Assembly: GCA_951406725.2 (NCBI GenBank) | Contig: OX597815.1 | Span: 42,036,001 to 42,100,000 of the forward strand | DNA length: 64,000 nucleotides | Origin: Octopus vulgaris | Taxonomy: Eukaryota | Direction of reading: 5' to 3' | In this document: positions 1-64,000 of the stretch, piece after piece | Layout of the letters: each line of letters begins with the position of its first letter | Numbering within the stretch: the stretch's first letter is position 1 | The notes under the pieces: model-generated | The model's input: only the letters and a program-made list of their open reading frames with translations | What the model was told of the DNA's origin: nothing | Database searches by the model: none | Made by a program: the position numbers and the translations under genes

Positions 1-574
1 GCAAATCTTCAATTAACAAACACATAACCAGTTGCACACTGTGGTGAACTAACAAGTTCTGTATCACCAAATCCACGTTTCATCTTAATTCTATCATCTC
101 AATTCTGTAGGGACAATAGCATACCTTATTTCCAGAACTCTTTTTTTTTTTTCCTTTCCACATGCTCCATTTAGATAAGTCTGCAGAAATTCAAATTGAT
201 TATTAACTTGTATTGACTTCCTCCTTGGATTAAAATTTACTTTTAAAAAAATGTCATAAAACATGAATTTTAGCAAGATGTGATTTTATATTCTTGTTGA
301 ACTGTCATCAAATAATCAATTAAGTAATATTATGAGATAGGACATACTCTTTGGTTAGATATTTAAAAATGAAACAAAGATATTTGGAGGAAACTAGTAA
401 ATAGCCTGTATCACTAAGAAAGAAAAAGTTTATTAAAGAAGTTCCTTGTCTAAACTATCAGAACCTGTTTCTCATTCTTTGGCAAAGATTTCTGTATGAA
501 ATCTTTGAATAATATTGATGTAAATATTTATCATAAATACTAACATTTCAATATATTTCTTTACAGTTGAGATT

Positions 575-17380
<16,806 letters not shown>

Positions 17381-17584
17381 CCAACAAACCTTTATCTCGG
17401 ATCCAAAGAAACACCTGTGTGATGACAGCAACAATTATATCATACAAGATTTCTTCATTCCATGTAATTACTATTGTAATATGTATGCAATAGCCAAACC
17501 GCTCTCAACCATAAAATCATTTTGCACGTGCTCTCTTACACATACACACACACACACACACACCTCACATACACACACACACTT

Positions 17585-17620
<36 letters not shown>

Positions 17621-18260
17621 CCTCCCTCTCTGATTTACTGTTACTCTTCTCTCTTTCTCTCTCCCTCTTTTCTACCATAACATCTATCTGAATTCCCTAT
17701 TGGAACAGCTTTCAAATTAATTTGGCAACGTATGAAAAGACACTGTCACATTTTTAGAATGTGTCCATCTCTTATGCAACCACCAAAGAATGACATGCAT
17801 ACTGATACAAATCTCCCTATCAAATTATTTGGTAGTTGATTTATATATAAATACTTTTAATTTCATATATCTTTATGAAATAAATGTGTGAAAGAAAATT
17901 ACATTTATGTTTATTCTATTATCAAAAGGAACTTAGTATGTGTATGTGTTTATATAGATATACATCTTACATGCATGCAGACACACATACACACACAGAG
18001 GCACATAAATATATTGCATGGATGTGCTGTGTATGAGAATTTTGTTTACTAAAGCATGATTTCTTTGTATTGTTTAGTAATTTGCATATGTCATGTCATT
18101 GTCCATAGGGTCTTTAATGCAGTTCTTTTCATCTTGTAACAGTGCAAACTTTAGAATTGCTTAGCTAAAAGAAAAAGTCTTTTTTCACTTGTTTTATTTA
18201 TTCAGGCATGTACAAACTTGGTGTGTGCTGTTGTCACGAGTTGCCAATAAATGTCTTCAT
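17381..18260 (+). other. UBC9 3' UTR with (CA)n and (CT)n tracts; candidate poly(A) signals near 17879 and 18246
   Basis: Follows stop codon; AATAAA hexamers present; true end unknown. Confidence 0.5.
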
Positions 18261-19079
18261 CTTTTGAAAAACTCATCAGTTTTATTGCTTTTTGCTAGTG
18301 ATAATGGAGTTTATAACTGACTGCCTTTTGAAATTTCTACATTTACAAATATAAGGTAAAACAGATATTTAAAGAAATAGAATAGAAGTGAAAAGATTTT
18401 TATTAAGAAAAAAGTTAAGGAAAATCTATTTTAATTGAAATGGTATTTAATTCCTTTGAAATTAGATTAATCATGTAGTCAAATGAAAATAAATCTAAAC
18501 ATAATCATTCTATAAGAAAATAAAATAGTTTTCCATTCTACTGCATTGCATTATTGATAAGTGCTTTCTGAAATAAATGAATATGTATTCTTTCTGCACC
18601 TTATTATCCCTCATCTTCAGAACATCTTATTTTAACTTGGATTTGGAAGAGAGATAGAGGTTACCTGTCAATTCAACTTGTTCTTTTTAAAGCATGTACT
18701 TGTTAAAAACCTCTTTTAAAAAAATGATTTGACACATCATGTATTATTTTCTTTTATAATATTGTGTCAAAATAAAGATATTAAAATAAGTGATCTTTAG
18801 TGAAGTCTATTTTTTTTTGTCATAATAAAATAAAATAAAAATATTTATGGGAATTTATCTTTTTTGTTTTAATAGTTTTGTCATTATTAATCTTTTTGTT
18901 ATTTTTATGCTAACTTGGGTTGAATTAGTTTAAGAAAAATATATGCATTGGTCAGCTTGGGATGTTTGGCTACCTTTAAATACCTTTTGAGCTCTACTTT
19001 AGTTCATCTACTACAGATTTTTCCAGTAGTGTATCGTATGTTTACTGGGGGTTGAACGTCTGATGGTATTGATGAAAAA

Positions 19080-19299
19080 GGCAGCGAGCTGGCAGAAACG
19101 TTGGCACATGGGGCGAAATGCGTGGCCGTATTTCGTCTGCCGTTACGTTCTGAGTTCAAATTCCGCCGAGGTCGACTTTGCCTTTCATCCTTTCGGGGTC
19201 GATAAATTAAGTACCAGTTACGCACTGGGGTCGATGTAATCGACTTAATCTGTTTGTTTGTCCCCTCTGTGTTTAACCCCTTGTGGGTAGTAAAGAAAT
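19080..19299 (+). mobile_element. tRNA-derived SINE with Nin/Deu-like core and Tx1-like tail
   Basis: Head ggcagcgagctggcagaa...gagttcaaattcc; core gcctttcatcctttcggggtcgataaattaagtaccag; tail ccccttgtgggtagtaaagaaat; approximate TSD tattgatgaa. Confidence 0.85.
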
Positions 19300-21904
19300 G
19301 GATATTGATGAACTGTATCCCTTTATTCAGCACCAATTCCTCTGAAAGGAATTATAAGAAGTTAAAGATCTCACTGTTTCAGTAACCCAAATTGTCAGTC
19401 TTTGTTCTTAAGCAGGACAATTTTGCTGACTCTCAGTCCAGGCAGCATATTGTACATCATAAAAGGCTAACTCATGTGCATGGCTTCCTCAAATTATACA
19501 AATTTAGAGTTCCCCTGTCATTTGTTGAAATTGATCATGCAATTTGCTGGCCCATTTCCTAGTTAACTTTGTTTTTCCACTTTATGGGCAGAACTTCATA
19601 ATTGACAGTTGATCATTGTCAAGCAAGTCTATGCTGTGCCAGTCTTATGCCAAATGATCAGCTTTGATGTAGTGAGTTGATCTCCATAGGCTCCAACAGA
19701 AGGCTTTCAGCTCATCATCATCATTATTTAATGTCAGTTTTCCATACTGCCATGGTTTGATGAGCTGGCTAGGCAGAAGACTGCACCAGGTTTCTCAGTC
19801 TGTTTTGGCGGGGTTTTTGTGGTGGGATGCACTTCTAACACTAACCACCTTATAGAGTGGACTGGGAGGTTTTTATGTGGTACCAGTACCAGTGAGGCCT
19901 GTTTTGGCATGGTCCTTCCAAACTCCAACCATTTTACAGTGTGGATTGGATGCACAATTTGGTGGGGGTCACCAAATAACCTGCAAGACAAAGATCCTTT
20001 GAGAGGTGGGTGGAGCATTGGAGGAGGTAGCTTTGTGCCAGGTGATGAGAGGTTAGTGGGACAGTAACAAGTGTCTTGCTGTGAAGGAGAGAGAGAGATT
20101 TAGAATGAGGACAGATACATGGTTATCCAGTCAGAGGGAAAGCAAGATGGAAAAAGAAATATATCAACAATTGAGATAACTACTGGTTAAACACTGTCAC
20201 CTTTAATAACTAATGCTATCATGGAATTTTAAAGACTTAACCAACATTGAAACTCAGCCTAGTTAAGTTAGGATATTGTCTTTTGTGAATAACAAATATC
20301 CAACTTGTTAAGTTCACTGTCAGTTGAAAGCACAAAGCAAAGATTAAAGCGAACTGCATTTTACTTGTACCTTATTGCAAAAGTCTCTTAGAATCTATAA
20401 CTCATACTATGTAAGAACTGTATTGAAAAGTAGCATCATACTTTGCATATTTTTCACCAAAGTGTAAACAAAGACTAGTTAGAAAGTAAGAACTGCATCT
20501 ACAACTTCCTAAGCTTTGCAAAGATCTTATAGAGGATAAACAGAGATGCCTTAAACTCTGCATAAAAGAACATTGAAAAGTTTTGAGAAATTCTCAGAAT
20601 AAGAATGGCTGAGCATCTATGTGGAATCGGAAGTCAAATAGAAATGTGTGGAATTGATAGTGAACCAAAGTTATAAAAAATCAGTGAAATGGTATAACTC
20701 AGTCAGAAGTCAAGCTCAGTATAGCTGCTTAGACTAGGAGATAAGAATGTTGCTATCCTTATTAGGGATGCAAGCTGGAAGCCTTTATAATCTGGTACTA
20801 TATACACATTCAGGAATAAGACACTTGGTGACTATATGGAGATAAGTAAATGACAATATATGTATTAGTCAAATGTTATGATTATTTATTCACATTATTT
20901 TTAACCCTTTATCATTCAGATTAATTTATCTGCATTTTTAAAAATTATGTATCTTGTAGCTTTAAGATTTTGAAGTTATGATTGTTTATTTTTAGAATGA
21001 CATTGCAGGGTAGGTATGAGAGGCTGGATCAGGTTATGTAAATGCTAATGGGTTAATTAATTGTAGCTTAGATTTGATGAAGGTGATCATTATCATTTAA
21101 TGTTTCTTCTTCTATAGGTTGGATGGTTTGACAAGAACAGGTGAGCCAGAGTGTTCCACCTGATTTTTATGTTTGCTTTGGTATGATTTCTATAGCTGAA
21201 TGCCCTTCCTACTGTCAACTCTTAACTGAGTGTACTTCTTAGCACCATTGAGGTTGCCAAGTACCCACAAGATAAAACTTCTTAACTGAACAGAACATAC
21301 ACTGGAGGAATAAGAAACTGATGGAGGGAGAGGAACAGATGTCTTGCTGAAGCAATGAAGACTTGCCCACATTATATTTATAATGACATTGTATGGTAGG
21401 TGTGAGAGGTTGGATATGGCCAGTTGAAATGTTAAAGAGTTGAACAATTTTTCATATGTAGATGTTGGTTGTTAGGAAAATTATAAATTCTTTTTGTATA
21501 CTTGTGCCATAAAAAGAAAGACAGCATTTTTGAAGAATCTGAAACTGTTATTTAATAAATGCATCACCATAACATCTGTTCAGTATATTTGTTACATGAT
21601 GAATTGTTAGGTTCTGACCAAAATTCATTTTCTATAAGTATATTTTGTCAATTAATGTAGCATGCATTTCCTCATTTTAATGTCCACTTCTCCATGCTTG
21701 CATGGGTCAGATGGAATTTGTTGTGATTTTCTTGTGGCTGGTTGCTCTTCCTGTCACCTCACCTATTTCTAAAGGAGGCAATAATTTCTCATGATCAGAC
21801 ATGTTTTCATAGAATATTAGGAACAAAAAAAACCCAGTTTGCATGACCATGACACTTGTTTACAACTATTGTGATGTCAAGGCAAGCGGCATGCACACAC
21901 ACAC

Positions 21905-22247
21905 CTACATATATATATGTATATATATCAATGGAAATTGTAGCTGTGATACCAGTGCCGGGGGCACGTAAGAGAACCATCCGAATGCGGCCGTTGCCAG
22001 TCTCGCCTTACCTCCGTGCCAGTGGCACGTAAAAATCACCATCTGATTGTGGCCGTTTGCCAGCCTCCGGTGGCACATAAAAAGCACCCACTACACTCAT
22101 GGAGTGGGTGGCATTAGGAAGGGCATCCAGCCGTAGAAACATTGCCAGATCAGACTAGGTCTGGTGCAGCCTTCTGGCTTCCCAGACCCCAGTTGAATCG
22201 TCCAACCCATGCTAGCATGGAAAGCGGATGCTAAACGATGATGATGA
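21905..22247 (+). mobile_element. RTE-clade LINE 3' UTR fragment
   Basis: Same tail as 10953 element ending gctaaacgatgatgatgat. Confidence 0.85.
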
Positions 22248-22255
22248 TATATATA

Positions 22256-23098
22256 CAGGGTGTGGTGAATAAACTGTTGTCTAAATTATGCAAAATTTAA
22301 AATAACACTGACATCTCATTTTAACATATATTTTCCAAAAATTACATATAAATATCTTGAAATACTAAAAAGTAAATTTATTCAATAAAATTGCTATTGG
22401 CCTCAACCATGACCTCCAGATGACTTCGGAATCTCCTGCAAATCTTTTAGATGGTCTTCTTGTTTAAGTTGGTGAATGCTGCCATAATCTTTGCCTTCAG
22501 TTCGTCTTTTGTTGGTCCTTTGTTCAAATGTGCCACACACATAATAATGAAGCGGTTTGCAGTCTGGGGAGTTAGGTGGCCAGATGTTATGGGTGATGTG
22601 GTCACTGAAATTGTCTGACAGCCATGACTGGGTTCTGCTTGTGTGGCATGGTGCAAAGTCCTTTTGCCAGACATAGGGTCTTCCAGCAGCCACCCTCTTG
22701 ACCCAGGGTAGCAGAACCTCCTCCAGGCACTAGATGTAGGCCTCCATGTTGAGTCTGAGGCCATGTGGGAAGATGAATGGAAGCATAACGTTGCCATCAC
22801 TCCAAACACCTTGATGTAGACTGGATGTTTGATTTTTATCACTCTTGGTACATGTCCTCAGATTGACACCCAAACACTCTGAAACATTTATACTGGAGCT
22901 TCTGGCGTGTATGCCAAGCAGTACAGCATGTCGTTTCTAAATTTCTGGCACAGTGAATTGTATAATGGTGCTGTTTTTTCTCACAGACAGTGCCCAACTG
23001 ACTCTACTATACTGTGTAGTCAACAAGATCAAAAGCTAACAATGCACATGCATGCAATTAAAAATATAAAATGGCAACAATTTACCCATTGCACCCTA
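22256..23098 (-). mobile_element. Decayed Tc1/mariner-superfamily transposon (mariner/maT-like)
   Basis: Imperfect TIRs (cagggtgtggtgaataaactgttg / caacaatttacccattgcaccct), TA flanks; transposase motifs YVWQKDFAPCHTS and WPPNSPDCKPLHYYV split across frames. Confidence 0.85.
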
Positions 23099-24101
23099 TA
23101 TATCTATATATATATATGTTTTTTTTCTTTTACTTGTTTCAGTCATTTGACAGTGGCCATACTGGAGCATGACTTTAAAGGGTTTTACTAGTACTTATTC
23201 TATTGGTCACCTTTGCCAAACTGCAGAAGAACCCAGACTAAAATTACATAACTTTAAATGCTTGTCACTTCTTTAATATTTATTTTTAGTTGCAAAAAAA
23301 ATTAACGCTATTTTCATCATTTCTTGAAAATAATCTGGTGAAACTCAGTGTGGTAAGAAGCTTCCCACTGTGTGGTACTTTATGCATATGCATATTTATG
23401 TATGTGTGTGTGTGTCTGTCTCAGTGTTTTGCCCCACTACCACTTGAGAACTGGTGTCAGTGTGTTTACACCCCTGTAGCTTAGCAGTTCAGAAAAAAGA
23501 CAGATAGTATCAAGCTTAAAGAAAAAGAGGTTAATGGGGTCAATTCAGTCAACTAAAAATTCTTCAAAGCACTGTTTCAGCATGGCTGAAGCAAGTAAAA
23601 GATATAAGATACTATGTTTATAACAATTACTGCCAAAGTTTTTTACTACTACTACTACTGTTGCTGATTCTACTAGTACTACCACTCCTACCCCCTTATA
23701 CAGTTTGTATCAATCTTCTCTATTGTCCCTGTTCTGTGGTCATGGACTGGTAGATTTTCTTTGAAGTCTTCAAAATTCTGATTCTTCCTAGACTACACAA
23801 TACCACAAGTACCTCCACTGAGAGAAGAAACAGAGAAAAAGTTCAACCATGAATTTCAACAAAAATCCAAATGAACTCACAACAAGCAGAATGACTAACC
23901 AACATAGATGAAGAAAAAAAATTACATTTAAAACCCTGAGACTTAAATATACTAACAGCCTTGCTCTCAAACCAGTTCTTCAAAAATTTTTGACATCAAA
24001 TATTAAACAATGAAGTGAAATTAACAGTTTTTGTGTGTTTAAGAAAGGTTTATATGTGTCTTTCAATAAATAAATATAGGTCAGGCATAGCTGTGTGTGG
24101 A

Positions 24102-24265
24102 GGCACAGGTGTGACTGTGTGATAAGAAGTTAGCTTCTCAACCACACAGTTCTGGGTTCAGTCTCACTAGGTGACACCTTGGGCAAGTGTCTTCTACTAT
24201 AGCCATGGGCCTACCAAAGCCTTGGGGATGGATCTGGTAGATGAAAACTGAAAGAAGTCTGTCGT
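24102..24265 (+). mobile_element. tRNA-derived CORE-type SINE (many further copies, e.g. ~7400-7535 minus, ~16160-16440, ~28140-28445, ~39950-40240)
   Basis: B-box-like gggttcagtc followed by gacaccttgggcaagtgtcttctactatagcc core; repeated throughout window. Confidence 0.7.
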
Positions 24266-24309
24266 ATATATATATATATATCATCATCATCATTGTTTAA
24301 TGTCTGTAA

Positions 24310-26330
24310 GATGTTTTCAATCTATATATGGTAAGTCCCTGTTAGCTGGTGATGTTGGGCTCGAGCTCTTGGAGAACCTAACACAGTTCACAAACTTGTT
24401 CTCGTCCAAGAGTGTCCTTGCCTACATTCATCCCCTGTTGTTTAGGGCTAAACTATTTGGTCTCACCAAGGTCAATGGTAACCTCTGCCCCATAGCAGTT
24501 TGTTGTACTCTGCGACGGCTCACAGCAAAAGGGTACCTGTTCTTAGTTTCTAGCTGCCTGACCGAGGAATTTTTCTCTATTGAGCTAGGAGTGGGTACTA
24601 AGCTAGGTTGTGAAGCTGCTGCTCATGCCACCAGTGCTTTCATCAACTTGCCCTATGAGTCCCCAAAAGTCATCCTCAAACTTGACCTTCAGAATGCTTT
24701 TAACGTTATTCTCTGCGCAGTAATGGCAAACTCCCTACCACTTTATCACTTTGCTTGGCAAGCCTATCAGAAGCCCTCCTACCTCTCGTTTGGTGACCAC
24801 CTCATCCCATCTTCCTCTGGAGTCTGGCAGGGTGAGCCACTTGGTCCTGCCCTATTCGCATTGGGTATTAATGATTTTAACAAGATGGGAGCCGACCTAG
24901 ACCTAAATGTCTGGTACCTCAATGAGGCTTGTTTGGGAGGCCCTCCTGACAAGGTGCTTGCAGCTGCAAGGACAATGATCGAGAAACTTGGTTGTAGAGG
25001 TCTAAGTGTTAACAGCGCCAAATGCGAGCTTTGGCTCTTCAACCACCTAGCTTTGCATGAGCAGACTACTAAACTATTTGTTGACTCCCTCCTCTCAATC
25101 ATGATTCCTACTTCATCAGCATGGTGCTCTTTTGGAGCCCCAATTATTGACCTAGCTTTCGAATCCATCTTTAGATCCAAAATGGATAACCTTGAACAAC
25201 TTTTTAAAAATCTTGGAGTAACTGAGCCCACCAAGGTTTTTTTGATATGTAGGAATCACTTGTCTATTCCTAAGCTATTGCATTTTCTGAGAGTTAGTCC
25301 ATCTTACAGATTCCTATCATCCCTCCAATACTTTGACGACCTAATCTTCAGCAAACTCGAATTCTTGGTCAATGTCAAACTCTCCCTAGACTTCTGCGAC
25401 CAAGCTGCTTTGCCCAAACGGTTTGGGGGTCTAGGCAAGTGCTCGTCTTTATCTCTTCCCTGTGTTTTTTTCTCCATTCACGCTTGCTTCCCTTTGGTAG
25501 ACAACATCCTCTCCTCTCCAACATGGACTAAGTCCAACAGGGAGATGGATGAAGCTCTGTCACAGTGGAGAAAGCTGGGTTTGTCAGTTCTGGTTACAAT
25601 AGAGGGTAGACAGAAACAGAGTATGGGACAATCTGCGTTCAGGTGCAACTTCCAACTCTCTTCTTGATCAATCTGATCAATTTTCAAGGTGTCACCTACT
25701 TTCAGCAAGTACAAAATTCTCAGGGGACTGGATTGATGCCCTGCCTGTGGCCAACATTGGTGATCTACTCAGTCTAGACGAACATCACAGAGTGGGAGCT
25801 GACATCTGTAGGTGACTGAGATGTCACTGTAGTATGTCTGTCTTGTCGCTTTGCTCATCACATCAAGCTAAATTATTAAGCGAACCTGGCTTAGATTAAT
25901 ATCCCCTCAGTTCTGGAGCCGTTGGGGTTATCCAGAAGTGATAGAAAGAGACCAGAGAGTAGGGTAATTCTCTGTTCTTGGGTTAGAGGTAGGTGTCTCA
26001 TTTGGGGCACCACAGTGTGACTCCTTTGCTCCTTCCTACATCCTGGATGCTGCAGTTAATTGGAGAATCACTGCTTCCATAGCCAAACGGGAGAAAACCT
26101 TGAAGTATCGGGACCTGACAGTGAACTATCTCTTCCGACCTGGGGCGTTTGAGACGTTTGAAGGGACTGGAGCACTAACCGCAAAGTCCTCATCAACGCA
26201 GGCAGCTCGCCTCACCGAGGGGTCAGGTGACGTCCTTGAGGGCCTTTGGCTTTCTCAATGCCTTAGCCTTGCCTTTCGCCTGCGGTAATACTGTGAGCGT
26301 GCTGACTTGCTTCAGTAGCCATTAAAACCT
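24310..26330 (+). mobile_element. Decayed CRE-like non-LTR retrotransposon (RT plus restriction-like endonuclease), 5'-truncated
   Basis: ORF 24300-25667: PIAV..TLRRL, LGVGTKLGCEAAAH, KLDLQNAFN, GVWQGEPLGP, WYLNE (YxDD mutated), GGLG; downstream fragments DRKRPE, LIWGTT, KYRDL, FETFEG, WLSQCLSLAF match a PD-(D/E)xK RLE domain. Confidence 0.85.
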
Positions 26331-26376
26331 TGTGGTGAGTGACCAATTGCTGTGATAAAAAAACAAAAAAATTCCC

Positions 26377-27236
26377 GGATCTTTTCTTTTTGAACGGCAC
26401 ATGTCAACACAATTTCTAGTTAACTAAACACTTTTAAACTTCGTATACTGGTAGAATGTGTTTATAAAACATCATTTTTTTCTTGGCTTTATTGAGAAAA
26501 TTCTATATGTTGTAACATATTTCCACTTTAATTTGAAGCATTTTGGCAATTTTAACCAATTCTATATGTTGTAACATATTTCCACTTTAATTTGAAGCAT
26601 TTTGGCAATTTTAACCAATCGATGACCTCCATTTGGGGTGAAAACATTCCGTGCTGTATGAATATGTCCCTTGTTTAAGAAACAGATTGGGTTTATTTAC
26701 ATTTGCGAAGAAAAAAAGATACCCTTCCCCCACTCCTAACCCTAAATCTAAAATAGATTGAAATGCAATAGATCAATGCTAGAGTTATAATTATGGGTGA
26801 CAATTTCGTACGACACCGCTACGCAAAATGGGATTTTTCTAGCGGTGTCAAATGAAAATGTCACCCATAATTATAACCCTAGTATCGATTTATTGCATTT
26901 CAATCTATTTTAGATTTAGGGTTAGAGTTAGGGTTAGGGGTGGGAGAAGGGTATCTTTTTTTCTTCGCAAATGTAAATGAACCCAATCTGTTTCTTAAAC
27001 GAGGGACATATTCTTACAGCACGGAATGTTTTCACCCCAAATGGAGGTCAGCGATTGGTTAAAATTGCCGAAATGCTCGAAATTTCAGACGAAATATCTT
27101 ACAACATATAGAATTTTCTCAATAAAGCCAAGAAAAAATGATGTTTTATAAGCACATTCTACCAGTATACGAAGTTTAAAAGTGTTTAGTTAACTAGAAA
27201 TTGTGTTGACATGTGCCGTTTAAAAGGAAAAGTTCC
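26377..27236. mobile_element. Fold-back dimer of a MITE containing TTAGGG repeats, with 8-bp TSD
   Basis: Two ~400-bp arms in inverted orientation around ~26830; TSD aaattccc at 26369-26376 and 27237-27244. Confidence 0.88.
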
Positions 27237-28650
27237 AAATTCCCTTCCAAAGGTTTCAATACAGTTTTAACAAAAAGATTTGAAAGAATTAGACGAAAGT
27301 TCTTCGGTAATTTTCTTTCATGTAAAGAAATGTTTATGTTAATTTTAAAATTTGCCAGCAAAATCTTATAAAATGACAATGTTCTAAAAGATGTACATTT
27401 TCCAAAATTAAAATAAAGTTTTTTTTTTGTTTTGACTGAGTAAAAATTTAACCAACTAGTTATGACGAAATTTTACAATAGTTTTTAATTCAGTTTTTGA
27501 AACTTATAACGGTAGACGAACGAAATATTACAATCGCGTTTCTTTCAAATTGTAATTATGTGTCGAGAGAGTAAGAGTGAGAGGAAGGAAGAGTAAATTG
27601 GAACAGTTCAACTATTGACCAGTCAATAAACTTGAATCTTGTTCGCAGACTTCGTGCTGCTTACTAGTCGACCCCCTATGAACTCCAGAGAAATTAAAAA
27701 AAAAAAAAAAGACAATGTAATTTTTGATTTATCACCCTGTTCAGTCAGACTAATTTTTTTAAATTCTGTTGCGAGTACTTGTCCAGTTTTACTTTCATAC
27801 AGACACAGTTAATACTGTGTGTGTATCAGATGGACCGTTAATGTAAGTTTTGAATTATTTTTGTATTAGAGATGATTTAACGTTTGTGTTGAAATTCAAA
27901 ATAAGAAAAAATTCTGTTAGAGACATAATGTTTCTTGCAGCCCTCTTTAGTTTGAAACTACTTGTATTAGTTTTAAAGATTGTCACATTATTTTTTTACA
28001 GCCGGGAGTTTTATTACTGAAAAAAGAAAGGATAAATTACCAAAGAAAGTTGCATTAATTTTATTTTCAGTATAATTCTATTGCTTTTGTTTATATTATA
28101 TAGAATTCGTATTTCAAACAAGGCTGTCTAGTTAATAAGCGACCGCGTGGATTCAGGTTCACTCTCACTGAGCGACACATTGGGCGAGTGTCTTTTACTA
28201 TAGCTACCTGTTCTTTTTTTTAGTGAATTTGTCAGACAGAAACTGTGGAATCCGGTGGTGTAATATGTGTGTATATGTTCCCCCAACCATTTGACAACCG
28301 GTGTTGCTTTGCTTGCGTCCCTATAACTTATTTGGCAAAATAGAGACTGATAGAATAGGTACCCCAGTTAATATAAGTACTGGGGTCGATTTGTTAAACT
28401 CTTGAGTGTTACCCAGCATGGCCACAGTCTAATGACTGAAACAAATATGAGTTTTTTTTTTTTTGTGAGCTAACTACAACATAACTGAATAATTAAAAAG
28501 GTAAAATATTTGGATTTGGCAAGACTTTCCCCATTTCAGTAAAAAGTGAAAAAAAAAAAAAAAGTTCGAAAGCGTAAGTAAAACAAATACAGAAAAAAAC
28601 CTCGTTAGGAACGTTTCCTGCAAGGTTTCGCGTGGTCCCTTCTCTAACTA

Positions 28651-28681
<31 letters not shown>

Positions 28682-28757
28682 TTAGACTAGAACTGTTTCA
28701 TTCAAGAGAAATCATCATGAAACAGTTCTATATATATATATATATATACCCGGGACC

Positions 28758-28796
<39 letters not shown>

Positions 28797-29010
28797 TGCC
28801 AAAAAAAAATGGAAATTTTTGAACATAATAGATTTAGAATTCAAATATATAATTTTAAAGTCCTTTCCTTTGATTGGAAACTGATTTAAAATTCTCCTTT
28901 GTATTAAATGTTAAGTGCCTGCCAATTGGAACAACCTGCAACTATTTCATTATTTTAAAAACTGATTTTAAGCTATGCAACAATTTTATATATACATCTA
29001 TATTTATTAT

Positions 29011-29151
29011 TATTTATTTTTTTACTACCTACAAGGGCTAAACATAGAGGGGACAAACAAGGACAGACAAACGGATTAAGTCCATTACATCGACTCCAGT
29101 GCGTAACTGGTACTTTATTTATCGATCCCGAAAGGATGAAAGGCAAAGTCG
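29011..29151 (-). mobile_element. Nin-type SINE 3' part
   Basis: Reverse complement of the 19080 family core and tail. Confidence 0.8.
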
Positions 29152-30768
29152 ATTATTATTAATCGGCAGAATTTATATAGTAACTTAAGAGCCGAGAGTT
29201 TCGGCTATTGGTACTTTTGAGTTCCGTTTGCAACCACCAAACCTATAGCAAACCTAAAGCAATAGATTTAAAAAAAATTCTTAATTCTAATTCAAGAACT
29301 ATTTTAGAACATCGGAATTTCGTTAGATTGAGGCAGTACTGATTTTGAAGGTACACACTTAATAAATGCCGTTTACTGTAACCCCCGTTTAGAACGATTT
29401 CTCTAATTTGTCTAAAACAAAGATATGTTTCAGAATTTCTAATTATTTTGTAGGCAATTAGTTATATCGAAGGAAAGCCATTTTGTATATCATGTGAAGC
29501 ATTAAATTAGTCGTTTAACCAAATAAACTCCTTTAATTTACTGTTATGATTGTAAAGGCATTCAGATGGCATATTTCGAAAATTGGGTCTAATGCAGTTT
29601 CGCACCTCTCCTTGAAAAATGCATTTTTTCGAAAAACATTTTTCGGATCCCTACTTTTTAGATGTCGGAAATTACGAATATGCAAAAAAAAAAAAAATCT
29701 TCCCCACCCCCGCGTAATTATTTACCGACGGAGATTCCGAATATGCGAGAAACCACGTTTTCAAAATTTTAAATACATTAAGCATATAGATATATGTATA
29801 AAGAGATAGATATGTCTTCCTGGGGCTAAAAACAACAGTAACCGTCTTTCGGACCGTCACATTTATTTGACAAATATATTTTCTGAATAAACGGATAGGA
29901 ATAAAAAGACAGATAAATAAATGATTTAAAATTGGGAGGGGCTCACATGGCAGAGTTGTTATTTTTGCTTTTCTTTTTTCATAAGATTTTGTTGTTATTT
30001 CTGTACTCACTTTTTTTAACTTTCAAAAAAAAAAAAAAAAAATTCTAATTTCACTTTGTCATAATTACTGTGGGAAGGGGCTTACATGGTGGAGATGTAT
30101 ACAGAACCCTTCACCCCATTATTTTTTTTTTTTTTTTCATGGAGATTCCGATTCTGAAAAAAAAAAATTTTTCAAAAATCGCAATATGGGTTAGTGCACA
30201 AATCTATGAAGAAGTCACCGAAAAAAATATCAACATTGTCACGATACTGTCTATATAAGGGGTTATCTATATGTACGGCATGTATTGTCAATTTATTGAC
30301 TGTCTGTTTAATTGTCTTCATAATTTTGGCAGAGTTCTGATCGAAGCAATTTTTTTTTACACATATATGTAAGGTACCATTTAAGAAGAGTGCGCGCACC
30401 GGGACCACTCTTCTTAAATAGTACCTATATGTAATGCTATTTTATATCTTTTTATTTCAGTCATTAAACTGTGGCCATGTTGGAGCACCGCCTTGAGATA
30501 TATATATTAATTGTGGACGGACGTCGGATTTATGAAGCACCAACAAGTTGGAATTTCTGTTTTCACGAGGATTTGGCAATCACTCAGATTCTTGAGTCTC
30601 AGAATTATCACTTTCGTTCATTACTTTCTACGATAAACTTTATCGGCAAATTAGAAAAAAGGATTTGAAAGCACATGTCAACTGTAAACACTCGTGTCGA
30701 GGTGGAAGAGGACTGGCTGAAGACACGTGTGTGTATTTAGTGGTGTGTATATCAGATCTTGTATGTAT

Positions 30769-30919
30769 AATTCCGCCGAGGTCGACTTTGCCTTTCATCC
30801 TTTCGGGGTCGATTAAATAAGTACAGTTACGCACTGGGGTCGATATGATCGACTTAATCCGTTTGTCTGTCCTTGTTCGTCCTCTCTGTGTTTGGCCCCT
30901 TGTGGGTAGTAAAGAAATA
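30769..30919 (+). mobile_element. 5'-truncated Nin-type SINE with TSD
   Basis: TSD gtatgtataattc at 30761-30773 and 30920-30932; tail ggccccttgtgggtagtaaagaaata. Confidence 0.88.
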
Positions 30920-30938
30920 GTATGTATAATTCGATATA

Positions 30939-31165
30939 CAGGGTTGACCAAAAGTCACCTGGCAGTAAATATAAAAAAAAAAAATTCCAAAATTTATGCC
31001 TAACAACTGAATGAATTTAATAAAAGCATCTAAATATGAAACATGGAAATTGTTCAAACTGAAGTCCTTCTTGAGCGACACCTTTTCCCATTCAAGTCAA
31101 TACAGAATTACAGATAGTATTTATGGAATTTTCATTTACTGTCGGTTGACTTTTGACCAACCCTG
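30939..31165. mobile_element. Tc1/mariner-type MITE
   Basis: TA-cagggttgaccaaaagtca ... tgacttttgaccaaccctg-TA. Confidence 0.8.
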
Positions 31166-32685
31166 TACATTAATAAAGATAAGTTTAGCACATTAAATTG
31201 ATGTTTCCCACTCACACGCACGTGTTATTGCCGAGGATTTTTCAGATTTTTTTAGCCAAAAAAAATGTAAAAAGTAAAAATTTCACCCCACCTACATCTT
31301 TCCCTTTCCGGCCCGATTTTAGTTTTGTGGGCACCATGCACTTAAAAACCATAGAAGCTTTTTTAGTAAAGAAGAAAAAAAAAATTCAACGTAAAACTGC
31401 GTATCCCATGACCAGTAAAATTAGGTTTCAGAAGAAATTTGTTAATAGCATGAGTTTATGCTATTAATGGGGAGAAAATATTGAAAAACATCAATGCTTG
31501 TCAGTGAAAAAGAAATAAGGTGATCATAGGATATGCTAGAAACAGCCAAATCTCCTTTTAATCACACTTTTTCATCTGAAAATATTTCCTTTTTAACTGA
31601 AAATGCTTCTATAGTTCTTAAATGTGTAGTGCCCAGAAAATCGGTAGCGTAGTAGGTTAAAAAACCCCCCATTTTTTGCAAATTTTCCAGGGGCACCATG
31701 AAAGAAGAATCTGTCAAAATAGAAATTCCAACTTGTTGGTGCTTCCTAAGTTTGACGTTCGCTAAATTGTGTACAGATTTTGTATTAGCAGTTAAATAAC
31801 TGATTTAAAATATTTTTTGTTTTGTTACTTTATCTTGCTTCAGTCATTGAAATGTGGCCATGCTCGACCACCACTTTGAAGGGTTTAGTTGAACAAATTG
31901 ACTCGGGAATTGTTTTTTTTCTTGAAAGTTTGGTACTAACTGTATTTGTCTCTTTTTGCTAAACTACTAAAGGGGGATGTAAACAAACCAATACTGGTTG
32001 TGAAGTGGTAGTGGAATAAGCATACAGGTACACACATGACTGGCATCTTTCAGTTTTTGTCTACTAAATCCACTCGCAAAGCTTTAGGTGGCCCAGAGTT
32101 ATAGCAGAAGACACTTGCCATGCAGTAGGATTAAATCCAGAACAATGTAATTAGTAGATTTATGGAGAGAAATATTTGTTTCTATTTACAGGTGTTTATC
32201 TTTCTATTTCCACTTTCTAAAAGTCTAATTGCTTCTATCTTTTTTTTTTTCATCACGTCCTGGTTTGTATACTAAATTTTAATGCACTTTCTTTTCTTTC
32301 CATTCTATTCTTCAGAATCTTCTGATTCTTGGAAACTTGGATGCTTGCTTGAATGAATTCCTTTTATATTCATATTGGCTCACTAATTTTGGAAATAATG
32401 TATGTGAAATATTAAAGAAGATCTTTATCTTGAAATGATTTATGTACTTTGTAAAAAAGAAAAAAAAGAAAAATATTAAGAACCTTGAGATAAAACATTC
32501 AATTTTCTACAGAAACCACGTTCTGAAAATTTTTGAAGGAAGGAAAGAACTAATTCAAATTTTTAATAAATACCCAAGACATTGGAAGGATTTAATTGAG
32601 AAGATGAGCTAGCTACTTGAGCTGGAAGTGTTGTAAGATAAACATCTATTTGGCTTTGCTTTTGTCTTCTAATACGGAGTTAAAC

Positions 32686-33477
32686 ATGTCTGCAGCTCCA
32701 AATAATAGGAAGAGAAAACGACTTTCAAATGCTTCAAATAAAGAGAACTCGTTCTGTGATTTAAATGTCTCTAATTCAGCTGTTAACAACAACTTGACCT
32801 CTTATTCATTTGAATGCCATAATACAGCAAACTTCTGTGAATACTTTGAGAGGCCATACTCTTTCAACTTTTTCCCAGCTGATTTAGTTAATAGGGAACC
32901 ACCCTCCTACTATGACGAAAGTCAACTTCAAAAACGGCGCAGATTATCTATTACTCAACTACAAAGACCTCCAGATATTCCACCACTCTTTTATCAAAAA
33001 GTAGAAGAAATTGTCCATTCAATTGAAGTCATTCACGAGAATGTTCTTTTTAACTTGATGCAAATGAGGAACATGAAAATGGATGAGATGAGCTCAAAAT
33101 TCAATACATTGGCAGAAGAAGGACCAGTTAATCCCGAAGCAAATAATCCACAGCCAAGCAATGATTATTTTGCTGCTCAGTATTTTTATCAGCAGTCATT
33201 GAAAAATGATTTTTCTGCTAAGATGAATGCAATTGCTAATTTCTATAGTCAGCATAAAGATCGTCTTACATTCCAAATTAATTGTATCATGCAGCAAATT
33301 AGAGATTTCTCTATGTTCTCAAATGATTCTATGAGTATCCAAGTACCTGTACCGAAAGGGCCATGTTCCACAAATGACTATTTTCTGTCTTATGATTTAA
33401 TTACACTTCCTTTTTATATGGCAGCTGATTTTATTAAAGAGGAATCAATATACACATCTTATTATCTACACATGTAG
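32686..33477 (+). CDS. Uncharacterised 263-aa protein, apparently single coding exon, with basic NLS-like motifs
   Basis: Long ORF in AT-rich DNA; first ATG in aaacATGt context with upstream in-frame stop at 32605; RKRKR and KRRR motifs; candidate acceptors at 32315 and 32512 and candidate 5' UTR exon 27803-27842 (ag...gtaagt). Confidence 0.6.
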   Translation: MSAAPNNRKRKRLSNASNKENSFCDLNVSNSAVNNNLTSYSFECHNTANFCEYFERPYSFNFFPADLVNREPPSYYDESQLQKRRRLSITQLQRPPDIPPLFYQKVEEIVHSIEVIHENVLFNLMQMRNMKMDEMSSKFNTLAEEGPVNPEANNPQPSNDYFAAQYFYQQSLKNDFSAKMNAIANFYSQHKDRLTFQINCIMQQIRDFSMFSNDSMSIQVPVPKGPCSTNDYFLSYDLITLPFYMAADFIKEESIYTSYYLHM

Positions 33478-36400
33478 AGTGAATGATTTGACATAAATGT
33501 TGGGACACCAGATGGGTTCACGGTATTGAACTTGGTACCACATTCATTCAAGTGCAACTGATCTGACTTTGCTTTTCATTCATTTGGAATAAGTACCTGA
33601 TTGTTTTGACTAACCTAACTCACTCTACTACACAACTGGCCATGATTGTTGGAAAAACACCTCAGAAATCATTCAGATTTGAAGTAATTTTGATCCATTT
33701 TGTGATAAAAGATTGTGGAATTTTTGAAAATCTGTAAAGGAAATGCAGCATTTAAAATGTTTATAGTTTGATGCTATACACATTGGAGACTTAGGTTAAA
33801 GAAGAGAAAAATAATTCTTAAATAATTTATATATTTTTGCAAGTGATTTCTCTTCAAACTTTCAAAATGCATGTAATAGTTGGACATTGGTATATTCTTC
33901 AGTTCCTATGGAAAACTATGGTTTTTTAAATCACAGTATTGATATACTCTAATTGGTTCTTGTGACTGTTGTAGCTTACAAAATAGAACTGCATTGCTGA
34001 TATGGGAACAGTCATGCCAATCTATTTAGTCATTTATGGTTTCTGTTCTAAGTAACATTGATGTTTGTGATATCTCTGACTTTTGGCTTGCCTGTGTCAA
34101 GTTATGTATTTAACTGATAAATGTCATGCCATTACCATACCACTTCACATGGTGGTAAATTTTGGAATGTGTTTAGAATTTGTAGGTGCTTGTTGTAAAA
34201 ATAGTTGGTCAATTTGATTTGACTGTCAACTGTATTGCTTTTTCAACTAAAGATATACAAATATTACATAGCTACAATTCATCATTCTGGTTGTTGACCT
34301 ATCAACACCTATTTCTATTTGATTTTCTTCTCCCTTTATCGTCTCTACATGCATATCTTCATTCTGTCTCATATCACTAATTCATCACTGTTTTCCTTCC
34401 CACATTAACACTCTGGTCATTGAACGTTGATAATCATTGGGTTATTGCCCTTACTCTTCACATCTATTCTTACTACTCTCCAACTTTTTTTTTTTTTAAA
34501 TTCTTAAATTTTTTCCTCCTTCAAACAAAGGGTCATATCTGTGATGTCAGAATCCTTATCTTTGGTGCAGCATACAAACTCCATCAAATATCTGAACTTT
34601 AAACAAATTTTGCTCATGCTGATGACCACTAATTTTCTCTGAATCTTGTTTTATACATCAAATGAAGTTTGCTGTTTGTGTCATCATTTCCCTGAACGCC
34701 GTGAGAAACGTATCTCTCTTCATTGCCAATAGCGATGGACTGGTCACTGCCCATAGCAATCAATTGGGCAGAATTCCTGTTAGCTTACAGCATCGAAAAA
34801 TTTTTAGGCAATACTGAGGAATATGTGAGGAAGTGGGCAGTGGGTAACCAAGCAAGAATCTATTATTTTATTGACAAGTTAGGGTTTGAATTCAATAATC
34901 TCTGAACTGGTTACTCTAAATATCCAAGCCAAAATTTTACATTCTTGGCCATTTCCACTGTTTAATTATAGGTTAGTGTTCATTTGATGGTGGAAGTAGT
35001 CTCACTGTTGTACAAGATCAGTGACAGCTTGAGGCCGAGTAGTATTTGAATTTGATGAGCTCCAGTGATACTTTAGACATGTGAATGAAATTAAGCTGCA
35101 TTGAATAGAAAAAAAAATCCTTCATTTCCTTCATGTAGTTACATCAATGTTTCTTCAGATCCAAAATATTGTTCAGCTTTGATAGTTAATTAATGAGATG
35201 TATTTATCCTTTGAATTACTACTCAATCCAGACTCCTTTACAATACTATGAGTAGCATTCAGGGTTTCTCAAAAACCTAGCCTAATGAAGTGCAATTGAT
35301 ATAAATGGGAACTTGCATCACCTAAATATTTGCTTATCACTGTTTCAAATTAAATACTTAATTACTAAAGCCAGCTATTATTCATTTTAGGTGGGATTCA
35401 TGTTAATAGCTAAAACCAACTTTCCATTTCAGCTCCAGACTGGCTTTTTATATAAAATAGATTCCATCTCATGGATGTTTCTTATTAGAAAACTTTCGAA
35501 TTATTTAGCAAATTTTTGTCATCAGTCTTTTGGCTTATGTATGACATGGCTTTGTAGTAAGTTTGCTTCTTAATCCACATGGTTCTGGGTTCAGTCCCAG
35601 GATCAACAAAAGACTTGTGTGGGGATTTGGTAAATGGGAACAACTGACAGAAACCTGTGTGTGTCCTTGACATTGTTGGATATATGTAAATGTTTGTCAC
35701 TGCTAAACAAGCAATGTCATTCATTTCCAATATCCTGTGAGAACCTGTCACATCATCAGGAAATATTACCTTTCTTGGAAACAGGAAGGGCAATCAGTCA
35801 CTGAAAATCTGCTTGAATTAATTCCATCCAACTGATGCAAGTATGGAAAAGTGGTCAGTAAAATGACACGTTTAATTCTGGTTTCAGAATATTGTCTTTG
35901 TTTTCTGTGCACTTTATAGAAAATATGAATATTTTGGTGCACTTTGTGTTGAATCAAAATATTAAAGTATATCTTTTATCCTATGAATAATTTATACAAT
36001 AGCATATTAAGTACAGTGCAAATGTTATCAACCCTGTGAAATTGGTACTCAAATTTAACTTTGACTCCCCAATTTGTGTTAATTATTACACTTGATCACA
36101 TCATGTGTTCTTTTGATGTTCTCAGGTGAAATTAATGACAAACCTGCACTTTTAAATTACAGGCACTTTCCAATTGATGGGGTTCAACAAAATTTCTGTC
36201 TATCCAATTATACTCAGAAGGCTTTGGTTGACATAAGTTTATGATGGGACACTTGCTTAACCCTTTAGTGTTCGCATTATTCTGCCAAAATTAATCCTTT
36301 TTTATCTAAATTGTTTTGAACTAATCATGCATTATCTTGTAGTTATGAGATTTCAATGAGGTAGCTGTTACTTTTGGCCGGATATGGCCGGTTTAAATGC

Positions 36401-36539
36401 TAAAGGGTTAAGATGCCATGCTGTGGGATTGAACCTCATATCTCATGATTGTGAAATAAACTGTTTAGCTATGCAGTATACTGTAATTTATCTGTTTCAT
36501 TACCATATTCATTTTGAGATGCTCTGTTTCTTTCAATTA

Positions 36540-37570
36540 ATCTCCTCCAAAGTTTCCAGGGCTGCCTGAATTGATTTCGAGGCTCTGACTCTGCCAGTTT
36601 TGTTTCAAGACTCTCGTTACCTCGATGATGGTGATTTTATCCTCCAGTCCCATTAGTAGGGCTGGAAGTAACCATACCACGTCAATTTCTGGCGGGATTT
36701 CTTCTATTTTCACTTTGGCCGTTCTTCTGTTGGTAAAGTATAATCTCGTTAGTTTTTATTGGTTTTAATGAGTGGATTTTTGCCTTCTTCTCATCTTTAA
36801 AATAAAGCACTATTGTGGCATATTTCTTTCCACGTGTAACATAATCTATATCACTCCAAATAGGTTGAAGGCACCTTTCTGCCTGTTCGTTGGTGACTTT
36901 TTCGATCTTTTTATCCTTTATTATGAAGGATTTATAGATGATGATTCTTTACTGCGTCTTTTTCAGGATATCACTTGGGAGGGTGGCCTTTGCATCGGTT
37001 CCCTCCCTCGTGTACATGTTTTTGTATTTCATATATTCGCTCTCATTTATATTTAGAACCTCTCTTTTTTGGCCAGCCGCAGCTGCAACATTTTTTGTTC
37101 GTTGCTTAAATCTTCACCGGTTTTGCTTGTTCTTTTCAGAAGCTGATTTTTCACAGGTTTGCTTGTTCTTTTCAGAATCGGTTTTAGCCGATTTTTCACA
37201 AATTTGTTTGTCATTTTTCTTTTCAATGGTTTTTCCAGAGGACGAACCTCTAACAGATGCAGTGGATGCCATTTCTACTGAGATCATTTTTTCCGCTGAA
37301 GCCACTAAGTCTTCAGTATTCATTTCTTGGGTTTTTTCGAAACAGAAAATGTATTTTTTGTGTAAAATCACAAATGAAGCACTTTTCCCATCATTGCAGA
37401 GGGGAACAACAGTTCTTTTTTTTTTATCTGTTATAAGACAGACACACAAGTCAAAAACCAACAAAAACGATAATTTTTAACAATTAATTCAGCTAAACAC
37501 TACTTACTGCAACACTCCAATACAAAATAAGTAATCCAAAAAAGAGAAAAGGCAACTCGACTTCACCGAT
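36540..37570 (-). mobile_element. Decayed 5' part (ORF1) of a Tx1-like element related to element B
   Basis: Minus strand RTAKVKIEEIPPEIDVVWLLPALLMGLEDK versus element B RTSKIRIEDIPPEIEVKWLLPALLMGLERK; VAAAAG motif; 5' motif aactcgac near 37555. Confidence 0.8.
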
Positions 37571-37992
37571 CTGCCTCAATGTCAGATTATCACATGATAT
37601 GGTCAGCCTAGTGCACTTTTGATTGGGTGTCAGAAGACGTGGCACACTGAGTAGAAACCCTCATCATACCAAGTCCATTGTGCAGAATATTCCCAACTTT
37701 CATCAGATATGCTAATAGCATTGGCTATTTGATTTACATTCAGTCGCCTGTCATCCATCACCATGTGATGGACGCAATGTTTTCTTTGGTGATGGCAGTT
37801 GCAGAGTGTGTAGACTTTGGGTCATCTTAAAGACCCTCCTTTCTCCTAAATTCAGCTGCACGCTTTTGCACTTGATAAAGTTGGAGTATCATTCTCTAAT
37901 GTAGCAACTGTCAGCAAGAATGTCTTTGGGGACTAAACCCTTTTTCTGCAGTACTTGATAACATCACTATGCCATATTTTGTCCATTTTCAA

Positions 37993-38381
37993 GGCGGCGA
38001 GCTGGCAGAATTGTTAGCACGCCGGGCGAAATGCGTAGCCGTATTTTGTCTGCCGTTACGTTCTGAGTTCAAATTCCGCCGAGGTCGACTTTGCCTTTCA
38101 TCCTTTTGGGGTCGATAAATTAAGTACCAGTTACGCACGGGGACGATGTAATCGATTTAATCCCTTTGTCTGTTCTTGTTTGTCCCCTCTATGTTTAGCC
38201 CCTTGTGAGCAATAAATAAGAAATGTTAGCATGTTTGGCGAAATGCTTAGTGGTATTTTGTCTCTTTTATGTTCTGAGTTCAAATTCTGCTGAGGTCAAC
38301 TTATCCTTTCAGGGTCGATAAATTAAGTACCAGTTGCGTACTGGGGGTCGATGTAATCGACTGGTTCCATTCCCCAAAAGA
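37993..38381 (+). mobile_element. Nested or dimeric pair of Nin-type SINEs inside one 20-bp direct repeat
   Basis: Full SINE 37993-38224 followed by a second head-truncated SINE; atattttgtccattttcaag at 37974-37993 and 38382-38401. Confidence 0.8.
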
Positions 38382-40299
38382 ATATTTTGTCCATTTTCAA
38401 GAGAGGTTGCTACTAGTTAAGTCTTTGAACAGTCAGTTGTCAGTTTACCTGGAAAGAAACAATACCGTTATTAATAAAAGTTGAAATTAATGCATGCAAG
38501 GTTTCACAGCTCTTGTATCACTCCTTCATAGTCGGCCTATGAAATTTTTAGCCCATCCTCATATATGCACAGCCAGGGTTTGCTTCTTTGTGTGGTTTTG
38601 GGTTCAGTCCCACTGTGAATGTCTTCTACTGTATCCTCGCACCAACTAATACTTTATAAAATAATTTTGTTGAAAGCAGCTGCAGGAAACGCATTGTGCG
38701 TATGTGTGTGTGTGCGTGCAAAAAATATGGCTGACTGGTTAAATTTGTGTCAATCACGAGGTCCTGGTTTCAGTACCACTGTGTGACATCTTGAGTATGT
38801 ACTCTTCTATAACCTTGGGTTAACCCATGCCCTGTGAGTGAAATTGGGTAGGCAGAAACTATAGAAACCTGTCGAGTGGATTGTACCTATAATTAAGAGG
38901 TATAGTCTTGTTACTGTGCCATGTTGATTCTGTTTGAAGATTACATTAACGGTACATTGTGTCTGGAATGCTCAGCTACTTAGTTAATTCTGTTGGTCGA
39001 ACAATTTAATCCTCGTTGAATGATGGAGGTTCATCATCATGTGTGCGCTAAAGTCGATATTCCATTCTTGTCACAAGGTGGTGGAGATGTTGGCATTCCT
39101 TGTTGATATTATGACTCGTTTCCCTGTGCTTTGGAAGACCTAGAACAAAACAATCCGTTACTTGAAAACAAGTTAGGGTTGGCGACAAGAGCATCACGCA
39201 ATAAGATTGTTCCTAAAACAACAACCCCTCTAACCTTCAGCTAGCTCCAGCTAGATCTTTCTTAGTAGAAACCATTAAATCTGATTCATTTGCATAATAC
39301 CAATGCAATCTGAAATTGGAATGGTTGACCTCCTTCCGTCCTACAGTTATAGTTGGTACAAAAAGAACCACTTAGTTTAGTATTCTGATTTGATTCTCGA
39401 TGCAGAATGTCCTTAATTCTCATTCCACACATCAGCCCTTATCTCTGCACTTTAGCTCTGCCAGTCTGTACTAACTGTTTCTGGCAGCATATGTGCTTCA
39501 CCCCTTACCTATCAAATTCCTAAGTGGGTAACTGAAACTATAATTGTAGGCATATCCATTCACATTCAACACCACAAACTCAGTACTCATAGTACTGTGG
39601 TTCGCTCATAGTTGTGTTGTAGCTGTTAAAAAACGGTGGCGTTTATGCAGAAAGAGGAAATCTGCAAGAACACTATTCGAACCATGAAAGATGACTTCGT
39701 ATATCGAACAATACTCCAAGTATACCACTTTCAAAAACTGCAGTCGATCCTTTTGTCTCATTCCCATAAGAAGCAACTTCACTAACCTTGTTCACCTTCG
39801 TTCTATCAGGTATAAAATGTTTTATAGCTGTTTTGGTCCCTGCCTATTTAACATCCCTTACTCAAAGCTAACTTATTTGAGATCAGACGTAGTGTTCTTT
39901 CTCTTCTGCCTTCTCTACTTCACCTCTCTCTGTTTATATGTGTGGGTGAAAGCGCGTGACTTAGTGGTTAAGGTATTTGTCCCACGATTGTAAGGTTGTG
40001 ATTTCGATTCCTGGCAGCACGTATCCTTGAGCAAAACACTTTATTTCATATTCGTCTAGTCCACTCAGCTGGCAAAAATAAGTTGTACCTGTAAACTCAA
40101 AGGGCCAGCCTTGTTACATTCTGTGTCACACTGAATCTTGCTGATAACTACATTAAAGGTACACACGACTGTGGAATGCTTAACTTGCACATTAATTTTC
40201 GCAAGCAGGCTATCCCTCGCAATAACTAACGGAGTGCCAGTTTATGTGTATGAGCATAATTCTCTGTGTGTGTGTGTGTAAGAGGAGATGGCAAAGTTT

Positions 40300-40706
40300 G
40301 GATCTTTTCGATTTGAATGGCAGTTTTTTCTAGCGGTGTCATATGAAAATGTCACCCATAATTATGACCCTAGTATCGATCTATTGCATTTCGATGTTTT
40401 AAGGTTAGGGTTAGGGGTGGGGGGAAGGGTATCTTTTTTTCGTCGCAAATGTAAATAAACCTATTCTGTTTCTTAAACAAGGGACATATTCATACGACAC
40501 AATGTTTTTTTTTTTACGTCAATAGACGTCAGTGATTGGTTGAAATAGCAGAAATTGAAGGAAAAAAAAACAACAAATATCTTACAAACTATAGAATTTT
40601 CTCAATAAAGCCAAGAGAAAAAGATGTTTTATAAACACATTCTACGTTTAAAATTTTTTAGTTACCTAGAAATTGTTAAAAACTGCCGTTCAAACCGAAA
40701 AGATCC
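40300..40706. mobile_element. MITE monomer with ~28-bp TIR, 8-bp TSD and internal TTAGGG repeats
   Basis: TIR ggatcttttcgatttgaatggcagtttt / aaaactgccgttcaaaccgaaaagatcc; TSD caaagttt at 40292-40299 and 40707-40714; superfamily (Merlin, hAT or MULE) not determined. Confidence 0.9.
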
Positions 40707-41489
40707 CAAAGTTTTGTTAATCCTGTTCAGTTAATGAATTGTAATGTGTCTGTCTCTCTCCCTCCCTGTCTGCCTGTTTCTATATTTCTGCATGTGTGTG
40801 TTTGACTCTAGTACTAAAAAGTACTGTCACCAAAGCAGGTTCAGTGCTCGGTTATCTGTTCCAAATCACCAACGTCCAAGCAGCCGCACTAGAACGTCTC
40901 ATTCTGGACTTATGGCACAAACTTCTGGAGAGAGTCATTGATAACAACCTCCTCCAACACATTGAGTCTGAGGATAGTTATGATACTGTATTCTGTTGAT
41001 CAATCAGTCTTTATTTTGTGAATCAAAGGATGTTTTCGCTATTTCATCACTGTTTTTTGATGCGGTTACTTCACTCCAATTACTACCAATTTTTTCAGAG
41101 CTATCTGAAACTTTAATCGAAATTTATCCCCCCAAATTTTGTTTTATCCTATAGTCTTATAAATATGTCACCGTTATAAATCTATTGATTATGGTAGCGT
41201 TGAACATATAATAACAATTACCTAAATTTCCTTGAGCAGTCCTTTGAAGTCAAAAAGGAAGCATAGGAAATAACTTGTATATGATTGAAAGTTTTGGACA
41301 ATATAGCCTTTGCGAAGTGCAGTGGATCTGGTATTCAAAAACCAGCTGGTGAAAGCAAGGGTCTTGTTTAGCGAAGCGTATTCTATTTATCAAAACTAAG
41401 AGTTAGTAGCAGTTATTGGCTAACCCCAGCCTGCGAGACTTGCTGGGTGGCACCTCTAATGTGTTTCCTTCTAAGGAAAAATTACTTTT

Positions 41490-42354
41490 AATTTTCTAGT
41501 CATCGTTTGCCTTTTCTGCTATTTCTTTCTCCATTGTAAATTCATATAATGGGCATTCTGCCCTTATATGACCTCTTGCTCCACATAAGTAACAATTCGG
41601 CCTTCTTCCCTCTACAATTACTCCAATTGTTCTTCCATTTTCCACCTCTATATGAAAGGGAATTCGCTCGATATCTTCTATTGTGGCCATCAGCCACAAC
41701 TCGACACCGAATCCCTTCCAGTTCACGACATTGGTTTCTGTAATAGACCCCAGTTCTATTTCATCTTCAGTCGACCCTAGAATGGCTGTCACCAGCCATT
41801 CCATTTTTATCTCCGGCGGTACGTTTGGATCTTAACCCTTACGCCTCGTCTTCCTTTGTATGTAGGTAGCATTATAAAATTTTCCGCTCTAAGTACAGTG
41901 GAAGATAGCGAGGCCGCCTCTTCACTTGTGGCACACCTCACTTCTTCCCTCTGCATACATATGTCGCTTTGTCCATTATGTCACCAAGACACTTTTCTAT
42001 ATCTTCTATCGATATTTGCATTAGTTTCTTCGAGTTCCTATCCTGTGTCCTGTATATTATCGTTTTGTTGTTCCTGCTGGAGGGATCAGCTTGACGCTTT
42101 CACCCTCCCCTTTTACGTATTTCTCATATTCCTTTATTTCTTCCCTCTTAAACGTTACGTATCTTATCACAAGCGACGTGCCATTTTTCGTTGCGGTGAC
42201 CCTCGCATATGTCTCCATTACTGAGCGTCGACGTTCTATGAAAAGTAACGACAAGCAGCGGCAAGCGCCTCGCACGATTCGATCCTGTTTCGTCTCTCTC
42301 TACAATTTTTCACTCTTCTTCACACAAAAAATGTCTTAACACAGCATAACATGG
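41490..42354 (-). mobile_element. Tx1-like element A: decayed ORF1 and 5' end only
   Basis: ORFs 41496-41804 and 42057-42275 with VEGRRPNCYLCGARGHIRAEC zinc knuckle; no ORF2 or tail found. Confidence 0.8.
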
Positions 42355-42370
42355 TGTCAGTATGACTGCC

Positions 42371-45300
42371 TATTTCTTTATTACCCATTAACGGGCTACA
42401 CAGAACGTACAAAACAATCACGAATGATTAATACATGCTTCTGGGGTCTGTTTAAAAATTGAGTGATGAATAAAAGTTCGAATGATGAAACAATTACATA
42501 GACAAATTTACAAAATGTAGTGGGGTGGGTCTATGGACCCCACGCTCCCCGCCACGACACTTGACCTTGTGTTTTTTTCCGGCCTATCTCGCATTTGTGA
42601 GGGACCATTTATTCACCACATTTTTCCACCTTTCATTAAACACTTTCTTACTCAGACTCCTCCTCTCTAGTTTTATATGCCTTTTCAGGTGGAATTTAAA
42701 ATATTCCACCAGGCCAGAACCAGAGATGAAGTCGTCTGTTATCTTCCCTTTCATCCTTGTCTTCCATACTGCCTGTTTCGCAGTTGAAACCACAGAGAGA
42801 AAACAATTCTTACCTTCTTTCGTTAAGAAATCCGCTGGGCTGATTTTTACTATGGATTCGGCTGATAGCTGTACTCTTCCTTCACCTGACACCAGTTGTT
42901 TGGCAAAAACCCACATATCTGCCACCCCCGGACACTGCACGATCGCGTGCGAGACGGTTTCCCTGTCTCGCCCACATCTCGGACAGGTCGGGCTGACTTG
43001 GACACTGTGCCTTGCGAGTTTGTCCCGAACAGGTAAAGCTCCTCGGTAACACTGCCAAGCCAAAGACTTCTGAAAATTATCCAGGGTCTTCGGCCTGAAT
43101 GTACGTTGGAACAGACTGGCCAGCTGATTATCGTCGAAACCTAGGGTTTCCCCTAGCGTATCATCGTTACCGGCCTCTACGAACCCTCTATAAAACACTG
43201 CGGTAGAACCACTGCCGCAGGCATTGCTTGAGCGATGGAATAGTCGGAGTGCCATGCGACACTCCGTATACCACGAACCAAACTTCGATCTGCGATTATA
43301 CCAGTCTTCCCGTCCACCGAAACTGGTGAACCTGGGGAATATCTGTTTCGCCAGCGGAGACCACACCTGTTCACCATCTAGATGGAGCCATAGGTGCCTT
43401 AGCCTCAGCACATTTCTGCGCATCATTAGCCACAGCATCCCTAGTCCACCCTTTAACGGTTTTTGACAACAAATAGAGCATCTCACAAGTGGTTTCGAGC
43501 CCTTCCACAAGAAGTGAAAGAGCTGTCTCTCCAACTTGATCAACCACGAATCCGGGCAAGGCGGTAGGTGATCACCGATGCGATAAACACATTGGCTACC
43601 TCCGCCCTACCTTTCAAGGATAACCACTGCCAAGACCAAGTCTTGGCTACTGCAGCCACCTTGCTCGATACCTTGCTCTAGTTCTTCTCTATTTGGAGGT
43701 CTGGACCAAACCCAACCCTGAGCAACTTAATCGAGCCCTCCGTCCAACGTCCCACGACGCTGCCTGGAGGCATCGACTTGCCTCTCCAGGTGCTGAGTTG
43801 CAAGCCGACTGACTTTTCACGATTAACTTTTGCTCCTGTCACCGTCTCGTAAACCTCTATGGCCTTGCCTACTTTACGTAGGAGGTCCACTTCGGTCACG
43901 ATGATAGTGATGTCATCCGCGTACGCCGAAACCGACATTTCGTGTCCTGGTAGCCTCGGGATGCCGCTCAGTTTTCGCAGCAGCGGCTCAAGAGCCACTA
44001 CATACAAAAACAGGGAGAGCGGACATCCCTACCGAGTCGACGTTGTCGTACATTTCTATAATCCACCTGAGGAAGCCAAGACCCAGGCCGAACTGAGCCA
44101 GAACGGACACCAGGTAATGATGGTCGACCCTATCGAAAGCCTTTGACTGGTCTAAATGGACCACTGCCCCTCCCTTGCCGGGATCGTTATTCATTCCCTC
44201 TATCGTGTATCTAATAAGATGGAGATTATCCTGAATGGATCTGCCCGGTACGGCGCACGTTTGCGCCTTACCAATCAGTCCATTCGCGACACGCGCCAAT
44301 CTGTTCGATAACACTTTGGCCAAAATCTTCAGCTCTGCGTTAAGCAGAGTGATGGGCCTGAAATTATCAATGACATCCCCCTTGCTCCGGTCCTTCCTGG
44401 CTAGTGTCACCACTCCCAGGCGCACAGATCTGGGAATAAACCCATTCTGCTGCCAGTTTGCGTAGACGTTTGCCAGTTAGTCCCCAAACAAGTCCGGCAT
44501 ACTTTTATAAAGCTTGTAGGGCAGACCATCCAGTCCCGGCGCCTTACCCGCACCGCAGTCTGCCATGGCCTCTATTACCTCCTTAGGTGTGATTGGCTCC
44601 TCACTACACTTCGCGTCCTGCTCCGAGAGGCGCGGCAGCCCGTCGAGGAGGTCCTATCCCCCCCCCCAAAGAGCTGGGCGAAGTGCTCCTGAAAAGCTTG
44701 ACACATCTCCTCGGGCTCGTCTGTCAACTTACCCTGTTGGTTCGTCAGAGATCGAATTGTAGCATCGTTGCCACGTTGGGCTTCCACCACTCGGGCCCAT
44801 CCCGCGGCATTAATTCCTTCGCTCCCCATTGCATGTTGTCTAGCCCTGACAATGCAACCCATGTGTTTGGCTTCGAGGTGCTGGTTTAAAACCAGTCTCT
44901 TGGCCCTCACCTGAGCCACATTGCCAGTTCGCATTGCTTCCTCTAAGTCCTTAACTAGTGTACTTTCCTTCCTAGCCTCTCTAGCTACAAGATCTATACC
45001 TAATAGACTCATATTTTATGGCTCGCTTGAAGGCATACCACCATTTGTTGTCTGGATCATTAACCTAATCCTGTCACTGTACTCCTTAATTGCCAAAAGG
45101 GACGTATTAAGTTTCCAGTAACCAGGACCTCTATCTTATCTACGTCTAGCCTACAGGTGACCATCTTGTGGTCACTGTAGCTGACTATGTGGAGCTGTGG
45201 ACTCTAACTAGGTTTCTATCTACCTTCCTAATTAATATCCTGTCTATGTATGACCTTAATGATCCGTCGCTGCTTGACCATGTCCACAATGGAGCGTCCG

Positions 45301-47599
45301 GATGTTCCAGTCTATATGGATCTACCAGCTCAAAACGTCTTAGTAGATCCAGGAAGCAAGCATTTCCTTTCCTGTCTGTTCGCAATCCTTTACAGTCTAC
45401 CCGCACATCGCAGATTGTGTTGAAGTCTCCTAACATTACTAAAGGGTACGATGTACTCAGAAACTTCTCCAGATTCCGAAAATAATCACTTTCCCCTTAT
45501 TGCTGGGTGCGTAAACCGCAACCAGTCTGATTGTCTTAGGACTACTGAACGTCAAATCAACAACGACCAGCCTACCTTCTGGATCTGAAAAAATCAACTT
45601 TTTCCCAGAAACCCAGTTCTTTTTAACCAGGACCAACACCCCGCTTCCGCTGACCGCCGGGTTTGGAGAGATAATTCCCTCGTAGCCGCCGAACAACGGG
45701 AGCAGATCTCTTGGCCCCTTTAACCGGGTTTCTGTGGCAACAACATCTAGATCCCGTGACCTGATGTCATTTAGGAGGCGTCCTTGCTTCCAGCTCGACA
45801 TCAGGCCACACATTTATGCACCCTACACAAATACGAGACATTACTTACCTTTTCATTTTTTTTCTTCTCTGGTGGTCGTGGGAGGAAGTCCGCTTTAAAT
45901 AATGACTCGTGCAGGTCGAGTCGCGGACCATTAATGTCCCCCGGGTACCCCTCTCTTATTATATTAAAATTCATCATGTCAATATTGTAAACATCGACAT
46001 TTTTGGGGAGTACCCTATGTGTGTGGATTTTGTGTGCCGTTGGGATATTGTCTATTTGTTTTGTTAACCTGTCGTTTGCTTTGTTTATAGAAACGAATAC
46101 TGTCTCGTATTCTATTATTTTCTTTTTGGGGCTTTGTGGGGGTGATGGGGAGGAGAGGGAATTGCTCGGCACTGGGGAGTGGGGGTGGTTCGGGTTGGGC
46201 TGTGGGGGGGTCTTCTCTTTCTCTTTTTGTGGGGAACCATGGTTGGGTGGGGTAGATTTTTCCCCGTGTGTTTGATTTCTTTTTATATGTGCCTGGGTTG
46301 GGTGGGTTTGTGTCAACGTTTTTTCTCTTAGGAGTTTTCTTTTGCCTCACCGTTGTGTAGGCATTTTCGTCTTCCTTAGGTTTTTCTTCCTCCATCTCTT
46401 TACTCTTCTTCTCCACTTCTTCTGTCCTTTTTTCTTCCTCTTTCTTGCGGGTGGGGCATTCCATACGGATGTGTCCCTTTTCGCCACATTCGTAGCATCG
46501 AGGCGTTCACCCCTCCACCACCACCCGCAAGTTAATTTCCTCGCCGCATTGGATGCTCTCTGGGATCTCCTCCAGCGTTTCTGGGGCTGCCTGTATTATT
46601 ACATGTAGAGTCTGGCCTCTCCAATTTTCTTTTTTTATCTTTGTGATATTAACCACTCTTATTTTCCTCTCCAGCCCCATTAATAATGCTGGGAGCAGCC
46701 ACTTTACCTCAATTTCTGGTGGTATGTCCTCGATCCTTATTTTTGATGTTCTCCTCCCCAAATAAGAGGGTAGTAGAGTTATCTCGCTCGTTTTGATTGG
46801 GGTTAAGGAATGTTTTTTCGCCATTTCCTCGTCTCTAAAGTACACTTCTATAGTGGCGTACTTTTTCCCCCATGTCACATAATCTACGTCGTTCCATACC
46901 GGTTGAAGACACTTCTCCGCTTGTTCTTTTGACACCTTCTCGATCTTTTTTTCTTTTATGTAAGACTTATAAATTATAACTCTTTTGAGAGTTTCCTCTC
47001 TAATTACTTGTGGGAGGGTTGCTTTCACATTGTTCCCTTCCTTTGTGAACATTTTTTTATAATTCTCATAGTCTATTTCCTCCATCTTAATTTCTTCCAT
47101 TTTCTTTCTTGCAGCGGCTGCGAAATTGTATGTTGTGGTCTTATCATTTCCTTTGGAAGGCGAACCTTCAATCACTTCGGTTGCTTTCACAACTTCATCG
47201 GAAGGCGAACCTTCAGCAACTTTAGCTGTTTTTACAGCTTTTTCAGCAGGCGAACCTTCGACAATTTTCAATTTGGTTTCATCTATTTTTGCAATTTTTG
47301 ATGTAGGCGAACCTACTACATTTTCTTTTGAGGGTGAACCTCCGTCAGACATTTTTCCATCAGACATTTTTTCAGATGAAAAGATGTTTTTGTTCATTTT
47401 TTACAGAATTATGTTTTTTTTTTTTTTTGTGCTACAACGCACAGCACTTCCCTTCATTACGGAGGGGAATAAGTGTTTTCCTGGTTCAAAACCAGTTACA
47501 GTTCAAAGTAACACTTTTTTAACAAAACAATTTTTAACAAGACAATTTAAATACAATTTCAACAATATTTCACTCACATGTGTTCGAATAATAACGACT
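42371..47599 (-). mobile_element. Tx1-like element B, near full length, multiply frameshifted
   Basis: ORF1 47397 to ~45801 (CCHC knuckle across a frameshift); ORF2 from 45841 with APE endonuclease (GDFN), RT (SAYADD) and C-terminal CPRC..H...C; TSD tgtcagtatgactgcc at 42355-42370 and 47600-47615. Confidence 0.93.
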
Positions 47600-47615
47600 T
47601 GTCAGTATGACTGCC

Positions 47616-50600
47616 ACCAGGCCAGAGATCATGGTGTCTGTCATTACATTTTTCATTCTGGTCTTCCAAATAACCTCTTTAGCAACTGTTACTATCACGA
47701 CAAAGCAATGCTTACCTTCGTTTGTCAAGAAACCAGGCAAGTCAATTTTTAAAATTGACTCAGACGACAGCTGTGCTCATATTCCGTCTGACAACAGGTG
47801 TTCTGCATAGGCCCACACGTCCGAAATTTCCGGACACTGAACAATAGCGTGCAGGACTGTTTCCACATCCTGCTCGCATCTTGGACAGTTCGATGGTCCA
47901 CCGTGACCATGTCTTGTGAGCCTATCCCGAACGGGTAAGGCTCCTCTAACATTGCCAGGCCAAGGACTTCTGAAAGTTATTCAACGTCCTCGGTCCGAAT
48001 GTCCTTTGGGACAGGCTGTCTAACTGATTATTATCGGGACCCAAGGCCCTTCCCAGGGCATTGTCATTTCCGGCCTCTACCAACCTACTATAAAAAGCTG
48101 CGGTAATACCAAAGCCACCGGCATTGCCCGACTTGCGGAAGTAGAAGAGGGTTTTATGGCACTCTGAATACCACATACTCGACCTAAGTCTGCGACGATA
48201 CCAGGTTTCTCTACAATCAAAACTGGCAAAGCTGGGGAACATCTGCCTCGCGAGCGGGGACCACACCCGTTCACCATCCAGGTAGAGCCAAAGATGCCTC
48301 AACCTCAGCGCATGTTTGCGCATCAACAGCCAAGGCATCTCTAACCCACCCTTTAACGGCTTCTGACAGCAAATAGAACGTCTTACAAGAGGAGGGGAAC
48401 CCTTCCACAGAAAGCGAAAGATTTGCCTCTCCATCTTGCTCAACCACGAATCCGGACAAGGAACGACGGTTAGGCGGTAAGTGATGACCGATGCTATAAA
48501 CACATTGGCCACCTCCGCCCTCCCTTTCAAGGATAGCCACCGCCAAGACCAAGTCTCGACCGCGTAAGCCACCTTGCTCGCCACCTCAGACCAGTTCTTT
48601 TCTATCTGGAGATCTGGACCAAGCCAGATCCCTAGCAATTTAACCGGGCCCTCCGTCCAGCATCCCAATATGCTATTCGAAGGCATCGACTTGCCCCTCC
48701 AGGTGCCGAGTTGCAAGCCGACTGACTTTTCAACTCGTGCCCATCCGGCAGCCCTAATACCCTCGCTCCCCATTGCGCGGAGTCTAGCTCTGACGATACA
48801 ACCCATGTGTTTGGCTTCGAGGTGCTGGTTTAATTCCAGTCTCTTCAGCCTAACCTGGGCCCCATCGCCAGATCTCATGGCTTCCTCTAAGGCCTTAACT
48901 AGCCCCTTTTCTTCTCTACGCCCCCCACTAGCTACTAGTCCTATGCTATATGTAATGGACTCGTATTTAATGGCTCTCTTGAGGGCGTACCACCATTTTT
49001 TGTTAATAATGGAACCGGTTAACGCCCTCTGAATTAATAACTTAATCCAGCTTCTGAAATCCTTAATAGCCAAAAGGGACTTATTGAGTTTCCAGTAACC
49101 GAATCCCTTACTACATAACTTATCTAGGTGCAGTTTACCAGTGACCATCTTGTGATCACTGTAACTGACCGGGTGAAGCTGTGGACACTTAACTATGACT
49201 TTATCTATTTTTCTAATGAGAATCCTATCTATATAAGACTTGACAGACCCGTCGCTGTTTGACCACGTCCACTGTGGAGCGTTCGGGAATTCAAGTCTGT
49301 AGGGATCTACCAGCTGAAAGCGACTTAGTAGATCCCGGAAGCCACTGTTTGGTTTCCTATCGTTAGAGCCAACGCCATCGACATGCGCATTGACAATAGC
49401 GTTAAAGTCCCCTAGCATGTCTATGGATTTTGACGTGCCAAGAAACTTCTCTAGGTCTCGAAAATAATCAGTCTGATGTGAATTAGGTGCGTACACCGCC
49501 ACTAGCCTGATTTCCTTACCACAACTGAACTTCAGATCTAAGACGACCAGCCTACCTTCTGAGTCAGAAAGAATTAACTTTTTCTCTGAGACTCGATTTC
49601 TTTTGAGTAAGACCAATACCGCCGTCCAGGAGAAATAAATTTCTCGTAGCCATCCGGGAGCGGGAGTAGATCTCTTGGGCCTTCCACTCGAGTCTCAGTA
49701 GCAACAACAACATCTAAATCCTGCTACCTGGTATCATTTAAGAAACGCCCTTGTTTCCAGTTCGATATCAGGCCGCGCACATTTAAGCAACCTACATGAA
49801 CTACCATAATTCACCTACCTTGTTCATCTGGGTCCGGAGGACGTGGGGAACCCGCCTCTTCTACTTCTTGGGCCCGTGGAATCGGCAGGTTGGTGTTGTT
49901 ATTTTTTGCATCTCGCTTTGTGTCTTCTGCTCTCATTCTCGAGGGGCAGACATCTTTCCTGAAATCGTTTACTTATTGGTTGTACGTCTTCTGACCCATT
50001 TTGTAACTTCTCCATTCGCTTGCCGCTTCTTCTATCTCTATTTCTTCTATATGATGAGTTTCTATTCTCCTCATAATCTCTCTGTTAGATGACCTCATTG
50101 CTACGTACACTTGGTCGTCTGTAGCTTTCTCTGGCTTTTTCGCCTTTTTAATTTCTCTTGCTTTTTCACCTCTTATTTTCTCCAGGGAGGGGTTTTTATG
50201 CTTTCTTTTTTTGGTTTGAGTCCATCCCTCCCCTTCTTCTGGTATAGGTGTCGTTTCCAGTGGTACTTCAGGGTCAGTGTGTTCTTCAGTCCTTTTTTCT
50301 TCTTCTGCCGGCTTACAATTTTTCCTCAGGTGCCCCTTTTTTCCCCGCAAGCGAAGCACCTGGGCTGTCGGCCTTCAACCATAACTGGTAGACGGTTGTC
50401 ACCGATTTCGATAATCTCACTTATCTCTTCTAGCACGGCCGGTTCTTCTTGCAGAATTACTTTCACCTTTTGGTCGTGCCAGTATTTAGTCTCTTCCACC
50501 GTTGCATCTCTAATCTCTAGTCTCTCCTCTAGGCCCAAAGTAATTGCTGCGACTATCTGCTCCGGTTCGATTTTCCGGCGGATCATTCGCTATGGTTACT

Positions 50601-51471
50601 TTGGACATCCTTCTGCCCTTATAGATGGGCAGAAGCGTCACTATTTCCGTTTTCAGTGGGTTCATTGAGTGAAGCCTTGCTTCCTCCTCGTACTCGAACC
50701 ATACCTCTATTGTGCCGTACCTTTTCCCCCCTTGCAATGTATTTTACTTTGCTCCAAATAGGCTCGAGGCATGCCTCCACTTCTCTTTCTGCTGTAAATT
50801 CGATCTTCTTTTCTTTGCTTCTATATGTTTTATATATGATTGTTTTTCTTTCTACATTCTCTTTTACTTCTCTTGGTTGTACGATTTTTGTCTCGTATCC
50901 TTCTTTTTTCATATCCTTTTTGAGTTCCTCTAGGTTTGTGAGTTCGATTTTCTTTTCCTTGGTGCCTGCTGCTTCTGCGAAATTCAGCTGTTTTTTCGCT
51001 AGACTAGGCACATCTATGTTCTTTCGAACCTGCAGCCTTTTTTTCTCATTTTTGTTTTCGTTCTCCTCAGAGTCTGAAAGCAACTTCAATTCGCCGATTC
51101 TTTCCAACTCCTCTTCTGTTTTTTCTGGGCTAACCGCAGTTTGGCTAGCCGTTTTTCCTGGTCTCGCCATGATTTTGCTTGCCGTTTTTCCTGAGCTTTG
51201 GCTTGCTGTTTTCGCCATAATTTGGTTTGGCATTTTTCCTGGGCTTACCATAATTCAGCTTGCCGTTTTCTCTGGTCTCGCCGCAATTAGGTTTGCCGTC
51301 CTTCCCGGGCTGGCCATAATTTGGCCTACCCTCACAGGCAGTTCTTTCACAGAAATAACAAGAGTTTTTAACAATTTTTAACAATATCCCAAAATAAAGG
51401 TAATCCAACAAAGGTAATCCAATAATGGCACGGTAAACAATACAAATAATACTTCCAACTCGACAGTCACG
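47616..51471 (-). mobile_element. Tx1-like element C: RT domain deleted in frame, 3' end missing
   Basis: ORF 47946-49616 joins AAGWARVE directly to KSVGLQLGTW; frameshifted ORF1 ~51317-49800 with 10-aa repeats and zinc knuckle. Confidence 0.92.
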
Positions 51472-51762
51472 TTTAAGAAACACACTATTTCTTTATTACC
51501 CACAAAGGGCCAACGAAGAGGGGGACAACACATGATTTGGGGTCATGAAACAGATGAAATTTACATATAAATGAACTTTAAAATATTTTTACATGAAATA
51601 ACAAAAATCGAAGAAATCGAATGATACACAATTTCTTTTTTATTTTTTTATTTTTTTAAACAGCACGACATAAAAAGAACACATGAAGTGGGAACACCAG
51701 GATTGCCGACCCCACGAGCCCTGTTTTTCCCACCGAAACTCGGCAGCCAACTTACAGCGTGT

Positions 51763-54700
51763 TCACGTGGCCCCTTTCACTCGCAGCAATCGTGCCACAC
51801 GTTTCCATATTTTGTCAAACTCACACGCAGACAGACACCTTTTCTCTAACTCCACCTTTCTTTTTAGGTGGAACCCGAAAAAGATCACCAAGGCGGAGCC
51901 AGAGATCATGGTGCCTGTCTTTACCGCTTTCATTCTAGTCTTCCATATACACTCTTTCGCTACTGCTACTGTACTGAGAAAGCAATGCTTACCTTCACTT
52001 GTCAAAAAGCTAGGCGAGTCAATTTTTATAATTGTCTCAGCCGATAGCTGTACTCTTCTTCCGTCTGACAACAGGTGTTCCGCATATACCCACACATCCG
52101 AAACTTCCGGACACTGAACAATAGCGTGCGAGACTGTTTCCAGATCCCGCTCGCATCTTGGTCAGTTCAATGGTCCACTCCAACCATACTTTGTGAGTTT
52201 ATTCCGAACGGGTAAAGCTCCTCTGAAACATTGCCAGGTCAAAGACCTCTGGAAGTTATCCAATGTCTTCGGCCCGAACGTCCTTCGGAACAGGCTGTCT
52301 AACTGATTTCGATCGAGGCCCAAGGTCCTTCCTAAGGCATCGTCATTTCCGGCCTCTACCAACCTGCTATAGAAAGCTGCGGTGGTACCAAAGCCGCCGG
52401 CATTGCCCGACTTGCGGAAGTGGCAGAGTGCCTTATGGCACTCCGAATACCACATGCTCGATCTAAGTCTACGACGATACCAGGTTTCTCTGCCACCGAA
52501 ACTGACAAAGCTGGGGAACATCTGCCTCGCAAGCGGGGACCACACCCGTTCACCATCCAGGTAGAGCCAAAGATGCCTTAACCTCAGCGCATCTCTGCGC
52601 ATCATCAGCCAATGCATCCCTAAGCCACCCTTTAACGGTTTCTGACAGCAAATAGAACGTCTTACAAGAGGAGTGCTTCCCTTCCACAAAAAGTGGAAGA
52701 TCCGCCTCTCCAACTTGCTTAACCATGAATCCGGACAAGGGACGACGGTCAGGCGGTAGGTGATGACCGATGCTAAAAACACATTGGCCACCTCCGCCCT
52801 CCCTTTCAAGGATAGCCACCGTCCGGACCAAGTCCTGACTGCGTGAGCCACCTTGCCCGTCACCTCAGACCAGTTCTTTTCTATCTGGAGATCTGGACCA
52901 AACCAGATCCCTAGCAGCTTAACCGGGCCCTCCGTCCAGCATCCCACGATGCTATTCGAAGGCATCGACTTGCCCCTCCAGGTGCCGAGTTGCAAGCCGA
53001 CCGATTTTTCACGGTTAATCTTTGCTCCTGTCGCCGTCTTGTAAGCCTTGATGGCATCTCCCACATTACGTAGGAGTTCCACCTCGGTCTCGATGATGGT
53101 GATGTCGTCCGCATACGATGTTACAGATCCTCCACCTCCTGGATTCATCGGGATGGCGCTCAGCTTTCGCAGCAATGGCTCGAGAGCCATCACATACAAA
53201 ATCGAGGAGAGTGGACACCCTTGACGGACAGACTGTCTGATGCGGAACGGCTTCGAAAGGAAGCCATTCACCCGAACGATCGAGTCGATGTTATCGTACA
53301 ATTGTATGATCCACCTGAGGAAGCCAACACCCAGACCGAACTGCGCCAGCACGGACACCAGGTACCGATGGTTCACCCTATCAAACGCTTTACTCTGGTC
53401 TAAATGGACCAGTGCCCCACCTTTGCCAGAGTCATTCCCAAACCTCTCTATTGTGTAGCGTACTAGGTGAAGATTGTCCTGGTTGGTTCTTCCAGGGACC
53501 GCACAAGTTTGTGCCTCCCAGATCAGACCACCCGCGACACGCGTCAACCTTTTCGCTAGCACCTTGGCCAAAATCTTCATCTGTGTTTAGCAGAGTGATG
53601 GGCCGAAAGTTGTCTATGTTGTCCCCCTTGCTCTGGTCCTTTCTGATCAGCGTCACCACTCCCCGATGTACAGATCTGGGAATGAACCCATTCTGTCGCC
53701 AGTTCGCGAAGACGCCGGCCAGCACGTTCCCGAACAAGTCTGGCATTCTTTTATATAGCTCGTAAGGTAAACCATCAATCCCCGGCGCCTTACCTTCACC
53801 GCAGTCGACCAAGACCTCAGCTATCTCCTCAGGCTAGATCGACGCTTCACAGCTCTCCGCGTCTTGCCCCGAGAGGCGCGGCAACCCGGCGAGGATGTCC
53901 GTTAGGTCCACCCTCTCCTCCGGCCCGCCGTCGCCCCCAAAGAGCCGAGCGAAATGCTCCTGAAACGTCCGACACATCTCCTCTGGTTCGGTGATCACAT
54001 CGCCTTGCCCGCTCGTCACAGACTTAATTGTGGAATCGTTTCCACGTTGAGCCTCCACAACTCGTGCCCATCCGGCAGCCTTAATACCCTCGCACCCCAT
54101 TGCGCGAATTCTAGCTCTGACGATACAACCCATATGTTTGGCTTCGAGGTGCTGGTTCAACTCCAGTCTCTTCAGCCTAACCTGGGCTCCATCGCCAGCT
54201 CTCATGGCTTCCTCTAAGGCCTTAACTAGCCCCATCTCTTTCCTACGCCCACTAGTTGCCAGACCTATACTGTATCTAACGGACTCGTACTTGATGGCTC
54301 TTTTGAGGGCGTACCACCATTTGTTATTAATAATGAAACCGGTTAACGCCCTCTTCACTAATAACTCGATCCGGTTTCTGTACTCCTCAATAGCCAGAAG
54401 GGACTTATTGAGTTTCCAGTAGCCGAATCCCTTACTACCTAACTTATTTAGGTTCAGTTCACCAGTGACGATCTTGTGATCGCTGTAACTGACCATGTGA
54501 AACTGTGGACACTTAACTAATCCTTTATCTATTTTTCTAATAAAAATTCTGTCTATGTAGGACCTGACAGACCCGTCGCCACTTGACCACGTCCACTGTG
54601 GAGCGTTCGGGAATTCAAGTCTGTAGGGATCTACCAGCTGAAAGCGACTCAGTAGATCCCGGAAGCCAGGGTTTGGTTTTCTATCTTTTGAGCCAACGCC

Positions 54701-55147
54701 ATCGACGCGCGCATCGACTATGGCATTAAAGTCCCCTAGCATGACTATGGATTTTGACGTGCCAAGAAACTTCTCCAGGTCCCGATAAAAATCAGTCTGA
54801 CTCGAATTAGGTGCGTATACTGCTACCAGCCTGATTTCTTTACCACAACTGAACGTCAGATCTAAGACGACCAGCCTACCTTCTGAATCAGAAAAAATTA
54901 ACTTTTTCTCTGAGACACTATCTTTTTTATGCAGGACCAACACCCCACTCCCGCCCACATGCCGTCCAGGAGAAATAAATCTCTCGTAATCGTCCATGAG
55001 CGGGAGTAGATCTCTTGGCTCTTCGATTCGTGTCTCAGTAGCTACAATTACATTTAAATTCTGCGACCTGATATCGTTTAGTAAACGACCTTGTTTCCAG
55101 TTCGCTACCAGGCCGCGCACATTTATACAACCAACGTAAACAGCCAT
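51763..55147 (-). pseudogene. Element D ORF2 (APE endonuclease, RT, zf-RVT), frameshifted
   Basis: Segments 53834-55147 (INVRG, GDFN, YIDRI, SDH), 53432-53812 (KAPGIDG, FRPITLLN), 52162-53580 (LDQSKAFDRV, QGCPLS, SYADD) and 51763-52095; some frameshifts may be assembly errors. Confidence 0.9.
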
Positions 55148-56499
55148 AGTTTGCTTACCTTATTTCCTCTGGGTCCGGCCGACGGGGGGGAATCCGTCTC
55201 TTCTGCCTCCGGGGACCGTGGAATCGGCGAGTTGCTGTTCTTCTTTTCTACATCCTTCAGGGCATCCCCCTTGCTCATTCTGGATGGGCCTACATCTTTT
55301 CTGAAATCATTTGCTAACGTGTTGAACCCTCTCTGTCCCATCACGTAGCATCTCCAATCTCCACATCTCTCTTCCATCTCCACCTCCTCGATGTGTTGTG
55401 TCTCCACTCTACGCATCACTTCTCTGTTTGCGGTGTTCATCGCAACATATACCTTGTTTTCCTTCTCCGGCTTCTTCGCTTTCTTCACCTCTCTCTTCTC
55501 TTTGCTTATGGTTTTCTCCGGGGAGGGGTTATTGTGTTTTCGTTTTGTAGCAGCAACCTGTGACCACCCCTCCCCTACTTCTGTTGCAGGTGTTGTTTCT
55601 GTTGCCGCCACTTGAGAACTTGGCTTTGTGGGTTCGCCCTTCTCCTTCTCCGCCGGCTTGCAGTCTTTCTTGATGTGGCCCTTCTTGCCACAGGTGAAAC
55701 ACCTGGGCTTCCGGCCCTCCACCATTACTGCCATCCGGCTCTCCCCGATCTCGATAACCTCGCCTATCTCTTCCAAGACGTCCGGCTCGGCCTGTATAAT
55801 AATCCTTACCTTCTGTCCCTGCCACTTTTTGGCATCTTCCACAGTGGCATCGCGAATTTCTATTTTTTCCTCCAGCCCTGCAGTGACTCCAGCCACTATT
55901 AGTTCGGGCTCAACCTCTGGCGGTATGTTAGCAATTGTTATCCTCGAGATGCGCCTTCCTCTATAAATAGGGAGAAGGGTTATTGTCTCTGTTTTCAGGG
56001 GTTTCATGGACTGCTCCCTTGCTTCTTCCTCTGTTCTGAATCTGGTTTCCACCGTACCATATCTTTTACCCCTGGTTAAAAATATGATTTTTTCCCAGAT
56101 GGGTTGTATGCAAGCCTCCACTTCCTTTTCCGAAGAAAAGTCTATCTTCCTTTCCTTATTTCTGTATGTTTTGTACACTATCGTCTTTCTCTCTATCTCT
56201 TCGCGAGATTCTTGTGTCTGATGTAGTTTAATTTCATACCCGCTTCTGGATACTGTTTTTTTCGCTGCTTCTAGTTTGGTCAGATCTATTTTTCTTCCTT
56301 TTGGGCTAGCCGCTTCGGCGAAGTTTAACGTTTTCCTTGCCACGCTTGGCACATCTATATCCCTTTGTACCGCATTTCTGGTTCCCCTACTTTCCTCTTC
56401 GTCCGAGGAAAAGCCGGGTATAGCTGTTATTCTTTCTAGGCTGGACATCTCTGGACTCTGGGTTTGGTCCTCCGTTCTGTCCGCCTTCGGGCTGGCCAT
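55123..56499 (-). CDS. Element D ORF1 (gag-like nucleic-acid-binding protein, RRM-like region plus single CCHC knuckle)
   Basis: Uninterrupted ORF from MASPKA; CFTCGKKGHIKKDC; overlaps ORF2 start by 25 nt. Confidence 0.88.
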   Translation of the reverse strand: MASPKADRTEDQTQSPEMSSLERITAIPGFSSDEEESRGTRNAVQRDIDVPSVARKTLNFAEAASPKGRKIDLTKLEAAKKTVSRSGYEIKLHQTQESREEIERKTIVYKTYRNKERKIDFSSEKEVEACIQPIWEKIIFLTRGKRYGTVETRFRTEEEAREQSMKPLKTETITLLPIYRGRRISRITIANIPPEVEPELIVAGVTAGLEEKIEIRDATVEDAKKWQGQKVRIIIQAEPDVLEEIGEVIEIGESRMAVMVEGRKPRCFTCGKKGHIKKDCKPAEKEKGEPTKPSSQVAATETTPATEVGEGWSQVAATKRKHNNPSPEKTISKEKREVKKAKKPEKENKVYVAMNTANREVMRRVETQHIEEVEMEERCGDWRCYVMGQRGFNTLANDFRKDVGPSRMSKGDALKDVEKKNSNSPIPRSPEAEETDSPPSAGPRGNKVSKLWLFTLVV

Positions 56500-56699
56500 T
56501 ATTGGCCTACCCCTCGTCAGCGGCTTCACTAATATTAGTCAAATAAAATTCGACTAACAAATTCAAAAACAACTTACTTTTTCTTTTTGTTTTTTTTTTT
56601 CTTTTTTCACAATTAACAGCTGGTAATAGAACACACTGACAAAATTTTCACGAGCCGAAAAAAACACGACTGCGACAAGGAATCATTTGAGAAACACAC

Positions 56700-58347
56700 T
56701 ATTTCTTTATTACCCACCAGGGGCGACGAAGAGGGGACATAACAAAACATTGGGGACATAGAACAATATGATTAAAATTATGAGCAAATGAATTATAAAA
56801 TGAAAAAATGATAATATGAAAGCAATGCTAACGGCCCCATCCGCCAGCATCACTTACCTGTCCTTTATCACCCATTTCCCATTACAATTCCAAACTTTTT
56901 TATCACACTCTTCGTTTCTCTTTCATACCTCTCTATCATTTCATCCTTCATTGGCGCTGTCATCCATTTTATACGCACTTCGTTACACTTGTTCACCAAT
57001 GAGTCCATAAGTTCATCTTCAAACACCGCGTAACTACCGTCTTCATGCTCTTGCCATACGTCATTATGAAAAATCCTTTTTGAGTTCTCGGTGTCCCCCC
57101 TCCTCACAACACATAAAAAGTAGGTCTTGGGCCTTTGTTTGTTCTGTGTGTCTGTTTTTGTTTTTCTTGTAGGCGGGGAGCGGGTGGAATCGCTGTTTGC
57201 AGGGGAAGGATGGGACTCCAAGGGTGTGGGTGGTGTTGGGGTGGGTTGGGGCTTCGCACTGTTTTCTTTTTACCTTTTTCTCTTTTTCTCTTTTTTTTCC
57301 ACTCTTGCTGGATATTCTCCTCTTCAGTTGCTTCCCTTTCTGTTAGGTTCTCCTTTTCTTTGGTATCTTCCTTCATTTGGGGCTCCGTGACGACTTCCTT
57401 TTCCTTTGGTGGGGGAGGGCAGTAGGCTCTTATGTGACACCTCAGGCCACACTTATAGCACCTGGGCGCCCTACCCTCCACCCACACTCTCATAATAATG
57501 TTCCCAGTTCTTATAGTATCCGTCAGCCTTTCTATTATTTCCGCCTCCGTCTGTATGTTCATGTCTAATGTGGCACCTCTCACGCCTTCGTATTTCATAG
57601 TGGCGTGGAGGATGTCCACTTTATCTTCGTTTCCCTTGATCACCGCAGCCGTTATATATTCACCCTCTAGGTGTGGAGGTATTCCCTCCACCCTAATTCT
57701 TGTGGTCCTTCTATTTAAATACGAGGGTAGCAAGTATATTTTTTCCGTTCTCACCACCTTGGCTGCTATATTCCTGGCAACGTTCTCGCTTCTATATTGT
57801 ACTGTTACCGTTCCGTACTCCAATTCTCTTGTCAGGTAAACTATTTCCTCTCCAGTCTGTTTCAAAGCCTCTTCAATGGCTTCCATATTAATTATTTCCA
57901 TTTTTTTTCCTCCATTCATATATACTCTATATTTGATGGTTCTACGATTGAACCACTCGCCGCGCCCTGCTGGAGGCGACAGCTCGACCTCTCCGTTCTC
58001 CTCCTCCTTCATAAACTCCTGGAAGCCCGGCAACTTAGCCAGGTCCACCTCTTTTTCTATCGACTTCCTCGTTATTCCTGCGTAGGTACTTTCCATCTTT
58101 TCCACCGTTCTCTCCAACTCCTCCTCAGATGTCGATATTTCCGACGAACTTTCAGATAAATTCCTTCCGGCCATCTCATCCGTATGGGAGAGGCGGCTCA
58201 TAATCGCCTCAGACCGAAAAACGGCCGCCCGAACAGAAACAGTGCGACGCGCAGAACCAGCGCGACGCGAAACCGCACCAACCGAAGTTCAAAACTCCAC
58301 AACAACAACAATACTTTTTGTTCTTTTTTGCCGAATTCTACGAGCCG
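56700..58347 (-). mobile_element. Element E: ORF1-only non-autonomous Tx1-like element
   Basis: ORF 57104-58201 plus frameshifted C-terminus to 56868 with CYKCGLRCHIRAYC; ~170-nt 3' UTR ending in the shared tail; shared 5' motif acgagccgaaaaaacacgac; no ORF2 sequence. Confidence 0.9.
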
Positions 58348-58360
58348 AAAAAACACGACC

Positions 58361-61300
58361 TATTTCTTTATTACCCACTAGGGGCCACATAGATGGGACA
58401 ATACAATCTGATGATGGGGTCAGACACACGAATGGGTTTTACAAAAAAGCGAATTTTAAAAATTTACAGAAATTTACAAAAATAGCAAGAAATCGAATGT
58501 TGGAACAGACCGGAAGACATTACGGGTGGAGTGGGTGCGGGTTTAGCTCTGACCCCACGAGCCCCGCCTCCCCACTGATACTTTTGGTTTCGTTTGGTTT
58601 TACATTTATGTTGTATCATTCACTCGCAACTTTCGTGCTACATCTTTCCATCGTTCTTCATACACTCTCTTAGTCAGGCATATTCTCTCCAGCCCTATCT
58701 TCCTTTTCAGGTGAAAGATGAAATAATTCATCAAACCAGGGCCGGAGATGAACTTGCCTGACTGTAGACCTTTCATTCTCGTCTTCCATATCACCTCTTT
58801 CGCAATTGCTACTACAACGAGAAAACGAAACTTACCTTCATTCGCGAGGAAATCCGGTGGGTCAATTTTTGTAATCGACTCAGTCGACAGCTGTACTCTT
58901 CGTGTACTTGACAACAGCTGTTCGGCATAAACCCACACCTCAGACACGTCCGGACAATGAACAATAGCGTGCGGGACGGTTTCCCTATCCCGCCCGCATC
59001 TTGGACATATCGGACTGTCTCGGCCACCGTGCCTTGCGAGTTTATCCCGAACAGGTAGAGCTCCTCTGTAGCATTGCCATGCCAGAGACTTCTGGAAGTT
59101 GTCCAGTGTCTTCGGCTTGAACGTACGTCGGAACAGACTGGCCAGCTGATTATCGTCGAGACATAGGGTTTCCCCCAAGGTATCTTCACATTCCGCCTCT
59201 ACCAACCCTCTATAGAAGAATGTGGTGGAACCCCCACCGCAGGCGTTACCCGAGCGACGGAATAGCAGGAGAGCCTTGCGACACTCCGTGTACCAAGTAC
59301 CAAGTTTCGATCTACGATTCAGCCAGGTTTCCCATCCACCGAAACTAGTGAACTTGGGAAACATCAGTTTTGCTAGCGGAGACCACACCCGTTCACCATC
59401 CAGATAGAGCCACAGATGTCTTAACCTCAGCGCATGTCTGCGCATCATCAGCCAAGGCATCCCTAGCCCACCCTTTAACGGTTGTTGACAGCAAGTAGAG
59501 CGTTTCACAAGTGGTTTCCCGCCCTTCCACAAGAAGTAGAAGAGCTGTCTTTCCAACTTGATCAACCACGAATCAGGGCAAGGAACGACGGAAAGGCGGT
59601 AGGTGATAACCGATGCGATAAACACATTAGCCACCTCCGCCCTCCCTTTCAGGGATAGCCACCGCCAAGACCAGGTCTTGGCTATTGCAGCCACCTTGCT
59701 CGTTACCTCGCCCCAATTCTTCTCTATTTGGAGGTCTGGACCGAACTAGACCCCTAGCAATTTAATCGGACCCTCCGTCCAACGTCCCACGACGCTGTCA
59801 GGAGGCATCGACTTGCCTCTCCAGGTGCCGAGTTGCAAGCCGACTGACTTTTCGCGATTAACTTTTGCTCCTGTCACCGTCTCGTAAACCTCTATGGCCT
59901 TGCCTACTTTACATAGGTGGTCCATTTCGGTTACGATGATGGTGATGTCATCCGCGTACGCTGACACCGATTTTCCATTAACTGGCTGTCTCGGGATGCC
60001 GCTCAGTTTTCGCAGTAGTGGCTCAAGAGCCATCACGTACAAAAGCAGGGAGAGCGGACACCCTTGACGAACCGAGCGTTTGATTTTGAACGGCTTCGAC
60101 AAGAAGCCGTTCACCCGAACTACCGAGTCGATGTTATCATAAATTTGGATAATTCACCTGAGGAAGCCAAGGCTCAGCCCGAACTGTGCCAGAGCAGATA
60201 CCAGGTAACGATGGTCGACCCTATCAAATGCTTTAGATTGGTCTAAATGGACCAGAGCCCCACCCTTGCCAGAATCATTATTAAACCCCTCTATAGTGTA
60301 CTGCATTAGATGGAGATTATCCTGAATGGTTCTGCCCGGAACGGCACATGTCTGTGCCTCCCCGATCAGACCATCCGCGACACGCGCCAATCTTTTCGAT
60401 AACACTTTGGCCAAAATCTTCAACTCTGTGTTTAGCAGAGTGATGGGCCTGAAATTATCAATGCACTCCCCCTTGCTCGGGTCCTTTCTGACGAGTGTCA
60501 CTACTCCCCGGCGCACAGATCTGGGTATAAGCCCGTTCTGCCACCAGTTCGCATAGACCTCCGCCAGTAGGTGCCCGAACAAGTCTGGCATACTCTTATA
60601 TAACTCATAGGGTAGACCATTCAAACCCGGCGCCTTGCCCGCGCCGCAGTCCGCCATTGCCTCAACCACCTCCTCAGGCGTGATTGGCCCTTCACAGCCC
60701 TCCGCATCTCGCCCCGTTAAGCGCGGCAGCCCGTCGAGTAGGTCCGTATAGGCTCTCCTCCTATCCAGTCCGCCGCACTCACCGAAAAGCTGAGCGAAGT
60801 GCTCCTGAAAGGCCTCACACATCTCCTCGGGTTCGTTTATCAACTCACCTTGTTGGTTCGTCAAAGATCGAATCGTGGCATCGTTACCACGCTTGGCTTC
60901 CACCACTCGGGCCCATCTCACGGCGTTGATTCCTTCACATCCCATATGGCGGATCCTAGCCCTGACAATGCAGCCCATGTGTTTGGCCTCGAGGTGCTGG
61001 TTTAACACCAGTCTCTTGGACGCCACCTGAGCCGCAGAGCCAGTTTTCAAGGCTTCCTCTAATTCCTTAACTAGAGTAGTTTCCCTCCTAGCCTCTCTAG
61101 CCACTACTCCTATGCTATATCTAATTGACTCGAACTTGATGGCTCGTTTGAGGGCGTACCACCATTTGTTATTAATGATGGTACCAGATAGTGCCCTCTG
61201 AATTATATCCCTAATCCGGTCTTTGTACTCCTTAATCGCCAAAAGGGACGTATTAAGTTTCCAGTAACCGGATCCTCTATTTTTAACCTTATCTATGTCA

Positions 61301-63551
61301 AGCTTACAGGTGACCATTTTATGATCACTGTAGCTGATCGGGTAAAACTGTGGACACTTAGCTATTTTTCTGTCTACTTTTCTAATTAGTATTCTATCTA
61401 AATATGACCTGGAAGATCCGTCGCTGTTTGACCATGTCCACAATGGAGCGTTCGGAAATTCCAGCCTATAAGGATCTGCTAGCTCAAAGCGGCTTAGCAG
61501 TTCCATGAAGCCACTGTTACCTTTTCTATCTGAACGCGAGCCAACACAATCTACATCCGCTTTGCAAATTGTGTTAAAGTCTCCTAGCACAACTAATGAA
61601 TGCGAAGTACTAAGAAAGTTTTCTAGTTCACGAAAATAATCACTTTGCCCTGTATGGTTGGGTGCGTAAATTGCAACCAGTCTGATAACTTTACCGTTAC
61701 TGAACGTCAAATCCATGACGACCAGCCTACCTTTTGGATCTGCAAAAATTAACTTTTTCTCAGAAACCCGGTTTCTTTTTATTAGGACCAACACCCCACT
61801 TCCGCCAGTAGGACTGCCAGGAGAGAAAAAACTCTCGTAGCCGTCAAACAGCGGGAGTAGACCTCTTGGCCCCTCTAACCGGGTTTCTGTAGCAACAATA
61901 ACATCTAAATTACGCGACCTGATATCATGCAGGAAGCGACCTTGCTTCCAGCCTGCTCCCAGGCCGCGCACATTCAAACAAGCAACATAAATGTAATCCA
62001 TTACTTACCTTTATATCAGTGGTTCGGTTTTCTCTTTCTCTTCTTTGTTTAACTCTTTTTCAGGGCCTCGTGGGGGAGTCTGACGTAGGCCCTCGAATAT
62101 ATGTGGAGATGTCACATCCATTCTAAGTGGGCCTACGTCATGGAAGAATTCGGATTTTATCCGCCCGTAATCCTTCCGGCCTATTCTGTAAACTACATAG
62201 TCGTTCTTTTTCCCTATTCTCTCCACTTTGGCCATAGCTGCCAATACGTTCCCAAGTCTGTTATTTGATGCCTTAACGGCCATATACGAGTTCATCGACT
62301 CTCTTTTCTTTTTTAAGTTCACTCTGGGAGGGGTGGTTTCCGTTTTTCTTTTTTTTTTCTGGTGATTTTTGCCCACCCCTCCCCATTTTTCTTTTCCTCG
62401 CTCTTATTTTCCTCCGCCGCTAGTTCTGCTGCCTTTTTCACCTCCACACCTTCAGTCGTCCCTTCTGGGCCGCCCGGCGCTGCTTCTGGTGACACTTTAT
62501 CTTCTTTTTCACCTGGCTGAGGTGCTTCCTGCGGTTTGGGTTTGGGTTGGCATTCCGCCCTTACATGACCCTTCTTGCCGCAGCCGAAGCACCTCGGCTT
62601 TCTGCCCTCCACGAAAACTGTTATTCTCTCTTCCTCACTTATTTTTAAAGTTTCTGGAATTTCCTCCAGTGTTTGAACTTCCGCCTGAATGGCTATTACT
62701 ATTTTCTGTCCTTTCCAAAATTCCTCTTCCTCCACTGTGGCCTGGAGGATGTTTATTTTTTCCTCCAGGCCTACCATCACTGCTGCCACTAGACATTCGG
62801 CATCTGCCTCTGGGGGAATGTTGTTCATCGTAATTCTCGATGTTCTTTTCCCTCTATACAAGGGGAGGAGAACAATGTTCTCCGCTTTAATCGGCTCCAT
62901 AGATAGTTTTTTCGCTATCTCCTCTGTAGTGAAACGCACCTCCACTGTGCCGTATCTCTTTCCTCTGTTAATGTAAGTTATTTTGTCCATTAATGGTTTA
63001 AGACAGTTTTTTCTTCAATTTTTTGGATCATTTTTGTCGTCGTGTTGAATGTCTTATAAATTCTTTTTTTTTCTATTTCATCGTGTTTTTGGACGTTTGT
63101 GACCACTGTCACTTCCGTGCCCTCTTTTTTTACACAGTCCGCATATTTTTCCAAATCTTCTACATTTATTTTTTAAATCTTTTTACCGGTCACTTCAGAG
63201 AATTTTTTCGCTGGTGCTGGGTTTTCCTTTTTCTTTGGTGACGTCGCCTCTTTTTTCTTTGGCGACACCGCCTCTTTTTTCCTTGGCGACATCGCCGGAT
63301 ACTCCTCTTCACTCGTCACGGGAGAATCAGAGAAGGGGGACTCCATCTTGAACAGTTGGCTTCACAAGCCCTTGGTAACTTCAAGATAATTGATATTTTT
63401 CCCTCACGGAGGGGGGAACACCAACGCGAAGTCCTCGCGCGAAGGCTGACTTCGACTGTTAGACAGCAATATACAAAACAGGTAGACAAACAGTAGAGAA
63501 TAACAGATAATAATACGATAGCAAAAATATATCAACTTACAATAAACGCAA
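58361..63551 (-). mobile_element. Tx1-like element F, full length, frameshifted
   Basis: ORF1 from ATG at 63346 to ~62011 (CFGCGKKGHVRAEC); ORF2 62001-58606 in three segments with EN, RT (SAYADD) and CPRC knuckle; flanking repeat aaaaaacacgacc at 58348-58360 and 63552-63564. Confidence 0.95.
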
Positions 63552-63684
63552 AAAAAACACGACCGTTCGATTCACTTCAACATTTAAATTTAATTTGTCA
63601 AAATATTTTCGTCGCTTTGAGACCGCGACCTGTTCACTGACAAAACTTCGTGCTGCATGGTTAGATTATATGAAGTATTCTAAT

Positions 63685-63914
63685 GCGGCGAGCTGGCAGA
63701 AACGTTAACACGCTGGGCGAAATGCTTAGCGGTATTTCGTCTGCCGTTACGTTCTGGGTTCAAATTCCGCCAAGGTCGACTTTGTCTTTCATCCTTTCGG
63801 GGTCGATAAATTAAGTACCAGTTACGCACTGGGGTCGATGTTATCGACTTTATCCCTTTGTCTGTCCTTGTTTGTCCCCTCTATGTTCAGCCCCTTGTGG
63901 GTAGTAAAGAAATA
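63685..63914 (+). mobile_element. Full-length Nin-type SINE with 16-bp TSD
   Basis: TSD tatatgaagtat(t/c)cta at 63667-63682 and 63915-63930; tail gccccttgtgggtagtaaagaaata. Confidence 0.9.
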
Positions 63915-64000
63915 TATATGAAGTATCCTACAAAGGGAGATAAAAACACTAAACATAGAAAAATATTTCTATTTCAAGGGACATAACTCTGAGAAATATT

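Follow-up and report, generated by a model that had tools for sequence, protein, structure and literature searches.

A one-orientation stack of LINEs and ORF1-only partners in a Penelope-like end repeat of Octopus vulgaris, probably built by successive insertions at one site

Our analysis indicates that a 64,000-nucleotide stretch of the Octopus vulgaris genome, hereafter the window, contains a stack of retroelements which share one 3' tail, sit in the end repeat of a Penelope-like element and were probably built up by successive target-primed insertions at a single site, the newest copies likely being those at the upstream end. The anatomy of the stack, its host repeats (repeat W here; Helitrons X, Y and Z elsewhere), independent hits on one and the same base of X, target-site duplications (TSDs) and a single orientation are direct observations. 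The array is one of many such chains in the genome, most of the examined ones being located within Helitron repeats, and it is placed at C2:42.04-42.10 Mb of a 215.6 Mb contig, far from both contig ends. A telomeric array was rejected on this interior position and on the presence of host repeat on both sides of the arrays.

The stack spans 41490-63564 on the minus strand and comprises six divergent units in the 5'-to-3' order F, E, D, C, B, A (Table 1), of which B, C, D and F are L1/Tx1-type LINEs and A and E are ORF1-only partners, C and A being broken. A 16-nucleotide tail occurs on the minus strand exactly four times (at 42371, 51486, 56700 and 58361), and the 5' region of the next unit follows each occurrence. 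Re-analysis thus bore out what an earlier note on this DNA had claimed about the positions and divergence of the six units, the four tail-to-5'-end junctions, the 16-bp repeat of B (47600-47615 and 42355-42370) and the 14-bp repeat of D with its one mismatch (56686-56699 and 51472-51485), each repeat occurring only twice in the window. Its description of six Tx1-like retrotransposons needs correcting for A and E, which contain ORF1 only and are not full LINEs, and its caution over the 13-bp repeat flanking F was well placed, this repeat being the same as the 5' start common to E and F copies elsewhere. Identity between units amounts to 72-88% in ORF2 regions and 29-59% in ORF1 pieces, which rules out a tandem duplication; collapsed repeat and tandem duplication were both rejected on this divergence and on contigs bridging the junctions. 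Among the pieces listed, the C/B junction was bridged by contigs of three public runs (X1, X2 and X4) and the D/C junction by one contig (run X4), E/D, F/E, W/F and B/A not being bridged. No RNA run appeared among the holders listed in this search of public sequencing runs. Rfam and tRNA scans of the window gave no match, and an RNA gene as target was therefore set aside.

Table 1. Features of the array and its surroundings (window positions)
Feature	Positions	Strand	Description
F	58361..63564	-	Full-length LINE; ORF1 broken; ORF2 with APE endonuclease, RT and zf-RVT; two stops, no frameshift
E	56700..58360	-	ORF1-only element with family tail; member of a recurring ~1.7-kb family
W-derived 14-bp target copy, E tail / D 5' end	56686..56699	-	
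D	51486..56685	-	Full-length LINE; open 471-codon ORF1 with zinc knuckle; ORF2 with two stops and one frameshift
W-derived 14-bp target copy, D tail / C 5' end	51472..51485	-	
C	47616..51471	-	LINE; ~1.05 kb of ORF2 deleted at 48732/48733; 3' end absent
Upstream copy of B's 16-bp TSD	47600..47615	-	
B	42371..47599	-	Full-length, decayed LINE; ORF2 with five stops and about six frame changes
A	41490..42370	-	ORF1-only element, 5' half (3' half absent); its initial 16 bases serve as B's downstream TSD copy
Separate B-like 5'/ORF1 remnant	36630..37570	-	4 kb past the array; 68% to B ORF1; 5' motif visible
W left half (~207-bp pLTR, Penelope-like element)	63565..63658	-	Flank upstream of F; likely array seed
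Predicted minimal hammerhead-like motif in W	63594..63645	-	Stem I, core, stem II, GAAA, palindromic helix III

The ORF2 pieces of B, C, D and F encode an APE endonuclease, a reverse transcriptase (RT) and a zinc motif (Pfam Exo_endo_phos, RVT_1 and zf-RVT), and an open F-type ORF2 taken from another locus found its best PDB match in human L1 ORF2 (E 1e-64), R2 following with E 2e-26. With an N-terminal APE endonuclease, an RT and a C-terminal zinc motif, the four units have the layout of L1-group LINEs, to which they appear to belong. From their domain layout they are presumably Tx1 elements; protein homologue searches returned no named Tx1 reference, the homologues being unnamed or labelled 'hypothetical'. 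Tx1-clade features that were seen are a zf-CCHC zinc knuckle in the ORF1 pieces of D, A and B and a preference for multicopy repeats with TSDs, strong in the F variant and A and weak in B and D. Decay is least in F, next in D, and then in C and B, and the nearest fetched relatives are 99.3% identical for F, 96% for D and 89% for E. Ahead of C-/D-type 5' regions at L353, L354, L355, L357 and L197 we also noted TATA-like and CCAAT-like motifs, which suggest an upstream promoter in some copies of these types.

Three families, E, A and G, consist of units of 1.7-1.9 kb that carry the family tail and lack ORF2, the relatives of A elsewhere measuring ~1.9 kb. Median dN/dS of E-type ORF1 was 0.12 in the 15 of 28 pairs with dS > 0.2 among eight open ORFs, a set selected for open frames in which many pairs are saturated, and the window's E compared with other E-type ORFs gave about 0.12-0.18. 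By structure and by this signature of ORF1 constraint, E, A and G appear to be ORF1-only partners of the HAL1 or HeT-A kind, and they may borrow ORF2 through the common tail. HAL1 (half-L1) elements are ORF1-only derivatives of an L1-group LINE and are not known to form arrays or to have common target sites. Apart from these families, an abundant SINE ends in a near-identical tail (window 37991-38362, 63665-63914, 19078-19320, 29011-29152 and 30769-30919) and is probably mobilised by the array LINEs; some D- and F-type insertions lie inside it (L002, L147, L148).

The host of the array was missed in the earlier note: the array begins inside the terminal repeat W, and the 14-bp sequence previously read as D's TSD is, from its sequence, W. 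The 95 bases upstream of F belong to this dispersed ~207-bp repeat (1033 first-look candidates), the right half of which was searched for in the window and not found. A LINE at the array's W site was absent from 29 of 29 other sampled W copies, and in 27 of these 29 empty copies D's 14-mer is present just beyond the window's breakpoint. Two D-type elements, on C27 and C19, possess the window's left flank, the same duplicated target and the right half of W, at the same W base. The exact pattern of tail plus W target has four matches in 2.8 Gb, two in the window and those on C27 and C19, against none for the reversed control; W is accordingly a minor target, with three loci by this exact pattern. 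Longer W copies show the end of a GIY-YIG ORF upstream of W (PF01541, E 1.5e-5, above the cut-off) and 15 of 30 W copies have an adjacent inverted partial copy, and by this ORF and these inverted truncated neighbours W is the terminal repeat (pLTR) of a Penelope-like element. The putative hammerhead-like motif of W was recognised by eye and by its fold, in which stems I and II form (z -1.56), and its core recurs in 30 of 30 W copies, these having been picked by that same stretch. Rfam gave no match for the motif, and at a relaxed threshold returned only microsatellite-driven miRNA matches for six W loci. The core has a G3-C8 swap, the minimal hammerhead core of pLTRs having U3-A8, not G3-C8, in the available portion of the published description (PMC4209133).

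Genome-wide, the main landing pads are non-autonomous Helitrons. X begins with 5' TC, ends with a 3' hairpin and CTAG and is inserted between A and T, while Y and Z, known by their 3' ends, have a hairpin and CTAG before T, and one Y copy contains a helicase remnant (Pif1 2B domain, E 3e-15); on these structural features the three appear to be Helitrons, Y and Z by their 3' ends. Among the first 30 by position of the 915 exact X copies, 5 are filled, all at one and the same base, and the other 25 are empty. Filled and empty copies are interleaved in the X tree, with 12 changes of which at least 3 are forced, the bootstrap being not fully settled, and the F copies in X are 5'-truncated at differing points (L308, L309, L319), which indicates that the X site was hit repeatedly; both X subfamilies have been hit, with matching local tags. 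A single composite of Helitron and F amplified once was rejected as the whole explanation on this interleaving and these varied truncations. Arrays fetched from C32, C4 and C38 run from the left part of X through several ORF1-only units and one to three F copies to the right part of X.

A decayed Tx1-type ORF1 fragment (~40% to B ORF1) spans the insertion site in X itself (e.g. L203:1250-1900, oriented), and the X pad may be derived from an earlier captured element. At L334-L343 an X-related Helitron holds a fixed ~155-bp A-type 5'-end piece with one recurrent junction at many loci, a pattern of Helitron capture and spread. Both observations, together with near-identical runs of G on C4 and of E on C5, would suit an origin of the arrays mainly by copying, whether through multi-unit read-through transcripts, transposition of filled Helitrons, or unequal recombination and duplication. 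The same holds for C10 (43.60-43.62 Mb) and C15 (65.72-65.75 Mb), where arrays share paralogous blocks of 99% identity, flank included, and differ in array contents, offering a natural test of growth and recombination. Arrays are therefore also copied as blocks and loci are not independent. As the main source of the arrays we nonetheless judge copying improbable, since the window's units are so divergent in ORF2 and have separate TSDs, the truncations in X vary and the tags match the local X subfamily.

How the chains relate to their neighbours was assessed from genome searches, each of which scored 40 of its 123-1243 candidates and gave the best 30; these are not random samples and include some loci from one array. 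The tail set numbers 114, being 120 minus four self-hits and two tail-less hits. Only TSDs of at least 12 bp at the element edge were used, because the automatic TSD finder yields false short matches; they measure 12-24 bp. The earlier note expected tails to be followed by family 5' ends in the same orientation, and this held in part: downstream of the 114 sampled tails lay a relative's 5' end on the same strand in 21 cases and on the opposite strand in none, most B, D and E tails having no relative there (a tail was followed by one in 8/29, 6/28 and 3/29 sampled cases, respectively). The remaining tails faced Helitron X (19), Y (9), Z (5), W (2) or other sequence (58), and 19 of 28 sampled F-type tails rested directly on X with no relative downstream. 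D-type copies lie mostly at unrelated sites with ordinary TSDs. This scatter, with the 58 of 114 tails that have no recognised target, implies that strong specificity exists only in some subfamilies.

Looking from the other side, 42 of 58 sampled intact E and F 5' ends are preceded by a relative's tail: for F, a tail in 22/29, X in 5 and Y in 2; for E, a tail in 20/29, X in 6 and other sequence in 3. ORF1 similarity downstream of tails was sense in 38 and antisense in none of the 120 flanks, and opposite-strand neighbours are present upstream of D copies at L264 and L268. The idea of a multi-family group stacking in one orientation away from telomeres thus gained support from the sense-only flanks and the interior position. 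Insertion at or just before relatives' 5' ends was supported as a frequent arrangement for E and F and not as the primary targeting rule, for the arrays are seeded in X, Y, Z and W and the commonest spacers are host repeat. In 26 X-array loci, 64 tails abut the right flank of X (19), an X-derived tag (27), the 5' motif directly (17) or other sequence (1), the typical spacer between a tail and the next 5' end being a 12-17-base tag of host target.

Recognition of a common 5' motif or promoter of relatives, with host repeats supplying the first element by chance, would account well for those 17 direct contacts, for the motif flanking the window's F, for a D at an E 5' end with an 11-13-bp motif repeat (L272) and for B's TSD, which covers the first bases of A and matches no known host repeat. 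That it is the general rule seems improbable to us, given the F-type tails on X with no relative downstream, the X-derived tags after 27 of the 64 tails and D's TSD, which is W sequence.

The tags bear on the direction of growth. In pairs within X where A lies upstream of F, the tag of A follows that of F at 15 of 15 discriminating sites, i.e. sites where the F tag differs from X, and follows X at none, one of the 15 reflecting a change in X. The set consists of nine hand-picked pairs, all in X and none from the window, two of them sharing one array; a duplicate on C10 was set aside, as was one pair that lacks an upstream tag. Permutation of tag inheritance gave p 2e-4 (7 pairs) and 0.006 on positions 6-15 only. 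These data fit insertion of A after F, on F's upstream side, and since A's tag follows F's they point to growth at the upstream end. The opposite polarity, in which the nick falls just 3' of an existing tail and the newest copy lies downstream, would be in keeping with the tail at the start of every junction and with successive insertions that coincide, to one or two bases, with the preceding tail. It is very unlikely and was already disfavoured: tag inheritance runs against it by 15 to 0, the upstream F is the least decayed unit, and the SINE with the near-identical tail is absent at the W site and, by body similarity, was never the upstream neighbour in 58 5' flanks.

Other properties of the tags bear on their origin. 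The two target copies flanking a solo F differ from each other at L303, L306, L310 and L316, and in solo elements, whose upstream tag often departs from the downstream target, the first bases of that tag follow the local X subfamily. Y-derived tags were found in an array flanked on the right by sequence other than Y, and an identical extended tag occurs in the window's D and in the D on C27. We infer that tags are partly carried on the RNA.

In the stepwise-insertion reading that we prefer, the endonuclease would favour short motifs in host repeats and each insertion would leave a target copy ahead of the new 5' end; transcripts would often start within this copy, so that elements come to carry drifting target tags, and the next landing site would be formed by the tag plus the left flank. 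Copies of the E, G and D types might also cut the 5' motif itself, a sequence similar to the W target. Chains would then grow, likely because each new copy rebuilds the landing site at its own front end. Successive W-site insertions, likely in the order C, D, E, F, would fit the layout seen here (W-left, F, E, W tag, D, W tag, C), E or F having been joined to W through a short microhomology and F having cut at the 5' motif of E. F is the most upstream unit and the least decayed, in line with upstream growth; the nearest relative of E being less similar than that of D runs counter to a simple age order, perhaps through sampling. A and B may be older and downstream, or may have inserted into C's ORF2; in the latter case a single deletion would account for all that is missing (the 3' half of A, the 3' end of C and the right half of W), whereas two deletions are needed if A and B came first.

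A bolder version, possible although on balance doubtful, is that LINE RNA carries at its 5' end a heritable copy of its last landing site, every insertion planting a new pad and being able to splice by microhomology onto other repeats, and several autonomous and ORF1-only families sharing pads to give one-directional chains. If true, the octopus would hold an equivalent of HeT-A/TART that needs no telomere, with the choice of target passed on in part by the RNA and not set by the endonuclease alone.

The ingredients all have precedents: Tx1 families that target other transposons, tandem copies with a TSD in common, partners with ORF1 only and LINEs that nest in themselves. In the available part of the crocodilian account (Kojima 2015, PMC4494074), Tx1-Mar, Tx1-9_AMi and SINEU target Mariner-N4, Harbinger and LTR elements, tandem Tx1/SINEU insertions sandwich one TSD, and hitchhiking was tested with 5'-truncated copies. 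The octopus system is alike in that its Tx1 families, like their non-autonomous partners, favour a site within other transposons; unlike the crocodilian one, its targets are Helitrons and a Penelope end repeat, its partners retain a coding ORF1, and its arrays mix several ORF2 families and reach at least 20 kb. Growth direction and drifting tags do not appear in that part of the crocodilian account (PMC4494074). Xenopus Tx1L, an APE-endonuclease LINE targeting the non-autonomous DNA transposon Tx1D, is one family with one target as cited in the portions consulted of PMC4494074 and PMC6719617, whereas the octopus has several families and several pads, with relaxed choice for B and D. Drosophila HeT-A/TART/TAHRE form head-to-tail arrays of ORF1-only and ORF1+ORF2 families (excerpts of PMC6719617 and PMC6581046); they are of the jockey clade and lie at chromosome ends, while the octopus array is interior, has TSDs and lacks a poly(A) tail. 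Cnl1 of Cryptococcus and Zepp of Coccomyxa are LINEs that insert into copies of themselves in a single orientation and build nested clusters; in the accessible sections of PMC9942834 and PMC3446292 this nesting involves one family, lies within the element and is either subtelomeric or found once per chromosome. The octopus units instead abut end to end, with a foreign repeat as seed. A published annotation of octopus repeats includes 13 recent L1-Tx1 families, with nesting unmentioned in its available portion (PMC13282606). Among the titles and beginnings of abstracts listed from the open literature, nothing was found on Tx1 targeting Helitrons or Penelope ends, and the phrase 'inserted into Helitron' did not occur in the papers listed for it.

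The combination provides a natural record of insertion order and of the making of the upstream target copy, the least understood step of LINE integration. Close ORF2 relatives that are tight (F variant) or loose (B, D) in their choice, several of them open in the genome, allow a direct test of specificity. For repeat annotation, such chains are prone to collapse or mislabelling.

Some minor observations were made in and around the window. E-type 5' regions at L184:1143-2650 show many A-to-G differences from other copies, resembling RNA editing; no excess of A-to-G change was seen in the window's units, where counts are small. On the plus strand, a 471-codon frame at 24252-25667 with a weak RT match (RVT_1, E 2e-4) represents a different retroelement, and a 289-codon open frame at 32608-33477 has no Pfam match. 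A distant ORF2 relative, 66% to F, lies on the same strand as the array at L397:4974-7944 (reverse strand), ~2-5 kb upstream of the window end. A ~410-bp repeat at 40300-40711 and 26377-27239, present in three copies, two of them inverted, and found near other loci as well, is probably a MITE-like element.

Follow-up and report, generated by a model that had tools for sequence, protein, structure and literature searches.

In the window, by which we mean the whole 64,000-nucleotide stretch of octopus DNA analysed here, arrayed LINEs end without poly(A) in a tail of about 45 nt that is also the 3' end of an ORF1-only element and of a tRNA-like SINE. Judging from sequence, it is quite probable that these are Tx1 LINEs of the stringent type, which mobilise the SINEs and the ORF1-only element through the shared tail, and this suggests that relatives of human L1 may choose their RNA passengers by a folded tail and not by poly(A).

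It is textbook knowledge that SINEs can share their tails with LINEs, the L1 group being the standard exception. L1-tailed SINEs are only plant and algal in a published survey, where strict recognition was proposed as the ancestral state, and searches of the literature yielded no case of an animal SINE whose tail is of Tx1 or L1-group type. If an animal Tx1 lineage does have a conserved and covarying tail hairpin, lacks poly(A) and carries two SINE families, it would directly support ancestral strictness in animals, serve as a test system for the loss of strictness in L1, and point to what drives SINE families in a group with SINE-rich genomes. The O. vulgaris genome contains 11.6% SINEs and 13 recently active L1-Tx1 families (PMC13282606).

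LINEs and SINEs of the window

The array comprises elements A to F, with the following parts.

58361..63551, minus strand: element F, two-ORF L1-group LINE, probably Tx1-type
58414..58578, minus strand: LINE-only 3' UTR feature, an upstream hairpin with a TGGGG(TC) motif at 58558-58548
58361..58405, minus strand: F tail, with pyrimidine run, hairpin GCCC-CTAGT-GGGT, AATAAA and end; no poly(A)
56700..58347, minus strand: element E, ORF1-only
56700..56744, minus strand: E tail, loop CTGGT
51486..56683, minus strand: element D, two-ORF LINE with a stop and a frameshift
51486..51530, minus strand: D tail, loop TTTGT
47616..51469, minus strand: element C, close relative of D with a deletion inside ORF2; it has lost its 3' end and has no tail
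42371..47599, minus strand: element B, two-ORF LINE, decayed
42371..42415, minus strand: B tail, 6-nt loop GTTAAT
41500..42354, minus strand: element A, ORF1 fragment that has a zinc knuckle and has lost its 3' part

In F, ORF1 has a zinc knuckle and ORF2 (62001-58606) encodes APE endonuclease, RT and zf-RVT domains, with two in-frame stops; a duplication of at least 13 bp flanks the element (63564-63552 and 58360-58348). B lies in a perfect 16-bp duplication (47615-47600 and 42370-42355) and occupies the 5' end of A. The 16-bp repeat flanking D, with two mismatches (56699-56684 and 51485-51470), may be a duplication that has decayed or else reflect homology with the 5' end of C, and the D 5' UTR includes a copy of the E/F target that matches at 20 of 21 positions (56670-56650). 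Element E has an ORF1 35-38% identical to those of F, D and B, lacks ORF2 past the ORF1/ORF2 junction motif, and has a tail 84-85% identical to the F and D tails. Each array tail has another element behind it, and the array mixes families whose ORF1 sequences are only 35-60% identical. The target traits are 13-17 bp duplications, re-use of sites and no single conserved target.

The array families, which an earlier sequence-only reading saw as arrayed in contrast to the dispersed SINE, are very abundant in sequencing-run contigs and may also have copies outside arrays. The F and D pieces differ from their family contigs by about 2-3%. The E family has a high summed depth in two sequencing runs, depth being no measure of copy number, and its 3' module is joined to other ORF1 ends in 7 and 3 contigs of the two runs. 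In run X13, only guessed to be RNA, the bin with the F tail reaches a summed depth of 6294 and the next two bins 385-452, a contrast uninterpretable from contig depth.

Two SINE families were found.

63685..63914, plus strand: main SINE, full length, with tRNA-like head, A-box-like and B-box-like motifs, shared body and Tx1-type tail
30769..30919, plus strand: main SINE, 5'-truncated, 13-bp duplication directly after the tail
19081..19300, plus strand: main SINE, full length, imperfect duplication of about 12 bp
29015..29152, minus strand: main SINE, 5'-truncated, decayed tail
37994..38380, plus strand: SINE dimer, both units inside one 17-20 bp duplication
3785..4010, minus strand: sister SINE family, head and body as in the main SINE (68%), different tail (3831-3795)

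The main SINE thus has five copies in 64 kb. The copy at 63685, antisense to the LINE array, has the loop CTTGT and a 16-bp duplication with one mismatch; the dimer consists of a main SINE with an AATAAA tail variant followed by a truncated sister-family copy. Copies lie 4-7% from their majority sequence, compared with the 2-3% of F and D, so SINE and LINE activity need not have been simultaneous. An A-box-like motif at +9 and a B-box-like motif at +73, with one mismatch to the usual consensus, occur in all three full copies. With these motifs and its duplications, the main SINE can be classed as tRNA-derived (SINE2). ARAGORN and Rfam detected in the window no tRNA or other RNA gene as SINE parent or target.

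The SINE had been labelled Nin-type by an earlier sequence-only reading. That label fails a motif test, the one comparison made: two core motifs of the published Littorina Nin consensus (PMC4758252) are absent, with no SINE match at three mismatches and two chance matches outside the SINEs. Octopus SINEs carry the label tRNA-Deu (PMC8967140), and a remote tie to Deu-type SINEs is conceivable. The Meta and V domains, compared by eye with a published consensus excerpt, do not resemble the SINE body, and no short-word matches to it were found in other published SINE supplements.

Clade of the LINEs

The L1-group membership proposed from sequence is borne out by the domains, the structural matches and the trees. 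Pfam assigns an APE endonuclease, an RT and a C-terminal zinc motif to ORF2, and among solved structures human L1 ORF2p comes closest (E 4e-64; R2 6e-24). In a quick RT tree of 50 rows, from which four turtle rows had been dropped for coverage, F and D fall in a 39-row group (SH-aLRT 95) with fish elements and an alligator protein named TX1, a name that is an automatic annotation and not a curated Tx1 reference. This group is separate from plant L1, one Xenopus L1-like row and RTE-like rows, and the window LINEs probably belong to the Tx1 clade. The D ORF1 matches zf-CCHC (E 3.6e-5). ORF1 look-alikes in the atlas include a ZCCHC3-type cluster at 0.90; direct alignment to fish ORF1 gave nothing beyond the zinc knuckle, and no paper linking ZCCHC3 with Tx1 was found in the literature.

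The shared 3' tail

Each tail quoted by the sequence-only reading was located where it had been placed, and its claim of about 45 nt common to the ends of the LINEs (B, D, F), E and the SINE stands: SINE-LINE identity is 0.67-0.80 (20 pairs) and drops to 0.35-0.54 over the 30 nt upstream. The pattern GCCC-N4-6-GGGTARTAAAGAAATA has six exact matches in the window (42371, 51486, 56700 and 58361 on the minus strand; 30919 and 63914 on the plus strand); 100 shuffles produced no match. With a profile made solely from the four LINE/E ends, the five SINE tails are detected (E 1.4e-8 to 1.2e-4) among ten matches in all, the best match other than a SINE tail having E 6.7, and for each of the four LINE ends none of 5000 shuffles equals the SINE-LINE tail score. 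Accepted SINE-LINE pairs share 35-61 bp at 72-95% identity (PMC11481361), and the matching size of the shared stretch here supports a partnership. A further RT element in the window, at 24.3-26.3 kb, has no match to the tail. When metagenome and viral contigs were scanned with the tail pattern, 15 loci came up; all lack both LINE protein and SINE body and are taken as chance matches.

Poly(A) is absent after all nine tails (LINE, E and SINE), as had been proposed. The accompanying claim that most flanks begin with G holds for all four LINE/E tails but for only two of the four SINE tails that have an intact end. The LINE tail has a canonical AATAAA six bases before its end; the SINE has AGTAAA in four main copies and AATAAA in one (37994). 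Because duplications flank B, F and the SINEs at 30769 and 63685, anchoring their tail ends, the tail is part of the elements and not of the target. The tail is also conserved beyond neutral sequence, with identities among LINE/E tails of 0.72-0.85 (6 pairs) against 0.58-0.68 at ORF2 fourfold sites (3 pairs); the rest of the 3' UTR is 0.29-0.53 identical among the LINEs. Four contigs of sequencing run X2 depart from the F tail at 58368, so some F-family copies end otherwise.

Upstream of the tail, the TGGGG(TC) motif of F is complementary to a (GA)CCCCA motif 56-78 nt before the end (58424-58414), and the two are predicted to pair. The feature recurs in D (51714/51545), B (42542/42448) and E (56839/56755). 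Its CCCCA partner is missing from the SINE, and three sister-lineage UTRs have no clear counterpart of the pairing.

A sister lineage and the predicted 3' hairpin

A sister lineage, with an ORF2 39% identical to those of the window LINEs, was found on animal-like contigs in one MAG and forms a joint clade with them (RT tree support 100). Its 3' end consists of a hairpin, AATAAA and a 16-17 bp target copy; AATAAA comes after each of the 61 hairpin matches (in overlapping loci), and poly(A) after none of them. The hairpin motif is missing from six loci of a more distant kind (26-34%), and a viral-contig scan with an ORF2 alignment found no relative. When the window was searched with a profile of sister-lineage ends, only the sister SINE was detected (E 3.1e-5; next E 4.2). 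The tail of this family matches the sister-lineage LINE ends, and the copy at 3785..4010 reads AGAC-CTTGT-GCCT.

All four LINE/E tails fold independently into the same predicted three-part hairpin. Compared with shuffles, this folding is weak for three of the four (z -0.65 to -1.5), no better than shuffles for four SINE tails (z -0.45 to +0.31), and absent from the sister SINE copy (z +0.58); the four sister-lineage ends folded give z -2.6 to -4.0. Within the window, the check for stem covariation was negative, with none of nine pairs changed on both sides. The sister-lineage stem is AGGC/GCCT, as opposed to GCCC/GGGT in the window, around a C-U-N-G-U loop in both, which suggests that the loop is conserved and the stem covaries. 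A constant stem and a variable loop, as first described, therefore hold inside the window and are reversed across the lineage, where the loop is the conserved part. In the cross-lineage alignment, which was cut by hand around the loop and from which B, SINE 29152 and SINE 37994 were left out, two of four pairs differ at both positions and 62 of the 64 cells are paired; with two lineages, this amounts to about one event per pair. These two-sided changes support the predicted 3' hairpin. A second hairpin between loop and AATAAA in the sister lineage has no counterpart in the window.

Proposed tail recognition and its alternatives

The array would thus represent several families of an L1-group, Tx1-type lineage ending without poly(A). 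Its ORF2 protein would most likely recognise the small 3' hairpin (4-bp stem, C-U-N-G-U loop) by the AAUAAA, and reverse transcription would start at a fixed point just behind AAUAAA, giving the 13-17 bp target duplication. The tRNA-like SINE may have taken the last 45 nt or so of one such LINE, its presumed partner, and would move in trans; the sister SINE, with the same body, may have taken its tail from another branch of the lineage. The ORF1-only E retains the tail and would be mobilised in the same way. The presence of one tail on both a tRNA-like SINE and E points to mobilisation in trans. As to the stringent type originally proposed, conservation of the tail and its presence on the SINE speak for it, and the window itself contributes no compensatory change.

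It is possible that the tail is kept as a signal for 3'-end processing, made up of AAUAAA and a helper upstream of it, and not as an ORF2 site, with the SINE having acquired it by template switching and moving by relaxed mobilisation through this or another LINE. In every window LINE and at every sister-lineage end, AATAAA does lie no more than 6 nt from the terminus, several junctions have U- or GU-rich sequence downstream, and the SINE tail folds weakly. However, a Pol II signal is useless to a Pol III transcript, four of the five main SINE copies, despite reading AGTAAA, retain the hairpin and exact end, two SINE families each retained a Tx1 tail, and poly(A) is never copied, which makes this explanation improbable. 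A derivation of the LINE tails from the SINE, by one capture or by truncated SINE insertions at each LINE end, would draw on the abundance of the SINE and on the LINE-like AATAAA of one copy. It is highly improbable: the tails lie inside LINE duplications without duplications of their own and lack the 2-nt insertion of the SINE, sister SINEs exchange tails at the body boundary, and a related end occurs in the sister lineage of another host, where the SINE body was sought in 49 loci and not found. That the tail was already there as target DNA, with LINE and SINE both inserting into it or next to it, is barely credible and is refuted for copies with duplications, despite the frequent site specificity of Tx1 elements (PMC4494074) and the element following each array tail, since SINEs in unrelated flanks hold the tail inside their own duplications and the sister arrays described below contradict it at three 3' edges and at two truncated units.

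Comparison with known systems

In maize and sorghum, ZmSINE2/3 pair with LINE1-1_ZM, and in Chlamydomonas SINEX-3_CR pairs with L1-1_CR (Ohshima 2012, PMC3472496; 2013, PMC3747384). As in the window, an L1-clade LINE shares its conserved last 45-50 nt or so with a tRNA SINE, and a hairpin with compensatory stem and conserved loop was read as stringent recognition. The present case differs in being animal and Tx1-type, in having no terminal repeat, and in its two SINE families with two tails. The crocodilian SINEU/Tx1-Mar system (Kojima 2015, PMC4494074) likewise has a SINE thought to be mobilised by Tx1 and tandem copies that sandwich a target duplication. There the link rests on a shared target, and no LINE with the SINEU-1 3' end was found (PMC4494074); SINEU elements have snRNA heads and poly(A), whereas the window SINE has a tRNA-like head and shares the tail and not the target.

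Stringent L2, CR1 and Nimb pairs resemble this one in their 35-61 nt tails, stem-loop and tail swapping on one SINE body, and recognition by loop plus stem is the demonstrated mechanism for zebrafish ZfL2 (PMC4176376; its 29 'TX1' strings are mutant names). In PMC11481361, PMC4824008 and PMC4176376, the bivalve and zebrafish partners are CR1, CR1-Zenon, L2 and Nimb, usually with short terminal repeats, and no L1-group partner is reported. Element E resembles HAL1 in being ORF1-only and non-autonomous, and differs in having no poly(A) and in keeping a structured tail. HAL1 elements are reportedly half-L1 elements of this non-autonomous, ORF1-only kind.

Arrays and targeting

Arrays are a trait of the lineage. 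Each sister array family has its own 16-17 bp spacer, matching the host flank, and at all three array 3' edges examined the tail is followed by the target copy and then by host DNA; an array 5' edge (L095) has no upstream target copy. R1 and R2 also form tandem arrays, with read-through pairing to one fixed rDNA target. Transcription together with the target can make targeting stronger (PMC4494074). The head-to-tail copies with a target copy between them are similar here, but every array family has a different spacer, which corresponds to ordinary host sequence. Such variety speaks against a single fixed target, and guidance by the 3' flank of the RNA would suit it at least as well as the guidance by ORF1 or the RNA 5' end suggested by the sequence-only reading.

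That a second insertion happened by chance and the arrays then grew through unequal crossing-over or tandem duplication, and not by repeated targeted insertion, is somewhat doubtful. Such growth would account for the two identical truncated units side by side in one sister array (L039) and for units within an array being 95-100% alike near their 5' ends. Against it stand the ORF1 divergence among window families and the separate duplications of B and F, and two independent 5'-truncated sister units adjoining the same 17-bp spacer require separate insertions there.

Repeated targeted insertion could, as a tentative extension that we consider rather unlikely, be guided by the flank: the hairpin would set which RNA is copied and the start point, and the RNA's own 3' flank would set the target. 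Cleavage 10-30 nt behind the terminal AAUAAA would keep a 16-17 nt target copy on the mRNA, which would pair with the nicked strand at any match, the first being the upstream copy of the parent. If true, this would be an APE-type retrotransposon with a site programmed by a short RNA flank, and the lineage would bear on programmable gene insertion. Locus-specific array spacers, dispersed SINEs, the lack of copied poly(A) and stacked targets in 5' UTRs would follow; stacked old targets are present in the 5' UTRs of D and of two sister-lineage loci (L054 and L030).

A 3' tail common to the LINEs and the main SINE

The two-ORF LINEs B, D and F, the ORF1-only element E and the main SINE of the window end in one type of tail. 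The tails quoted in the sequence-only reading are present: the pattern GCCC-N4-6-GGGTARTAAAGAAATA has six matches in the window, at four minus-strand element ends and two plus-strand SINE ends, and none in 100 shuffles. A profile built from the four LINE/E ends alone, with no SINE copies in it, recovered five SINE tails in the window at E values of 1.4e-8 to 1.2e-4, and nothing else below E 6.7. Over 20 pairs, SINE and LINE are 0.67-0.80 identical across the last ~45 nt and 0.35-0.54 in the adjoining 30 nt, which bears out the length of likeness first proposed. The window tails lack poly(A).

These tails lie inside the elements. B has a perfect 16-bp flanking duplication and F one of at least 13 bp, both starting directly behind AAAGAAATA, and the SINE copies at 30769 (13-bp duplication) and 63685 (16 bp, one mismatch) end on the same base as B and F. 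D is flanked by a 16-bp repeat with two mismatches, which may alternatively be a 5' end common to D and its close relative C; no clear flanking duplication was found for E. Duplications were said mostly to start with G; this base, the first 3' of the tail and part of the duplication, is G at all four LINE/E ends and at two of four SINE ends.

Judged by sequence identity, the tail is also under constraint. Among LINE/E ends, identity is 0.72-0.85 in the last 45 nt, 0.58-0.68 at fourfold sites in ORF2, and 0.29-0.53, close to shuffled values, in the remaining 3' UTR. Folding predicts a common hairpin in all four LINE/E tails, the one proposed earlier but longer, with UCU/AGA and (U)GU/AU(A) besides GCCC/GGGU. 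Folding z is modest (-0.65 to -2.47), and the SINE tails do not outdo shuffled sequences.

In the LINEs and E, an upstream 3' UTR hairpin carries TGGGG(TC), complementary over 5-11 bp to (GA)CCCCA just 5' of the tail, so that a pseudoknot is possible:

58558/58424, minus strand, TGGGG(TC)/CCCCA partners in F
51714/51545, minus strand, partners in D
42542/42448, minus strand, partners in B
56839/56755, minus strand, partners in E

The extra pairs of the F candidate are partly private to that copy (at 58550), a local hairpin competes with the pairing in B, and the SINE has no such candidate.

Identity of the LINEs and E

ORF2 contains APE endonuclease, RT and zf-RVT domains, and ORF1 a zinc knuckle. 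The top solved-structure match of ORF2 is human L1 ORF2p (E 4e-64; R2, E 6e-24), and the top named database match comes from Argonauta hians (57%), which makes an octopod the probable host. A quick RT tree, built on 50 rows after four turtle rows were removed for coverage, groups F and D with an alligator protein that bears the name TX1 (39 rows in the group, SH-aLRT 95), and plant L1, one Xenopus row and RTE-like rows lie outside; a separate 108-row tree resolves only the L1 group from RTE-like sequences. Of the earlier L1/Tx1-clade label, the L1 group is secure and the Tx1 type likely. E codes only for an ORF1, 35-38% identical to those of the other elements, and its tail is 84-85% identical to those of F and D. 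The F and E families are very abundant in contigs of four sequencing runs, whose depth gives no copy number.

A sister lineage with a related hairpin

With 18 aligned ORF2 relatives as the query, a scan yielded 49 loci. Of these, 43 (L016-L056, L060, L064) sit on small, animal-like contigs within a single bacterial MAG, labelled Arenicella (G001, record CAXXMW01). Such contigs are many in this MAG; they are host contamination in a bacterial genome record and consist of Tx1-type LINE arrays with intact ORFs and up to 13 units. They hold 67 of the 69 hairpin matches of that genome, at a spacing of mostly 6.4-6.85 kb, and the two matches on the main contig have no AATAAA. The sister-lineage ORF2 is 38-39% identical to that of F, and the lineage forms a clade adjoining the window elements (support 100, RT tree). 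Its ends consist of a pyrimidine run, AGGC-CTNGT-GCCT, a second hairpin and AATAAA; AATAAA behind the hairpin and absence of poly(A) hold in 61/61 hairpin matches (overlapping loci; 16 distinct tails). Four ends folded with z of -2.6 to -4.0.

The stem had been described as constant and the loop as variable; across the two lineages it is the loop, C-U-N-G-U, that stays constant, and the stem has two pairs switched from C-G to G-C. Stem covariation, suggested earlier as a check, is tentatively supported by the sister lineage, although within the window no hairpin pair has a two-sided change. In 16 rows cut by hand around the loop, from which B, with its 6-nt loop, and two decayed tails of SINE copies were omitted, 62 of 64 stem cells are paired and covariation is 0.58, against at most 0.25 for a slid alignment; since the rows stem from two lineages, this represents about one event per pair and not a probability. 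The motif was not found in six more distant loci of the scan.

A more distant Tx1-type element (L057, 27.5% to F) has U1 snRNA sequences on either side (2104-2267 and 9029-9205), of which the downstream one is missing its 5' portion; AATAAA is present at the element's 3' end, a hairpin of the window type is not. A motif resembling a 5' splice site, AG/GTAAGT, lies at the ORF1/ORF2 junction of 5/5 window elements (GTAGGT in C) and is kept in ORF1-only E:

62009-62004, 55161, 49818, 45848, 56859 (approx.), minus strand, junction motif of the window elements

It recurs before ORF2 in the sister lineage (L019, L029, L064), with similar motifs in L029 and L053 after the stop of ORF2, and could be a U1 site or a component of ORF2 re-initiation.

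The SINEs and their tails

All three full SINE copies have A-box-like and B-box-like motifs in the head, scored against a consensus, and copies differ by 4-7% from their majority. A motif search of the SINE found neither of two core motifs taken from a Littorina Nin consensus in the literature, so the "Nin-type" label should be dropped until a library test. At 4010-3785 and 38219 the SINE body is joined to other tails. A profile built from sister-lineage ends alone matches one place in the window, 3831-3795 (E 3.1e-5; next, E 4.2); one SINE body thus has two different tails, each traceable to the LINE lineage described here, the second in one decayed copy with its hairpin broken at one pair.

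A third tail occurs in a SINE-like family at 28349-28450, whose body shares its end with that of the main SINE. With it, at least two further SINE-like families are dispersed in the window (15373, 16158, 24189, 35582, 38621, 38799, 7406, 32060).

Proposed mechanism and comparison with known systems

The tail sharing is real, and the case for it goes beyond what the window by itself shows. ORF2 most likely binds the terminal hairpin; copying would begin at a fixed base 3' of it, and the SINEs and E would be carried in trans. That these LINEs are of the stringent type and mobilise the SINEs in trans is quite probable. With its loop CUUGU one change away from the loops of F, D and E alike, the SINE cannot be assigned a single LINE partner.

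The recognition proposed here for the ORF2 of Tx1-type LINEs is of the same kind as in zebrafish L2 elements (PMC4176376), where specificity comes from the loop and recognition of the stem is general. For L1 tails, the available text of Ohshima 2012 (PMC3472496) and 2013 (PMC3747384) lists three SINEs, from maize and Chlamydomonas, and no Tx1 or animal case. As far as the text at hand goes, Kojima 2015 (PMC4494074) ties SINEU to Tx1-Mar by target only, with no shared 3' end found for SINEU-1, and a bivalve survey (PMC11481361) gives CR1, CR1-Zenon, L2 and Nimb as SINE partners. The portions available of PMC5786205, PMC5804259, PMC4758252, PMC4824008, PMC11121367, PMC8967140, PMC13282606, PMC6007223, PMC13295347 and PMC3787270 report no SINE with this LINE tail partner. 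A tail pair of a SINE and a Tx1-type LINE was not found in this literature, and may be recorded in Repbase, Dfam or subscription papers. The case follows the known pattern of tail sharing between SINEs and LINEs, but the clade of the partner is unexpected and poly(A) is lacking.

Arrays and targeting

Sister-lineage units stand in head-to-tail arrays, and the 16-17 bp 3' of each tail are a target copy. All three array 3' edges examined (L070, L088, L096) run from tail to spacer to host DNA. At the L054 5' edge there is an upstream target copy, with an unoccupied copy in a host repeat; none was found upstream at the L095 5' edge. Two independent 5'-truncated units lie directly behind the spacer (L039, L045). 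Nine spacer types were counted, with G first in five and after one more A in two, and old targets are stacked in the 5' UTRs of L054, L030 and, in the window, D. On one sequencing-run contig (depth 389, which is no copy number), a D-type tail is joined to an E/D start motif, which shows that junctions of this kind exist at other places too. Arraying is thus a trait of the lineage, and it is not tied to any single target. With AATAAA at the element's end, cleavage would fall inside the target copy, and the mRNA could therefore bring its own guide, a tentative and rather doubtful proposal that competes with tandem duplication and with a loosely selective endonuclease.

Another ORF1 fragment (56-61% to B ORF1) and the SINE dimer both lie within an apparent decayed Mariner transposase copy, read by eye (36550-37570, minus strand, and 37570-38560). 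Crocodilian Tx1-Mar elements target a Mariner.

Other features of the window

24250-26330, plus strand, unrelated decayed RT element (RVT_1, E 1.8e-4), tail absent
26377-27236, long nested inverted repeat, MITE-like
40324-40622, partial second copy of this repeat, just outside the array
32608-33477, plus strand, open frame of 289 codons, perhaps a host exon, without a Pfam hit

Follow-up and report, generated by a model that had tools for sequence, protein, structure and literature searches.

High ORF1p and low ORF2p output from bicistronic LINEs is still poorly explained, and the accessible portion of a review on this control names only SART1 coupling and unconventional L1 reinitiation (PMC5972666). 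In the Arabidopsis Ty1/copia element EVD, a spliced shGAG RNA encoding the structural protein alone is made while unspliced RNA dominates, and U1 blocks premature termination (available part of PMC5580714). The octopus elements described here resemble EVD in that a conserved U1-type donor marks where the structural gene ends. However, EVD is an LTR retrotransposon whose single ORF encodes a polyprotein and which has an internal acceptor close by, together with a premature poly(A) site, whereas the octopus element is a two-ORF LINE with no conserved internal acceptor and with a predicted long-range stem around ORF2; the EVD-type pair of conserved internal acceptor and premature poly(A) site was not found in the octopus lineages. 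Functional splice donors are also described in human L1, likewise an L1-type LINE, where events are intra-5' UTR or 5' UTR/ORF1, harm the element and leave spliced retrocopies, the SpIREs (PMC5860796, in the part available). In contrast, the octopus donor stands at the ORF1 stop throughout the radiation, with no spliced retrocopy among the junctions read. Tx1-clade LINEs share with the octopus elements an ORF2 with APE, RT and zinc-binding domains, a CCHC ORF1, target-site duplications, repeat insertion and SINE partners (PMC4494074; octopus L1-Tx1, PMC13282606), and the available portions of these two papers contain no mention of a junction donor or an ORF2 stem (no occurrence of "splic" in the latter). 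SART1 is similar in having RNA structure downstream of the ORF2 start (PMC5972666, same portion), but the octopus elements lack a stop-start overlap in the ORF1 frame, and their stem is long-range and reaches the ORF2 stop. Complementary arms just inside both ends, as predicted here, are known from U2AF2-independent zebrafish introns (accessible sections of PMC4691745); there the arms are repeats, whereas the octopus arms are coding sequence and splicing to the adjacent AG is hypothetical. No published report of a LINE junction donor combined with an ORF2 loop was found in a search that left subscription journals, Repbase and supplements outside. The repeat library that belongs to PMC13282606 could be relevant here.

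The window, a 64,000-nt stretch of an Octopus vulgaris contig (OX597815.1, positions 42,036,001 to 42,100,000), contains the minus-strand elements B to F (Table 1). Genomic copies lack a poly(A) tail and lie in head-to-tail arrays. The F family is young (about 150 copies, many with an intact 1132-aa ORF2). ORF2 contains PF03372 (APE), PF00078 (RT) and PF13966 (C-terminal zinc-binding domain), and among solved structures its closest relative is human L1 ORF2p (E 7e-65). A separate ORF1 has a CCHC knuckle, seen as PF00098 and in an alignment of 12 ORF1s, and target-site duplications of about 17-19 nt were seen around L087 and L088. These are the features of an L1/Tx1 non-LTR retrotransposon, and the label L1/Tx1-type is used in this domain-based sense; the tree covers these 11 lineages. 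Insertion contexts noted include a common flank for several F copies, a SINE for the L085 type and an adjoining (ATT)n for L112.

Table 1. Minus-strand features of the array, in window coordinates (a slash marks the exon/intron boundary of a putative donor)
Feature	Position	Strand	Remarks
Element F, L1/Tx1-type LINE	58362..63560	-	5' end approximate; stops in ORF2 of this copy
F donor AAG/GTAAGT	62003..62011	-	GT at 62008; ORF1 stop TAA at -5; ORF2 ATG 62001
F inner helix, 5' arm	61977..62001	-	ORF2 start codon and first codons; predicted
F inner helix, 3' arm	58594..58627	-	ORF2 stop region (stop ends 58606); predicted pairing outscores 694/694 control windows
F outer helix, 5' arm	62013..62022	-	ORF1 end; partner 58572-58581; predicted
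F outer helix, 3' arm	58572..58581	-	3' UTR; tract-less AG at inner edge; predicted
F second donor-like site AAG/GTAAG	58830..58838	-	about 230 nt upstream of ORF2 stop
Second donor-like site, D, C, B	GT at 51992 (D), 47715 (C), 42813 (B)	-	
F common 3' end	58362..58376	-	AATAAA, no poly(A) tail; next element abuts directly
Same type of 3' end	56701, 51487, 42372	-	AATAAA, tail-less, directly joined
Element E, ORF1-only family member	56701..58361	-	donor about 140 nt upstream of terminal AATAAA
E donor CAG/GTAAGT	56820..56860	-	GT at 56857; +3 onward buried in predicted 15-bp hairpin
Element D	51487..56700	-	full length, ORF2 broken
D donor AAG/GTAAGC and inner helix, 5' arm	55126..55161	-	GT at 55158; ORF2 ATG 55147; arm predicted
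D inner helix, 3' arm	51752..51775	-	around ORF2 stop (51763); tops 691/691 control windows; predicted
Element C	~47615-51486	-	internal deletion; 3' end cut off
C donor AAG/GTAGGT	49807..49821	-	GT at 49818; ORF2 ATG 49807
Element B	42372..47615	-	full length, broken; 5' end approximate
B donor AAG/GTAAGT and inner helix, 5' arm	45817..45851	-	GT at 45848; ORF2 ATG 45841; arm predicted
B inner helix, 3' arm	42581..42605	-	around ORF2 stop (42584); tops 666/666 control windows; predicted

The first-pass annotation had placed a 5' splice donor at the ORF1/ORF2 boundary of each element, and all five GTs were confirmed, with the ORF2 ATG 7 nt (+8 in B and F) or 11 nt (+12 in C and D) inside the putative intron. 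Conservation across families was assessed with 96 distinct junction contexts, which formed 16 clusters at 88% nucleotide identity. GTAAG, GTGAG or GTAGG occurred within 62 nt upstream of the ORF2 start in 93 of the 96, and the only cluster without the motif was one mutated copy, whose family has it in 11/12 loci. The frequency of GTRRG at the ORF1 end in these junctions from 16 lineages is well above a background of about 3% per 14-nt window (14 in 6930 nt). For comparison, ORF2 identity between lineages was 55-93% (10 compared), and only 21/147 fourfold-degenerate ORF2 sites were invariant over 11 lineages. The intron side of the consensus held, but the exon-side AG was not universal (CC/GT or CA/GT in distant lineages). 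G+1, T+2 and G+5 were retained where the ORF1 stop lies elsewhere: the stop falls at -7, -5, -4, +2 or +6 depending on the lineage and the ATG at +7 to +49, with about 10 to about 45 nt between them. The site is a nucleotide-level U1-type signal kept across stop-codon registers. In F, B and L085 the donor comes shortly after the ORF1 stop, which has shifted upstream, so that splicing would leave ORF1 intact; in F, with its TAA at -5, the donor is wholly non-coding. In E, where the donor had been described as just after the ORF1 stop, the site is present and the stop lies 13 nt upstream. The K-V-S read-through of D is a frameshift of this copy, since intact D relatives stop at +2. A conserved peptide at the ORF1 end and a TAATG/TGATG coupling signal, both raised earlier as competing explanations, were rejected because stop and ATG positions shift between lineages: the stop may lie before, inside or after the donor, and no UAAUG overlap exists. 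TGATG is in frame only in ORF1-only families, which have no ORF2. Within ORF2, a second donor-like site about 230 nt before the stop was kept in 8/10 lineages, across a K-to-E change. AGGTRAG was found there 19 times against 5.9 expected, an excess not taken as independent support because about three inherited sites produce it.

Conservation of the donor is accompanied by neither a conserved internal acceptor nor a spliced retrocopy among the junctions read. Comparison of 11 lineages revealed no strong conserved acceptor around the beginning of ORF2 or within the 3' UTR. The 3' UTR acceptors suggested at first did not hold: the AG of the B site is missing from the intact B relatives L107/L109, that of the F site is missing from D, L087, L107 and L113, and the F sequence, misread before, is ctgaccccatcatcag. 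No retrocopy joining ORF1 to the 3' UTR was present among about 250 genomic junctions. For F-type matches, 150/151 were accounted for without a spliced retrocopy; in a distant clade with 174 matches, GTRAG was present in 98 of the 100 listed, and the 7 matches lacking the G were without exception point mutants or non-elements. The idea that ORF1-only elements are spliced retrocopies was rejected, as GT was kept in 13/14. No split reads at 62008, 56857 or 55158 appeared among the joints (15 of 67) and loose ends (24 of 902) listed, a sample in which rare junctions would be undetectable. Many of these joints and loose ends fell on a SINE at 63685-63914 of the window. Contigs spanned the F donor unspliced in 4/4 sequencing runs, presumed to be RNA but possibly DNA. 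A protein search with the ORF1 C-terminal region gave no matches, and the sole match of a metagenome scan was one unrelated endonuclease.

Likely use of the donor in splicing is indicated indirectly by two automatic gene models. Both are RefSeq proteins of a relative, Octopus sinensis, whose transcript support is not visible, and both depart from ORF1 exactly at the donor. XP_029641624.1 follows ORF1 up to SLSQP and continues with 25 foreign residues; genomic copies read CC/GTGAGT at this position, with the stop at +2. Its last 21 residues match G000:C9:56534334-56534396 at 100%, and the extension starts a single base past a long pyrimidine tract that terminates in TTTCAG, in a phase that fits the donor. 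Judged by sequence, the added exon is host DNA; it lies outside all elements and is preceded by a host acceptor of textbook form. No ORF1 of this family was found in about 70 kb upstream of the mapped exon in that assembly. XP_036364761.1, from another lineage, follows ORF1 to TPTTNN, leaves it at the codon that CA/GTAAGT splits and adds 22 residues that are absent from every frame of that element; no location for this exon was found among the 150 of 207 candidates scored. Another protein model, P0002, is truncated. Both models splice at the donor, as had been proposed, but the one mapped exon gives no support to the 3' UTR acceptors named for it, and neither model joins ORF2. The suggestion that ORF2 sits in an intron holds only in that ORF2 would be skipped when the donor meets a downstream acceptor outside the element.

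In the first reading of the junction the donor was noticed and a long-range stem around ORF2 was missed. The flanks had been described as unalignable; they are lineage-specific but apparently not free, since predicted pairing links them to the end of ORF2 and to the 3' UTR. In 10 of the 11 lineages with lineage-matched sequence, pairing is predicted between the regions of the ORF2 start and stop codons (inner stem), which would close ORF2 in a loop of 3.4 kb. The element's own partner beat all of about 700 windows in 6/11 lineages, and in 10/11 no more than 6 windows were left unbeaten; it ranked best in 9/11, no permutation of 20000 equalled the score, and pair types vary between lineages. 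The inner stem was weak in L112, where 58/704 windows were equally good. The outer stem was the best of 82 windows in 5/11 lineages (0/20000 permutations), with weak arms in L085, L087 and L088. In an unconstrained duplex test the own pair was best in only 3/11 lineages. That the 3' UTR masks the donor was rejected as a general rule, since donor/spacer pairing beat nearly all controls in 4/11 only. ORF1-only families keep the stem, with the donor buried inside it as predicted; covariation in this hairpin was not above shuffles (54/500), and one pair had changed on both sides. These families probably arose by deletion of the loop, the leftover stem now masking the donor.

Tentatively, and at somewhat less than an even chance, we favour the reading that a working donor and an ORF2 loop jointly set the ORF1p:ORF2p ratio. 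U1 would probably bind the 5' splice site at the ORF1 stop, and on nascent RNA it could carry the polymerase beyond poly(A) signals. In a fraction of transcripts, ORF1 would be spliced onto the next acceptor beyond the element to give an ORF1-only message, which would lose the 3' tail and hence not be retrotransposed. In unspliced RNA, the predicted stem would loop out ORF2 and hide its start codon, and a ribosome ending ORF1 may open the stem for occasional ORF2 translation. The outcome would be a high ORF1p:ORF2p ratio. Dependence on host acceptors is an unreliable way of making protein, which means that splicing may be only incidental to U1 binding; where the stop lies at +2 or +6, a spliced RNA would moreover lose the stop and gain a chance tail. 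A rather doubtful version is a co-transcriptional switch, in which the donor is open to U1 while ORF2 is transcribed and the stop region then folds onto the start, so that the AUG and, in some lineages, also the donor become hidden. This would decide between exon-trapping of ORF1 onto host genes and release of a full-length, translationally gated RNA.

The main rival, which we consider possible but unlikely, takes the donor as a U1 docking site that has no need of splicing: it would protect the 3.4-kb ORF2 RNA from premature cleavage or suppress the terminal AATAAA to give read-through RNA, with host splicing a side effect. The absence of a conserved acceptor is consistent with this, as are further donor-like sites, recurring close to the 5' end and also about 430-490 nt upstream of the terminal AATAAA, the tail-less copies in head-to-tail arrays, a loop that would place the donor within about 200-250 nt of AATAAA, and the same second role of U1 in EVD (PMC5580714, available part). 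However, ORF2 is poor in AATAAA (7) and ATTAAA (6) over 11 lineages, fewer than in shuffles, so little needs protection. Synonymous changes break the internal donor-like sites in 2-3/10 lineages, and the predicted stem buries the donor in ORF1-only families.

Closest to the original proposal, and improbable in our view, is ORF2 as a structure-bridged intron, whose stem would set the donor beside an AG about 25 nt past the ORF2 stop, replacing the pyrimidine tract, so that ORF1 mRNA keeps the 3' UTR. Such an AG, bordering the outer helix on its inner side, was noted post hoc in 11/11 lineages (+22 to +28), and the geometry resembles that of bridged zebrafish introns (PMC4691745, accessible sections). 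Its context, however, is purine-rich with many AGs and no tract, and both gene models skip it. The RNA would also retain the tail apparently common to SINEs and ORF1-only families, yet no such retrocopies were seen. Still less probable is a purely translational signal (SART1-like termination-reinitiation) or an inherited stop-codon context, with an incidental likeness to a donor. Several lineages have TAA, TGA or TAG at +2 as their ORF1 stop; SART1 needs structure downstream of the restart (PMC5972666, portion cited above), and a role of the stem in translation is quite plausible. Against this, G+1, T+2 and G+5 do not follow the stop, TAATG in F and B is out of the ORF1 frame, the stop-to-ATG spacing is not fixed, and the two models splice at the donor. 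An in-frame fusion of ORF1 with part of ORF2 is scarcely credible: all 11 lineages carry the same TATAG some 2820 nt inside ORF2, in a phase fitting +2-stop donors, but it was chosen post hoc, 12/58 Arg columns are all AG anyway, F, B and L085 stop upstream of the donor, and the gene models leave ORF2 out.

If the favoured reading of a donor and ORF2 loop acting jointly is true, splicing as a way for LINEs to balance their two proteins would be unreported, and a selected donor with a start-to-stop loop would be a third solution to this balance, parallel to the spliced gag RNA of copia elements. Element-host chimeric transcripts would be expected from any young copy that has an acceptor downstream of it, and a route to the origin of ORF1-only families would be given. 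If the switch operates, host exons would be fed by hundreds of young copies acting as portable splice donors, and the same stem would have given rise to the ORF1-only families by looping out.

The five donors that the first-pass annotation had placed at the ORF1 ends of LINE copies B, C, D, E and F were all confirmed on reading the sequence. Relatives were gathered by two ORF2 queries and a zf-RVT family search (150 candidates scored in each), and a junction set was drawn from the fetched arrays and whole copies. GTAAG, GTGAG or GTAGG was present in 93/96 distinct junction contexts, the three misses being single copies. These contexts formed 16 clusters with the motif in 15, and the sixteenth was a mutated copy whose family had the motif at 11/12 loci. 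ORF2 identity was 55–93% among 10 representatives. The donor was kept despite synonymous drift, with only 21 of 147 fourfold sites invariant over 11 lineages and G+1, T+2 and G+5 fixed. Relative to the donor, the ORF1 stop lay at −7 in L085-type copies, −5 in F and −4 in B, at +2 in D, L087, L103, L105 and L113, and at +6 in L112 and most ORF1-only copies; the ORF2 ATG ranged from +7 to +49. Because these registers shift while G+1, T+2 and G+5 stay, the signal is conserved at the nucleotide level. The site is very probably a selected U1-type site. The conserved K-V-S/G peptide once offered as a competing explanation arises from a frameshift in the D copy.

The window (G000:C2:42036001-42100000) is part of a 2.8-Gb genome, and its LINEs form a head-to-tail array on the minus strand (~36.6 to 63.6 kb). 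They encode APE, RT and zf-RVT domains and an ORF1 with CCHC; human L1 ORF2p is the nearest solved protein to ORF2, and the nearest named relatives of ORF1 are Octopus proteins. Family F is young and has many copies with an intact 1132-aa ORF2. At their 3′ ends the elements have AATAAA followed by a few more bases and no poly(A) tail. The SINE in the table was likely mobilised by these LINEs, because its end aligns with their 3′ tails. Element order was alike in arrays on contigs C10 and C15, and a long simple tandem repeat with open frames on both strands (L043; C22, ~14199000-14201400) breaks up that array region. One copy (L087:1880-1990) sits directly behind CCAAT and TATA-like motifs, and its insertion target may be a promoter. 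A C-run/G-run hairpin with differing stem sequences directly precedes ORF1 in 6/11 lineages and is weak in a seventh. Near the 5′ end there is a further GTRAG donor-like site, often with 45–95 T-rich bases and an AG behind it. It may mark a small intron within the 5′ UTR or a U1 site close to the promoter, and L113 and L120 lack it.

Features located in the window
Feature	Position	Strand	Remark
Donor GT at ORF1 end	45848 (B), 49818 (C), 55158 (D), 56857 (E), 62008 (F)	-	
ORF1 fragments A, G	41450-42371 and 36560-37580	-	lengthen array
SINE, abundant	63685-63914	+	terminal ~45-60 nt align with 3′ tail of F, E, D, B
C-run/G-run hairpin	63399-63418, 47448-47469, 37385-37406	-	
5′-end donor-like GT	63540, 56577, 47577, 37507	-	
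Host exon	9291-9626	+	similar to UBC9, the SUMO E2 enzyme
ORF	32686-33477	+	263 aa, without Pfam match

Two automatic RefSeq predictions from a related species, Octopus sinensis, departed from ORF1 at the donor; the second of them came from a screen of C-termini among 153 retrieved proteins, taking those of at least 100 aa. XP_029641624.1 (P0001) follows ORF1 through SLSQP and then has 25 extra residues, at a point where the donor of the genomic copies contains a stop codon. Its final 21 residues match G000:C9:56534334-56534396 at 100%, and the H-Y-T codons there start one base past a long pyrimidine tract ending in TTTCAG, the phase that the donor needs. The two genomes differ there by 7 nt in length, and no ORF1 of the model's family was found in the ~70 kb upstream in the window's genome. 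XP_036364761.1 (P0008) follows a different lineage as far as the codon that the donor splits, and its 22 extra residues do not occur in that element; no exon for this tail was located among the 150 of 207 candidates scored. Since the prediction could have ended at a stop lying no more than six bases from the donor, the choice of a spliced model suggests that alignment evidence lies behind it. Judged indirectly from these automatic models, the donor is probably used, and some splicing in vivo seems likely. Contigs from four runs guessed to be RNA (records 8, 16, 22, 31) run through the F donor unspliced. A contig of sequencing run X6 omits 611 nt of ORF2 (61143-61753, minus strand) with GT..AG ends but weak sites and two extra letters, and the gap could reflect a deletion in the genome. 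A joint from ORF1 to the 3′ UTR (58484 and 62344) occurs in both X5 and X6; its ends are not of splice type, and unknown letters separate its two sides.

The proposal that ORF2 sits in an intron is indirectly supported for donor use, through the two models, and is not supported for the 3′ UTR acceptors named in B and F, which are family-specific and not conserved. ORF2 contained no strong conserved acceptor across 11 lineages. Of 151 F-type exon-side matches, 145 run on into the donor, four variants keep GT, one is a non-element and one was not seen. In a distant clade, GTRAG was present in 98 of the 100 matches listed, of 174, and seven non-G matches comprised five point mutants and two non-elements. 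No spliced retrocopy was present among the matches read (150/151 F-type; in the distant clade, the 100 listed of 174). Tail-keeping spliced RNA should leave copies because the SINE and ORF1-only families have the same tail, so this absence is moderate evidence against such RNA, and only moderate because trans-mobilisation may be inefficient.

Pairing across ORF2 was then considered. Unconstrained duplexes between the ORF1 end and the 3′ UTR were unconvincing (own pair best in only 3/11 lineages); ungapped helices were the best of 82 windows in 5/11, a score reached by 0/20000 permutations. An inner helix was predicted between the ORF2 start (−3 to +27) and stop (−22 to +13), in windows set only once visual inspection had shown it in F and in several further lineages, so that the test was not fully blind. 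It exceeded all of ~700 windows in 6/11 lineages and all but at most six in 10/11, and every control window in each of F, D and B. Lineages chose their own partner in 9/11 (0/20000 permutations as good), with three or four pair types in most columns. This predicted stem is quite likely to be real. In some lineages only, the donor or spacer is predicted to pair with the 3′ UTR. In ORF1-only copies a 15-bp hairpin starts at donor +3; over 14 copies its positions are 99% paired, although covariation is not above shuffles. It looks like the stem after deletion of its loop.

We tentatively favour partial splicing of ORF1 to an outside acceptor, with the ORF2 AUG gated in the stem. A role for U1 without splicing is rather unlikely. 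An intron bridged by the structure is improbable: an AG lies at +22 to +28 past the ORF2 stop in 11/11 lineages, but without a pyrimidine tract. A signal for translation only is very improbable. The TAATG suggested earlier as a coupling signal is not a stop-start overlap; SART1 requires one (PMC5972666). Fusion of ORF1 to ORF2 by splicing is hardly credible.

A literature search found no report of an ORF1-end donor combined with an ORF2 stem. The nearest in working is EVD shGAG (PMC5580714), but EVD is an LTR element with an internal acceptor, and no strong internal acceptor is conserved in these non-LTR elements. Human L1 donors (PMC5860796) are placed elsewhere and leave retrocopies. TART splicing runs antisense (PMC1636488), and in geometry the analogue is the bridged intron (PMC4691745). 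Tx1 targets are treated in PMC4494074 and octopus L1-Tx1 counts in PMC13282606, while PMC5405496 bears on the matter only in that solo ORF1 elements occur elsewhere.

Under partial splicing with a gated AUG, U1 would bind at the donor, and a fraction of the RNA would read through past the element end, with ORF1 spliced to the next outside acceptor to give a tail-less ORF1 message. The remaining RNA would stay unspliced, its ORF2 AUG held in the stem and rarely translated.
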